In this document: positions 1-38,929 of the stretch, in pieces
How the letters are laid out: the number at the start of each line of letters is the position of its first letter
Position numbering within the stretch: the first letter of the stretch is position 1
Source of the DNA: Candidatus Poseidoniaceae archaeon
Lineage (GTDB): Archaea > Thermoplasmatota > Poseidoniia > Poseidoniales > Poseidoniaceae
DNA length: 38,929 bases
NCBI GenBank assembly: GCA_949538025.1
Contig: CATISI010000088.1
Coordinates: 1-38,929 of the forward strand
Reading direction: 5' to 3'
Translations under genes and position numbers: made by a program
Notes under the pieces: generated by a model
What the model was told of the DNA's origin: nothing
What the model saw: only the letters and a program-made list of their open reading frames with translations
The model's database searches: none

Positions 1-43
1 GCTCCAGCCTTGCTGCTGTCGAGCAATCCTCTGAGGGAAAAAA

Positions 44-3000
44 ATGGAAAAGGTATCAAAGACCTCGCAACGCCCTGTTTTGAGTTGGCTTATTGCCCCT
101 CTAGCAGTGCTGATTGCAATACTAGCAAACTACGTCGACGGACTCATGTCCATCGATGTTGAATTAAACAACGATGCGATGATGCCAGTCATCATCACCG
201 GAGTCGCCGGTCTCTTGGCCGTCACTCCTCGCATCCTCCGTCAACTAGGATCTCTACCAGAGTCGATTTCTCAAACACAAATCTCCCTCGCTATGTTTGT
301 TATCGCTCTTGTTGGTGCCGGAGTTGCAGAGTCCCAAACCGACGGATTTGTTGGTTTCACGTTCTTGGCGGTACTCTTCGGTGGGTATCTACTCGACACT
401 CGTGAGCGATACGAGTGGACGACTATGCTTGTCTTCGCTGGTGTCGGCGTGCATTCGGCATTCGATATTGCAGCAGCGGCTGCTGTGGATGGATATCTTC
501 CAAACACATACGAGTTCACCGGCGGACAATCTTACGATGTCTCGACGTTCCAAGAAACTGCTCTTGGCTTCGTCTTCTTCACATGGTTTACGGTCTTCCC
601 GATTATCGGTCTTCTCGTTGGTGTAGCTGGTCGTGGTGTTCTCAATCCAGCAGGCGACAAGGGATGGTTTTCCTACAATACAGTCGAATCAGGTTGGAAT
701 CGTCAAGCACTACCACTGCAAATCGCCCTTTTTGTTTGGGCAGCAGCCCACTTGGCCACCATCTGGCATTTCGATCAAGGAAGCATCGCAGATCGCCTAC
801 GCCTTGGTGGTCTGGGTGGCGTTGAAGCAAACGGCTTCGTCGGCTATTACTCGGCCCTTCTGACGGGAATCGTCGCAATCATTGTTTCAGGGATGGTTGC
901 AGAGCGTTGGTACACTCGAGCCATGACACTGAGCTCCCTGTGGGTTCTTTTCCAAATCGGTTCTTGGCTGGAAGCAGGATTTTGGACCAACGAAACCTTC
1001 GAAGAATCTTGGGCTCCTCTGATTTGGCTTGCTATCACGTTCTTCGTTGGTGTCGCTATCTCACTGATTGGAAACCACGAAAAATACGGTGGCTGGTCCA
1101 ACCGTGAGTCACATCGCCCAAGCGGTGCACGTCAATTTTGGAACGCCCATTGGGCCAGTCTATTGACCGTCGTCGCCTTCCTTGTCGGTCTCGTCATTCG
1201 TATTCAGTGGTATGCAGTCCCATCAATGCACGCTCTTGGTACCGACGGATTCGACATGACTGGCGGTTCTGACCCATGGTACATGAAGCGAGTTGTCGAC
1301 TATATTCTCGCTCAGAACGCTCACCTTGTCGTTGATGCAGACCGATTCTACCCAATCGGCGGTATCAATCCACGTCCTCCATTGTTCTCATGGAGTCTAG
1401 CAATAGGGGCCATGGTTTTGCAACCATTCCTCGGCGAGGATGCAGTCTGGTGGAGCATGCTTGCTCTCCCTGCTATCTACGGTGCATTGACCATTCTACC
1501 AGTTGCTGCAATCGCACGAGACCACTTCGGTAAAGCTGCAGGTGTCATCGCTGCTTGGCTGATTGCCTTCATGCCTGCCCACGTCACACACTCGACATGG
1601 GGATTGGCGGACCACGATTCATTCGTTATGTTGTTCATCGCCATTGGATTCATGTTTTACCTACGTGCTGTCAAGTACGCTGGTTCGGAACGTCTTGTCC
1701 GAGCCACATCGATCCGTCCATTCGATATGCTTCGAGCGATGGGTGCGGTTGCACAAGAGCGACAGTATGCAATGGCTAATGCAGTTCTTGCAGGTGTCGC
1801 ATTCGGTGCTGCAAGCCTTGGTTGGAAGGGATTCGTTGTCGGTCCTGCAATTTTGTTCCTTGCATACGCTGCGCAGGTCGCCCTCAACATGTTCCGACGA
1901 CGTGACTCGACAATTTTGAGCACGCTGTTCCTTACCATGCTCCTTACCAATCTCTTGATTGCGTTACCGTTCTACGCACACCCACAGATGAACCTCATGT
2001 TGGATGGAAGCGGTCTTCAACCGTTCCTGTTCATTCTGCTGTTCACCATTGTCATGATGTACATCACAACCGGATTCCGTGACAAACCATGGCTCCTCGT
2101 TCTGGGTACGCTTGCAGTCGGTGCTGTTGCTTTCCTTGGTGCTCTATGGGTTCTCAAGTACTTCAATCTCAGCAACGCATGGGATGTCTTATTCACTGGT
2201 GGTGGATACTTCACGAAGACGAAGATTTTCGGAACGGTTGCTGAAGCAAACGCTCCTGACCGCGGTTACATGTTCGCAAGTTTCGGACCAATCGTATTTG
2301 TCTTTGCTCTCGTAGTGGGCCTCACATCGCTGTGGCGAACCTTCAGCAAGCGAAGCCAAATTTCCTTGGTCTTTGCCGTTTGGATTTTCGCAGCATCGTA
2401 CATGTCCTGGACCGCAGCTCGTTTCCTCTTCAACGCAACACCTGTCGTTGCCATCATGGGCGCCGCAGGAATAGTTGGTTTCTGGAAGTGGGCTGACTGG
2501 GATAGTCTCGTACGTACCTGGCGAAGAGCAGGTATCCGAACACCATCTGAGCGAATTGCTGGTGCGCGACGAGCCGTGTGGCGAACACCATCGTTCTCCG
2601 CAGTTGTTCTTGTCCTCATCATGCTCTCTGGCCAGCAACTTACCTACGGTTTGGATTCAGCGATTCCAAGCAACTCTCCAGCAGAAGGCGACTTGGATGA
2701 ATCGTTCTACTACTCAGTACCTGACATCATGCGTTGGGATGGCCTCGGTGTTTCTGTCCTCGATAGTCGAGACTACGAAGCCTTTGGCGGTCGTGCCTAC
2801 ATGGGGTCGTTTGGAAGTGGTTTCAATGGCCAATACTGGAACGATGCCCATGAGTGGCTCGCCAATCAAGACAAGTATCACGAGGGCGTCTCAACGAAAG
2901 ACGATTGTGATACCCACAATGGTATCTGGATCAGCGATTCAGGCCTTTGTGAGATGAAATTCGGTGATAAACCAGCGTTCGTTTCATGGTGGGACTACGG

Positions 3001-6000
3001 TTTCCAAGCATTGAACACAGGTGAACACCCATCTGTTTCTGACAACTTCCAGACAGGTATTCCCACTTCAGGTAACATGCTTCTTGCTCGTAGTCAAATC
3101 GACTTGGTCGCTATGTTCATCCAACATCTTGCTGTTGCAGACATCACCTACAACGTTGGTAAGTCGGGTGACAAAGCCTTCACTCCAGCGTTCGAATCCG
3201 CGCTCAAGAACGGACTCGAGAATGCTGAACAAATCGAAGAACTTGAACTCGTCATGCTGCAAGACGGCATGGATTTCGATGACATGATAGAAGTTCTAAC
3301 CGATCGCAGCTTCGAGGCGTTCAAGAACAAGGGGGACACCTACATGACACGTGGGTACCCTCTCGATGCGAACGGCATTCCTGACAAGAGCATCGGTCTG
3401 CATTACCGTGTGTGGTCCGATGGTGAATTGATACCTTGTGACAATCCAAGCACAGAATTCTGTTTCAATGGAGATTACGTCTCTGAAGATTCAGCCAACA
3501 GCACCTTCCGAAACAACGCTGACGTCAGCTCGACTGAAGTCTCCGATGTCACACATTACACGTTCGGTGACTATTGGTACACCGCTGACTTGGTGGAAGA
3601 ATACGATTCCGTTTCGACAAGCATCCATCGTCAGAACGCATTGATCGCTCTTGTTGTTCAACTTCTGACCAAAGGTCTTGATGAGAGCCAAGTGGTTGAC
3701 CTTTATCACGATATCATTGGACTGGAATTCAACTACGAAGTTCAAGACTACAACGGCGCTCCTGGAGAGACCATCGAGCGTGACCACGAAATCCGTTACT
3801 TTGCCATTGATGACAAGCTCTATCCACGTGCAGGCCGCTATAATTCAGAAGCCGGTTACAACGGTGGACGACCGCTTGGTATCTTTGGTGCCCCAACCAT
3901 CCTATCCGGACAAGATTACAACACCTTTACCGACGAAGTGTATGAAACCAAGCGTGGAGACCAACCAGTACGTGAAATGGATCGAGAAGCTGTTGACGAA
4001 GCCATGCTCAAAGATGTCTTAGATCAACAATCCGGTGCTGATATCGAGCCATTGACTGTTCAAGATATTCGTGTTGACCACCTCCCCGAATTCTTTGACA
4101 CGATGTTGGCTCGTTCCTATGTCGGATACGGTGCATCAACGCTCGGAGCAGATGCTGGTTCAACCAACCCACAGCCTCGTCAGCAGTTGAGTGAAAGTTC
4201 ACGTGGAACCTCGTTTTTGCAGCAAGCCTACCCTTTGCCGGGTGCCATGATGAATCACTTCGTTATAGCCAACTGGTACGACCCTGAGACACCTGCAATT
4301 TTAGCCAACGCCAACGTCAAGGTCATGAAATACTACTCCGGTGCTGAAATTTCTGGTACCGTGATGACAGAGGACGATGGCTTAGGTCTACCAAATGCTC
4401 GAATTCTCATCGAACGTGATGCATTCTCCGGAGAGGGTGCAGAAGATCTTGATGAGGACACCTACTGGATCCCAATCGGTGTTACTGACGCTGATGAGAA
4501 CGGTGACTGGAGTTTCCTCGCACCTGCAGGAAAGATTCGTGTATCTGCTTTCGCAGGAGTTTATGATGATACGTTAGTTCTTCAAGACATCCAAAGTGGT
4601 GAGTTCGTTGATGGATTTGGCGACGTACTTACAGAGACTAACGATGATCGTGAAGTCTACGCCATTACCGCCATTCTCGGTGAAGTCGCAAACATGACGT
4701 GGTTGGGTGAAACCACCATCAACGTCACAGGTGCGCAAGCAGACCGAGACCCGAACGCCCCAGCAACTGCAGACATGGATATCGAAGTCCAGAGTACGGG
4801 CGTATCAGGAACAGTCACATGGTCTGGATACGGTGATTTCGACGGAGAGCCACTTGTCGAAACAGATTTCATTCTGCGAAACATCTGGGCAATGACCGAG
4901 AACTACACAATGACCACAACCAATGGTTCGTTCGAGACCGATGAAACTCGCGTTCTACAAGGAACGGGTGAGGTCACCTTCTCCGATGTTGGAACATTTA
5001 CCAGCGAAGGTGTGGCACTCGCTTACGATTTCACTGGAAACTTCACTCGAGAGATTTCCGATGCCCGTGTCTTCGCTGGAAACGGAACTTGGATCGGTAA
5101 GGGAACGATTGAAGCAACCTGGATTGAGCACGACAATGCATCACTCGATTGTGGTGAAAACAACACTATGCCAGAAAATGCGACATTGTGTTTGATTTCT
5201 GAAGGAACTGATTTCTCGACGTACCTCTTGGATGGAGAAGTTATGGCCAGTGGACGTTTGACTTCCGATGGTGTTAGCACGCTGATGAAGGAACTCGACG
5301 GTGAGACTTTTGAGGGCACTGGTATCTTCGAAGGTGTTGGAACGCTCAATGGAACTGGACTGTTCATTGGTCCAGGTACCTTCAGCGGTGATATCGTCAA
5401 CCCAGGTTCCTTCTACCAAACTGGTCTTGTTCCGGGCGTATACAACATGATTGCATTGATGCCAAATGGTAGAGAGATTCTCCTACCTGATCCTGTTGAG
5501 GTTGGCATTGAACCAAGTTTCGATTTGGCAATGACTCTGCCGGCCTCGTTGTTTGCAGATCAACTGACAACAATGTCAGGTGAAGCGATTCCGAACCAAG
5601 ATGTGCAACTCATCGATGTTGCTCTTGGCGAAGACGAAATGGTCACCATCACATCCGATGATGAAGGAAACGTCTCATACGGGCCGATTACAGCTGGCGA
5701 ATACTACGTTCGAGTTGATCTCGACGACGATGGATTCTACGAACTCAACCAGACTCTGCAGGTCTTCGATGAGCCAATGAACTTCACCTTTGACACAGGC
5801 GTGCCGGAAATGTACGATCTAACAATCACATTGAACGGCCCAGAAGGATTCGATGTTTCAGGTCTAGAAGTCAACTTCACCGACCCACTCGGATTGTTAC
5901 CAATCAGTGTTGTTTCCGATGAGAACGGTGTTGTTTACGTCGAACTTCCTGTCGGTGAATGGTCCGCAAGTGACAACAGCGATGAGGACTACATCCTGAT

Positions 6001-9000
6001 TGAAGAAATTAAGGTCGAGGATTCAGACTTGACATTGGACTTCACATACTCGACCTCGGTTTGGGTCAACGGTTCTATTGACGCTCCGAACACAGCTGGA
6101 TTTACCTACGAGGAGTGGCTTGCACTCGCTGCAGAAGAGAAACTGTACGAGAATGCAAGTTCAGTTCCAGTTACCTTCCACGGTAACGGACTGGAATTTA
6201 CCACGATTACGGATCAATTCGGTGAGTTCAGTCAGCGCTTACCTGCTGATATGACCTTCAACCTCAATGCGCAAAGTTCCGTATCGAGCTTCGCCGTTGG
6301 CTCTTCTGTCGTTGTATCCGAAGGAATGGCTGATTTAGATGCCTTAATTCTCGAGCCAACCGTGGACGCTGTAGGTGCAATTTATCTGTTCAACAACGAG
6401 ACAAGTTGGAATCAAGATATTCCGAACTACGAGCCTGTTGAAATTCATGCAGAAGGTGAAGATGGTGTCGTATGGACAACGACATCCGATGGAGATGGTC
6501 TGTTCAACATGCAATTGCTCAATGGAACTTGGACCTTCAGTATTCCTGCTGCGGAGTACAATGCAGCATCCGTTTCGGATTACATCGTCAACGTTCAAGA
6601 TGGCATGAACCCAGAACCTGTGAGTTTGATTACAAACCCTGCAAACAGTACTGTGACTCTCAACGTCTTCACCGATTTGGGAGATGGTGTCTTTGAAAAT
6701 GGAACGGCTGTCCGCCCTGATATACAGTTAATTCCTGTATCTGTAGTCGGTGAAGGTGTAAACATCACTTCGGACGACTACAGCGAAGACGGAATTGTTG
6801 AGGTTGTTTTGAGCCCAGGTATCTATGCCATTTCGACCAATAACTTGGACGCATCAGATGAAAACGCAAGTGATGCAAGTCTCGAGGTCAATGCTGTATT
6901 GGACATTATTCCAATCGGTTTGACTGGTCCTGAAGAACCAGTTCTCGTTCCAATCGTTGATGCATGGCGCATGAACGGAACAATCTCATGGGCCAATGGC
7001 TCTGCAATGGTCGAGAACTTCTTGCTCTCCACACCAGATGGTTCAGATTACGTCCCGATCAGTGTTGATGAAAATGGAACCTTCGCAGCCTACGTGCAGA
7101 GCGGTGATTACATTGTCGTGGTTGCACCACTACTCAACGGAGATGGTGTCACAGAATCACTGCGTATGCCAATCACCATTGGAGACGATTCCAGTGTTCG
7201 CACTGAACTCGCACTTTCACTTGTCGAGGCTGTCGAAGTCTCGCTCACCTTGTTGGAAGCGGGTACAGAATCTGAACTCTCTGGAAAGAAGGTTGTCCTC
7301 GTCAGTCATGATGGCTTTGGTAATATCACCATGAATCCATCCGATGCTGATGGAAACGCATCACAATTATTGATGCCAGGAACATGGAGCCTCTACATGA
7401 ACGAGTCCGCAGCACAACGCTACTGGACGCTCGATACATCCGATGCTCCTATCTTGATCGACGCAAACACCTCGCTTGGCGATGTGTATGCAGAATTGGA
7501 AGTTGAAATTGGTGGAAAGGCTTACTGGGATACCGATGAAAATGACATCGCAGATGGCAACGAAGGTGTCGAAGGCGCTGATGTTACCATCCAAGGTGGA
7601 ATCATCGACACGGTCGTGACAACAGACGCTGACGGTGTTTGGCGAATCTATGTCCCAATCCTCGAGAGCTATTCTGTTACCGTCGCAAAGGACGGATTTG
7701 GTGTCGTATCGTACGATGACAATGATACAGGGATGTATGTTGTTGACAATGAACCTGTTTCACAGGATATCGAAATGTCAGCAGCAGAAGTCACCGTAAC
7801 AGGGACCATCACCGATGTTCTTGACGCCTCCCGATTGGATGGTGCAACCATCACACTCTACGGAACCTCAGAGAATCAACAAGATGCTGTTGAAGTTGTT
7901 GGAGTTCTCGTTGATGAGACGCTTTCATTCACAGCAGTTGTTGAACCCGGACAATGGGTTGTCGTTGTTTACGAAGATGATGCACCGTTCAACGGCGGTG
8001 GTGTAGCAGTTGGATTGCTTGAAGCTGAAGTACAGAATGGCGGTTCAATTGAACTTGTTATGAGCAAGGGTGGTTGGGTTGATGTATCAACCGAATTCAC
8101 TTCGTTCAACCTACAGACCTTCAATGCTGGCATGGGCGATGCTTCATCACCTGTTGCAGATGTTGTTGATATCGAAGTTGACCTTGGAGATGGACGTGTT
8201 TGGGCCCTACCGTTGGAATCCGACGGTACACTCGAAGTCCTCCTCCCAGCTGAAGCAGCAACATTCAACTCGGAATTCTCAACCGTTCAGCGCGATTTGA
8301 CCATGAACTACACCGCCGGTGTTTCGATTGACAACGGTGACGAAGGCCGAACCTCGGTCATGCTTTCCTACAACAGAAAAACGAACAGCGACCTAACGCT
8401 CACTGTCGACTCGGTTACAGGAGCCACAGTACTCGGAGATGAAAACCGTGATTTGCTCGCTGTTGTGGACACAAGCGACGACGCCAACTACACGGCCATT
8501 GAGTTCGATGTCCTCGCACAATACGGTGGAACTGAGATTTCAGATCCGTTCGAAGTGACCGGTACAGTAACCGTATCGCCTGACCAAGAAGATTGGTCTG
8601 TTGAATTCTACAACGGTACGGATTGGGTCAGCACATCCAACGTTCAGCTTGGCATTGGTGACGTTGCAGAGAACGCAACGCTCGAAGCTACGCTGCGTGC
8701 ACGAATTGTTCTGCCATCTGTTGAAACGGCATGGTGGCTTGAAAACGGTCATGACATCAACATTCGATTCTCTGCCGACAGTGGAGATATGACGGAAGTT
8801 TCGCTCAATGTCGAAGTCCCTCAAACCTACGGATTCAACACAACGGATGTTACATCCACGGTTGGTGTTGCACCTGGTGGTACTACCACTGCGTCCTTGA
8901 CTATCAACAACAACGGTAACGGTGATGACTCCTTCACGTACGAAGTGCTTGACAACCTGCCAGATGGTTGGACGGTAACTCCAATGAATGGTGTCACCAC

Positions 9001-9595
9001 GATTGCTAAGGACAACATGCGTGACCTTGCATTCTCTATAACCGGTGCGCCTTCCTTCGATGATGGTAAAGTTACTGTCACCGTTCGAATTACAAGCGAG
9101 GATGGTGTGACGCAAGAAGATGTTAAGATAATTGTTGAATCTGCTCGAATCGTGTTGAGCTGGGATCAAGATATCTCCACATCTCGAAGCAATATCTTGG
9201 CAGACGTTGAACCAAACACTCTCGTGATTGTCATCGAGAACAGTGGTCTACGTCCAGCGCAACAAGTGACGATTTACCTTGATAGCAAGGGAATGTCAGA
9301 GATGAACATGACACTCAACGTTCCTGCAGAAGGTTCAACAGACTTCGAATTTGTCTTGCCGAAGGCGAGCCAAGGAATCACTCGATACGACGTACGTGCA
9401 GAAATCCTCGGTGATGATGCCAATTACTCGACCAACAATGTTGATGGGGATTTCCCGATAGAGTATGTGGTGCAGGGTTCGGAAGAGACATCCAACCCGA
9501 TCGTTATCATCGTCATCATTGCTTTGACCTTCACCATTCTGTACTTCGGATTCAAGGCGTCGTCTCGAGTCCGTGGCGCTGGTGGACGATTCTGA
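44..9595 (+). CDS. aglB: Giant (3183 aa) membrane protein: archaeal oligosaccharyltransferase AglB/STT3 core fused to a ~2100-aa extracellular beta-sandwich-repeat extension with a terminal TM anchor
   Basis: Uninterrupted ORF with ATG at 44, preceded by GAGGG (32-36). STT3 hallmarks in the translation: GGSDPWYMKR (D410, nt 1271-1273), ADHDSF (D523-H524-D525, nt 1610-1618) and WWDYG (aa 982-986, nt 2987-3001), set among many hydrophobic helices. The downstream part is acidic and rich in N-x-S/T. It has recurring carboxypeptidase-regulatory-like and CARDB-like signatures, e.g. SGTVMTEDDGLGLPNARILIERD...TDADENGDWSF and NTLVIVIENSGLRPAQQVTIYLD. It ends with the hydrophobic helix NPIVIIVIIALTFTILYFGF plus the basic tail KASSRVRGAGGRF. 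Confidence 0.85.
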   Translation: MEKVSKTSQRPVLSWLIAPLAVLIAILANYVDGLMSIDVELNNDAMMPVIITGVAGLLAVTPRILRQLGSLPESISQTQISLAMFVIALVGAGVAESQTDGFVGFTFLAVLFGGYLLDTRERYEWTTMLVFAGVGVHSAFDIAAAAAVDGYLPNTYEFTGGQSYDVSTFQETALGFVFFTWFTVFPIIGLLVGVAGRGVLNPAGDKGWFSYNTVESGWNRQALPLQIALFVWAAAHLATIWHFDQGSIADRLRLGGLGGVEANGFVGYYSALLTGIVAIIVSGMVAERWYTRAMTLSSLWVLFQIGSWLEAGFWTNETFEESWAPLIWLAITFFVGVAISLIGNHEKYGGWSNRESHRPSGARQFWNAHWASLLTVVAFLVGLVIRIQWYAVPSMHALGTDGFDMTGGSDPWYMKRVVDYILAQNAHLVVDADRFYPIGGINPRPPLFSWSLAIGAMVLQPFLGEDAVWWSMLALPAIYGALTILPVAAIARDHFGKAAGVIAAWLIAFMPAHVTHSTWGLADHDSFVMLFIAIGFMFYLRAVKYAGSERLVRATSIRPFDMLRAMGAVAQERQYAMANAVLAGVAFGAASLGWKGFVVGPAILFLAYAAQVALNMFRRRDSTILSTLFLTMLLTNLLIALPFYAHPQMNLMLDGSGLQPFLFILLFTIVMMYITTGFRDKPWLLVLGTLAVGAVAFLGALWVLKYFNLSNAWDVLFTGGGYFTKTKIFGTVAEANAPDRGYMFASFGPIVFVFALVVGLTSLWRTFSKRSQISLVFAVWIFAASYMSWTAARFLFNATPVVAIMGAAGIVGFWKWADWDSLVRTWRRAGIRTPSERIAGARRAVWRTPSFSAVVLVLIMLSGQQLTYGLDSAIPSNSPAEGDLDESFYYSVPDIMRWDGLGVSVLDSRDYEAFGGRAYMGSFGSGFNGQYWNDAHEWLANQDKYHEGVSTKDDCDTHNGIWISDSGLCEMKFGDKPAFVSWWDYGFQALNTGEHPSVSDNFQTGIPTSGNMLLARSQIDLVAMFIQHLAVADITYNVGKSGDKAFTPAFESALKNGLENAEQIEELELVMLQDGMDFDDMIEVLTDRSFEAFKNKGDTYMTRGYPLDANGIPDKSIGLHYRVWSDGELIPCDNPSTEFCFNGDYVSEDSANSTFRNNADVSSTEVSDVTHYTFGDYWYTADLVEEYDSVSTSIHRQNALIALVVQLLTKGLDESQVVDLYHDIIGLEFNYEVQDYNGAPGETIERDHEIRYFAIDDKLYPRAGRYNSEAGYNGGRPLGIFGAPTILSGQDYNTFTDEVYETKRGDQPVREMDREAVDEAMLKDVLDQQSGADIEPLTVQDIRVDHLPEFFDTMLARSYVGYGASTLGADAGSTNPQPRQQLSESSRGTSFLQQAYPLPGAMMNHFVIANWYDPETPAILANANVKVMKYYSGAEISGTVMTEDDGLGLPNARILIERDAFSGEGAEDLDEDTYWIPIGVTDADENGDWSFLAPAGKIRVSAFAGVYDDTLVLQDIQSGEFVDGFGDVLTETNDDREVYAITAILGEVANMTWLGETTINVTGAQADRDPNAPATADMDIEVQSTGVSGTVTWSGYGDFDGEPLVETDFILRNIWAMTENYTMTTTNGSFETDETRVLQGTGEVTFSDVGTFTSEGVALAYDFTGNFTREISDARVFAGNGTWIGKGTIEATWIEHDNASLDCGENNTMPENATLCLISEGTDFSTYLLDGEVMASGRLTSDGVSTLMKELDGETFEGTGIFEGVGTLNGTGLFIGPGTFSGDIVNPGSFYQTGLVPGVYNMIALMPNGREILLPDPVEVGIEPSFDLAMTLPASLFADQLTTMSGEAIPNQDVQLIDVALGEDEMVTITSDDEGNVSYGPITAGEYYVRVDLDDDGFYELNQTLQVFDEPMNFTFDTGVPEMYDLTITLNGPEGFDVSGLEVNFTDPLGLLPISVVSDENGVVYVELPVGEWSASDNSDEDYILIEEIKVEDSDLTLDFTYSTSVWVNGSIDAPNTAGFTYEEWLALAAEEKLYENASSVPVTFHGNGLEFTTITDQFGEFSQRLPADMTFNLNAQSSVSSFAVGSSVVVSEGMADLDALILEPTVDAVGAIYLFNNETSWNQDIPNYEPVEIHAEGEDGVVWTTTSDGDGLFNMQLLNGTWTFSIPAAEYNAASVSDYIVNVQDGMNPEPVSLITNPANSTVTLNVFTDLGDGVFENGTAVRPDIQLIPVSVVGEGVNITSDDYSEDGIVEVVLSPGIYAISTNNLDASDENASDASLEVNAVLDIIPIGLTGPEEPVLVPIVDAWRMNGTISWANGSAMVENFLLSTPDGSDYVPISVDENGTFAAYVQSGDYIVVVAPLLNGDGVTESLRMPITIGDDSSVRTELALSLVEAVEVSLTLLEAGTESELSGKKVVLVSHDGFGNITMNPSDADGNASQLLMPGTWSLYMNESAAQRYWTLDTSDAPILIDANTSLGDVYAELEVEIGGKAYWDTDENDIADGNEGVEGADVTIQGGIIDTVVTTDADGVWRIYVPILESYSVTVAKDGFGVVSYDDNDTGMYVVDNEPVSQDIEMSAAEVTVTGTITDVLDASRLDGATITLYGTSENQQDAVEVVGVLVDETLSFTAVVEPGQWVVVVYEDDAPFNGGGVAVGLLEAEVQNGGSIELVMSKGGWVDVSTEFTSFNLQTFNAGMGDASSPVADVVDIEVDLGDGRVWALPLESDGTLEVLLPAEAATFNSEFSTVQRDLTMNYTAGVSIDNGDEGRTSVMLSYNRKTNSDLTLTVDSVTGATVLGDENRDLLAVVDTSDDANYTAIEFDVLAQYGGTEISDPFEVTGTVTVSPDQEDWSVEFYNGTDWVSTSNVQLGIGDVAENATLEATLRARIVLPSVETAWWLENGHDINIRFSADSGDMTEVSLNVEVPQTYGFNTTDVTSTVGVAPGGTTTASLTINNNGNGDDSFTYEVLDNLPDGWTVTPMNGVTTIAKDNMRDLAFSITGAPSFDDGKVTVTVRITSEDGVTQEDVKIIVESARIVLSWDQDISTSRSNILADVEPNTLVIVIENSGLRPAQQVTIYLDSKGMSEMNMTLNVPAEGSTDFEFVLPKASQGITRYDVRAEILGDDANYSTNNVDGDFPIEYVVQGSEETSNPIVIIVIIALTFTILYFGFKASSRVRGAGGRF
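1139..3340 (+). other. STT3/AglB catalytic core region (canonical TM1 through the WWDYG-containing external domain). Boundaries are approximate.
   Basis: The helix ASLLTVVAFLVGLVIRIQWYAV is followed directly by the DPWY..R loop motif, then a DHD motif, multiple TM helices, and WWDYG at nt 2987-3001. SDNFQTGIPTSGNMLLA sits where the DK/MI motif is normally found. Boundaries were judged by eye. Confidence 0.7.
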
Positions 9596-9650
9596 TTCGT
9601 TCGAAGACAAGGCTTGATACACGAGAACCGCCCATTTCAACGGGAGGGGC

Positions 9651-10856
9651 ATGGAGGAACTGCGTGGAGTTGAATTGCTTCCTGAACCCGGGGAGCCAAA
9701 GATTCTCTCTGCCATTGACCCCTCGACCGCAGGTCATGAAGGTCAGTGGCGAGCAAAGGTAACCGGTTGGGCACCAGTAGTTCCTAATACAGTACCATTT
9801 AGGCCACGACGTGTCTTTTCCTTTGCATCAGGCATTTTTGTTGCACTGTTTATGGGTATGGTCGTGGTCTTATGGCAGTCTGATCTCCTGTTATTGCAAT
9901 TACCACCTCCAACTTCAGAATGGGCCTTCGAGGATTCCGAAATTCGAGAACTGCAAGAGACAGGTCTCACTGGTGAGGGTGTTCGTGTATGCATGGTTGA
10001 CACGGGAGTTTCACTTTCACACACTTCTCTTGATGATGCGGACATCGTGTTCAAGGATTTTGTCGGGAATTCTGAAACACCCACAGATTATGGTTCCATC
10101 GCTCATGGCACCCTCATGGCAGGAATCTTACTGTCAAACGATTTCCAACAAGGTATCGCACCCGATGTTACATTGGGTATGGCGGCAGCGTTGAGTGCTA
10201 ACGGTGAGAACAATACTGGTTCAGAGACACGTGTAGCCGATGCTATTCGCTGGTGCATTTTTGATTTCGAAGCTGACATTATCTCGCTCTCTCTTGGCGG
10301 TGCACAAGATCAATCAGCATCTCGTGAAGGTCCTGCCGTTTCTGCAACCAGACAAGCTATTGATGCAGGAATCTTCGTTGTCGCCGCGGCTGGAAACGAT
10401 GGAGGTTCCGGTGATGATGGATTTGTAAGCGCACCTGGCAACGTCAACCTCGTCATCACAGTGGGCGCTTCGGATCGAGAAGGGAACGTCTGGAGTCAAT
10501 CGTCCATGGGCGAATCTGTCGACAAGGATGGGAACGTTCGTGTATATCCAAATCAAAAGCCCGAATTGGTTGCACCGGGTGTTGACATTCTATCAACTGG
10601 CACGGATAACCAGTGGTACACGTCCAGTGGTACTTCAGACGCAACGGTGTTTGTTGCGGGAGCTTTGGCATTGATACTTGAGGCTCATCCCGAACTTAAA
10701 CCGAAAGGGCAACCGACAACAGGCTGCATTGAACTTGTGAAACGTGCATTAGCAGATTCGATGAATCCAGATTCGCAACATGATTCAAAACAAGGGTATG
10801 GTCAGCTGAAGGCAAGCGCGTGGCAGGATCAGTTTTCTGATGAAATCGTATGCTAA
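9651..10856 (+). CDS. Membrane-anchored subtilisin-like serine protease (peptidase S8) with no recognisable propeptide
   Basis: ATG at 9651 is preceded by GGGAGGGG. The catalytic triad motifs occur in subtilase order: VCMVDTGV (D117, nt 9999-10001), AHGTLMAG (H152) and SGTSDATVFVAGALA (S329), with the oxyanion Asn in AAAGND (N249). A single TM helix (FASGIFVALFMGMVVVLW, about aa 58-75) lies roughly 40 aa before the catalytic Asp, after a ~55-aa N-terminal segment. Confidence 0.85.
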   Translation: MEELRGVELLPEPGEPKILSAIDPSTAGHEGQWRAKVTGWAPVVPNTVPFRPRRVFSFASGIFVALFMGMVVVLWQSDLLLLQLPPPTSEWAFEDSEIRELQETGLTGEGVRVCMVDTGVSLSHTSLDDADIVFKDFVGNSETPTDYGSIAHGTLMAGILLSNDFQQGIAPDVTLGMAAALSANGENNTGSETRVADAIRWCIFDFEADIISLSLGGAQDQSASREGPAVSATRQAIDAGIFVVAAAGNDGGSGDDGFVSAPGNVNLVITVGASDREGNVWSQSSMGESVDKDGNVRVYPNQKPELVAPGVDILSTGTDNQWYTSSGTSDATVFVAGALALILEAHPELKPKGQPTTGCIELVKRALADSMNPDSQHDSKQGYGQLKASAWQDQFSDEIVC

Positions 10857-11008
10857 TCAAATAGGAATTGGTTGATACTATTCGGTATATTTGATATTTT
10901 TAAAGATAAAATGATGATATTTTCACAGGATATTGATATTTTTTCAAGTGTCAAATGGGGCGCAGTATTATATTCGTTCAGTGCTTCCACAGTAATAGAG
11001 GACTGAAC
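10857..11008 (+). promoter_or_regulatory. AT-rich intergenic region, likely the promoter of the beta-helix/STAND gene pair, and a possible oligo-T termination zone for the upstream pair
   Basis: This is the most AT-rich stretch I saw in the window. It contains the TATA-like TTTTTAAAGATAAAA (about 10897-10911) and T-runs. An AGAGGA Shine-Dalgarno-like element lies 7 nt before the ATG at 11009. Confidence 0.45.
10873..10942 (+). repeat. Three exact plus one degenerate direct copies of TGATATTTT, spaced 19-23 bp apart
   Basis: Exact TGATATTTT at 10892-10900, 10915-10923 and 10934-10942. A degenerate copy, TGATACTA, starts at 10873. The spacing is about two helical turns. Confidence 0.6.
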
Positions 11009-14000
11009 ATGCAATTTGCAAATGTTGGAAAAAGTATAGGACTAGTGGGACTACTTCTCACATCGTTGATGATCGGTTTGGTTACTGTGCCAACCGCAAG
11101 CGCAGTAAACGAGACGGCATCCGGAACAATCGTTACAACCGAGATATGGAGTGGCACACACACTCTTACAGGCGACGTTACCGTTGCAGAAGGTGCGAAA
11201 CTTGTCATACAAGCTGGGACAACGATTAACATCCCTGCTGGTGTTTTCATCGATGTTGAAGGCGCTATATGTGCAGGTTCAGCAGCATGTGGGGCAACAC
11301 AAGGAAGCGCTTCTTCTCAAGTTCGCTTTGAGTGGGCAACACCCACCGATTACAGCGTTTCTGGACGATGTTACCAACAGGGCAACCAACTCCTGACCAA
11401 CTCTGACGCTGCATGCGGTTCTGGGGTCATCATCCGCAACACAATCAATCAAGCATCAACGGGTATGTCGTACGTATCGTTTAACAACGCATACGGCTAC
11501 CCAATTTACGTTCAAACTTTGCAAACTGTTCAATACGGTACACTCGTCTTCGATGGTTCTTCTACCGTTGTCGACAATCTCGCCTTCTCGAACATCAATA
11601 CATCAAACATTATTGCGCTTGATTTCGCAGCACCGACGATTCGTGACTCAACGTTCACCCTTGGTGACGACGGACGCGGATACGATGCTGCAGCCGTCCG
11701 AGCCTACGAGGCAGGTGCGGGTATCCTCTCCGCCCTGACCATTACTGGTTCCACCTTTACAGGTAACACCCAAGCGCAGTGTGGTAACCAGGGCGGAGGA
11801 CGTGTCCTCATCTACGCTGAGTCATCCTATGTCTCGATGGACAATCTCGACATCAAAGATAACGCATATGGAGCATTCTTCAAGGGTTCATCTGGATCCT
11901 TGGGCAACAGTACAATCAACGTCCTGTGCAACGCCATTGACACCAACTCTTACAAGTCAACAGGCAACTTTGCTCACACCCTTTACATCGATAACAACGT
12001 CATTACTACCGGCGAAGGTGCGGGTATTACTGCCTACGATGGCGCCATTGTCACAGCAACAGATAACACCATTTCCGGCGCATCGAGTGGTTCCGGATTC
12101 GGTATCCGTGACTCCACGCTGAGCGCTCATCGCAACACAGTAGGTCCAATCACTGGTTTCAACGGATTCTGGGTCTACGGTCAATCTGAAGTTGAGATTG
12201 AGAACAACACCGTTCAAGACACTGCAAAGGAACCAATCCAAATCGGAGAATACCACTACCGAGATCCTGGTAGTAACTACCCTGGTCCATCACCAAACCG
12301 TGCGTACATCGCAAACAACATCATCTCCAACAACTCTGGAACATGCACCTCCGAGTGGATGTATGATGGTGATTTCAATTGTCCTGCCATCCACGTTTTT
12401 ACTTCCTCTGCAACCATCGTTGACAACACCGTTTCCAACAACGCTGGTGATGGTCTTCGAATCAAGGGTTCGATTGTCAATGTTCAACGCAACACCATCG
12501 AAGCAGGACAATTTGCTGCCAACATCACACACTTCGACAACCAATACGGGCAGAAATATGGTTCCATCGGTTACTTTTCTGGGAACACATGGACCAACGC
12601 AACTCAGATCTACAACATCTCCGAATCTCGTGTAACGGTTCAATCAGAGTATATCCCTGATGCTGCCGGAGGTTACTCATTCCCGGTCATGCTCCAGTGG
12701 CTTGGTGCCGAGTGCCCATATGTCCAGTCAGAATGTCTCTTACTCCCAGACACTGCTGCTGTGCCACCTCGTGACATGCCTCTCGCCATTGAGTTGGTGA
12801 ACAATTCCACGGTCTTCTCGTTCGCAGATTTGCAAAACTTTGATGCAACAAAGGTCCACGTCCAAAACCAAAACTCAGCTTGGGGTTCACAAGTTCGCCA
12901 AGGCGAACTGGTTCGCTACCAAGTGAAAGCAAAAAACAGCAACGTCGCAGGAGCAACGGTCATCATCAAGGATGCAACAGGATTGCCTCTCTACGAGCTC
13001 ACAACAGACAATTTCGGCTTTACGCAGCAAGTATCGCTTCCATCGAACTTCCTTCTCGACCGAAACTGGAATCATTTCGTTGGGGAAAACAACGTCATTG
13101 TACCTGGTTCAGACGATGGGACAGGATCTCCAATCACGCTTGATGAAGACACATGTTCTGACGGATACGATAACGATGGAGATACTTTCGTCGATGAAGA
13201 TGACCCTGATTGTGCCAACGGTCGTGAACTCCCGTTCTACATCGTCGAAGCTTACAAATTTGGTAAGGGTAAGAAGGATTTTGATTTCGTCCTCAGTGGT
13301 TCAATTGATGATATCATCAGCCTTGACAACGAACGCCCGAGTGTCACTGTTGAACAATACGACGGTGACTCCTTTGCCATCAACGCTGTCATCACAGGAA
13401 CGGCTTGGGATGGTCGCTCTGGCCCATATCCACTCGATGTCATTGCCTATGACCGGCAATTCGGATTGATTGAGCGCGTTGAAATCCAACCTCCAGGCAG
13501 CACCGATTGGTACTATGCCGTTGACACCTCGGGTGCAAACGGCGAATTGACCAAAGAAAACCACCCGTTTAAGACGTGGTCGTTTGATTGGGATTTGTCC
13601 GCTCACCCGGATGGTGAGAGTGACGTCACCTTCAGAATTCGTTCTTATGACGGTTTGGACTACTCCCCGATCGAAGTCCGTAAGTTCAAGTTGAATCTTG
13701 TTCCACCGACACTCTATCTTAACGAGCCATTGGATGGTTCGACGCATTCCAACGGAAAGATTCTCTTTACCGGAACGGCATCTGATCCGTACTCAGGAAC
13801 ATGGGGGTCTGACATTCAAGACATCTGGTTCGACGTCTCTGGTCCGAACGGTTACGCCTCACACTTCGCCATCGATGGTTCGGTTGCTTGGGCATATGAA
13901 TGGAACTTTGCGGAACTCGAGACCGGCGAATACACGTTTGATGTGTGGGCGAGTGACAGTGACTTCTGTGACGATGTGCAAGGAACGTGCGTGATTTCGA

Positions 14001-15346
14001 CACGGACTGTCATGGTTCTTAACGACAACATCATACCAATTGTTGATCTTCTAGAACCCGATGGCACGCAACCAGTGCAGGCGGAAGAGACGACCACACT
14101 TCTCGGGTTTGCAAGCGATGGAGCCGACGGTACCATCACACGTGTTGAAATTGAAATTCTTGACCTCGCGAGCGGATTGATTCTTTCGGATGGACCAGGT
14201 CCAGTGACGACCTTCCAAAAGAGCGGACCGGGATATTCGTGGTCTGCAGTTTGGGACACAAGCAAGTTGACTCACGAACGCCAATATGAGATTCGAGTTA
14301 AAGCCTACGATGGTGAAGATTACTCGGTTGAAGACGTTGTTCGAATTACGATTTCGAAGCCGAGTGATGCCAACAATATTCCACCACAGTTCAATTCAAC
14401 TGCGTGGCCAAATCAGGTCACGATTTTCTGTGTCGTTGGCTCAACTTCTGAGAATCAGTGTGGTGGAGGGGCAGTCCTTGATTTGAAGGAATACTTCATT
14501 GATCCGGATTCATCATTTGACCAACTCAGCATCGACTTCTTGGATGATCAGACCGATCCGAGCGATGACTCTCATCCATACTTCATCACCATTGATAGCG
14601 AAGGGTTCGCTCGATACGATCCTGCTATTTCTCAATCAAACGAAGATATCACGACGTGGACCATAGAAAATGTTCGATTCATCGTCCGGGATACTTCGGA
14701 TGAGTCTGCGTTGTCCCGTGATGTCACCTTCTTTGTTCAGGCGATTCAATTCGGTGTCGAGCGAGACAATCCGAGTGGTACAGTCACTGCTACGAGCACT
14801 GCGAATTTCAGTGGAACAGGCTTGCCTGGTGCCCGAATTGAAGCACGTTCTGCAGCTTCTGAAACCCTCATCAAGACGGTAGTTGTTGGTGATACCGGTA
14901 CTTGGACAATGGCACTCACGCTTCAAGATATGAACGATGCATCGAACGACCTCAAGTTCTTGATGGATGGTCAGACCTTCGGTGGTAGTTCAGAACCCGA
15001 GACGTTTAGCGTCGTCGTTGGTGAAGCGGATGAGGGTTCGAACCTTTTCCTCATCGTTGGTATTGTTATCGCTGCCTTGGTTCTCCTTGGTGGCGTTGGG
15101 TACTTCTTCATCGAATTCGAGGATATTGAAGAAGAAGAATTTGCCACATCCGAAGAAGCACCAGAGAAGGTCGACCCATATGCTTGGGGACGAAAAGAGT
15201 CCGTCCAGACTCCTGACCAACAACCTGCTGCCGTACCGGTACAACCGGCTCAGGCGCAGGTCTCTGCTCAACATCCGGGATGGCTTTGGGACCAAGAGAC
15301 CAACCAATGGGTCCCCGATCCAAACTATCAACCTCCTTCCCAGTGA
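11009..15346 (+). CDS. Giant surface protein (~1445 aa): signal peptide, right-handed parallel beta-helix repeats, Ig-like domains, C-terminal TM helix and Pro/Gln-rich tail
   Basis: I prefer the ATG at 11009 (AGAGGA upstream) over the track start at 10955. It gives a classical signal peptide, MQFANVGKSIGLVGLLLTSLMIGLVTVPTASA/VNE. PbH1-type repeats include LYIDNNVITTGEGAGITAYDGAIVTATDNTISGASSGSGFGIRDSTL, VEIENNTVQD, AYIANNIISNNSG and ATIVDNTVSNNAGDGLRIKGSIVNVQRNTIE. Ig-like modules include LNEPLDGSTHSNGKILFTGTASDPYSG and TANFSGTGLPGARIEARSA...GDTGTWTMALT. The TM helix LFLIVGIVIAALVLLGGVGYFFI is at nt 15044-15112. Confidence 0.85.
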   Translation: MQFANVGKSIGLVGLLLTSLMIGLVTVPTASAVNETASGTIVTTEIWSGTHTLTGDVTVAEGAKLVIQAGTTINIPAGVFIDVEGAICAGSAACGATQGSASSQVRFEWATPTDYSVSGRCYQQGNQLLTNSDAACGSGVIIRNTINQASTGMSYVSFNNAYGYPIYVQTLQTVQYGTLVFDGSSTVVDNLAFSNINTSNIIALDFAAPTIRDSTFTLGDDGRGYDAAAVRAYEAGAGILSALTITGSTFTGNTQAQCGNQGGGRVLIYAESSYVSMDNLDIKDNAYGAFFKGSSGSLGNSTINVLCNAIDTNSYKSTGNFAHTLYIDNNVITTGEGAGITAYDGAIVTATDNTISGASSGSGFGIRDSTLSAHRNTVGPITGFNGFWVYGQSEVEIENNTVQDTAKEPIQIGEYHYRDPGSNYPGPSPNRAYIANNIISNNSGTCTSEWMYDGDFNCPAIHVFTSSATIVDNTVSNNAGDGLRIKGSIVNVQRNTIEAGQFAANITHFDNQYGQKYGSIGYFSGNTWTNATQIYNISESRVTVQSEYIPDAAGGYSFPVMLQWLGAECPYVQSECLLLPDTAAVPPRDMPLAIELVNNSTVFSFADLQNFDATKVHVQNQNSAWGSQVRQGELVRYQVKAKNSNVAGATVIIKDATGLPLYELTTDNFGFTQQVSLPSNFLLDRNWNHFVGENNVIVPGSDDGTGSPITLDEDTCSDGYDNDGDTFVDEDDPDCANGRELPFYIVEAYKFGKGKKDFDFVLSGSIDDIISLDNERPSVTVEQYDGDSFAINAVITGTAWDGRSGPYPLDVIAYDRQFGLIERVEIQPPGSTDWYYAVDTSGANGELTKENHPFKTWSFDWDLSAHPDGESDVTFRIRSYDGLDYSPIEVRKFKLNLVPPTLYLNEPLDGSTHSNGKILFTGTASDPYSGTWGSDIQDIWFDVSGPNGYASHFAIDGSVAWAYEWNFAELETGEYTFDVWASDSDFCDDVQGTCVISTRTVMVLNDNIIPIVDLLEPDGTQPVQAEETTTLLGFASDGADGTITRVEIEILDLASGLILSDGPGPVTTFQKSGPGYSWSAVWDTSKLTHERQYEIRVKAYDGEDYSVEDVVRITISKPSDANNIPPQFNSTAWPNQVTIFCVVGSTSENQCGGGAVLDLKEYFIDPDSSFDQLSIDFLDDQTDPSDDSHPYFITIDSEGFARYDPAISQSNEDITTWTIENVRFIVRDTSDESALSRDVTFFVQAIQFGVERDNPSGTVTATSTANFSGTGLPGARIEARSAASETLIKTVVVGDTGTWTMALTLQDMNDASNDLKFLMDGQTFGGSSEPETFSVVVGEADEGSNLFLIVGIVIAALVLLGGVGYFFIEFEDIEEEEFATSEEAPEKVDPYAWGRKESVQTPDQQPAAVPVQPAQAQVSAQHPGWLWDQETNQWVPDPNYQPPSQ

Positions 15347-15358
15347 GCAGGTGACCCA

Positions 15359-17872
15359 ATGATTGCTAAACCTGGCGTGCAGGAGAAGGTGCTGTTGCAT
15401 CTTCTCGACTATGCTGATTTCAAAGAGAAGGTGGAAGTTCCTTTTGCACTCTCCCAAATGGGAATTGCCAATGCCGTGGCAATCGCGCGTTCCAACGTTC
15501 CACGGGCCATTTCGGGTCTAAGAGATCAAGGTCTTCTGGTTGAACGGCAAGCCCATGTGCAAGGTGTTAGCCGAAAACGCAAGGCCTACTTTTTAACAGA
15601 CGCTGGAATCATAGCCGCTGAAGAAACGTGGGGGCGTCTTCGTGATTTTCAATTTCGTTGCATCAACGTCGATGGTGAAACAATCTCAACATCACTCGGT
15701 GCTGCTCATGAGGTCTTGCCCTTCACAATGCGACCGGTTGATATCATACGTTATCTTGATGACAACCTTATCCTTGATGCTCGTTCTCTTTCAGAAGATC
15801 TCATCGAGCGTGATTTGTCAAAGCAAGTCGAGAAACAACTGGTCACTTCTCTCGGAGATCTACCAAGATTACGACACTTCTATGGTCGCGAAAAAGAACT
15901 CGATAATATGGTGAATCTGTTGGACGCACGTGCAACCACATTGATGATTCCTGGTATTGCAGGGATTGGTAAAACAACAATCGCTGCGAAGTTGATTGAA
16001 CGCTTCATGCATCGTAGAAATTTGCTCTATCATCGCTGCCAGGATTGGGAAGGTTCTCGTGCCTTGTTTGAATCCATAGCTGAATGGTTGCTCAACATTG
16101 GCGATTCATCGTTTGCTGATTATCTGGCAGCAACACCTGTGCCTAAACCAGACGATGCTGCACGAATTCTCATTGATTCGCTTGAGAACACACCGACGCT
16201 CATCGTCATTGATGACTTCCACAAGGTTTCGGATGCTATCCTCTTTCAAACCATTCAGTCAATGACGCTTGGGTTGCTTGGAAGTGAAGAATCGATTGGC
16301 CTCGTCATCTTTTCTCGCTCGTTCAAACCCGTTGTTCCAACCAAAGATGCTGAAGGTCGAATCACGAGTCTCGTCTTACCACTTGACGGACTTGACTCCG
16401 ATTCAGCAAGAAATCTTCTCACAGGGTTCGAAGACCTGTCTACTGAACAGTGGTTGCACATTCATGGATTGTCAAGAGGCCACCCACTCGTTCTCGAATT
16501 GATCAACCGCGGTGCATCTGCAGGCGCCTTCCACGATACCCTCGAACATTATGTCACGAAGGAAATCTTTTCCAAACTCTCTGCTGAACAGAAACGTGTT
16601 TTGACTGTTTTATCCATCTTTAGAGAATCCGTTTCACTCGATGCTTTACTCGCACACGAGTTGGACATAGACGTCCTGGGAAGTCTTGTCGAGCAAGGAC
16701 TCGCACGTCAGGTTGATGCCGACGTATACGATGTCCACGACTTGATTCGAGAGTTCCTTGTTCGGAGTATCGATGAACAAACCAAGCAATCTGTTCACAG
16801 TACCTGCGCAACTTACTACAGCAAATTGAGCAAATCATCAGAAACAACCTTGGAGCAGATCTATCACGAACTCGCTTCAGAGCGACAACAGGAAGCGATC
16901 GAAAAGATTGTTGAATTTGGTCGTCAACTTGTTTCACAAGGTCATCTTGAGTTGCTCAGTCTGATAGAAAGTGTAACAATCGACCGTCTTGATGCATCCT
17001 TGATGGCTCCAATGATGCAACTTCAGGGCGATATTCTCCTGATGCTTGGACGATTTGAGCAAGCATCATCCATCTTCGAGACTGCAAGCAAGGCTGCCAA
17101 AGAGTCCAATCTCCCGGTCGTCTATTCCGAGATTCTTGGATCGCAAGCAGACATAGCCATGAAGCAAGGGCAAACCGACAAGGCTCTTTCATCGCACAAA
17201 GAAGCCCTCGAGGTCCAGGTGGAACTTGGTGATGCGAAAGGAGCTGCACGCACCTACAACAACATGGGTTATCTGTACCGTAGAAAGAACGACCGTGCTA
17301 AAGCCCTGGAAGCATATTCCGAAGTTGAAGCGATTATCAGCAGTGATGATTCTTTGCTCAGTGCACAGATTATTCTTGGGCGTGCACTACTGGATCTCGG
17401 AGAAGTTGAACGTGCAAGAAGACATGCGTTTGAGGTGTTTGAACGGACCGACAAAGCTGATGATTTGCTTGCACATGCACGAGCACAAGCCTTGCTTGGA
17501 CGATATCACGCCAAGATGAACGATGCAGAAACATCGATGCATCATTACACGGAATCGTTGAACATCATGTCCGATGTCGGTGATCCAATTTCGATGGTTG
17601 AATTGATGATTCTCCTCGGTGAAGTCCTTGAAGACAGTGGTCGAAGTGAAGAAGCACTCGAACGTTATCGAGAAGCCCTCATCATTGCAGAGGCCAACGA
17701 TCTTCGAATGCAAATTGGCGAACTGCTTTCAAAACTTGGAGGCGTTGCACCAGACCGACAACGTCGAATGGAATACCTTCAGAGAGCACTGGCCGTATTC
17801 CGTGAATTGGGTGCAAGGACACGCATGCGTGAAGTTCAATCACAAGTTCACTCTGCGATTATGGGCCGTTAA
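15359..17872 (+). CDS. STAND-type signal-transducing regulator: N-terminal winged-helix DNA-binding domain, P-loop NB-ARC-like ATPase, C-terminal TPR array
   Basis: ATG at 15359 is preceded by GGTGA and lies 13 bp after the upstream stop. MarR-like wHTH: QMGIANAVAIARSNVPRAISGLRDQGLLVERQ...KRKAYFLTDAG. FYGREKELDNMVNLL is followed by Walker A GIAGIGKTT (nt 15953-15979). Walker B is LIVIDDFHKV. A GxP-like element is HGLSRGHPLVLELI. TPR-like repeats include ARTYNNMGYLYRRKNDRAKALEAYSE and EEALERYREALIIAE. Confidence 0.85.
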   Translation: MIAKPGVQEKVLLHLLDYADFKEKVEVPFALSQMGIANAVAIARSNVPRAISGLRDQGLLVERQAHVQGVSRKRKAYFLTDAGIIAAEETWGRLRDFQFRCINVDGETISTSLGAAHEVLPFTMRPVDIIRYLDDNLILDARSLSEDLIERDLSKQVEKQLVTSLGDLPRLRHFYGREKELDNMVNLLDARATTLMIPGIAGIGKTTIAAKLIERFMHRRNLLYHRCQDWEGSRALFESIAEWLLNIGDSSFADYLAATPVPKPDDAARILIDSLENTPTLIVIDDFHKVSDAILFQTIQSMTLGLLGSEESIGLVIFSRSFKPVVPTKDAEGRITSLVLPLDGLDSDSARNLLTGFEDLSTEQWLHIHGLSRGHPLVLELINRGASAGAFHDTLEHYVTKEIFSKLSAEQKRVLTVLSIFRESVSLDALLAHELDIDVLGSLVEQGLARQVDADVYDVHDLIREFLVRSIDEQTKQSVHSTCATYYSKLSKSSETTLEQIYHELASERQQEAIEKIVEFGRQLVSQGHLELLSLIESVTIDRLDASLMAPMMQLQGDILLMLGRFEQASSIFETASKAAKESNLPVVYSEILGSQADIAMKQGQTDKALSSHKEALEVQVELGDAKGAARTYNNMGYLYRRKNDRAKALEAYSEVEAIISSDDSLLSAQIILGRALLDLGEVERARRHAFEVFERTDKADDLLAHARAQALLGRYHAKMNDAETSMHHYTESLNIMSDVGDPISMVELMILLGEVLEDSGRSEEALERYREALIIAEANDLRMQIGELLSKLGGVAPDRQRRMEYLQRALAVFRELGARTRMREVQSQVHSAIMGR

Positions 17873-18339
17873 AACATGGGTCGGTCGAGTTCAATGGAAA
17901 TCACTCCATTGTAATAGACGACCCAAATGGATTCAACCCCTGCGAGATTGACCAGGCCACTGTGTGGTGCAGATGCAGTGCCAGACAACGAGCGTTCAGT
18001 TCCCAATTCACCTTGCTCATCGTAGAGAATCAATGATGTATCTGTTAATTCCAATGTGAATTGCGATTCGTCGGCTTCCGTAGCTCGCCAGTAAACGCGT
18101 TCTGCGTAGGATGAATTGTCAATTCGACTGGCAACATCCGTACGCTCAATGGCAGCCGATAAATCGTTCATATTGGCATCAATGGCTTCCTCATTCCAGC
18201 GCTCTCGTGTCGCAGTTTCAATGTCATAAATCCACAAACTGAACATCGTAAGGAGCAACACGCCGAGCAGAAATGTGAACACATATCCGAGTTCAGTTGC
18301 GGCTGCCTCTCGATTTTGTTGCAAGGTTGATGTCTTCAA
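17869..18339 (-). CDS. Small (~156 aa) pilin-like protein with a class III signal-peptide-like N-terminus. Proposed TTG start.
   Basis: The track ORF (to 18504) would overlap the upstream gene by 169 nt. An in-frame TTG at 18339-18337 lies 4 nt after GGAGGTGA and overlaps the upstream TGA stop (TTGA). The resulting N-terminus is (M)KTSTLQQNREAAATELGYVFTFLLGVLLLTMFSLWIY: a short polar leader followed by one hydrophobic helix. Confidence 0.6.
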   Translation of the reverse strand: MKTSTLQQNREAAATELGYVFTFLLGVLLLTMFSLWIYDIETATRERWNEEAIDANMNDLSAAIERTDVASRIDNSSYAERVYWRATEADESQFTLELTDTSLILYDEQGELGTERSLSGTASAPHSGLVNLAGVESIWVVYYNGVISIELDRPMF

Positions 18340-20522
18340 GCAATCACCTCCGATACATGTGCATCGAGCGAGGAGATTTGCAGTGAGAATTGAATGGGTT
18401 CTCCCGCCGTATGCCAGACGGATTCTACGGTTCCAAATCCTGGGTCTGGGACCCAACCGACATAGTCTGTCAGAAGATCCAATCGGCCAGGATAGATGGT
18501 CCAATCTTCACTCGCTTCAAGACCTTGGGTGGAGGTTGCGGCAATAGCTCCTCCGTAAGGTTCTGCCCATCCACGACGTACCTCATAGGCAACATCACTT
18601 GCAAGCGATGTTCGCTTCGTTAACGTCACCTCCATGGCAAGTATGCCTCCTCCCACAGCAGAGTCACTGGTCGGATGAAGCGCTGGAATTGTTGCAGCAA
18701 ATCGTGGTCCTGGGCCACCTCGGTCCGCAGGTGCAACCAAGACCGTCGGCTTGTATTCTGGGTGATTGGTTAAGACGGCACCACCACTCATAGCAACTTC
18801 CATTCCCGTAACAGAGGACTCAAAGCCATAGACGAATCGTGAAATCTGCATGACCCAAGCAGAACCGATTGGGGTGTAAGGTTCCTCAACGATTAGGCCA
18901 TACAGTTCGATGTGCAAACTCGCAGGATAATCACCCGTTTTCCATGCTTCTTGCAAGTCAGCGATGCTGCGACCACCCATGCTCGTCCATGGCATGGTTA
19001 GGTCGACCCAACCAGATGCAGTGACGTCGATAGAGACGCAGCGTCGTGCACCTTCATGGATGCTGTCCAGAAGTCCAATCGAACCGTGATCGGCAAAGGC
19101 ATAGACGCCGTGACCTTCCTCGGTTTGAACGTTGATTTCTTGGCCATCGACGGAAACAATCAACGATTCACTCTGATTAAGTACAGTCTCGTTTTCGGAC
19201 AGCGTCGAGATATTCAATATCGTTTGATCTCCATTGCTCTTCAACTCGAGATTGAACGCGCTTGAAGTGTTTGAATGAACCCGTAATCCCGATTCCATTC
19301 CAGTATCAACCGCTCCAATTTGGTAAACACCAACTGGGGATGATGCTCCGGTCCAAATCACTGAAATTGGTTGTTCACTTTGCAACATACTAGCACCATC
19401 GAGGTCAACAGGAGGCCATGCAACGCTGTAACTGCTCAACTCGTCAATGGTCACACCAGACCCTCGCCATGTCACCGTTGCTGGTTCCTCGTTCGGATTA
19501 GAGAGGAGAAGGAATCCTTCCTTTGTTGGAGGAATAAAGGACGTCCCGTGTATTGAACCTGTAAGGCTCTTCCATGTTGCTGTACCCTCTCCACCAATCG
19601 TGATCAACAACTGGGCATCGGTCGTGGTTGTGATGTGAACGACTTGAGCTACATCGATGGACATGGCCTTGCTCCAACTCGTTCGCACACCAACGAGATC
19701 CGATGGAAGGGCCACCTCTGTAAAGTCACCAAATGCCCCGTTTCCGTGAACCATCATGACCTCCTGTGAAACAATGTTCAACTGAACATTGCCCATTGGT
19801 AGTGGTAAAGCCCACGACCGTCCAAGTCCATTCGCATTCGCATCGGTGGCTCGAACCTCAGTGGTGCCTTTTCCATCTCGCATCCAATAAACGACGAGCT
19901 CTTGGCTTGATTCAATCGACCAATCTGCACCGTCAAGTTCCCATTCTTGAACATCATCGACGAACAATTCAGCAGACTGATCGACCAAACCGTTGCGGAG
20001 CAGTTCCACATCGATTGGTCCAAGAGGAAAGCTCAATCCAGGTTTGGTTGTAAGTATCACACCGTCTGCCCAATCTGGAGCGTCGTAATGGTACGGACGA
20101 TCGGGCCCGAGCCTTAAGTCCGAGAAGCAAGCGGTTGAAGTTCTGGATTCGGGGTGCTTCAACTTCAGTGTATCATCAAAATCGAGAACATCTCGAATTC
20201 GGAAGGAGTGGTCCTCTTGCCAAGTTGAAGAATACCACATGCCACTACGCATCATGTCCCATGCGAGGGAGCCATCAACTGGAACAAACTCTTGGGTGAC
20301 CACATCGCCAGGCATTCCTTGTTCGGAGAGTGTCGTTGTTTGGTGATTGAATTGCGTCATCTGTGCAGACATATCATGTCGCTCAACGCTGCCTTCCAAT
20401 TCCTCGATAACAGGAATCATTGTGAGCATCATCAGGCTGATGATGGAGATGACTCCACCAAACAGCAGCACGGTCGCAATAGCTGCTGACACGGCCTCCT
20501 CGTCACGATGCAACTCCATCAT
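18336..20522 (-). CDS. Large (728 aa) pilin-like protein: archaeal class III signal peptide plus a ~690-aa extracellular domain of unknown fold
   Basis: The N-terminus is MMELHRDEEA/VSAAIATVLLFGGVISIISLMMLTMIPVI, i.e. a charged leader, Ala, then VS... and a hydrophobic helix, as in archaeal Pilin_N/DUF1628-type proteins. GGTGA lies 4 nt upstream of the ATG. The start overlaps the upstream stop (ATGA at 20519-20522). Confidence 0.8.
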   Translation of the reverse strand: MMELHRDEEAVSAAIATVLLFGGVISIISLMMLTMIPVIEELEGSVERHDMSAQMTQFNHQTTTLSEQGMPGDVVTQEFVPVDGSLAWDMMRSGMWYSSTWQEDHSFRIRDVLDFDDTLKLKHPESRTSTACFSDLRLGPDRPYHYDAPDWADGVILTTKPGLSFPLGPIDVELLRNGLVDQSAELFVDDVQEWELDGADWSIESSQELVVYWMRDGKGTTEVRATDANANGLGRSWALPLPMGNVQLNIVSQEVMMVHGNGAFGDFTEVALPSDLVGVRTSWSKAMSIDVAQVVHITTTTDAQLLITIGGEGTATWKSLTGSIHGTSFIPPTKEGFLLLSNPNEEPATVTWRGSGVTIDELSSYSVAWPPVDLDGASMLQSEQPISVIWTGASSPVGVYQIGAVDTGMESGLRVHSNTSSAFNLELKSNGDQTILNISTLSENETVLNQSESLIVSVDGQEINVQTEEGHGVYAFADHGSIGLLDSIHEGARRCVSIDVTASGWVDLTMPWTSMGGRSIADLQEAWKTGDYPASLHIELYGLIVEEPYTPIGSAWVMQISRFVYGFESSVTGMEVAMSGGAVLTNHPEYKPTVLVAPADRGGPGPRFAATIPALHPTSDSAVGGGILAMEVTLTKRTSLASDVAYEVRRGWAEPYGGAIAATSTQGLEASEDWTIYPGRLDLLTDYVGWVPDPGFGTVESVWHTAGEPIQFSLQISSLDAHVSEVIA

Positions 20523-21559
20523 GCATTCACCGCCAATCGTCGTACGTCGATCTCAAGGTAGAGGGGTTGACCCTGTGTTTCCACCGTTAAACCGTCGCTT
20601 CCACTCGCTCTCTGGTACGGAGTGATTCCAACGAATTCACCAAGTGTTCCTGATGCCCGACTAATGGTGTACTCGTTGAGCCAAGCTTCGTGGTACTGCG
20701 GGTCGATGACGGAATGGAGTGTGTTGGTGACCTTGATTTGAAGGTTGTACGATTCACCCGTAAACAATTGAATTGGTCCAAGGGATTCGACCTTGAATCC
20801 AACGTTTGGACCATTCCCAAGCGCATTGCCCAAACGGAGGTCTGTAAGAACTATTGAAAGTCTTGTGGAGCCATCGACCAGTGTATCAAGGCGCAACTTT
20901 GGTGCCTCTTCAATGGTCCATGAGGTTGTCGGATCTCGAGAAATCCTCGCATCGTTAATCAATGCAATTTGGTTCATTCCTCCATCGATTGCTGTGTTGA
21001 TACTCAGGCCTGAAAGAACGAAGCGTGACCATCGGTGGACATGGTCACCTCCTGCATTGTAGAAATCGATGATGAGAAATGCTTCACTGTCCATGCTGTG
21101 ATCTAGGGTTGTCCATTCGAACGAAGGTGTAACAGTAAACTGAGTTGTATTCTGAACGGCTTGTACAACCACATTCGTCACAGATTCATTGAGAGCCATA
21201 AATTCAAACGATGTTGCATTCAATTCGTTTACTTTGACCACTTCGAGCGGCGATAAATCAGCGGCAATCGTCCACTCTTCGACAAGATTCGCAGGATTGA
21301 TTGAGGACGATTTTAAGGACAGAGCTTGGCGTGTACCAGTACCATCTGGTGCATCACCAACAACATCGATACGGTCTTCAATTCGGTCTGCAATGTTACT
21401 GGCACTGTTCCAGTTGGTGTTGTCGTGAAACGCAACCAAGTATGGATTGAGGAAAATCCAGACGCCGCCCATGATTGTAATGACCATGGCAAGCATCATG
21501 ATGACGCCGAGGATTTCACTAACGGCATCGTCATCTTCAGCAGTTCTACGCCGACGCAT
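20519..21559 (-). CDS. Pilin-like protein (346 aa) with an archaeal type IV pilin N-terminal signal
   Basis: The N-terminus is MRRRRTAEDDDA/VSEILGVIMMLAMVITIMGGVWIF. This closely matches the archaeal pilin N-terminal consensus ((D/E)(R/x)AVSxVIGVILMVAITV). GGGGAGG lies 5 nt upstream of the ATG at 21559. Confidence 0.85.
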   Translation of the reverse strand: MRRRRTAEDDDAVSEILGVIMMLAMVITIMGGVWIFLNPYLVAFHDNTNWNSASNIADRIEDRIDVVGDAPDGTGTRQALSLKSSSINPANLVEEWTIAADLSPLEVVKVNELNATSFEFMALNESVTNVVVQAVQNTTQFTVTPSFEWTTLDHSMDSEAFLIIDFYNAGGDHVHRWSRFVLSGLSINTAIDGGMNQIALINDARISRDPTTSWTIEEAPKLRLDTLVDGSTRLSIVLTDLRLGNALGNGPNVGFKVESLGPIQLFTGESYNLQIKVTNTLHSVIDPQYHEAWLNEYTISRASGTLGEFVGITPYQRASGSDGLTVETQGQPLYLEIDVRRLAVNA

Positions 21560-21625
21560 CTTGGCCTCCCCTTATTCTACGTAGTTCTTCGGCTGCATTT
21601 AGGCATTGACCTCAGGGTTGCTGTT

Positions 21626-22456
21626 TTACAGCAGTTCTCGTTGAATACGTTGAATGGCGTTGGTAGCGAATCCATCTCCGTCACGACGTCCGATGAAGTG
21701 CGAAAATTGTGGTCCATCTTGGAGTGAAATGTTGATGTCTCCCTCAAACACTTCATCGATCTCAAACAAGACTGTTGATTCTGCCAGATGGGGTGCATTG
21801 TTCATTTCAGAAAGGTGTGTCAGAGTAATGCTCCTCGTCTTGTCCGTGCATACTTGTGCGAGAAATTCACCTGTTTGCAAATTGGACAAGTGTCCTCCTC
21901 TGCCGGTAATTCGATCTTTGAGGGATGATGGATAAGGTCCAGACATCAACCTGTTTCGATCGTAGTTTGCTTCAACTGCAATGTGTTGGCAACCTCGGAC
22001 ATGATGTACCAACTCATCTGTCCAGCTTCCCAAGTCAGTGATAATCGCTGAACGTTCTCCTCCATGGCTTGCTACGAAGGCCACATTGTCTGCACCTGAA
22101 TGAGGGACTGGAACAGGCAAGAGGGAAATGCCGTTGTTGAACGGTAAGACGTCAAGCGCCTCAAACGGCAGTGTTAATTCAGGCAGTAAGCCGAGTTCTG
22201 CACTGGTTCTGCTATTAGCGTAGACTGGAACTTTCCACCGCTTCTGAGCGATGAGTGCGCCTCCACCATGATCGCCATGATGGTGTGTGATGACAATCGC
22301 CTCAAGTTCATCTGGAGATACATCAAGCATGTTGAGTCTCTTCTCCAGTTGGACTCCACTGAACCCTTGATCGACGAGGATGTGGGATGAACCTGAACTT
22401 AGCAACGTGGCATTGCCACGACTGCCAGTGCCAAGGTGCGTGATTGACATTCCCAT
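21626..22456 (-). CDS. Metallo-beta-lactamase-fold hydrolase (YycJ/PhnP-like, COG1235-type)
   Basis: ITHLGTGSRGNATLLSSGSSHILVDQGFS is followed by the zinc motif VITHHHGDHGGG (HxHxDH). I prefer the start at ATG 22456 (MGMSITHLG) or 22450 over the track start at 22546, because homologues begin just before the LGTGS strand. The gene is on the same strand as the pilin-like genes and ends 66 bp upstream of them. Confidence 0.8.
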   Translation of the reverse strand: MGMSITHLGTGSRGNATLLSSGSSHILVDQGFSGVQLEKRLNMLDVSPDELEAIVITHHHGDHGGGALIAQKRWKVPVYANSRTSAELGLLPELTLPFEALDVLPFNNGISLLPVPVPHSGADNVAFVASHGGERSAIITDLGSWTDELVHHVRGCQHIAVEANYDRNRLMSGPYPSSLKDRITGRGGHLSNLQTGEFLAQVCTDKTRSITLTHLSEMNNAPHLAESTVLFEIDEVFEGDINISLQDGPQFSHFIGRRDGDGFATNAIQRIQRELL

Positions 22457-22619
22457 TCGAATCGTAGTAAGGCGAGTGCAGACGGATATTGAATACACCG
22501 CTCGAATTTGGTAAAAATCGCTAATATTCACGCCACAACCACGCAACCGTGTATGAACAACGCTCCATCATTGCTATAAGCGTGGAGACAAGGAGTTTGG
22601 ATAGGGCGTTACGCCGTAG
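22457..22619. promoter_or_regulatory. Divergent intergenic region between the MBL/pilin-like operon (-) and the giant TSP3-repeat operon (+)
   Basis: 163 bp of non-coding DNA between divergent starts. It contains the TATA-like GCTATAAG (22573-22580), GGATATTGA (22484-22492) and TAATATTCA (22522-22530). The near-palindrome GGCGTTACGCC (22605-22615) lies immediately before the GTG start. Confidence 0.4.
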
Positions 22620-25600
22620 GTGATTGTATTGCGTAGGAGCCAGACCACTTTACTCACCTCCCTTGCTGTGATTGCAGGGCTGCTGTTCATGTCGCAGTTC
22701 CCTGTCATCTCCCCCGTTTCGAACGTTCATCCTGATGATACATTCGGCGAAAAACCGCCAACAACGGACACGGACGGAGATGGCATTCCAGATGTTCACG
22801 AGAACATTTTCGAAGAGTGGATTAATTTCTCTGCCGTCGATGGACGCCTCGTAACGATGAAGGGTCTCGACAAAAGCGATGCATCGGACGCTGATTTTGA
22901 TGTTGATCGAGACGGACTAAACAATACCGAAGAGTATTGTTGGCCTTATCCCGACAATTGCAACGATCCCGGTTTTTCACGAGGTCTAACAGGAACACTT
23001 GATGAGAACGGCGACAGAATCTACCTCGACCCTCGTGTCTCTGACACAGACGGAGATGGTATGCCCGATGGATTTGAAGCATGGATGTGCGATCGTGCAG
23101 GTGGTTTTGATGAAGTGACGCAACGTTATGTCTGCCCATACTTCGACCCATTGAACGCAAGTGACCAAACCGATGACCCAGATGAGGATGGTTTCGATGT
23201 CAATCGCGACGGATTCCTCACGGTTGCAGAACAGTACACTTCTCCAGAAGAATATCGCTACGGTATGCCAGGGAATTTCACCCACGAATTGGATGGATTA
23301 TGGTGTTCAGCAACGCTTCCACAAGGTTCCGTTTTGACACAGTGGCCATTCATTACCAACGGAGCGAATGCATCCTTTGTGAACATTCTACCAGCCTGTA
23401 CGAGCAATGCTACTGGTGTTGTTGGTGAAGACCTTTGGCTAGGGACCGACCCGCTGCTTGACGATTCGGATCGCTATAGTTGGGACGGTTTTGCGATTCG
23501 TCCACTTTATCCCTCGTTTGGAGATGGAATGCCGGATGGTTGGGAAGTACACTTTGGACTCAATCCATTGAACCGCTCAAACGCTTTGCTCGACGATGAC
23601 CGAGACGGCTGGGATTTGAATCGAGATGGACTCGTTTCTGCTGATGTGAGTCGGACCGACACAGCCATTGCACTGGGTGAATCATTGTCCAACCTTGAGG
23701 AATTTTACACGCACAACGACGAAGGCAATACCGTACGCTCGGGTCTTCGAGAGGTCCAATTGGGCGTGAATGATTCATCGTTCAAGGAGTATCCTTTGAT
23801 ATTCAATGCCATACCCGGATCTCTTTCTGTTATGCACCATGATGTTCGAAGTATACTCGTCGAGGGTTCGACCGGGTATTATCTGACACGTTACGGGATG
23901 ACAACGATTGACTACGAAACAGAAACAACCCAGGATCAGTGGTTCCCGCAAGGAATTACCGGATACGAAGCAGCCTTTGTCGAATCTGAGAACGGTCCAC
24001 ATTCAGTTGCTATTGCAACTTCACATGGAATACATGTTGCTGCTTTGCAAGTCGATGGTTTTGTCGAACCAATCGAGTCGTGGTCTTCAACAGAAGCAGT
24101 TGAGGTCTTCGCTCTTCAACAACTCGCTATCGAAGGTTCAAGCCAACAACTCATTGCATTGGGTTCCAACGGCGATGGTATGGTTGTCGAAGTAAATGCA
24201 GGCGGTCAAATCACACAAACCTACGAACTTGGATCCAATTTGAAGTCCGCTCTGATGCAAGACGAAGTTGTTGTTACTGAACTAGAGCATGGAAATGTTC
24301 CGGGTGGTGGCTTGGTGCTTTACATTGGTACAGAGCGAGGCATGATGACACTAGAATCTGCCACAGGGCGGGACGATGCTTCCCCGACATGGAGATTCTT
24401 CTTCGACGCAAATCCCTCGAACATCCCGAACAGGATTGATGATTTGAGAACGCTCAATCTCGGTGCGACTGGAAATCCAGCAGAGGTCCAAGCCCTTGTT
24501 CTTGATGGTCCTAATCCTCAAAATCCAACCGCTCTCTGGATTGGTACTCCATCTGGTTTGCATCGTTTGAATCTCGAACTGAACGATATGTCGTTTGGGG
24601 ATCTCCTTGAGCATCCAGGTGGCGATGCAGACGAACTCGCAAAATCCAACAATATTCATTCGATCTATCCGACGGGTAATGAAATCCTTGTTGGTTCATC
24701 CGACGGTTTGTGGGTCCTTGCAGGGAACTATCTGGATGTCTATGGCCTCCAATCCAATTCCGAAATGCCCGGTGAAATCGCATCCATTGCCATCATGGAG
24801 CGTGATGGAGAAACCTACATCCTCGGTGCATCGGCACCTGGTCGGTTTGCAAATTTGGAGCTCATGGACCCGGGTGCGAACGATTCAGACAGTGACGGAA
24901 TGCCTGATGGGTGGGAGCTTGCTTACGGTTTAGACCCAACCGATCCATGGGATGCACTTCTCGATGGAGATGTCGATGGACTCCGGTTGAATGGAGGCGA
25001 TGAAATCGATCGTTGGTGGACCAACCTCGAGGAATATCGCTACGTTGCACGAACTGTAGACGGCTACAATTCTACCATGCCCAATCAGAGCGATTCCGAC
25101 ATGGATGGCTTGATGGATGGTGCCGAATTCTTTGGCTACTACCTTAGTGAAACAAATTTTGATTGTTACTACACTCCACAACTGGTTTACACCTGCGACG
25201 AAGCCTTAGGTGAACAAGCAAGAACGACCTACAGCAGCCTGAACTCGATCGATGTCGGTACCGATCCAACCGTGCTGGACACGGACGGAGATGGGATGCC
25301 CGATGGGTGGGAGATTGAACATCGTCGATGGGTTGGCAACTCCTTTACCGGTGGGAACAATTGGTCGCTTGATCCAACACGTGCAGACGATGCGGCGTGG
25401 GATGCTGATCAAGACGGATTAGCAAACTTGTGTGAATATCAATGGTCGCTTGTACGAAAGGCCGGTCTTCAAGGGGACTTGTTTGAAGAGTTTGGCGAGT
25501 CTCCTGAGGCGGTTGCAACGTGGTCTGTCCCAGATCCGAACCTCGTTGATTCAGACGGTGACACCTTGCCTGATGGTTGGGAAGCTGATGCTCAATGCAC

Positions 25601-28370
25601 ATGGTCACCACTCCGCATCGGTGTGAACCCATTGAATGGTTCGGATTTATTTGAAAACCCTGATGGTGATGGGTACGATGTCAACAAGGATGGTGTTCTC
25701 ACACAGAATGAGATGTTTGTCAACTACCTTGAGTATCACATTCGCTCAGGTCTCTTCTTGGATAATCAAACACTCGATGGCATGGAAATGCCGAATGGTT
25801 TCACGACAGATTTGTTTGACAACATTTCTGATTTCGGACTTCCAGAGGCTGATTTCGCCTCTCGAGCGAGCGGTGCAATCCTTGCAGGCCAAATTCCAAT
25901 TGAAAAGGGTTCGACAGATCCGTTCAGTGCTGATTCCGATGAGGATGGGATGCCGGATGGTTGGGAGATTTGGTTCGCACGATGGAACGTTATTGATGAT
26001 GAATGGACACTGAATCCGCTGCAACCGAGCGATCGATGGCTTGATGCAGATGACGATGGGATGACCAACTGGGAAGAATACAATCTCATTGATTCAAGTC
26101 TATCCGAAACGAACACCAATCGTTCATCGCCCCAATGGTTTGTCACCACGCTTGGCTCGGCCTATGCATTCCAACAGTGGCCTTCAGCGTCGACAACATA
26201 TTCCTTTGGTACCTACATGACCTCGGACCAGTACAATCTCACTGGTCCAACAGGTGACCCAAACAACGTTGATACGGATGGAGATGGCATCATCGATGGG
26301 CTTGAGTTGCTGTTCACTGCATGGAACATTTCTGCTCAAACATGGACATTGAACCCAGTCGTTGCAGGCGATGGTACTTTTGACAGCGACAACGACGGAT
26401 TGGTCGATTTGCAAGAATTTGCCCTTGCGACTTCAAACCCAGAGAACGGAATTGATGCACCAGCAGATGCTCCACTGCTTCACGAAGATGGGGACGTGCA
26501 ACAGCCAACGAAAAAGGCGCAACGAGTTTTCCAAATTCTCATATCAAAGGATTCCCGTGGAAAGCGATTGTTGGACGATTTCAACGCCTGGCAGTCCGGT
26601 GAACCTCCGAATGTGTTCATTTCTCTCCTCCTAGGAATGACAGACCCTACCAACCCGGATACCGATGATGATGGCATGTACGATGGTTTCGAGTATTGGT
26701 TCACTTCATGGGATTTGAACGAGAATCGATGGGGATTGAATCCACTGATTGAGACCGACGTCAATCTTGATTCGGACGGTGATAGTTACGATTGCAACCG
26801 AGACGGAACCATTGACCTGGACGAGCGCTACTCCAACCTGCGTGAGTGGGAAGCACGAACTTGGGGCAAGTACCTGAATAGAACCTCAGTACCTGCTTCT
26901 GTTGGTATCGTGGACTTCGGCGAGGATGCTATGAATGCGTACATCGAAGAAACAGGCATGACCATCTTGCAAGCTCGCCAAGCCTTGATTGATGACTTCA
27001 TGGCGAAAGGACCTGAGTCTGTGAGCCGAATGAGCACCATCAATTCCTTCAATGAAAACAACTTCAACCGAACTCTAGTCGGTGTATCCGACCCAACGCA
27101 TCCTGATTCTGATTCCGATGGAATTCCGGATGGCTGGGAATATTGCTACGCCCTTTACGGTATGGACAATCCAACAACTGAAAACCATTGGGCCGCAAAC
27201 CCACTGAATCCATGGGATGTGAACTATGACGGTGATTCAGACGGCTGGTATGACCGGACTGCGTTCGATGTACCTGCACCACAAGGCGAATGGTCCGATC
27301 GCGTCTTTACCCCCTCCTCGCAAGTGGTCCAGCCTGGCATCGGTGACCTACCGTTCACCAACTGGATGGAGTACGACAACGACACGCGCCCAGATTCCAA
27401 CGATAGCGACAGCGACTCTGAGTCGTTCATTACAGAAACGATGAACGGTATGGTCACCGCACATTACCAAGATTTCAATCTGACAGATGGACGTGAAGTG
27501 TTCAAGTATGGTACGAACCCAATGGACAACGACACGGATGGCGATATGATTCCTGATTGGTATGAGTATGCCAAGGCTTGGAATGAATCCAACGACAATT
27601 ATTCATCGTTTTTGCAGATTCGAGTTGATTGGATCGATCCCGGTACTGGCGGACCTTGTGACACCTCGACGAATTCATGTTTACCTTTGTCGTTGGATGC
27701 TGGAGTCCTTGGCCGTCCAGACCTTTCCTACACGTGGTTTACCATGGATCCCAGAGATGCAATCGATGCCAACGAAGATGCAGATCAAGATGGAAATTGG
27801 GATTGTTCTGGTGTCGGTTGTGTGTATGAACCCTACACAAATTTCCAAGAGTATTTTGCCATCACGAGCGAGCAACTATCAAGCCCGAATGCCGTACGCC
27901 TATCCGGCTTGACCTACCAAGGTGAGGTTCTACAAGAGGGATGGCAGTTGCGTGCACTCTTGCTGGGTTTGGGCCAGTGGGATGAGGGTGTGAAGAACTA
28001 TCTCAAGATGGACAAATCACAGAGTTCCGATTTCCGTTATGCCTACATCGTCAACGATAACGATGTCGATTTCCTTGTTCAAGATGCATCCAACCACGTT
28101 GTACTCAGTGGTGGTAATCTCACCGATCCTTGGGAGATTTACTACACGGGCGCTCCGAATACCGCCCCAGTACGTGCCGTTGGGGAGCACGAATTCGGAT
28201 GGTATCTCTTGGACTACAACGATGATCACGTCGCTGAAGGAACCGATCCTACCAATTGGGATACGGACGGCGATTGGATGGTAGATTGGTTCGAAGTCAA
28301 CGATGATGAACAGGACGGAAGTCGGGGTGAAACTTCTCCAATCCGGTACGATTCACGTCAAACCACATAG
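22620..28370 (+). CDS. Giant (1916 aa) secreted or N-terminally anchored protein built from thrombospondin-type-3-like calcium-binding repeats, with a central propeller-like region
   Basis: An in-frame TAG at 22617 excludes any earlier start, so the start is GTG 22620 or TTG 22629. The N-terminus is RRSQTTLLTSLAVIAGLLFMSQF. At least 13 DxDxDGxPDGWE-type units were counted by eye, e.g. DTDGDGIPDVHE (from nt 22767), DTDGDGMPDGFE, DSDSDGMPDGWELAYGLDP, DTDGDGMPDGWEIEH, DSDEDGMPDGWEIWF, DSDSDGIPDGWEYCY and DTDGDWMVDWFE. Reg_prop-like strands (LWIGTPSGLHRLN, ILVGSSDGLWVLAG, LYIGTERGMMTLES) occur at about aa 380-760. Confidence 0.85.
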   Translation: MIVLRRSQTTLLTSLAVIAGLLFMSQFPVISPVSNVHPDDTFGEKPPTTDTDGDGIPDVHENIFEEWINFSAVDGRLVTMKGLDKSDASDADFDVDRDGLNNTEEYCWPYPDNCNDPGFSRGLTGTLDENGDRIYLDPRVSDTDGDGMPDGFEAWMCDRAGGFDEVTQRYVCPYFDPLNASDQTDDPDEDGFDVNRDGFLTVAEQYTSPEEYRYGMPGNFTHELDGLWCSATLPQGSVLTQWPFITNGANASFVNILPACTSNATGVVGEDLWLGTDPLLDDSDRYSWDGFAIRPLYPSFGDGMPDGWEVHFGLNPLNRSNALLDDDRDGWDLNRDGLVSADVSRTDTAIALGESLSNLEEFYTHNDEGNTVRSGLREVQLGVNDSSFKEYPLIFNAIPGSLSVMHHDVRSILVEGSTGYYLTRYGMTTIDYETETTQDQWFPQGITGYEAAFVESENGPHSVAIATSHGIHVAALQVDGFVEPIESWSSTEAVEVFALQQLAIEGSSQQLIALGSNGDGMVVEVNAGGQITQTYELGSNLKSALMQDEVVVTELEHGNVPGGGLVLYIGTERGMMTLESATGRDDASPTWRFFFDANPSNIPNRIDDLRTLNLGATGNPAEVQALVLDGPNPQNPTALWIGTPSGLHRLNLELNDMSFGDLLEHPGGDADELAKSNNIHSIYPTGNEILVGSSDGLWVLAGNYLDVYGLQSNSEMPGEIASIAIMERDGETYILGASAPGRFANLELMDPGANDSDSDGMPDGWELAYGLDPTDPWDALLDGDVDGLRLNGGDEIDRWWTNLEEYRYVARTVDGYNSTMPNQSDSDMDGLMDGAEFFGYYLSETNFDCYYTPQLVYTCDEALGEQARTTYSSLNSIDVGTDPTVLDTDGDGMPDGWEIEHRRWVGNSFTGGNNWSLDPTRADDAAWDADQDGLANLCEYQWSLVRKAGLQGDLFEEFGESPEAVATWSVPDPNLVDSDGDTLPDGWEADAQCTWSPLRIGVNPLNGSDLFENPDGDGYDVNKDGVLTQNEMFVNYLEYHIRSGLFLDNQTLDGMEMPNGFTTDLFDNISDFGLPEADFASRASGAILAGQIPIEKGSTDPFSADSDEDGMPDGWEIWFARWNVIDDEWTLNPLQPSDRWLDADDDGMTNWEEYNLIDSSLSETNTNRSSPQWFVTTLGSAYAFQQWPSASTTYSFGTYMTSDQYNLTGPTGDPNNVDTDGDGIIDGLELLFTAWNISAQTWTLNPVVAGDGTFDSDNDGLVDLQEFALATSNPENGIDAPADAPLLHEDGDVQQPTKKAQRVFQILISKDSRGKRLLDDFNAWQSGEPPNVFISLLLGMTDPTNPDTDDDGMYDGFEYWFTSWDLNENRWGLNPLIETDVNLDSDGDSYDCNRDGTIDLDERYSNLREWEARTWGKYLNRTSVPASVGIVDFGEDAMNAYIEETGMTILQARQALIDDFMAKGPESVSRMSTINSFNENNFNRTLVGVSDPTHPDSDSDGIPDGWEYCYALYGMDNPTTENHWAANPLNPWDVNYDGDSDGWYDRTAFDVPAPQGEWSDRVFTPSSQVVQPGIGDLPFTNWMEYDNDTRPDSNDSDSDSESFITETMNGMVTAHYQDFNLTDGREVFKYGTNPMDNDTDGDMIPDWYEYAKAWNESNDNYSSFLQIRVDWIDPGTGGPCDTSTNSCLPLSLDAGVLGRPDLSYTWFTMDPRDAIDANEDADQDGNWDCSGVGCVYEPYTNFQEYFAITSEQLSSPNAVRLSGLTYQGEVLQEGWQLRALLLGLGQWDEGVKNYLKMDKSQSSDFRYAYIVNDNDVDFLVQDASNHVVLSGGNLTDPWEIYYTGAPNTAPVRAVGEHEFGWYLLDYNDDHVAEGTDPTNWDTDGDWMVDWFEVNDDEQDGSRGETSPIRYDSRQTT

Positions 28371-28418
28371 TGACCGCAGAGCAAACGCTTGATAATCCTT
28401 CAAGCACTGGGTTGTAAC

Positions 28419-31400
28419 ATGAGTGTAAACGCTGTCTCTCAACGCTCCATTGCTGTTGTGCTTCTCGCACTGTTCATTGGAATGAGTTTTTCTCCGTTTG
28501 GAGAGTTGTGGATTGAGCAAGCAGAGGCTGCAGAAGTGGCTCGTCACACTTACGAATTCAGCGATGGCACGACAGAGTACATTGCACTCTATCAAGGCGG
28601 TAACGCTGATACTGGAGCAAAGATTGCTCTGCCAAAAGGAGCCCAAGTAACAGATGTTCAGATGACCTTGTCCGGTGCATCGGCGACCGGATGGTCCTCG
28701 ATTCCAACGACAACGCGTGATCATTGGGTTGCTGGAGATGCATCGAATACGGACAACCAGAGTGCAGACCTGACGCTTGCTATGGCCAACTCGAGTCATG
28801 CATTCAATGCCCATGGCATGGATGAGGACATCAATCCATCCAGCACAGCATGGCTCGACAACGGCACCTACGCTGTACGTCAACCTCATACCTCCAATTC
28901 AACGGATGCACTCTTCTCTCAGCAACTGAAACTCAGTCCAAACTCGCTCAACGCACAAGGACAAGGGGCAGTTTTGCGACATCACGACTGGTTGTACCTC
29001 TCGACCTGGTCCTCGACAAGTTTCCACAACATCGTACACCGTCTATATCCAAACAACGGGACTCGTGAAAGCATCATTACGCTCGATCAAAACGGCTGTA
29101 CGCTTCCAAACAAACATTCCTCAACCTACTATGGGCAATGGGGTTTCCGTGATTGGGTTGTAACGGATGATGAGCGCTTGTACGCCATCCTTTCCGGCTA
29201 CAAGTACTTCTACACGTCGACTGCAAATACGCTGTATCATCGCGTTCTTGAATTCGACATATCGAATGAGAACGAATGGGTTTGCATCGATTCGTTCCAG
29301 CCACAAGGGAATGGTGATTACACAGGCATTACCTACGATCCCGTTGAAGATACAATTTGGATTCTACACAATCAAAACAGAAGGATTCAATCCTACACGG
29401 TCAGTGCTACTGGTGATTTCGAACGTGGTGACCAATACTTCACATTCCAAACCTCATCATCCTCGATTTGGCAATGTGGCGTTACCAATCAACAAGCTCG
29501 TGGCCTTGAGATGAATCAAACCCATTTCTTCATGCGATGTCAAGATGGTAACTACTACAACGATCGTGATCAACTTGAGTCATGGGGTCGCTCAGGCAGT
29601 GCAGTTGCCTTGATTCCTGAAAACACCGTCCGCAGCATTTCATCCTTGGGATACGGTTTATTCTATGATGGTCGGCGTTTCATCACAGTCGATTCCGGTT
29701 ATTCAACATGGTCAAGCAGTCCATCGTACCACGAGTTTGGAACAAGTTGGCAGTACAAAACAACACCTGCTCCGGGTACAACGACATGGTTTGGCCCGGT
29801 GATTGAAACACCAGACGATGTTCTATCGGTCAACATGGAAACACTTTGGTCTGCGACTTCCATTGGTGACCGCGTTGATTACTGGGTTTCAGCTGACAAT
29901 GGAACTCATTGGGTTTCTGTTGAATCGAACACAACGGTGCATTTCCAACATCCCGGAAAAGAACTGGTCTGGAAGGCAACACTCATTGGTTCCACTGCAG
30001 TATCATGGTGGGTCGATCTGGAATATGCTACCGAATACGAATCGAGCGGAATATGGATTTCACCTGCCAAACCTACCGGAACCAAAGTGGGCAAAGTTCG
30101 TCCCGTATGGGTTGCAACCACAGATGCTGCAACTGATATCACGGTTCAGGTTTCCAACGACGATGGTTCAACTTGGCAACCTGCTGCCAATCTCGTTGAG
30201 ACGAGTTTCTCAACCGATGGTGCAGGTAACGTTCTGCGTTACGCAGTAACCATGACCTCCACGGACAGGTTCAAGACACCCGTTATGGACAGCCTTGAAA
30301 TGTTCTATGAGGAAGGATATCCTGATCGGCCAAGGATAGACGTTGGAGCCGATGGAACCTTTGATTGGGAGAGTATTCTGTTCCTCAATGAATCTGCTAT
30401 TGATGTCAGCGATGATTCAGAAGTTGGGGTTGAAGTGGCCTCCCAACCAACGCTTGTCAATGCCTTCAACGACTACATTCCTGACAACGGGGACGGCACA
30501 GTTGAGGTTCCACTTGCCATCAAGGCACAGACCTCTGGTCGGGTCAAAATCACGAACATCGACATCGCCTACAAGATGAACACGCATGCCATCAGTGCGG
30601 CATTTGAAGGAGGTATGGCAGCACCTGATGGGATTGCACGGAACCTCATCATCAAAGTCGCTCATGGTGATGAAGTCAATTTCGTGACTGAGGTCACTGC
30701 CTCACTCAACAACTCCCATGGTCAAAATCCAACCTTCAAGTGGCAACAAGGCGATTCCTGCAGCACATTGAACGACGCTGGTGGTATCGTTTCCTTTGAC
30801 ACTGCAAATTGCTCTTCGTTCCTCGACGCGAATGATGTAAGGACAATCCGGATTCCTGTGACTGTTGACTGGAGTTGGGACGATGAGGCAGCCACTGAGG
30901 CACTGCTCACCGTGAAAGATTCGTTGGGTACGGCAGTCAACAACTGGAAAACTGAAAATATGCGTATGCGGGTTGAGAACGACATTCAGCTCGATGGTCT
31001 ACAAGTCTTTGATGAAACTGGCCGACAGTTGTTTGCCCAAGATTGGGTGAGAGGAGGGCAGAATCTCTCCTTCCTTGGGAAGATTCACTTTGAGTCATCG
31101 CAACTCTCTCCTCTTTCAGGTGAGTTCAATTTGCGAGTGATTGGCCAAAACGTCACTTATGATGGTGACCCAATCGACCAACCAATTGTTCTCGCTGAAG
31201 AATCCAATCCGAACTTTGGCTCGTACAATTTGACGTTCATGTCCCCTATTGAATCGAGTCCGGGTGGTATGGTGTTCTCTGTCGAAGCCGTCAACTTGCC
31301 AAATGGTTCAACCTTCACGAACCCAGGGTACAACACCATTCGACTTGTTCTCGATGGAAATTCACCCCTTGTGTTGGGCGTGATGCCTTTTGATGGCCAA

Positions 31401-33809
31401 GAGCGCCATGCTGGGCCACCTGCCCCTGGTGGTCAAGCGGTCACGGTCAACATTCAGGACAGCGTTGATCCGCCTACACAAATCAGCCTCCACTATTGGG
31501 TAGGGTGCAAATCCACCGTAGCAATTGGATGTCACGATTTCAATTTTGACGGCCTACCGCAAGAAGATGAGTACGCTGAGAAAATCCTCTCGTCTCCAGA
31601 AACCATCGCTGGTGGTCTCAACATCTTCAACGGTCTCGTTGACGACTCAATGCTTGAACATGGACAAGTTGTGTCAATGTATGTAAGCGGCAAGGACGGT
31701 CAACAAAATCAGGTTGCCATGGGTGGTGGGCCTGTCTGTCCACCAACGCCGCAGGTATGTGGATATGCGCCTGGCCAAATCTTGCCAAACTGGGACGCAG
31801 ATGCATCAACGTACCGGATTCGACAAGAATTCGAACCTGTCGTTGATTTGACCAATTCAAGCATTGTTGGACACGAAGATGAGCAACCTCTTCACCCCGG
31901 CATTATGTACACGGCTCAGGTGGTCCTTTCTGACCGAAATGGATGGGATGACATCCAATTTGTACAATTCGCTCTCGGTGAAGATGTCAACGATGACGAA
32001 ACCTCGATTTTCATCCAACTCGAAGAAGATGAGAATGGTATGCCAAAGGCTCGACTCGAGTCTGGCGGGGAATACATCGCTGTCTCCAACCTTTATTCAC
32101 AGGTCTCCACGTTCGGTGACGATGCCAATCAGTTACTGATTCGTGCGCGATTCCAGTTGACATGGTCGTTCCCTGAGGTTTACGATACCGATGGTCTCGA
32201 ACATTTTATTCCAGTCCTCAAGGTAACCGACAAACCTTGTAACGAGGGTGAAACAACTCCATGTTTCTCCAAGATCAGTGGTTTGGGTTCCAACGCTTGG
32301 AGTCTTGACAACGACTTCCGATTCTACACCGAACCCGGCCACATCAAGGCTGTTGAACTTCGCGACGGTACCAATCACTACAACGATGAAGCGGACGAGA
32401 CACTGATTGGGAGCGGTCAAGCGCTTCGAGTTACCGGACGTGTCTTGTTTAGCGAGGATGAGACACCTGCTCCTCCGGGTGCTTTCGATGTCGTATTTGG
32501 TGATTTTGATCACGTATGGAGAACCTCTCCTCGAGACAACGGTGAATTCAGCCTTGACTTGTTGGTTCCTGCGGTAAATTCGGGTCACCTTGACCTCCGC
32601 TTGCGTCTTGATGACTTACCAGGGCTGGCTCAAGATGAAACCAACCCACTGCCACGTGTGCGCTTTGCAGTCGACAGTTCAAATCCGACCATTCAAACAG
32701 TCATGTTGAACGAAGTTCCTGCTGGTTCACCTCTTTCAATCGGTGAGGCAAACTCGCTACAAGTCATGCTCGAAACCGTTGACGACAACGGTTTCGATAT
32801 GGACAATCCTGCAGTCTTGCATTACCGAATTCGTGCAGGAGAAGCTGAAATCTCTCGTGGAGCGACTGCGTTGCCTGAGACGCTTCCGTTTGGCGACCAA
32901 TTCTTCTGGACTGGTGAAATTGATTTGACCGATATGGGCGCTACAATGCTACTTCCATCCTACGTCGTTGATGTATGGGTCTCTGGTTCGGATGCTACAG
33001 GAAATCCATTCGATACATCCAACAACAACATTGACCAGCCATTCGCAACGTGGCCATTGTCCCTTCTTGGGCCGAGTATTTCCTTCACTCATCCAGAAAC
33101 AGAAATCGAATGGAGCAATCCCAGCCCAACCCGCGGTGAGACCTCTGAACTTGAAATCAGCATCCTCAACGAAGGTGGAAAGGGCAATGTTCGCTTTGTT
33201 CTTCAGCGGTTGGTCGATACCGGTTACTGGAACGAAGAAGCAAACACGAGCATGCCTGTTTCTGCTGGTATCACTGCTGTTGCTTCGATACCAATCGTAG
33301 CGAACGTGGAAGCAGGAGAATCGCAAGCATATCGGTTGTTGGTCCTTGTCGATGGTGTTGAGATGGATCGTTACAACGTTGACCCACTCATTGTCAAGAA
33401 AGACACAGTTCGTGATGGTGATGCGCTTGCACAGCAAGCGAGTGATGGTCAATTTGCCATCTTCATGTATCTTGTTGCAGTTGCTTCTCTCTCTGCATTC
33501 CTATGGATGCTTGTCATGTATCGAAAGATGAAGTATGGTGATGATGAATTCGAAGCAGACCAAACAGAAGCCGTTGCTGAGGAGATGCAACTGAAGGAGG
33601 TTCCCGAGTTGAAGGTTCAGCCCGCTCTACCACCGAAACCAACTCAAGTTCCTGCACCAGTTGCTCAACCGACGCCTCAACCGTCCATCCAACCGGATCC
33701 ACGAGGAATTGCTCCACTGCCACCAACCGGCCTTCCTGAAGGTTGGACGCAGGAGCAATGGAATCACTTTGGCTGGAAGTATATTGAAGGATTCTCAAAG
33801 AATCGATAG
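28419..33809 (+). CDS. Giant (~1796 aa) surface protein of unknown family: signal peptide, two BNR/Asp-boxes, CARDB-like membrane-proximal domain, TM helix, Pro-rich tail
   Basis: I prefer ATG 28419 (MSVNAVSQRSIAVVLLALFIGMSFSPF...AEAAEV) over the TTG at 28389. Asp-boxes are SADNGTHW (nt 29889-29912) and SNDDGSTW (nt 30153-30176). The CARDB-like segment is GETSELEISILNEGGKGNVRFVLQRL. The TM helix FAIFMYLVAVASLSAFLWMLVMY is at nt 33453-33521, followed by a 95-aa tail. Confidence 0.8.
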   Translation: MSVNAVSQRSIAVVLLALFIGMSFSPFGELWIEQAEAAEVARHTYEFSDGTTEYIALYQGGNADTGAKIALPKGAQVTDVQMTLSGASATGWSSIPTTTRDHWVAGDASNTDNQSADLTLAMANSSHAFNAHGMDEDINPSSTAWLDNGTYAVRQPHTSNSTDALFSQQLKLSPNSLNAQGQGAVLRHHDWLYLSTWSSTSFHNIVHRLYPNNGTRESIITLDQNGCTLPNKHSSTYYGQWGFRDWVVTDDERLYAILSGYKYFYTSTANTLYHRVLEFDISNENEWVCIDSFQPQGNGDYTGITYDPVEDTIWILHNQNRRIQSYTVSATGDFERGDQYFTFQTSSSSIWQCGVTNQQARGLEMNQTHFFMRCQDGNYYNDRDQLESWGRSGSAVALIPENTVRSISSLGYGLFYDGRRFITVDSGYSTWSSSPSYHEFGTSWQYKTTPAPGTTTWFGPVIETPDDVLSVNMETLWSATSIGDRVDYWVSADNGTHWVSVESNTTVHFQHPGKELVWKATLIGSTAVSWWVDLEYATEYESSGIWISPAKPTGTKVGKVRPVWVATTDAATDITVQVSNDDGSTWQPAANLVETSFSTDGAGNVLRYAVTMTSTDRFKTPVMDSLEMFYEEGYPDRPRIDVGADGTFDWESILFLNESAIDVSDDSEVGVEVASQPTLVNAFNDYIPDNGDGTVEVPLAIKAQTSGRVKITNIDIAYKMNTHAISAAFEGGMAAPDGIARNLIIKVAHGDEVNFVTEVTASLNNSHGQNPTFKWQQGDSCSTLNDAGGIVSFDTANCSSFLDANDVRTIRIPVTVDWSWDDEAATEALLTVKDSLGTAVNNWKTENMRMRVENDIQLDGLQVFDETGRQLFAQDWVRGGQNLSFLGKIHFESSQLSPLSGEFNLRVIGQNVTYDGDPIDQPIVLAEESNPNFGSYNLTFMSPIESSPGGMVFSVEAVNLPNGSTFTNPGYNTIRLVLDGNSPLVLGVMPFDGQERHAGPPAPGGQAVTVNIQDSVDPPTQISLHYWVGCKSTVAIGCHDFNFDGLPQEDEYAEKILSSPETIAGGLNIFNGLVDDSMLEHGQVVSMYVSGKDGQQNQVAMGGGPVCPPTPQVCGYAPGQILPNWDADASTYRIRQEFEPVVDLTNSSIVGHEDEQPLHPGIMYTAQVVLSDRNGWDDIQFVQFALGEDVNDDETSIFIQLEEDENGMPKARLESGGEYIAVSNLYSQVSTFGDDANQLLIRARFQLTWSFPEVYDTDGLEHFIPVLKVTDKPCNEGETTPCFSKISGLGSNAWSLDNDFRFYTEPGHIKAVELRDGTNHYNDEADETLIGSGQALRVTGRVLFSEDETPAPPGAFDVVFGDFDHVWRTSPRDNGEFSLDLLVPAVNSGHLDLRLRLDDLPGLAQDETNPLPRVRFAVDSSNPTIQTVMLNEVPAGSPLSIGEANSLQVMLETVDDNGFDMDNPAVLHYRIRAGEAEISRGATALPETLPFGDQFFWTGEIDLTDMGATMLLPSYVVDVWVSGSDATGNPFDTSNNNIDQPFATWPLSLLGPSISFTHPETEIEWSNPSPTRGETSELEISILNEGGKGNVRFVLQRLVDTGYWNEEANTSMPVSAGITAVASIPIVANVEAGESQAYRLLVLVDGVEMDRYNVDPLIVKKDTVRDGDALAQQASDGQFAIFMYLVAVASLSAFLWMLVMYRKMKYGDDEFEADQTEAVAEEMQLKEVPELKVQPALPPKPTQVPAPVAQPTPQPSIQPDPRGIAPLPPTGLPEGWTQEQWNHFGWKYIEGFSKNR

Positions 33810-33819
33810 GTGTTGACAA

Positions 33820-34257
33820 ATGTCAGCAACGGATTCAATGGTGACGCTCCAAGAGCGCATGGTGAATCTAATTGGCCAATTGACCATGCCCGTAGCTGAA
33901 GTTGCCCTCGTTTTGCAACATCACATTCAGGGCTTGCTCGGTTCGCTCAATGAGTACGTTGAGAAAACGGGAGCATCAATCAGTGAGCAGGTTGCTCGAC
34001 CTTGGCCAATCGAGGAAAACAATGTGGACAATAACCCAATCACTTTCGATGTTGAAAAAGTACTGAAGATTGTTGACCAAGATCGGATGGATATTCTTTC
34101 AACACTCATTCGTGTGACACTCGTGGAAACAAAAATGAACCTTGTTGAAGGTATTCTTGCTCTACGCTCATGGGAGCAACTTGTACGGCAACAACTTGCA
34201 GATGCAACAGGGCCTGGTCAATTGTTCTCGCCGATTGAATTGCCAGAAGAGTGGTAA
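33820..34257 (+). CDS. Small (145 aa) acidic, probably helical cytoplasmic protein of unknown function
   Basis: The ATG lies 10 bp after the giant gene's stop and is preceded by GGTG. There is no signal peptide or TM segment. The sequence is amphipathic and helix-like throughout, and the C-terminus is ...IELPEEW. Confidence 0.6.
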   Translation: MSATDSMVTLQERMVNLIGQLTMPVAEVALVLQHHIQGLLGSLNEYVEKTGASISEQVARPWPIEENNVDNNPITFDVEKVLKIVDQDRMDILSTLIRVTLVETKMNLVEGILALRSWEQLVRQQLADATGPGQLFSPIELPEEW

Positions 34258-34297
34258 TGGACAGACGTTTTAGAACAGAGAGTGCTGAGTGGGGTGT

Positions 34298-35086
34298 ATG
34301 CGAAATAAGCGGTTTATGGGTGTTCTCCTCTCCTGCCTGATGCTTTCCATTCCAATGGCGGGTTGTGCCTCGGATATCGAAACCATCCTCGGCGAATCTT
34401 GGGGTGTCCCAGGTGGATTAGCGCTTGCATGTCTTCGAGACGATGATTACCGTGAACTCGTCATTGAAATCGACCATGCACCCGGGTACAACCCTGAGTC
34501 ATCGACCGTTAGCTTGCTGAAGGAACGACTTGGTCAAGTCTGCGACAAGCCAGATGGAATCAGAATTGAACTCAATGAGATGAATTTTGCAGAAACTACC
34601 ACGTGGACGGCAAACAAAGTTCGTGAAATTGCACATGAGACAATGGACGCTCCACCTCAGACATCCGTCCTACGTTGGCATGTTATCATGCCAGAAGGAA
34701 AGTATTCTGATGACAGTGTCCTCGGTGTTGCAGTCGATGCCTCCACGATTGCTTTGTTTTCGGATTCCATCGATGGTGCAACCTCCATCTTCAACCCTCG
34801 AATATCTGCAGAAGATATCGAGAACAGTGTAATGGTGCACGAGTTTGGACATCTACTTGGGCTTGTAAATCTCGTTTACACTTCTCCTGCAGACCATGAA
34901 GATTCTGAACATCCTGGACATTCCAACAACGAAGACTCGGTTATGTATTGGGCGGTTGAGACTGTGACCATTAGTGCGTGGTTTAGCGGAGACTTGCCAA
35001 CGCAGTTCGACCAAGACGATCTCGATGATCTAGCCGGTATGAAGACTGGTGAACTCGCAACAACCGATCAGTTGTGGCGACCTTAG
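34298..35086 (+). CDS. Putative lipoprotein zinc metalloprotease (metzincin-like)
   Basis: ATG 34298 (GGGGTG upstream) gives MRNKRFMGVLLSCLMLSIPMAGC/ASD, with a lipobox-like AGC. The zinc motif is VMVHEFGHLLGL (HEFGH at nt 34838-34852; HExxHxxG). A His-rich segment (HEDSEHPGH) and a Met-turn-like SVMYW follow. Confidence 0.75.
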   Translation: MRNKRFMGVLLSCLMLSIPMAGCASDIETILGESWGVPGGLALACLRDDDYRELVIEIDHAPGYNPESSTVSLLKERLGQVCDKPDGIRIELNEMNFAETTTWTANKVREIAHETMDAPPQTSVLRWHVIMPEGKYSDDSVLGVAVDASTIALFSDSIDGATSIFNPRISAEDIENSVMVHEFGHLLGLVNLVYTSPADHEDSEHPGHSNNEDSVMYWAVETVTISAWFSGDLPTQFDQDDLDDLAGMKTGELATTDQLWRP

Positions 35087-35424
35087 CGTGAACGTGCTTG
35101 AGAAACGATCACTGTTGCATCTCTCCATGCATCGTAGATTGACCACAGCCAAAGTGGAACGTACAGAACGATGGTCAAAGCAAGTGGAATCTGTAGAAGC
35201 GTCCAATCAAATGCACGCTGATGCTTTCGATTGAAATGTTGACCAAGAAACAGGCCTGGAATGGCCGCTAATAGCGCTGCAAGGATTGGACGGAAAGCAC
35301 CCCACATCCCGACACCAAGGAAGATTTCTCTCCAAATCTCAGTAATGAGGCGCATTGGACTCAGTTTCGACTGCTCTGCTGGAGTCATGTGCTTCAGAGG
35401 GTGGTTTGTCCAATGGTTTGTCAA
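35083..35424 (-). CDS. Small membrane protein (up to 113 aa), function unknown
   Basis: Two clear hydrophobic helices: FLGVGMWGAFRPILAALLAAIPGLFLG and LLQIPLALTIVLYVPLWLWSIY. The start is uncertain, with in-frame Met at residues 1, 13 and 24. Its stop overlaps the convergent metalloprotease stop. Confidence 0.5.
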   Translation of the reverse strand: MTNHWTNHPLKHMTPAEQSKLSPMRLITEIWREIFLGVGMWGAFRPILAALLAAIPGLFLGQHFNRKHQRAFDWTLLQIPLALTIVLYVPLWLWSIYDAWRDATVIVSQARSR

Positions 35425-35476
35425 TCTGTTGCCAATTTGTCACCAAAATCAAGAACAATCGACTCTAGGACAAACC

Positions 35477-36460
35477 ATGCCACGTGTACTTCTCACAGGC
35501 TTTGGACCGTTTGGAAGTCATGAAGTCAATCCAACAGAGATCATCGTTGAATCAATTCCCTCATTGATTCCCATAAAGAATCCATTTGGAAGGGGTTCAA
35601 GTGAGATGTCGATTGAGAAGCACATCCTTTCAGTTGATGAACATGGCTCGAGATGGACCGCAAATGAACTCAGTTTTCGTGAGTGGGACGCAATTCTTCA
35701 TCTCGGTCTTTGTGGGGAATGTACGCAACCACGAATCGAACTTCTTGCAGAAGACGTTCTCGATATGAGAATTCCAGATAATTCTGGACGTCAGATCAAT
35801 GGTGCAACGCTCAGTGGAACTGGTGACTTGAAAACGGCTGTACCGGTCAAGAAGTGGGGTGTCGAAGACTGGGAGGTTGATATCGAATTGTCAAAGGACG
35901 CAGGACGATACATTTGCAATGAAACCTACTATCGCTCCCTCGAGGCGCTTCAAACCCACAAATTTGCAATTCCTTGTCTCTTTCTCCATCTTCCATCGGT
36001 TGAACATTTGTCCGTGACTGAAGCGTCCAAACTCGTTCGTAGGATTCTTGCGCACATGCTCTACAAACCATCCATACAGGTTGCTGCAGGAATCTTCACT
36101 TCGGAACGTGGTTTCCTAGCGATGAAGCGTGGTGAGGATGAACCCAAAGCTGGTAAGTGGGAATTTCCAGGTGGAACAGTTGAACGAGATGAATCTCCAG
36201 AAGACGCACTGTTACGCGAACTCCAAGAAGAACTGAGTGTCAAAGCAAGCATCATCAAGAAAGCAGGTATTTGGACACACACATATCCTTTCATGCACGT
36301 GGAAATTCACGGGTTCCTCGTCGAAACAGATCCTCTAGATGACCTCCAGATGTCCGTTCATAGTGAGATGAAGTGGATTTCATCATCAGAGGGGTTAAAT
36401 CTCGATTGGCTTGAAGCTGACATTCCGATTGTTAAAGATCTACTCAAAGGACGTTACTGA
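35477..36460 (+). CDS. Fusion protein: pyroglutamyl-peptidase I (peptidase C15, Pcp)-like domain plus MutT-type Nudix hydrolase domain (327 aa)
   Basis: ATG 35477 gives MPRVLLTGFGPFGSHEVNPTE, the canonical Pcp N-terminus. The Pcp nucleophile context is GRYICNETYY (Cys codon nt 35915-35917), with His context LFLHLPS. The C-terminal half has KWEFPGGTVE and a Nudix box, GTVERDESPEDALLRELQEELSV (nt 36173-36241). This fits GX5EX7REUXEEXGU with S in place of the last G. The track's 72-aa N-terminal extension lies antisense to the upstream membrane-protein gene and is unlikely to be real. Confidence 0.8.
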   Translation: MPRVLLTGFGPFGSHEVNPTEIIVESIPSLIPIKNPFGRGSSEMSIEKHILSVDEHGSRWTANELSFREWDAILHLGLCGECTQPRIELLAEDVLDMRIPDNSGRQINGATLSGTGDLKTAVPVKKWGVEDWEVDIELSKDAGRYICNETYYRSLEALQTHKFAIPCLFLHLPSVEHLSVTEASKLVRRILAHMLYKPSIQVAAGIFTSERGFLAMKRGEDEPKAGKWEFPGGTVERDESPEDALLRELQEELSVKASIIKKAGIWTHTYPFMHVEIHGFLVETDPLDDLQMSVHSEMKWISSSEGLNLDWLEADIPIVKDLLKGRY

Positions 36461-36966
36461 TGCCACGTTGATGCATCGCCACGCTCATCCATTGCTGCTT
36501 CATCATGCAATTGTCGTGGAACATTTTGACGTCCAGAATGCCATGTGCATGCCTCGATCCAATCAGACAGACCCATGCCTTCGAGATGGATCTCAAAACA
36601 TCCGCCCAATGGTGCTTCTTCGTAGGAAAAAGCAATTTTTCCTGCAAATGCGGCTAATCGAGAAATTCGGAACGAGGTTTTCTGTTTGCTCAAATTCTTC
36701 CCCATTGCATCCATAGCTGTGTCAAGGATCGACTGTTGGCGTAGTTGTTGCAAAAACACCTCAAAGGAGAGATTTTTGCATTCAATGGAAACCAATTGCT
36801 CGCTGGGAAATTTCTGCTTCTCTACATCGGCAACAATTGCATTAGGGAACAGTGTCTGTATCGCCATTGTGACATTCTTTGCGTCATCTCCAGGGCGGAG
36901 TTTTGTATGCAGTGCAATCTCGATACCCTCGTCACGTCCGTTGTAGGTCAACGGTTTAAGGTCCAT
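36454..36966 (-). CDS. UPF0201/COG1931-type archaeal protein (putative RNA-binding fold)
   Basis: The start at ATG 36966 gives MDLKPLTYNGRDEGIEIALHTKLRPGDDAKNVTMAIQTLFPNA. This resembles the family's N-terminal strand followed by an 'RPTED..KV..AI.NLFP' element. FRISRLAAFAGKIAFS...APLGGCFEIHLEG resembles the family's C-terminal part. The assignment is from memory of the family pattern only. Confidence 0.6.
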   Translation of the reverse strand: MDLKPLTYNGRDEGIEIALHTKLRPGDDAKNVTMAIQTLFPNAIVADVEKQKFPSEQLVSIECKNLSFEVFLQQLRQQSILDTAMDAMGKNLSKQKTSFRISRLAAFAGKIAFSYEEAPLGGCFEIHLEGMGLSDWIEACTWHSGRQNVPRQLHDEAAMDERGDASTWHQ

Positions 36967-37044
36967 GTTATGAGGATAGGGAAACGGCTTTTCAACCTGC
37001 TTGTGAATGTGAAGTATCAAAACAGATTTGCTACAGAGCAGCCT

Positions 37045-38067
37045 ATGGGCGCAACAGAACCATGGCTGGCAACAGTGCTGCCCGTTCTGAATGAGGAAGA
37101 ATACATCGAATCGTGCCTTCAATCCCTCATCGACCAATCCCTGCCAGCAAACGAACACACGATTCTCGTCCTTGATGGGGGTTCCACAGATGCTACAACG
37201 GAGATTGTTCAGAAGATTTGTGAAGGACTCGATTCAACCCAACATCCATCGATTCATCTTCTCGACAATCCGGGTCGATTCGTGCCACATGCACGAAATC
37301 TGGCTCTGCAACACCTCCCGGAGAGCATAACACACGTTCTTGAATTCAATGGGCATGTTGAGATTGAACGTGATCATCTCATTAAGATGAAGGAAGCATG
37401 GACACGGCTCAGAACCAGACACGAGCGGCTTGCAGGACTTGGCTGTCGTGTAATTGGAAATGATTCGACAACGAATACGGTTGAATCAATCATCGATGCA
37501 ACACTGAGCAGCCCACTGGGAGGTGGCACAGGACAATTCGCTCAATTTCACGAGGAAGGAAAAACCAATGTCCCTGCTTTTGCATTGCACCTGCGCTCTG
37601 CGTTAGAAGAGGTTGACGGCTGGGATGAATCGTTTCTGACAAGTCAGGACAGTGATTTGAGCATGCGATTGCTCAAGGCGGGATATGTTCTATGCCGAAC
37701 TCCAAAAGCTGTTGCAAAAATGCGACGCAGAACATCGTTTAGGTCGTGGTTTTTGATGAGCCACCGCTATGGTTTCTGGCGAACCAAAGTGTTGCTCAAG
37801 CACCCGCGTCGCCTCGTCTTACGCGAACTATTGCCACTGTTTGGCCTCATTTCCACATCGATGCTGTTGTTGTTCAATCCAATGTGGTCGATGATGTTGA
37901 TTGGAGCATACTGTGCCGTCTTGTTTCTCTTTGGTCTTCTTTCTGCCAAGAAGGGGCCTTCGCATATTCTTGGTGTGCCATTCTGTCTCCTAATTCTCCA
38001 CACAGCTTTTACGATTGGCTTGTTCGATGGTTTGATTCGAAAAGGTGGTGCATCCCGTGATCGGTGA
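37045..38067 (+). CDS. Family 2 glycosyltransferase (ExoA-like) with a C-terminal membrane domain
   Basis: The start at ATG 37045 gives MGATEPWLATVLPVLNEEEYIESCLQSLIDQSLP...ILVLDGGSTDAT, a GT2 Rossmann N-terminus. Further motifs are DNPGRFVPHARNLAL, SPLGGGTGQF, SQDSDLSMRLLKAG and SHRYGFWRTKVLLKHP. Hydrophobic C-terminal helices include LLPLFGLISTSMLLLF and MLIGAYCAVLFLFGLL. The track's 100-aa N-terminal extension overlaps the divergent UPF0201 gene. Confidence 0.8.
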   Translation: MGATEPWLATVLPVLNEEEYIESCLQSLIDQSLPANEHTILVLDGGSTDATTEIVQKICEGLDSTQHPSIHLLDNPGRFVPHARNLALQHLPESITHVLEFNGHVEIERDHLIKMKEAWTRLRTRHERLAGLGCRVIGNDSTTNTVESIIDATLSSPLGGGTGQFAQFHEEGKTNVPAFALHLRSALEEVDGWDESFLTSQDSDLSMRLLKAGYVLCRTPKAVAKMRRRTSFRSWFLMSHRYGFWRTKVLLKHPRRLVLRELLPLFGLISTSMLLLFNPMWSMMLIGAYCAVLFLFGLLSAKKGPSHILGVPFCLLILHTAFTIGLFDGLIRKGGASRDR

Positions 38068-38116
38068 TGAAACAACCAAGGCGAATGCATAAGAAGAAAA
38101 CGAACGAGTCGATTGT

Positions 38117-38467
38117 ATGGCAACCAGACAATCCTCCTCGATTGGACTGTTTGCATTACCTCTGTTGGTTATGGGAGCGCTCCATGTCATTGTCACTCCG
38201 TTAGCAGACATTCTCTCCCTTTCCTGGGTTTATTCCGCTGCATGGTATGGTCTTGGATTCCTTGTTGGATTTATGCTCATGAGGCGGACACGCGTCACGA
38301 AAGATCATGAATTTCGTCGTTCTGTAATTATGAAGAAAATGAAGCATGTTTACGATGCTGAAGCAAAAGGGGTCTGGGAAAAGGAAACTTCACTTAAAGG
38401 AGACACGCAAATCAACAAAGAACAACTAAACTCAACCATTGGCGCATTTGGTCGTGAAGCGCCTTAA
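38117..38467 (+). CDS. Small (116 aa) membrane protein, function unknown
   Basis: Two hydrophobic helices (IGLFALPLLVMGALHVIV and WVYSAAWYGLGFLVGFMLM) are followed by a charged Lys/Glu-rich tail. The gene starts 49 bp after the GT2 gene on the same strand. Confidence 0.5.
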   Translation: MATRQSSSIGLFALPLLVMGALHVIVTPLADILSLSWVYSAAWYGLGFLVGFMLMRRTRVTKDHEFRRSVIMKKMKHVYDAEAKGVWEKETSLKGDTQINKEQLNSTIGAFGREAP

Positions 38468-38503
38468 CTTGAATTAGACCGGGACGTGACCTCGGATGTT
38501 AAG

Positions 38504-38929
38504 ATGCTCACAGAACAAGGATTCGTTCAGAAGGCCACCAGGCGCATGAGTGGGGACGGTACCGAAATGGATGAGATGGTTGATTCAACGGTTGGTTCTG
38601 TCCGCCAAGCGAGTTGGATGGACAACATCATCGATGGAATCTTTGGCTTGTTTGGCCGGGATACAGCTGCGGAACGTGAAGAGAAGCGCCTTTCACGCCT
38701 TCGTTCAAATGCACAGCAAACGCCAGTTATCGCCCAACGTCCAGTTGCTCCTGTCAAACAAGAAATGTCCGATAAACGCTCAAACGATGAACTAACCATG
38801 ACGACAATGAGTGATGATGGTGGAATCATATCCTCAACCAATATTGAAACTCCAACCATTCCCGTTCAACGCAAAGAGTCCATCGAAGACTTGGCTATGT
38901 TGAGTGGAGGAAGTGTTCAGGCGATGACA
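38504..38929 (+). CDS. 5' part of an ORF running off the window end (at least 142 codons), hypothetical protein
   Basis: My own translation from ATG 38504 is MLTEQGFVQKATRRMSGDGTEMDEMVDSTVGSVRQASWMDNIIDGIFGLFGRDTAAEREEKRLSRLRSN...SGGSVQAMT, with no stop before nt 38929. It is probably missing from the supplied track because it has no stop codon. It is on the same strand as its neighbours and similarly acidic. Confidence 0.45.
   Translation, partial: MLTEQGFVQKATRRMSGDGTEMDEMVDSTVGSVRQASWMDNIIDGIFGLFGRDTAAEREEKRLSRLRSNAQQTPVIAQRPVAPVKQEMSDKRSNDELTMTTMSDDGGIISSTNIETPTIPVQRKESIEDLAMLSGGSVQAMT

Follow-up and report, generated by a model that had tools for sequence, protein, structure and literature searches.

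AglB is the archaeal oligosaccharyltransferase, which transfers a lipid-linked glycan, on the outer side of the membrane, to the Asn of N-x-S/T sequons. It is usually viewed as compact, with a single subunit of about 600 to 1000 residues. NOMO is a stand-alone type I protein with about 12 Ig-like domains. The marine group II archaea (MGII, Poseidoniales) are the most abundant archaea of the surface ocean. The genes with higher transcription in genus O1 include an MGII oligosaccharyltransferase (PMC9723583). The characterised A. fulgidus enzymes AfAglB-L, AfAglB-S1 and AfAglB-S2 have 868, 591 and 593 residues respectively (PMC3703281); they are thus several-fold shorter, as the original prediction held, than the protein described here. 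That protein is encoded by a Candidatus Poseidoniaceae archaeon (GCA_949538025.1, contig CATISI010000088.1); the window, meaning the whole stretch of DNA analysed, is 38,929 nt long. The features are collected in Table 1. The giant AglBs of non-MGII Thermoplasmatota are referred to as class 2.

Table 1 Features of the giant AglB locus (nucleotide positions in the window; residues numbered on the product)
Feature	Residues	Position (nt)	Strand	Basis
Giant AglB/STT3 oligosaccharyltransferase, complete ORF	3183 + stop	44..9595	+	ORF, family matches, purifying selection throughout
N-terminal add-on, about 10 TM helices, Poseidoniales (MGII) specific	1-345	44..1078	+	Hydropathy, AF2 helices
STT3 catalytic core, about 13 predicted TM helices	361-865	1124..2638	+	Pfam STT3, TIGR04154, 3WAJ alignment, family profile
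Pfam STT3 match	405-805			Pfam scan
GGSDPWY, first acidic catalytic motif (D410), external loop 1	407-413	1262..1282	+	Aligned to AfAglB-L GGNDPWY
D523-H-D525, second DXD-type motif	523-525	1610..1618	+	Aligned to AfAglB-L DHH
T731-V-A-E734, TIXE-type motif, external loop 5	731-734	2234..2245	+	Sequence reading
AglB extracellular globular region	866-1420	2639..4303	+	3vu0/3vgp matches, class-2 colinearity, AF2 model
WWDYG motif	982-986	2987..3001	+	Aligned to 3vgp/3vu0, AfAglB-L, eukaryotic STT3
Hypervariable part of insertion	1041-1150	3164..3493	+	4-6% invariant columns, highest pN of any region
GIFGAP motif	1279-1284	3878..3895	+	Near-invariant across MGII and class-2 proteins
Array of about 15 beta-sandwich domains	1421-3150	4304..9493	+	Pfam, NCBIfam, AF2 + Foldseek, NOMO2 profile match
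Best-scoring CarboxypepD_reg domain	2506-2578	7559..7777	+	Pfam, E 4e-16
CARDB-like / choice-of-anchor-T-like region	2838-3028	8555..9127	+	NCBIfam, weak, below cutoff
C-terminal TM anchor and basic cytoplasmic tail	3152-3170 (anchor), 3171-3183 (tail)	9497..9592	+	Hydropathy/sequence
Membrane-anchored extracytoplasmic S8 subtilase, conserved downstream partner		9651..10856	+	Pfam, TM helix, catalytic motifs

Judged by its sequence, the product is a genuine AglB/STT3 catalytic subunit within a single giant polypeptide; it belongs to GT66 and the GT-C fold class, and its predicted activity is the transfer of a lipid-linked glycan to Asn. A Pfam scan of the whole protein matched STT3 (PF02516) with 45.8 bits, above the cutoff of 24.5. 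The NCBIfam model archaeo_STT3 (TIGR04154) matched residues 376-1017 with E 4e-47; its 161.2 bits lie below the curated cutoff of 450, and the protein is not assigned to this archaeosortase A-associated AglB subfamily. Residues 363-809 align with A. fulgidus AglB-L (3WAJ), the motifs GG(S/N)DPWY, DH(D/H) and WWDYG being in register. A profile built from the giant AglB family matched 3WAJ with E 3e-31, the AglB C-terminal domains with E 3e-10 to 1e-9, and yeast STT3 and human STT3A/B at about 1e-9. By hydropathy, the catalytic core contains about 13 hydrophobic segments with a loop of 79 residues behind the first; the AF2 model is poor there (pLDDT < 50). The GGSDPWY, DHD and TVAE motifs did not vary among the homologues compared, apart from TIAE in place of TVAE in the Aciduliprofundum homologue. 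The original prediction had claimed a complete signature (DPWY, DHD and WWDYG) in one continuous frame with a long extension; every motif lies where it was placed, and the 3183 codons are uninterrupted.

The globular region comprises a core unit carrying WWDYG, an inserted alpha/beta subdomain, an IRYFAID strand, the GIFGAP motif and then a linker, which at residues ~1360-1410 is flexible, of low complexity and modelled by AF2 with low confidence. In a PDB profile search the AglB C-terminal domains 3vu0 and 3vgp matched residues 924-994. The domain is split by an insertion of about 200 residues (1041-1240); the invariant residues Cys1132 and Cys1140 sit inside its hypervariable part. In AglBs a DK (DxxKxxxM/I), DK-with-insertion or MI motif forms the +2 Ser/Thr pocket (PMC3703281). 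HMMER gave no alignment to the solved AglBs for the region holding IRYFAID and GIFGAP, and we propose GIFGAP, from its expected place, as a candidate for the DK/MI motif; its class-2 counterpart is GIFYAP. The Ile of GIFGAP stands at the expected position of the DK-motif Lys. The canonical Lys thus appears to be replaced, which would make the Ser/Thr pocket unlike that of the characterised AglBs. The Lys of IDDKLYPRAG was also considered as part of a DK motif and dropped, since the motif definition (PMC3703281) shifts the candidate to GIFGAP.

The remainder of the polypeptide had been described as an acidic, adhesin-like beta-sandwich extension of about 2100 residues with carboxypeptidase-regulatory-like and CARDB-like repeats, ending in a TM helix and a basic tail. 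The description is borne out except for the length: because the AglB globular domain continues for about 430 residues beyond WWDYG, the real add-on is about 1730 residues. It is indeed acidic (D+E ~17%, K+R ~2-4%). Some 11 transthyretin/CarboxypepD_reg-like domains are followed by CARDB-like units, of which the region matching choice-of-anchor T contains NNGNGDD at residues 2956-2962; Pfam matches to CARDB itself were found in two homologues (P0097 and P0185). Hallmark motifs recur every ~90-100 residues. Because an HMM built on the best CarboxypepD_reg repeat gives no more than marginal matches to the remaining repeats (E 0.05-1), the count of about 15 domains rests on these motifs and on a partial model. 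This AF2 model, of residues 871-2070, has a pLDDT of 77.5, and Foldseek matched it to pilin/adhesin stalks, NOMO (BOS complex) and SlaB. The family profile matched human NOMO2 with E 5e-29.

Behind the last TM helix the chain ends with the tail KASSRVRGAGGRF. The C-terminus (...SNPIVIIVIIALTFTILYFGFKASSRVRGAGGRF) has no PGF-CTERM motif, and the protein is not counted among archaeosortase A substrates; on direct reading it also shows neither LPXTG nor another sortase signal, and the MGII homologues have no conserved motif ahead of the helix. Across the 10 + 13 + 1 hydrophobic helices of the whole protein the charge distribution fits the positive-inside rule. The predicted topology would place the array outside the cell, as a long loop or arch with a membrane tether at either end.

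Sequons are unevenly distributed. Residues 1421-2600 contain 30 N-x-S/T sequons where about 10 would be expected (z about 5), a 2-3 fold enrichment of the array, and the catalytic globular domain has only one; at residues 2601-3150 the count is not above expectation. In homologues the density is 1.8-5.0 sequons per 100 residues for the extension and 0.2-1.1 for the TM part.

The original prediction overlooked the N-terminal block of about 10 TM helices, which is found in MGII only. AF2 places helices at residues 11-344, with pLDDT 65-80 confined to residues 11-280. The model of residues 1-1200, made from a 9-sequence alignment, has a mean pLDDT of 43.9, and Foldseek returned for it only GPCR/transporter matches with E > 0.3, which are meaningless. 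Profile search with residues 1-360 gave no PDB match, Pfam had no match to the block, and tblastn found no homologue of it in 80 class-2 loci including their flanking DNA.

More than 120 full-length homologues (3146-3228 residues, 98-100% coverage, down to 49% identity) were recovered from independent Poseidoniales assemblies in ENA, JGI, NCBI, Tara and Logan. MGII is represented by 51 species loci, and of about 30 orthologous loci that are complete and independent, a single one has a broken frame; this exception (L007, CAXQWT010000055.1) has an in-frame stop at residue ~1053, within the hypervariable part of the insertion. A few fragmented copies of the gene occur in some other assemblies. 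No chimera or frameshift was found near nt 3300-3500, where one had seemed conceivable; related loci keep the frame and are colinear with distant homologues. In about 90 complete loci (MGII and class 2) the two halves are never encoded as separate genes. In every segment of the ORF dN/dS is 0.03-0.09, which indicates purifying selection over the whole length; these figures are approximate, as synonymous sites are almost saturated (pS 0.6-0.72). Residues 1151-1800 are the best conserved, with 58-62% identity where overall identity is about 50%.

The design extends well beyond MGII. AglBs of 2000-2800 residues with a matching domain array and a C-terminal anchor occur at 586 genome loci across the Thermoplasmatota. 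Clustering at 50% left 93 representatives of at least 2000 residues, 91 of which have the C-terminal helix and basic tail, and 59 of the 61 complete class-2 ORFs span 2012-2449 residues. Class-2 hosts include Methanomassiliicoccales, DHVE2, MGIII and haloalkaliphilic Thermoplasmata; together with MGII their habitats cover the surface ocean, anoxic sediment, gut (methanogens), vents and soda lakes. The cultured Aciduliprofundum sp. MAR08-339 has a member of 2081 residues, and those of Methanomassiliicoccales have about 2150. In two class-2 members a PGF-CTERM-like end (PIPGFE) replaces the plain anchor. The class-2 proteins are colinear with the MGII protein from the core as far as the first CarboxypepD_reg domain, the globular domain included (residues 353-1071 and 1203-1502 of the MGII protein; core identity 29-38%), and they share the sequon-rich beta-sandwich array and the C-terminal TM helix with its basic tail. 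Unlike it, they lack the N-terminal 10-TM block and most of the 1041-1240 insertion, have about 5-6 fewer array domains and have no linked subtilase gene. The architecture had been called unusual; it is so against the characterised enzymes, but within the Thermoplasmatota, in the lineages listed above, it is the standard form of AglB. Nor are such fusions absent from databases, where they are widespread and annotated as STT3, under generic labels only. We found no published description of giant AglBs; an earlier mention in the survey by Nikolayev et al. 2020 (Mol Phylogenet Evol) is possible.

The reading we favour, at a probability of roughly 60%, is that of a working oligosaccharyltransferase in which the peripheral domain has been expanded to form a surface scaffold with two membrane anchors, probably self-glycosylated. 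The array would represent an expansion of the 'peripheral' beta-domain already found in long AglBs. It would carry many N-glycans, which its own catalytic domain would most simply add during emergence, and would serve as a glycosylated scaffold or spacer, belonging to the cell coat that surrounds the enzyme, and not as a free adhesin. In MGII the neighbouring membrane-anchored subtilase may process or maintain it. A bolder form of this proposal, put forward tentatively, makes enzyme and main substrate one polypeptide: a self-glycosylated, NOMO-like ectodomain of ~15 domains would form an arch that is a principal cell-coat element, an S-layer substitute or a spacer, to which MGII would have added the 10-TM module and a dedicated subtilase. 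To our knowledge, many members of the Thermoplasmatota have no classical S-layer.

The array might instead serve catalysis, as a fused accessory subunit or a NOMO-like spacer that packs on the STT3 core and recruits, holds or spaces substrates coming from the Sec translocon. A beta-sandwich ectodomain with one TM helix and a short basic tail does parallel the oligosaccharyltransferase (OST) accessory subunits and NOMO, the NOMO2 profile and BOS complex matches point the same way, the enzyme-proximal residues 1151-1800 are the best conserved, and length is strictly kept. The likeness to NOMO may however reflect only the widespread CarboxypepD_reg domain that both contain, and the whole-protein Pfam scan gave no match to Ribophorin_I, DDOST_48kD or OST3_OST6 at E <= 0.1. 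At ~1730 residues the array also far exceeds known accessory ectodomains, and its sequon enrichment suggests a substrate and not a tool; we regard this role as rather unlikely.

We consider it distinctly unlikely that the polypeptide is a precursor, cut in the linker (residues ~1360-1410) or in the hypervariable insert to give an AglB of normal size and a C-terminally anchored surface glycoprotein. The linker is of a kind that would suit cleavage, being of low complexity and low model confidence, and for MGII a possible protease is the neighbouring membrane-anchored S8 subtilase: its gene starts ~55 nt downstream of the giant AglB and adjoins it in 33/33 Poseidoniales loci, and with a signal-anchor at residues ~55-78 its catalytic domain is predicted to be extracellular. 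The stop in L007 means that a split at residue ~1053 is at least recoverable in an assembly. Against this, class-2 genes have no adjacent subtilase gene and yet retain the fusion, the two halves stand as separate genes in none of the ~90 complete loci, and cleavage at residue 1053 would strip the IRYFAID/GIFGAP part from the catalytic domain.

That the array is an adhesin for particles, algae or other cells, with its fusion to AglB incidental, seems to us quite improbable. The top fold matches are Gram-positive (TIE, SdrD B, RrgB, BcpA and SpaA), and further giant surface proteins are abundant in the window. An array tethered at both ends would, however, offer no free tip, and its C-terminus lacks a sortase signal; moreover length and domain order are constant with no variation in repeat number, purifying selection acts everywhere with no diversifying region, and the design is common to lineages of very different lifestyles. 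The suggestion that the ORF is an artefact (assembly chimera, two-gene read-through or pseudogene), for which the L007 stop and the few fragmented genes might speak, is already refuted by the comparative data, namely the full-length homologues from five sources, the MGII and Thermoplasmatota loci, the low dN/dS throughout and the same design in the complete genome of the cultured isolate MAR08-339.

Across the phylum, MGII included, AglB is two to three times larger than usual, with a sequon-rich stalk predicted to be tethered at both ends. Should the stalk be cell coat or shape access of substrates, the view of the Thermoplasmatota envelope and of N-glycosylation would change, and there would be a prokaryotic parallel to the eukaryotic multi-subunit OST and NOMO-type lumenal spacers; should it be merely decorative, it would be a lineage-specific elaboration of a known enzyme and a catalogue entry. 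The idea is testable in cultured relatives with the shorter version, Aciduliprofundum and probably Methanomassiliicoccus.

Among known systems the closest are the archaeal long AglBs (A. fulgidus AglB-L, 3WAJ/5GMY; P. furiosus AglB-L), which have a 13-TM GT-C core, as is predicted for the giant protein, and share with it the motifs GG(N/S)DPWY, DH(H/D), T-I/V-x-E and WWDYG, and a globular central core with inserted and peripheral units. The P1 unit of AfAglB-L aligns weakly to the repeated beta-sandwich of the giant family. The giant protein differs from AfAglB-L in size (3183 against 868 residues), in ~10 additional N-terminal TM helices, in the ~200-residue insertion in the core unit, in a peripheral part multiplied to ~15 domains and in a second membrane anchor; it also stands apart from the long AglBs in the Ile at the expected DK-motif Lys position and in its TIGR04154 score (161 against 450 bits). 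NOMO of the eukaryotic ER BOS complex (9C7V/9C7U) resembles the array: its CarboxypepD_reg/transthyretin-like Ig domains are strung together outside the cytoplasm, and its C-terminus holds one TM helix and then a short tail. In contrast to the giant protein it is separate, carries no enzyme and acts with Nicalin and TMEM147; the array is fused to STT3 and the profile likeness, which may be at the level of the domain family only, does not make it a NOMO/BOS subunit. The best structural matches of the array are Gram-positive pilin/MSCRAMM stalks (SdrD B repeats, RrgB, BcpA, SpaA and B. anthracis TIE), built of tandem CnaB/transthyretin-like domains; Pfam matches to SdrD_B and SpaA are weak. The similarity is one of fold and not of a sortase-anchored adhesin or pilin, as the array, which is joined to an enzyme and has a membrane anchor at either end, shows neither an LPXTG/sortase signal nor a free distal domain for ligand binding. 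The eukaryotic OST accessory subunits (ribophorin I/Ost1 and OST48/Wbp1) offer an analogy only: they too combine a beta-sandwich ectodomain, one TM helix and a short basic tail and associate with STT3, whereas in the giant AglB the corresponding parts are joined in one covalent chain and are far bigger.

Window 44-9595 (plus strand) holds one open reading frame of 3183 codons, whose product we refer to as giant AglB. The STT3/AglB signature named in the original prediction was located in it, with WWDYG at the position then given. STT3 (Pfam) matches aa 405-805 with a score over its gathering threshold and AglB_core-like matches weakly; archaeo_STT3 (NCBIfam) matches with E 4e-47, yet lies under its curated cutoff. 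A. fulgidus AglB-L (3WAJ) aligns by phmmer to aa 363-809 and 978-1012 with the catalytic stretches in register. The models thus fit AglB, and assignment of the frame as an AglB catalytic subunit is well supported. GIFGAP, a candidate for the DK/MI motif, carries Ile where Lys is expected.

A search of 5.8 billion proteins located over 120 homologues, each 3146-3228 aa long, in Poseidoniaceae/Poseidoniales assemblies from ENA, JGI, NCBI, Tara and Logan, covering 98-100% of giant AglB at identities from 94% down to 49%. One-genome-per-species contigs yielded 51 loci; with one exception, the frame is complete wherever the contig permits. The sole exception (L007, CAXQWT010000055.1) is an otherwise colinear, 91%-identical orthologue with one in-frame stop at aa ~1053 (locus 12071-12073), within the hypervariable insert; a sequencing error, a pseudogene and a naturally split gene are all candidate causes. 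The L007 contig, mis-binned as 'Salipiger bermudensis', is clearly archaeal. Nei-Gojobori comparison with ten orthologues gave dN/dS of 0.03-0.09 in every segment, including array and anchor, these values being rough with synonymous sites near saturation. The homologues, loci and low dN/dS together uphold the single continuous frame of AglB core and extension that had been proposed. An artefactual origin of the frame was considered and excluded. Conservation is highest in the TM core and next highest in residues 1151-1800, which hold 58-62% identity where the overall value is ~50%; the distal array domains and anchor diverge faster than this enzyme-proximal segment.

STT3 homology starts only at aa ~361 and is preceded by ~10 further TM helices (hydropathy, AF2), a block for which no Pfam or PDB match was observed. 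Its even helix count and charge distribution put the N-terminus on the cytoplasmic side, which fits a cytoplasmic start of STT3 TM1. A predicted outside loop of the block carries one conserved sequon, N316-E-T. Distant homologues are colinear with giant AglB over aa 353-1071 and again over 1203-1502, the second stretch containing a near-invariant IRYFAID...GIFGAP; this colinearity indicates that the globular domain continues well past WWDYG. The two blocks are separated by a ~200-aa insertion, with only 4-6% invariant columns at its hypervariable part. Two cysteines, C1132 and C1140, are invariant despite this variability.

The AF2 model of aa 871-2070 (31-sequence alignment, pLDDT 77.5, pTM 0.69) has a mixed alpha/beta region to aa ~1360, a low-confidence linker (aa ~1360-1410) and a first beta-sandwich at aa ~1425-1504. 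From these boundaries and the colinearity, the add-on proper comprises ~1730 aa (aa 1421-3150); the beta-sandwich extension originally predicted after the STT3 core is therefore present, but not at the ~2100 aa proposed. CarboxypepD_reg matches aa 2506-2578 (Pfam, E 4e-16) and choice-of-anchor-T (CARDB-like, NCBIfam) matches weakly at aa 2838-3028. Judging from hallmark motifs that recur every 90-100 aa or so, ~11 transthyretin/CarboxypepD_reg-like domains probably come first and CARDB-like units after them, an estimated ~15 domains in total. A Gly-rich stretch, ETFEGTGIFEGVGTLNGTGLFIGPGTFSG (aa ~1720-1800, window 5200-5500, plus strand), is strongly conserved; its region, modelled by AF2 at low confidence (pLDDT 42-64), has long beta-strands and differs from a standard CarboxypepD_reg unit. 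By hydropathy, aa 863-3151 are free of TM segments; a strong helix at aa 3152-3170 and then KASSRVRGAGGRF follow, confirming the expected second anchor and basic tail. From this topology the array is extracellular and held by the membrane at each end.

Features of giant AglB and its neighbourhood in the window
Feature	Window (nt)	Protein (aa)	Strand	Remark
N-terminal ~10-TM block	44-1078	1-345	+	ahead of STT3 core
GGSDPWY		407-413	+	motif
D-H-D		523-525	+	motif
T-V-A-E		731-734	+	motif
WWDYG	2987-3001	982-986	+	motif
Hypervariable subdomain	3164-3493	1041-1150	+	inserted in AglB globular domain; highest non-synonymous divergence in protein
S8 subtilase	9651-10856		+	membrane-anchored; ~55 nt downstream of giant AglB
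1463-aa secreted protein	10955-15346		+	right-handed beta-helix and bacterial Ig domains
HTH + STAND NTPase + TPR protein, 837 aa	15359-17872		+	among surface-protein genes
728- and 346-aa ORFs	18336-21559		-	archaeal type IV pilin-like N-termini
1916-aa ORF	22620-28370		+	N-terminal hydrophobic segment; adjacent to next
1806-aa ORF	28389-33809		+	N-terminal hydrophobic segment

The architecture had been thought unusual, a view that the databases contradict: it is widespread. With aa 361-1100 as query, HMMER run exhaustively over 1.84 billion representatives gave 780 relatives, and an alignment-based genome scan gave 586 loci. The relatives form two length classes. Class 1 (3146-3228 aa, STT3 starting at aa ~333-397) occurs in Thalassarchaeaceae as well as Poseidoniaceae. 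Class 2 (>80 clusters at 50% identity, 2000-2800 aa) has STT3 near the N-terminus, 29-38% identity to the giant AglB core, and several CarboxypepD_reg, SdrD_B and CARDB/NPCBM_assoc domains. Shorter matches are mostly fragments of ~2100-2200-aa proteins. The N-terminal TM block is limited to class 1 and unique to marine group II; no homologue of it is encoded in the flanking DNA of class-2 loci. The best 80 of the 586 loci fall in Methanomassiliicoccales and Methanomethylophilaceae, DHVE2 and marine group III, Halarchaeoplasma, Natronoplasma and Saliniplasma, and unclassified Thermoplasmata; 59 of their 61 complete ORFs encode 2012-2449 aa with C-terminal membrane attachment as in giant AglB. 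A hydrophobic helix and basic tail likewise terminate 91 of the 93 representatives that reach 2000 aa or more. Two class-2 proteins (L053 and L060, Methanomassiliicoccales CP070739) replace the plain TM anchor by PIPGFE, a hydrophobic helix and basic residues, resembling PGF-CTERM, an archaeosortase-type signal. From this substitution, the property under selection seems to be that the far end is attached to the membrane. A 2081-aa member from the cultured Aciduliprofundum sp. MAR08-339 has GGSDSYY, TIAE, WWDYG, GIFYAP and the anchor; its annotation reads 'putative membrane protein, required for N-linked glycosylation'. In databases such proteins go by generic names (STT3 domain-containing, GT39 family, carboxypeptidase regulatory-like and even 'peptide transporter'), and a full-text literature search, whose coverage excluded the main AglB survey, found no published account of the architecture. 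Giant AglB is a known enzyme whose variant architecture, typical of its lineage, is two to four times larger than characterised AglBs; marine group II alone adds the N-terminal 10-TM block and the linked subtilase.

That subtilase has a signal-anchor (aa ~55-78) after FRPRRV, DTG117/HGT152/GTS motifs and a terminal Cys. It follows giant AglB in all 33 Poseidoniales loci with downstream sequence and is absent beside the class-2 genes examined. The beta-helix/Ig protein comes next in 28 related loci; upstream, CDP-archaeol synthase (carS, minus strand) and purD directly before giant AglB are conserved in marine group II (L033 6741-8791 and equivalents). A C-terminal Cys ends several unrelated-looking proteins (...NMPTC, ...DMNTC, ...KPQPC, ...APSC, ...IVC), namely the subtilases of all loci and upstream ORFs (about 400-413 aa) of loci L007, L029 and L040; it may reflect a C-terminal modification, or coincidence. 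The pilin-like ORFs match Pilin_N and DUF7289 weakly (Pfam), and the 1916- and 1806-aa ORFs gave essentially no Pfam matches. The former is acidic (D+E 18%) and modestly sequon-enriched.

Residues 1421-2600 contain 30 N-x-S/T sequons against about 10 expected from shuffles (z about 5); the catalytic globular domain (aa 871-1420) has 1 against 3.3 and the cytoplasmic STAND protein 0 against 2.2. Enrichment is lower or absent in the other large secreted ORFs of the window, and extensions of homologues of both classes carry 1.8-5.0 sequons per 100 aa. A marine group II oligosaccharyltransferase is among the more highly transcribed genes in active genus-O1 populations (PMC9723583). The add-on is most economically explained as a peripheral domain that has expanded into an arch anchored at both ends and heavily N-glycosylated, in the simplest case in cis; this arch would serve as a surface scaffold or spacer around the enzyme. 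Alternatively, giant AglB could be a precursor cleaved into the enzyme and a separate surface glycoprotein. The array might also handle substrate like an accessory subunit, although a Pfam scan of giant AglB found no match to eukaryotic OST accessory subunits. A role as an adhesin is a further, less likely alternative: the unvarying length and domain order and the evenly spread purifying selection speak against an adhesin whose repeats vary in number. Not all of these alternatives are mutually exclusive. Widespread as giant AglBs are, their structure remains an oddity.

Foldseek against the PDB matched the array to tandem domains of the Gram-positive adhesin/pilin stalks TIE, SdrD, RrgB, BcpA and SpaA (E down to 5e-12), to NOMO in the human BOS complex and to the Sulfolobus S-layer protein SlaB; the family sequence profile matches human NOMO2 with E 5e-29. 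NOMO, like the array, strings such domains together and has a single C-terminal TM helix. The family profile also gives a weak alignment to P1, the peripheral unit of AfAglB-L in the CC/IS/P1 organisation described in PMC3703281. This is a hint that the array may be an amplified form of a unit already present in long AglBs.

Follow-up and report, generated by a model that had tools for sequence, protein, structure and literature searches.

Runs of consecutive genes for giant extracellular proteins, extending over tens of kilobases, are known from the cell-wall island of Haloquadratum walsbyi and from the Giant1-5 genes of Apilactobacillus kunkeei (PMC4535781, PMC12863079). In the accessible part of its description the Haloquadratum island is strain-variable, with seven novel versions from one natural population (PMC4535781). 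The cluster studied here resembles both in its succession of giant genes, but its position and content do not vary across family/order and it, as far as the accessible parts of those two reports go, differs from them in also having a glycosylating enzyme and a regulator. Single components have described relatives as well: AglB-L of A. fulgidus (PDB 3WAJ/5GMY, 875 aa), the MalT/AfsR-type regulators, the type IV pilin-like proteins (Pilin_N PF07790, DUF7289) and the Myxococcus proteins CglD and MtsD. Within MGII, thrombospondin-type genes have already been noted as widespread (PMC6461757), and S8 subtilisins are read as nutritional exo-peptidases active in extracellular peptide degradation (PMC6864105). 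No description of a matching archaeal system was found in the searched literature, as the original prediction had anticipated.

The window is the whole stretch of DNA that was analysed, 38,929 nucleotides. Its source is Ca. Poseidoniaceae (Marine Group IIa, MGIIa), and the homologues of g1 carry the names Ca. Poseidoniaceae/Poseidoniales. The 35-kb stretch from 44 to 35086 is an inherited gene neighbourhood that keeps the same order across the Poseidoniales, which are abundant marine archaea. Its unusual parts are a 3,183-aa AglB with intact catalytic motifs, the 8-helix module of this enzyme, for which no relative is known, its extracellular extension, the orphan g10, the invariant Trp-rich tails of g3 and g10, and a 31-nt block before g9, found order-wide. 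The features of the cluster are as follows.

44-9595, + strand: g1, giant AglB/STT3 oligosaccharyltransferase, 3183 aa (Pfam STT3 and CarboxypepD_reg matches, alignment with 3WAJ)
9651-10856, + strand: g2, membrane-anchored S8 subtilase, 401 aa (Peptidase_S8 over the full profile, E=1.5e-40)
10955-15346, + strand: g3, surface protein, 1463 aa (domain profiles, TM prediction, tail motif)
15359-17872, + strand: g4, STAND-type regulator, 837 aa
17869-18339, - strand: g5, class III signal (pilin-like) protein, 156 aa (N-terminus ..[AG]AATELGY[IV]FTFLLGVLL..)
18336-20522, - strand: g6, class III signal (pilin-like) protein, 728 aa (N-terminus ..[DE][DE]AVSAA[IV]ATVL[LM]FGGV..)
20519-21559, - strand: g7, archaeal type IV pilin-like protein, 346 aa (N-terminus ..[DE].[AG]VSE[IV]LGV[IV]M[ML]LAMV..)
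21626-22546, - strand: g8, metallo-beta-lactamase-fold (MBL) hydrolase, 306-aa ORF (Lactamase_B and Lactamase_B_2 matches)
22550-22580, + strand: conserved 31-nt block TGTATGAACAACGCTCCATCATTGCTATAAG in the promoter region, 66-74 nt before the g9 start codon
22620-28370, + strand: g9, secreted TSP3-like protein, 1916 aa (repeat analysis, signal-like N-terminus, no anchor)
28389-33809, + strand: g10, orphan surface protein, 1806 aa (signal-like N-terminus, TM at aa 1691-1709)
33820-34257, + strand: g11, acidic protein, 145 aa
34289-35086, + strand: g12, lipoprotein-like zinc metalloprotease candidate, 265 aa (motifs, weak family matches)

The four giant ORFs (g1, g3, g9 and g10) sum to 25.1 kb of coding sequence and have pI values of 4.05-4.35, in agreement with the prediction of about 25 kb coding for acidic proteins. 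Their predicted export is supported by N-terminal hydrophobic signal-like segments in g3, g9 and g10 and by the multi-pass character of g1, and C-terminal TM segments are present, as predicted, in three of the giants (g1 aa 3152-3170, g3 aa 1364-1382, g10 aa 1691-1709) and absent from g9. The giants had also been called repeat-rich; at the sequence level this description stands for g9 only, as no internal repeats were found at E<=1e-3 in g1 and g10 and g3 has one weak pair. N-glycosylation sequons exceed those of shuffled sequences in g1 (41 vs 21.7, z=4.7) and in g9 (27 vs 16.5, z=2.8), with no enrichment over shuffles in g3 and g10. Overall, 10 of the 12 cluster genes encode membrane or extracytoplasmic products. 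Gaps between genes are short (12 bp from g3 to g4; 18, 10 and 31 bp along g9-g12), and within the pilin-like trio they become 4-bp overlaps, the start of g5 overlapping the stop of g6 and that of g6 the stop of g7; there is good support for tight linkage at the operon level in g3-STAND, in the trio and in g9-g12. The predicted GT2 gene lies just outside the cluster, at 36745-38067.

Gene order and strand of g1-g9 are identical, with no internal gaps, in all 80 species-level MGIIa loci, 51 of which hold all nine genes. Three further loci (L085-L087) are collinear for g5-g13, including g9-g12, and for GT2, DnaJ and DUF5591, with 53-97% identity in g10. In MGIIb the order purD-AglB-S8-g3-STAND-MBL-g9 is kept at 33-57% identity; the trio is absent from these loci, with STAND abutting MBL without a gap, and is the only presence/absence difference between the two families. 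The co-occurrence and synteny implied by the original prediction are therefore confirmed. The housekeeping genes on either side (CarS and purD upstream, DnaJ and DUF5591 downstream) are as collinear as the cluster itself, purD being directly upstream in relatives; therefore synteny does not mark the cluster off as a unit of its own. Similarly, the linkage of purD and CarS to AglB is as conserved as that of AglB to S8, so that in this lineage synteny alone does not show function.

The layout of g1 can be divided as follows.

aa 1-355: additional module of 8 TM segments
aa ~356-862: 13-TM STT3 domain
aa ~930-1020: AglB core, including the WWDYG motif (982)
aa ~1185-1580: conserved extracellular region
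e.g. aa 1842-1902 and 2506-2578: CarboxypepD_reg-type beta-sandwich domains
aa 2838-3028: choice-of-anchor-T-like region
aa 3152-3170: terminal TM segment

Fusion of the N-glycosylation enzyme to a giant protein was correctly predicted: the STT3/AglB domain spans aa ~360-1018 and is a multi-pass GT-C domain, with PF02516 (STT3) matching aa 405-805 at 45.8 bits (cut-off 24.5), while CarboxypepD_reg scores 59.5 bits. A phmmer search aligns g1 with residues 5-442 of A. fulgidus AglB (3WAJ, E=1.9e-8), and the catalytic motifs correspond: GGSDPWY (the D47 equivalent) aligns with GGNDPWY, GLADHD (ADHD, the DxH equivalent) with GFNDHH, and SWWDYG at aa 981-986 with WWDYG, which in the MGIIb orthologue is at aa 947. 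The TIXE-like TVAE (aa 731) agrees with T[IV]xE, although HMMER put the TIAE of the A. fulgidus enzyme eight residues upstream; no DxxKxxx[MI] (DK/MI motif) occurs in aa 986-1200. Judged by its motifs, this AglB looks competent. The match to TIGR04154 (archaeosortase-A-associated STT3), at 161 bits, is far under the cut-off of 450 and does not place g1 in that family; the PGF motif is absent from the C-termini of g1, g3 and g10, and g3 and g10 carry tails of 80-100 aa past the TM segment.

Thus g1 shares with A. fulgidus AglB-L the 13-TM GT-C domain and the external core, but it is 3.6 times longer, and it has the N-terminal module and a sequon-rich extracellular extension of ~2,100 aa that closes with a second membrane anchor. 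The total length (~3150-3230 aa) is kept down to 46-50% identity; identity is 0.6-0.78 in the catalytic part vs 0.30-0.50 in the C-terminal ~1300 aa, the fastest-evolving part of the cluster. The N-terminal module (~355 aa, 8 TM) was seen only in Poseidoniales-type sequences, in which the catalytic region begins at aa 330-397 vs aa 5-120 in other giant AglBs, and no PDB fold matches the structure model of the module (pLDDT 68.8). These other giant AglBs, of 2,100-2,800 aa, come from other Thermoplasmatota (MAGs named Thermoplasmata or Methanomassiliicoccales), where they are annotated as 'carboxypeptidase regulatory-like domain-containing' or 'GT39 family'. Like g1, they carry a long array of CarboxypepD_reg/SdrD_B-type beta-sandwich domains after STT3, and they share a homologue of g1 aa ~1150-1580 at 21-26% identity; unlike g1, they are without the N-terminal extension, their catalytic part is 30-38% identical, and their gene neighbourhoods are different. 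In six such loci g3, g9, g10 and the trio are absent from the vicinity of the giant AglB, and most of the loci lie amid housekeeping genes.

The product of g2 has a TM segment at aa 55-73, with a cytoplasmic N-tail before it and, outside the cell, a catalytic domain whose Asp-His-Ser triad (D-T-G, H-G-T, G-T-S) is invariant in 64 orthologues, as befits an S8 protease; its best NCBIfam match is mycosin-like and under cut-off. The second predicted protease, g12, shows a lipobox-like ..MAGC.. at the N-terminus, HEFGHLLGLVN (HExxH) and a possible Met-turn SVMYW, all conserved in 4 sequences, and its matches to Peptidase_M10 and M6 are weak and under cut-off. Two extracytoplasmic proteases had been proposed, of S8 and metzincin-like type. 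The S8 assignment and the HExxH motif hold; metzincin membership of g12 is not established, as the third ligand position of HExxHxxGxxH/D is Asn in HEFGHLLGLVN, and on its motifs g12 is best called a zinc-protease candidate.

From its N-terminus, g3 comprises a signal peptide (likely start M19), a right-handed beta-helix, Big_7/Big_6 Ig-like domains and an acidic disulfide repeat, followed by the TM segment and a cytoplasmic tail of ~80 aa with the invariant motifs DPYAW and HPGW[LIM]WD...W.PDPNY, which are kept in 71 MGIIa orthologues and in MGIIb. The cytoplasmic tail of g10 (~97 aa) ends in the invariant PPLPPTGLPEGWT.EQWNH[YF]GW.YIE. Conserved Trp-rich tails of this style were found in none of the remaining ORFs at the loci examined. 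There is no Pfam or NCBIfam match for g10 and no sequence relative in the PDB when searched with a 26-sequence profile; its homologues form 149 clusters and, among the 120 matches listed, are 1754-1856 aa long and 52-97% identical. In g9, where D+E amount to 18%, 1106 of the 1916 residues lie in repeats, with 13 thrombospondin-type-3-like Ca-binding units DxDxDGxxDxxE. These TSP3 units recall the Myxococcus proteins CglD and MtsD, whose models g9 matches in part, but its scores are far under those required of an equivalog (38 bits against 400), gliding machinery is missing and the context is archaeal. For g11, which is conserved at 139-146 aa in L085-L087, we found no family match and no clear TM segment, only one weak hydrophobic stretch.

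In the block TGTATGAACAACGCTCCATCATTGCTATAAG a palindrome-like element, GAAC-N3-G(T/C)TC, directly adjoins a TATA-like ATAAG. The block was found in 67 of the 67 MGIIa loci that hold the g9 start, and in 7 MGIIb loci; its columns are near 2 bits and the flanking ones near 0. The window has one exact copy, and the other units of the cluster do not have the motif. The conservation of this block and of the cytoplasmic tails of g3 and g10 points to selection on them.

The STAND transcription-factor-like switch of the original prediction is recognizable in g4, which combines a putative N-terminal winged-HTH (HTH_Crp_2 at aa 12-64, 22.6 bits, under the cut-off of 27) with an AAA_16 NTPase (38.3 bits, cut-off 32.6) and a sensor of TPR repeats (TPR_12, 81 bits). 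Walker A (GIAGIGKT) and Walker B (LIVIDD) are invariant, and the HTH segment is almost so: its peptides VPFALSQM and KRKAYFLT retrieved 583 genome stretches. A relative of g4 is encoded in 505 GTDB genome stretches. No other gene of the cluster is as well conserved as g4, whose identity is 66-99% within MGIIa and 49-50% in MGIIb. The AAA_16 NTPase, TPR array and putative DNA-binding domain (HTH under cut-off), together with partial matches to MalT and AfsR models, liken it to the MalT/AfsR-type regulators; unlike in these, the HTH is N-terminal and winged-helix (Crp/MarR-like, under cut-off) rather than C-terminal and of LuxR type, and the protein is archaeal.

On the opposite strand, the coupled trio of pilin-like proteins was also well predicted. 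Like type IV pilin-like proteins, g5-g7 start with a charged N-terminus, followed by a [DE][AG] motif and then a hydrophobic helix, with class III cleavage-type motifs in g7 (DDA followed by VSEILGVIMMLAMV), g6 (EEA followed by VSAAIATVLLFGGV) and g5 (REA followed by AATELGYVFTFLLGV), and these N-termini are conserved across MGIIa. Family matches are under the Pfam cut-offs: g7 reaches 22.9 bits with Pilin_N (cut-off 25.2) and E=0.0095 with DUF7289, for which g6 is weak (E=0.024), the two DUF7289 scores in the window being 15.9 and 14.6 vs a cut-off of 27; for the g7 orthologue in L085 the precomputed DUF7289 match is strong. For g5, called at 156-158 aa in relatives, there is no family match. 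The trio departs from typical pilin-like proteins in the unusual size of g6 (728 aa) and in having no assembly genes within or beside the cluster: no assembly ATPase, platform protein or prepilin peptidase was found in the window or within +/-10 kb of related loci. The MBL hydrolase gene g8, which precedes the trio on their common strand and is transcribed away from g9, is kept in MGIIb without the trio; its start is probably near 22456, judging from relatives of 248-276 aa.

The prediction had described the region as an integrated island. Clustered large acidic surface proteins are indeed typical cargo of cell-wall islands, as in the accessible part of the Haloquadratum report (PMC4535781), and a horizontally acquired adhesin system could account for the rapid evolution of the C-terminal ~1300 aa of g1. 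We consider this origin very improbable. GC along the window is flat (0.46-0.52), and in four genomes with GC of 0.46-0.55 the cluster and its flanks are within 1-2 points of GC and correlated in tetranucleotides (r 0.87-0.93), so that no k-mer/GC deviation was seen in any genome checked. There is no tRNA or Rfam match in the window and no mobility domain (integrase or transposase) in any ORF scanned, the latter in line with the original prediction; presence is not patchy, as all MGIIa genomes examined, and likewise the 7 MGIIb loci of sufficient length, have the cluster at one place with the same housekeeping genes on its flanks; and its protein divergence tracks the host lineage, with no phyletically distinct insert. 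It is scarcely credible that the STAND NTPase, the protease and the MBL nuclease-like protein form a defence/conflict locus of Avs/AVAST type: the weak PADLOC similarities (g4 to TPR and PDC-S73, g8 to Avs1a and RTasMBL, g2 to a subtilase model) are all generic and domain-level, those of the MBL protein covering only ~60 residues, while g4 has a putative N-terminal HTH and is a core gene at a fixed position, the opposite of a patchy defence distribution.

Another explanation is that the genes are functionally independent and stand together only through the high collinearity of Poseidoniales genomes, with AglB serving housekeeping, S8 and the metalloprotease food, STAND the regulation of something else, and the giants being unrelated adhesins. 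The role of MGII S8 enzymes in the literature (PMC6864105) would fit, as would the restriction of the g9 promoter motif to one unit, the giant AglBs of distant lineages without the other cluster genes, and the stable linkage of purD and CarS to AglB in MGIIa, MGIIb and partly in distant lineages (purD in L089/L103, CarS in L090). We regard this coincidence as unlikely, though to be weighed seriously: the very short or overlapping gaps point to co-transcription at least inside units, the proportion of membrane/extracytoplasmic products would be unlikely for random neighbours, g3 and g10 share their style of tail, and there are hints of association in distant lineages, where a same-sized AAA_16/TPR protein adjoins the giant AglB (L104), an S8 is near it (L102), or giant Ig/PKD proteins are just upstream (L088). 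The proposal of one functional neighbourhood therefore survives as a syntenic set, and loses some force from the equally collinear flanks, the missing trio in MGIIb and the solitary distant AglBs. The cluster plausibly works as one functional system, but its synteny is no proof of this, as general collinearity could give the same pattern; every functional link between its genes is one that we infer.

The reading we favour, and consider probable, is that of a vertically inherited, order-wide Poseidoniales neighbourhood with a large share of exposed proteins, organized in three tight transcription units and acting in a surface coat. One unit would be aglB-S8-g3-STAND, with a giant general N-oligosaccharyltransferase, a subtilase, a beta-helix/Ig surface protein and a wHTH-NTPase-TPR regulator; another, in MGIIa only, the MBL hydrolase with the three translationally coupled class-III-signal proteins; the third g9-g10-g11-g12, all behind one conserved promoter element. 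The giants would leave the cell via Sec and be N-glycosylated by AglB on the outer face, AglB's own extension and g9 carrying the excess sequons. Their C-terminal TM helices would hold g1, g3 and g10, and Ca-mediated association g9; the proteases g2 and g12 may trim or shed the giants, and a prepilin peptidase encoded elsewhere would cleave the trio, which would then insert or assemble at the surface. Transcription would be controlled by g4, which possibly reads the Trp-rich tails of g3 and g10, and the anchored giants would form a glycoprotein coat or adhesive layer around these archaea.

The 12 genes of the surface-protein cluster (g1 to g12, positions 44-35086), mapped by listing ORFs, scanning them against profiles and computing simple statistics, are arranged in three units, g1-g4, g8-g5 and g9-g12:

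g1, 44-9595, plus strand: 3183 aa, STT3/AglB domain in a multi-pass membrane protein
g2, 9651-10856, plus strand: 401 aa, S8 subtilase with one TM helix
g3, 10955-15346, plus strand: 1463 aa, signal peptide, beta-helix, Ig-like domains, TM helix and cytoplasmic tail
g4, 15359-17872, plus strand: 837 aa, STAND protein (wHTH + AAA_16 + TPR)
g5, 17869-18339, minus strand: 156 aa, pilin-like
g6, 18336-20522, minus strand: 728 aa, pilin-like
g7, 20519-21559, minus strand: 346 aa, pilin-like
g8, 21626-22546, minus strand: 306-aa ORF, metallo-beta-lactamase-fold (MBL) hydrolase
g9, 22620-28370, plus strand: 1916 aa, secreted, 18% D/E, TSP3-type repeats
g10, 28389-33809, plus strand: 1806 aa, without family; TM helix and tail
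g11, 33820-34257, plus strand: 145 aa, without assigned function
g12, 34289-35086, plus strand: 265 aa, HExxH motif, lipobox-like N-terminus

Ten of the 12 products are membrane or extracytoplasmic proteins. The four giants (g1, g3, g9 and g10) are acidic, with pI values of 4.05-4.35, and three of them carry a C-terminal TM helix. Since genes within the units are joined by gaps of 10-31 bp or by 4-bp overlaps (the latter at the start/stop junctions of g5, g6 and g7), co-transcription inside each unit is likely. Tandem Repeats Finder returned a single 40-bp two-copy array, inside g10 and without evident significance, and a sigma-70 promoter and terminator scan, whose model is unsuited to archaea, was discarded as it performed at chance level. 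Past the end of the cluster lie a pyroglutamyl-peptidase/NUDIX fusion and then a GT2 gene. The fusion (C15 peptidase plus NUDIX hydrolase, 35261-36460) is kept in relatives at 315-352 aa, and therefore the start of the window ORF is probably placed too far upstream. Gene calls in relatives likewise include the two small minus-strand ORFs 35083-35424 and 36454-36969, at 101-111 and 168-171 aa respectively; the latter has a weak match to PF01877 (RNA_binding).

The gene content of the original prediction was right in nearly every detail when compared with the ORF listing and profile scans, with two corrections. The description of the giants as repeat-rich fits g9, in which 13 DxDxDGxxDxxE units are found and 1106 of the 1916 residues lie inside repeats, but it does not fit g1 and g10, for which BLAST of protein chunks against the masked remainder revealed no internal repeats, nor g3, with one weak pair. 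N-X-S/T sequons, in turn, exceed expectation only in g1 (41 against 21.7, z = 4.7) and in g9 (z = 2.8); the same count gave no excess in g3 and g10.

The cluster had also been viewed as an integrated island. A scan with the g4 alignment over one genome per GTDB species identified 505 stretches encoding a relative, of which the best 80 all belong to Poseidoniaceae (Marine Group IIa, MGIIa), including the original MG-II assembly CM001443. The gene set passes the proposed check of co-occurrence: in all of these 80 loci the order and strand of g1-g9 are identical, with no internal gaps, and 51 of them contain all nine genes. Across these loci g4 is 66-99% identical, g8 59-97% and g9 50-97%; the remaining surface proteins span 32-96%, with 32-94% in the C-terminal part of g1. 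Homologues of g1 carry the names Ca. Poseidoniaceae or Poseidoniales, and their length of about 3180 aa holds down to 49% identity; for g10 there are 149 clusters of homologues, and those listed (120) are 1754-1856 aa long and 52-97% identical. On the 5' side of g1, relatives have TctA, an HD protein, CDP-archaeol synthase (CarS) and purD, and on the other side the series g5 to g12, Pcp-NUDIX, GT2, DnaJ and DUF5591 recurs in the same order in three loci (g10 identity 53, 59 and 97%). The GC content of the window is flat; in four genomes (GC 0.46 to 0.55) cluster and flanks agree within 1-2 GC points, with tetranucleotide correlations of 0.87-0.93, and scans of the window for tRNA genes, Rfam families and mobility domains all found nothing. 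Conserved synteny and flank-like composition thus identify this region as core DNA inherited vertically, and the notion of an integrated island must be abandoned. An exact-sequence look-up did not retrieve the STAND protein of the window. In the closest relative (contig monsoon_2__contig_29448_pilon), g7, g9 and the GT2 and DnaJ genes are seemingly split or shortened; these are probably frameshift errors of a long-read assembly and not real pseudogenes.

When the catalytic part of g1 was searched against 1.84 billion representative proteins, two tiers of homologues could be recognized. Tier 1 (46-64% identity) has full-length representatives of 3146-3228 aa, in which the catalytic region begins at aa 330-397, while tier-2 proteins (29-38% identity) are mostly 2000-2775 aa long, with the catalytic region beginning at about aa 5-120. 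A tier-1 cluster at 47% identity includes a protein named Ca. Thalassarchaeaceae, that is, MGIIb. The MGIIb loci fetched read HD, a 580-aa protein, CarS, purD, AglB, S8, g3, STAND, MBL and the start of g9, inside which they end, so that the comparison covers genes up to that point; the pilin-like trio (g5-g7) is missing from them. Their AglBs (3148-3151 aa) contain WWDYG, and identities to the window are 37-41% for S8, 35-36% for g3, 49-50% for STAND, 49-54% for MBL and 39-44% for the g9 start. In one of these loci (L092) the STAND gene (25171-27723, plus strand) abuts the MBL gene (27724-28539, minus strand) with zero gap.

Tier-2 proteins are named after Thermoplasmata, Thermoplasmatota or Methanomassiliicoccales archaea and annotated as carboxypeptidase-regulatory-like or GT39 proteins. 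In six tier-2 loci the neighbours are quite unlike those in Poseidoniales: tblastn of all window proteins recovered AglB, purD and only weak TPR, S8, MBL-fold and g10 similarities. Two of these loci (L089 and L103) have an RNA polymerase operon, pyrF, a small CARDB protein, thioredoxin and purD near AglB, and a third (L090) has housekeeping neighbours including CarS. In L088 (Thermoplasmata, 1-9762) an 8356-aa protein and a 1077-aa Ig/PKD protein lie directly 5' of the giant AglB on the same strand; L102 has a CARDB protein, with an S8 gene two genes further. In L104 a convergent 841-aa AAA_16/TPR protein (18749-21274) of g4-like size and architecture adjoins a 2818-aa AglB, but it was not accepted as a g4 orthologue because the similarity is at the TPR level only. 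As a side observation, in L089 (16570-17789) and L103 (16498-17722) the small CARDB protein overlaps the giant AglB that it follows, and next to it comes a thioredoxin-fold protein, with purD two genes on; the latter protein has a faint OST3_OST6 match, and to that extent recalls the thioredoxin-like Ost3/Ost6 subunits of the eukaryotic oligosaccharyltransferase. The giant AglB is therefore an old trait of uncultured Thermoplasmatota and normally has housekeeping neighbours. Only in Poseidoniales is it partnered with S8, g3, STAND and g9, and the trio is confined to MGIIa. The purD/CarS-AglB linkage is as old as the AglB-S8 linkage, or older, and thus conservation of order is here no proof of common function.

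The g1 protein can be aligned to residues 5-442 of the A. fulgidus AglB (3WAJ) and to its WWDYG motif. Equivalents of D47 (GGSDPWY) and of the DxH motif (ADHD), a candidate TIXE-like motif (TVAE) and WWDYG at 982 are present; a motif scan recognised no DK/MI motif. Ahead of the STT3 domain, aa 1-355 (44-1108) form an extra module of eight predicted TM helices, an even number which leaves the topology unchanged. This module occurs only in Poseidoniales-type AglBs. Pfam at E<=1 gave nothing credible for it (likewise for g5 and g11), and a Foldseek search of the PDB with its AlphaFold2 model (pLDDT 68.8, pTM 0.69) retrieved no relative (best E = 0.076, TM 0.26). Among homologues of 49-60% identity, the catalytic membrane domain is the best conserved part (0.60-0.78 per 100 aa); aa 1200-1900 also score high (0.54-0.69), and the last 1300 aa score lowest (0.30-0.50). 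The stretch of approximately aa 1150-1580 is recognisable in tier-2 proteins too. Beyond these, domain searches recognise CarboxypepD_reg-type beta-sandwiches and a choice-of-anchor-T-like region; at the C-terminus a TM helix precedes a short, basic tail. We considered a NOMO-like extension, but the NOMO-domain matches are weak and below cut-off, the domains being generic CarboxypepD_reg/transthyretin-like ones. A profile of aa 1150-1950 had no significant match among PDB sequences, and an AlphaFold2 model of the same stretch from a 7-sequence alignment was unusable (mean pLDDT 38).

Several of the other products have conserved parts on the cytoplasmic side. In g3 the C-terminal TM helix is followed by a tail (~15170-15343) with the invariant Trp-rich motifs DPYAW and HPGW[LIM]WD..N.W[VA]PDPNY, the second of which is held in MGIIb at 35% overall identity; the tail of g10 (~33720-33806), also after a C-terminal TM helix, has the invariant Trp-rich PPLPPTGLPEGWT.EQWNH[YF]GW.YIE. 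These motifs, which have a WW-domain/DUF2510-like flavour, are absent from every other ORF in the loci examined, and a g10 profile had no significant match among PDB sequences. In the S8 protease g2 the catalytic triad is invariant, and the N-tail on the cytoplasmic side is conserved (ELLPEP... and ...QW..KVTGW). The class III signal-type N-termini of g5-g7 are conserved, their family matches (Pilin_N and DUF7289) are weak only, and no pilus assembly genes were found near them. The zinc motif of g12, HEFGHLLGLVN, departs from the metzincin third-ligand rule. The resemblance of g4 to MalT and AfsR is only generic, and so are the PADLOC matches to the cluster, which are at domain level only, for which reason a defence-system reading was set aside.

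Upstream of g9 lies a non-coding block of 31 nt (22550-22580, with equivalents in the related loci L005-L100), TGTATGAACAACGCTCCATCATTGCTATAAG, with consensus TGTc.GAACAtCGcTCCATCATcCtcATAAG. It is present in 67 of 67 MGIIa loci, 66-74 nt 5' of where g9 starts, with nearly invariant columns between flanks that carry almost no information, and seven MGIIb loci keep it as GAACGACGCTCCATCA. In many genomes the block is a GAAC-N3-GTTC palindrome abutting a TATA-like ATAAG. A transcription-factor site beside an archaeal core promoter, with its BRE/TATA elements, would be expected to look like this; judged from its sequence, the block is a putative site of this kind. In a search for a motif common to the three units it was present in a single copy per locus and was not found 5' of AglB, so it gives no evidence for a regulon across them. 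A hairpin in the g9 leader (22604-22615, GGGCGTTACGCC), specified by hand as a 6-bp helix, has 84.7% of cells paired versus 76.2% in shuffles, and compensatory changes at 4 of 6 pairs among 24 distinct sequences, while slid controls gave 33-58%. Covariation thus lends the hairpin moderate support; RNAalifold predicted no structure in the leader.

The best-supported interpretation is that of three tight transcription units forming a conserved surface-proteome neighbourhood, and not a mobile island. The surface theme common to all units is real, and g3 and the STAND gene stay paired across the order. That the whole constitutes one functional neighbourhood, as originally proposed, is plausible and only partly supported, functional coupling across units being something we infer. 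In what we take to be the likeliest mechanism, Sec would export the giants, AglB would N-glycosylate them, chiefly its own arm and g9, C-terminal helices would anchor them, and g2 and g12 would trim or shed them; in MGIIa a peptidase encoded elsewhere would add the three prepilin-like proteins, and the STAND protein would regulate transcription. Papers on MGII report adhesion domains, thrombospondin-type genes and extracellular S8 peptidases, the last being read as nutritional (PMC6461757, PMC6864105, PMC4511931).

A bolder proposal, which we regard as unlikely, is that the cluster encodes the core of the Poseidoniales envelope, with AglB as a structural, self-glycosylated protein and g3 (and g10) as receptors signalling to STAND. 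Cultured Thermoplasmatota are noted for their lack of ordinary cell walls. The giant AglB would be membrane-anchored at both ends, and hence the glycosylating enzyme would be built into the coat that it modifies, a design which, without the N-terminal module, would be common to many uncultured Thermoplasmatota. The invariant Trp-rich tails of g3 (and g10), as one-pass receptors, would dock onto the TPR domain of the co-transcribed STAND protein, which in turn would target the conserved palindromic block in front of the g9-g12 operon.

For annotation, the neighbourhood is a caution that in genomes as collinear as these, gene-order conservation by itself is weak evidence of shared function. New here are a giant AglB that has an extra membrane module and an extracellular arm with its own anchor, g10 as an orphan protein, cytoplasmic tails that are conserved, and a promoter block found throughout the order. 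Spread over uncultured Thermoplasmatota, the giant AglB is a variant form of an enzyme that is universally conserved; for it, as for the cluster and DUF7289, we found no description in the literature searched. It raises the puzzle of what an oligosaccharyltransferase would need an extracellular arm of 2,000 residues for. Marine Group II are among the most abundant archaea of the surface ocean; to our knowledge, no member has been brought into culture and no description of their cell envelope exists. For the envelope of this group there are now named candidates: an order-wide locus with four giant exported proteins, an N-glycosylating enzyme and a dedicated-looking regulator offers concrete candidates for the surface proteins of Poseidoniales, for particle attachment, and for what viruses and grazers see.

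Follow-up and report, generated by a model that had tools for sequence, protein, structure and literature searches.

The stretch of DNA analysed here (38,929 nt; hereafter, the window) derives from Candidatus Poseidoniaceae (MGIIa), a lineage of the order Poseidoniales in Marine Group II, and encodes three overlapping pilin-like genes, P1, P2 and P3, whose families are restricted to Poseidoniales. We propose, with moderate confidence, that this trio is a Poseidoniales-specific type IV pilin-like set that forms a minor-pilin initiation or tip complex and is assembled in trans. The general arrangement, overlapping pilin-like genes with the machinery elsewhere, is already known from other archaea.

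The three genes are consecutive on the minus strand and overlap through ATGA and TTGA, at the coordinates given in the original prediction. Their features were as follows.

21565 to 21571, minus strand: GGGGAGG, Shine–Dalgarno-like motif upstream of the P1 ATG
20519 to 21559, minus strand: P1, pilin-like protein of 346 aa (ORF, ATG start)
20519 to 20522, minus strand: ATGA, shared by P1 (stop) and P2 (start); 4-nt overlap, from ORF coordinates
18336 to 20522, minus strand: P2, pilin-like protein of 728 aa with a large, predicted all-beta ectodomain (ORF, ATG start)
18344 to 18351, minus strand: GGAGGTGA, Shine–Dalgarno-like motif within the 3' end of P2, 4 nt upstream of the P3 TTG
18336 to 18339, minus strand: TTGA, shared by P2 (stop) and P3 (start); 4-nt overlap, from the sequence
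17869 to 18339, minus strand: P3, pilin-like protein of 156 aa (from the sequence, TTG start)

In a first scan, each of 57 loci carried an intact orthologous trio, and P2 was present in at least 223 species-level Poseidoniales genomes; the genes are thus real. The 4-nt overlap between P1 and P2 was kept at 92 of 99 distinct loci, and that between P2 and P3 at 84 of 92. Divergent lineages also had GGAGG/GGTGG-type motifs ahead of the starts of P2 and P3, and the P3 start, TTG in the window, was ATG in most other lineages. With 4-nt overlaps kept in ~90% of the loci checked, the translational coupling proposed in the original prediction is supported, as is its expectation that the genes would co-occur in relatives. 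The unit, with its overlaps and Shine–Dalgarno-like motifs, was present in MGIIa and basal MGIIb at identities down to 27%. The same locus in derived MGIIb (48 species) lacked the trio and kept the beta-helix, STAND, MBL and TSP genes in the same order, with a STAND–MBL spacing of −14 to +33 nt. At the loci examined, the trio behaves as a cassette that is either wholly present or wholly absent.

The N-termini resemble the class III (pilin-like) type, and the sequences quoted for them earlier were exact. P1 has the leader MRRRRTAEDDDA followed by VSEILGVIMMLAMVITIMGGVW, P2 has the leader MMELHRDEEA followed by VSAAIATVLLFGGVISII, and P3 begins with MKTSTLQQNREAAATELGYVFTFLLGVLLL. The putative cleavage sites are DDDA/VSEILGV (P1), DEEA/VSAAIAT (P2) and EAA/ATELGY (P3). 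All three proteins combine a short charged leader, a small residue (G/A/S) at position −1 and an N-terminal hydrophobic stretch of at least ~20 residues, a pattern found order-wide; each has a single hydrophobic segment (aa 10–44 in P1, 9–42 in P2 and 12–41 in P3). A positive residue (K/R) at position −2 is said to be typical of archaeal class III (SPase III) sites (PMC3387779). In P1, many orthologues have R here (DERA, DSRA), the window's clade has D, and other orthologues have S or G; in P2, it was E/D/N/Q/K across orthologues; P3 has no charged residue there. The P3 motif AATE[LI]GY..TFLLG was invariant throughout the order.

Matches to archaeal pilin models lay near or just above threshold. 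P1 of the window scored 22.9 bits against Pfam Pilin_N (cutoff 25.2), 15.9 bits against DUF7289 (cutoff 27), and 13.6 bits against TIGR02537 (cutoff 20). Seventeen of 23 P1 orthologues matched DUF7289 and 17 of 23 matched Pilin_N; two orthologues, P0251 and P0343, exceeded the DUF7289 cutoff (27.7 and 28.7 bits). Matches to both models were limited to the first ~60 residues. P2 and P3 yielded faint HMM matches only, with a weak DUF7266 match in four of 23 P3 orthologues. A search for literature on DUF7289, DUF7266, and related names found none. The sources name the orthologues as hypothetical or "flagellin-like protein", and one P1 orthologue as "FlaG/FlaF family flagellin". The most conserved part of each protein was its N-terminal 30–60 residues, which fits a helix that meets the peptidase, the platform and the filament core; a plain membrane anchor fits less well.

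The non-canonical −2 residues, and P3 having no clear cleavage motif, nevertheless speak for a different reading, in which P1–P3 form a membrane-held envelope or pseudo-periplasmic complex, uncleaved or cleaved but unpolymerised, and not a filament (in principle, compare FlaF/FlaG and the Sulfolobus bindosome proteins). Further points in its favour are the large ectodomains, the position of the trio inside a highly conserved block of envelope genes, and the likely 1:1:1 synthesis, better suited to a complex than to a polymer. We consider this reading unlikely, though deserving of some weight: the N-termini are the best-conserved parts and match pilin N-terminal models, the trio was never found without flaI among the cross-checkable MAGs, and the envelope neighbours remain where the trio is missing.

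The ectodomains had been described as free of recognisable domains, and this was borne out: searches of P1–P3 against Pfam and NCBIfam found none. AF2 models, with alignments built from database proteins, were obtained for P1 and P2. The P1 model (pLDDT 74.8) showed a helix at residues 7–68 followed by Ig-like beta domains, and the P2 model (pLDDT 85, pTM 0.85) a helix at residues 3–68 followed by ~50 strands. Both modelled proteins are thus predicted to consist of a long N-terminal helix (~60 residues) and a beta-rich globular part. Foldseek searches of the PDB gave only generic beta-sandwich/Ig/FN3 matches for P1 (TM ≤ 0.19 on the query) and P2 (TM ≤ 0.12, no fold match), and returned archaeal pilin structures for neither. 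Profile searches with all three families against PDB sequences yielded nothing significant, the sole related row being Natrinema PilA2 (E = 2). By hhalign, the three families resembled one another in the N-terminal helix only and are therefore no recent paralogues. In P2, whose family comprised 110 clusters among 1.84 billion representatives, the best-conserved parts were the N-terminal 60 aa and aa 571–720.

The trio lies within a ~38-kb block of envelope genes that is strictly syntenic across the order. Among the neighbours are giant secreted proteins: a 1916-aa TSP-repeat protein that has no C-terminal anchor, a protein of 1806 aa, and a beta-helix protein of 1463 aa. The synteny of the whole block and the missing anchor would suit a pseudopilus that anchors or exports these proteins, akin to the pilin-anchored surface assembly that the original prediction had raised. 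Both ideas are disfavoured because the 48 MGIIb species without the trio keep the neighbours in order, showing these to be independent of it. We also know of no need for a type II secretion-like piston in single-membrane archaea, and regard the pseudopilus as highly improbable. The upstream MBL-fold gene (21626–22546, same strand, 16–66 nt gap) was considered as a further member of the operon but was rejected: genomes without the trio retain it, and in the L199 clade another gene takes its place.

We searched every sizeable ORF of the window for FlaI/PilB, FlaJ/TadC, and A24 peptidase domains and found none. The original prediction was therefore correct that no assembly machinery lies nearby, but this is not unusual, as trans-encoded pilin operons are known (Makarova 2016). 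The presence of machinery was taken from Tully 2019 (Suppl. Table 3, Suppl. Data 10) and describes relatives, not the window's own genome. All 35 trio-bearing MAGs traceable in Suppl. Table 3 were flaI-positive, versus three of nine trio-less MAGs, that is, MAGs missing the trio at the syntenic locus. This association (Fisher p = 1.2e-5) is not corrected for phylogeny and comes from few clades and MAGs that are 55–85% complete. The trio and flaI/flaJ were found in the same genome in SAT95, UBA124, IN961, EAC30, and SP3024, and on different contigs in the four with a contig accession given (SAT95, IN961, EAC30 and SP3024). SAT95 and UBA124 (MGIIa.5), in which P2 is 80% identical to that of the window, are both flaI-positive. 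A cognate FlaI/PilB ATPase and FlaJ/TadC platform were thus located via close relatives and the literature. The prepilin peptidase on which a pilin assignment depends is likewise represented: Tully 2019 (Suppl. Data 10) gives an annotation of FlaK, the preflagellin/prepilin peptidase, for 90% of MGIIa genomes; a search for literature on the Marine Group II prepilin peptidase found none.

Of the MG-II genes in the Red Sea, one for a PilA-type DUF1628 pilin ranks with the most strongly transcribed (PMC5069720), indicating that a major pilin is present elsewhere in the genome. This high expression, and the tight translational coupling, which would make a large excess of one subunit unlikely, count against the trio being a complete pilin set in which one member, with P1 and P3 the best candidates, acts as major subunit of a filament separate from the PilA-type pilus and the other two are accessories. 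Such a set would agree with the UBA59 clade, where the trio and flaI/flaJ occur but PF01917 archaellins do not, and with the prediction of major pilins within multi-pilin operons (e.g., arCOG03926; Makarova 2016); on balance, we find it improbable. That the trio is an archaellum accessory replacing FlaC/D/E or FlaF/FlaG appears decidedly improbable, although all MGIIa genomes have an archaellum operon (Rinke 2019; Tully 2019) and one orthologue bears the FlaG/FlaF label mentioned above. No archaellin or FlaF/FlaG family match was found, and the archaellum operon is on a different contig from the trio. Moreover, archaellum genes occur without the trio at the locus in MGIIb.14 (SP88, with a full operon, and UBA36), and archaellins are missing from the trio-bearing UBA59 clade.

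Our preferred reading, a minor-pilin complex, has parallels in described systems. The euryarchaeal "clade 2" type IV pilus sets (the Archaeoglobus fulgidus operon and the Haloferax volcanii PilB4-type) likewise consist of consecutive, end-overlapping pilin-like genes, for proteins of ~100 to 959 aa, a size range like that of the trio. The trio sizes, previously seen as unusual, are therefore not so: Makarova 2016 reports euryarchaeal type IV pilins of 250–960 aa. All-beta ectodomains, as predicted for the modelled P1 and P2, are described for arCOG02911, although arCOG02911 and arCOG03926 were compared with the trio by published description only. The A. fulgidus stand-alone pilin operon (NC_000917, 678040–683939; arCOG06117, 04652, 06552, 03926, and 02911 twice; Makarova 2016) has six genes instead of three, one of them for a 959-aa protein, and no adjacent ATPase/TadC, the ATPase/TadC modules and FlaK being encoded elsewhere, as is proposed for the trio. 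Past the N-terminal helix, the trio has no detectable sequence similarity to the clade 2 sets, and it is restricted to Poseidoniales.

In Methanococcus maripaludis, three minor pilins with class III signals, EpdA, EpdB, and EpdC, are separate from the major pilin, are all required for piliation and have a dedicated prepilin peptidase, EppA (Makarova 2016). No sequence relation of the trio to EpdA, EpdB or EpdC was found. The Epd proteins are also much smaller than P2. In bacteria, small, medium and large pilin-like subunits are made together in GspI-GspJ-GspK of the T2SS and in FimU-PilV-PilW-PilX with PilY1 of T4aP, and the largest caps the fibre. For the 156/346/728-aa trio, these tip or priming complexes are an analogy only: there is no homology, the trio N-termini are archaeal-type, and there is neither an outer membrane nor a T2SS context. 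The stator proteins FlaF/FlaG (ArlF/ArlG) resemble the trio in having an N-terminal pilin-like helix and a beta-sandwich, and are in the size class of P3; the trio differs in its lack of a family match, its location outside the archaellum operon and a distribution uncoupled from archaellins.

We envisage P1–P3 as proteins in which a conserved hydrophobic helix at the N-terminus follows a short charged leader; judging from the conserved overlaps of starts and stops, the three would be synthesised together in a roughly fixed proportion. The leaders would be trimmed by a FlaK/PibD-type prepilin peptidase. Extraction of the proteins from the membrane would fall to an ATPase and platform of the FlaI/FlaJ(TadC) type whose genes lie elsewhere. 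On a filament resembling a type IV pilus, the three may form a minor-pilin complex for initiation or at the tip, held by the conserved helices and the conserved C-terminal domain of P2. The 728-aa P2 would expose its variable middle, a beta-sandwich, as a probably adhesive head. More speculatively, the trio might be an adhesion module that is complete in itself, depends on FlaI/FlaJ and occurs in Poseidoniales alone, in which the P2 head is a receptor-binding adhesin that separates particle- or alga-associated MGIIa and basal MGIIb from derived MGIIb, where the trio was lost. The trio might then be the main substrate of the flaI/flaJ machine in the UBA59 clade, and giant pilins would make up or cap the resulting pilus. 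We regard this extension as doubtful.

Poseidoniales are the most abundant archaea of surface ocean water. To our knowledge, they have never been cultured, and the only basis for inferring how they attach to particles or algae has been their archaellum, thrombospondin-like, and flotillin genes. In this order, the trio is a specific candidate for the end by which a pilus-type filament would adhere, and its biology fits that of known archaeal type IV pili, in which pilin sets act in trans and can be large. Its pattern, present in MGIIa and basal MGIIb and absent from the derived MGIIb loci examined, parallels the distribution of flaI/flaJ/flaK and also the split in algal-oligosaccharide use described by Tully 2019. 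The trio could therefore be used as a marker and as a target for expression and structural work.

The three consecutive minus-strand genes P1, P2 and P3 are a real feature of the window. Their ORFs and the genes around them are listed here.

44-9595, plus strand: 3183-aa AglB/STT3 fusion protein, STT3/AglB oligosaccharyltransferase core at aa 405-1018
window neighbour: S8 subtilase
window neighbour: 1463-aa beta-helix protein
window neighbour, convergent with P3: 837-aa HTH-STAND-TPR protein (STAND)
17869-18339, minus strand: P3 ORF, 156 aa if started at TTG 18339
18336-20522, minus strand: P2 ORF, 728 aa, ATG start
20519-21559, minus strand: P1 ORF, 346 aa, ATG start
upstream of P1: MBL-fold hydrolase (MBL)
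22620-28370, plus strand: giant secreted TSP-repeat protein, 1916 aa
window neighbour: giant secreted protein, 1806 aa
window neighbour: metalloprotease-like protein
35261-36460, plus strand: C15-NUDIX fusion, pyroglutamyl peptidase (C15) and NUDIX hydrolase domains in one ORF
36745-38067, plus strand: GT2 glycosyltransferase ORF

When the ORFs were re-derived, the sequences, coordinates and sizes given for the trio in the original prediction all proved correct. So did its overlapping starts and stops: ATGA is common to the P1 stop and the P2 start, and TTGA to the P2 stop and the P3 start. The P3 TTG is preceded, at a distance of 4 nt, by GGAGGTGA, and the P1 ATG by GGGGAGG. Among distinct loci, the P1/P2 junction was a 4-nt overlap in 92 of 99 and a 1-nt overlap in the remaining seven; the P2/P3 junction was a 4-nt overlap in 84 of 92. 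As the overlaps are conserved and the internal starts are preceded by GGAGG/GGTGG-type motifs, translational coupling of the three genes is a conserved feature, from which a fixed P1:P2:P3 stoichiometry may follow.

Close relatives of P2 carried the names Candidatus Poseidoniales or Poseidoniaceae, both of which denote Marine Group II archaea. In a set with a single genome for each GTDB species, shared P2 peptide words identified 57 loci, one of them in CM001443.1, the original MG-II genome. Wherever the contig extended far enough, all three genes were intact and in unchanged order, so the trio is kept as a unit in relatives. A broader pattern detected P2 in 223 species-level genomes, and an exhaustive search of 1.84 billion representatives returned only 110 clusters for the P2 family. 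Identity for full-length members went down to 27-29%, and all lengths were 680-770 aa. Every named member came from Poseidoniales, so the P2 family is specific to this order. The most divergent trios, in basal MGIIa.1 and in MGIIb (MGIIa and MGIIb being Marine Group II subgroups), retained the three genes and the 4-nt overlaps.

P1, P2 and P3 each possess one hydrophobic segment, N-terminal and behind a charge-bearing leader of 10-13 residues. The pilin evidence in their sequences is at or just around curated thresholds. Window P1 scored 22.9 bits against Pilin_N (PF07790; cutoff 25.2) and matched DUF7289 weakly. In a diverse set of P1 orthologues, DUF7289 and Pilin_N were each matched by 17 of 23; the DUF7289 cutoff was passed by two P1 orthologues. 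Many database P1 orthologues carry a precomputed PF23960 match, and some are named 'flagellin-like protein'. The pilin-model matches of P1 were always confined to the first ~60 residues. Faint matches were found for P2 (DUF7289) and for P3 orthologues (DUF7266).

The three families are mutually similar in the N-terminal stretch only, and in each protein conservation is highest over the first 30-60 residues. Motifs that hardly vary within the order are [A/G]|[V/L]S[E/D][I/V][L/I]G..ML.AM (P1), A|[V/A][S/N][A/S]A[I/V]ATV..F.G (P2) and A|ATE[L/I]GY..TFLLG (P3). Such conservation is expected of a pilin helix and would be unusual for a plain membrane anchor. Two points do not fit a canonical class III signal: position -2 frequently holds an acidic or neutral residue instead of K/R, and in P3 this position is uncharged. 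Beside these points stands the alternative that the trio forms a membrane complex outside any filament, which we regard as rather unlikely.

The AlphaFold2 model of P2 was confident (pLDDT 85, pTM 0.85), with a single helix at residues 3-68 followed by about 50 beta strands. That of P1 was fair (pLDDT 75), with a helix at residues 7-68 and then Ig-like sandwiches. In both predicted structures a helix is joined to beta domains, as in type IV pilins and archaellins. The original prediction had recognised no domain in the ectodomains, and comparison bore this out: no domains were found in Pfam or NCBIfam, no relatives of the trio families among PDB sequences, and nothing specific among PDB folds for the P1 and P2 models, just generic beta-sandwich, Ig or FN3 matches. 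P2 is variable in its middle (aa 150-300 and 390-480), whereas its last 150 residues match the N-terminal helix in conservation and contain the motifs GGAVxTNHPE, DRGGPGPRFAATIP and SEDWTIYPGRLDLLTDYVGWVPDP.

The genes at 44-33809 lie in the order AglB-giant, S8 protease, 1463-aa beta-helix, HTH-STAND-TPR, (trio), MBL, 1916-aa TSP-repeat, 1806-aa. This order was kept, with or without the trio, in all Poseidoniales loci inspected (about 280, L001-L281, to contig limits), a striking order-level conservation across ~38 kb. Three such contigs (L007, L018, L094) sit inside public MAGs titled Salipiger bermudensis, Rhodobiaceae bacterium and Verrucomicrobiales bacterium, and look mis-binned.

STAND was present in 414 species-level loci, P2 in 223. 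Of the 80 loci nearest to an MGIIb STAND protein, both STAND and MBL were found in 73. The spacing between the two genes was 3.8-4.1 kb and occupied by the trio in 25 of the 73; in the other 48 it was -14 to +33 nt and the trio was absent there, with the genes for the beta-helix and giant TSP-repeat proteins retained. Because the trio can be missing while its neighbours stay, it is a discrete cassette, and MBL, STAND and the giant proteins are independent of it. The same phyletic pattern weakens the idea that the trio anchors or exports the neighbouring giant proteins, which we consider highly improbable. In one divergent clade that has the trio (the P0132 clade, locus L199), the place of MBL upstream of P1 is taken by a 244-aa gene (L199 7569-8303) that is unrelated to it and lies on the other strand, with a gap of 700 nt before P1; the 3183-aa protein has a 3146-aa orthologue there.

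Further observations concern the flanking genes. STAND and P3 converge, their stop codons lying in a 4-nt overlap (17869-17872), and in trio-less MGIIb loci (L232, L234-L281) the 3' ends of STAND and MBL abut likewise (-14 to +33 nt), leaving no space for terminators. The 3183-aa protein far exceeds ordinary AglB in size. Many TM segments lie within its aa 1-860; its extracellular tail is ~2100 aa long and includes a CarboxypepD_reg domain, and a further TM segment stands at the C-terminus. The 1916-aa protein carries many repeats of the calcium-binding type, DxDxDGxPDxWE, which by eye resemble thrombospondin type 3; it lacks a C-terminal anchor, and Pfam gave no match for it at E <= 1e-3. A 234-aa minus-strand ORF (36454-37158, faint RNA_binding match) overlaps the GT2 ORF start by about 400 nt, and the start of one or the other was probably misassigned.

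As originally predicted, the sizeable ORFs of the window contained no secretion-ATPase, TadC/FlaJ or A24 peptidase domains. Distant machinery is ordinary, given that pilin genes lie outside T4P operons in most archaea and that archaeal ATPase/TadC modules often serve pilins encoded in trans (Makarova et al. 2016). All MGIIa possess flaB, flaH, flaI and flaJ (Rinke 2019; Orellana 2019), with additional flaI/flaJ/tadC genes reported (Orellana 2019). FlaK occurs in 83 MGIIa genomes (90%) versus 26 (16%) outside MGIIa (Tully 2019 Suppl. Data 10).

We took flaI and flaJ status per genome from Tully 2019 Suppl. Table 3. SAT95 and UBA124, both MGIIa.5 with a P2 80% identical to that of the window, are flaI/flaJ-positive in that table; SAT95 carries its archaellum operon on PAJM01000030 and its trio on PAJM01000007. 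All 35 trio-bearing MAGs found in the table were flaI-positive (30 directly, five via a >98.5% ANI representative). Among nine MAGs called trio-less by absence at the STAND-MBL locus, three were flaI-positive (SP88, UBA36 and UBA557) and six were not (RS392, SP3063, ARS1134, Guaymas22, UBA89 and UBA220). The association (Fisher p = 1.2e-5) is uncorrected for shared ancestry and comes from incomplete MAGs and few independent clades. Two MGIIb.14 genomes have archaellum genes and no trio at the STAND-MBL locus (SP88, a complete operon; UBA36, flaI, flaJ and one archaellin), and thus the archaellum does not need the trio. Conversely, the trio and flaI/flaJ are present in the UBA59 clade, where PF01917 archaellins are missing, so the trio goes with a FlaI/FlaJ machine, not with archaellins. 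This pattern weakens a role as archaellum accessory, which is very unlikely. The trio is not a member of FlaF/FlaG.

In Archaeoglobus fulgidus, six pilin genes, one of them for a 959-aa protein, overlap within a single operon, which is flanked by ribosomal-protein and TFE genes; the FlaI/TadC pairs and FlaK are hundreds of kilobases away (Makarova et al. 2016 Table S4). The window trio has the same arrangement but is smaller and lineage-specific. The arCOG02911 pilins are all-beta and 250-550 aa long (Makarova et al. 2016). With arCOGs compared by description, the trio would work like the multi-pilin operons that euryarchaea encode in trans for their type IV pili, and it is probably one of these. 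Bacterial GspIJK and PilVWX-PilY1 tip complexes are analogous to the trio, not homologous.

On balance, we lean towards the trio being a minor pilin set that primes or caps a pilus-type filament. P1, P2 and P3 would be inserted into the membrane, trimmed of their leaders by a FlaK/PibD-type peptidase and assembled by a FlaI/TadC module encoded elsewhere. A roughly 1:1:1 complex would then prime or cap the filament, with the variable beta domains of P2 as the exposed head. The major subunit would probably be a PilA/DUF1628 pilin, for which expression in MG-II is high (PMC5069720); that the trio is instead self-sufficient, with a major subunit of its own, seems quite unlikely. What is new here is modest: an order-restricted family trio with ectodomains lacking detectable relatives, and a clean cassette-type presence and absence that tracks flaI and the split between MGIIa/basal MGIIb and derived MGIIb.
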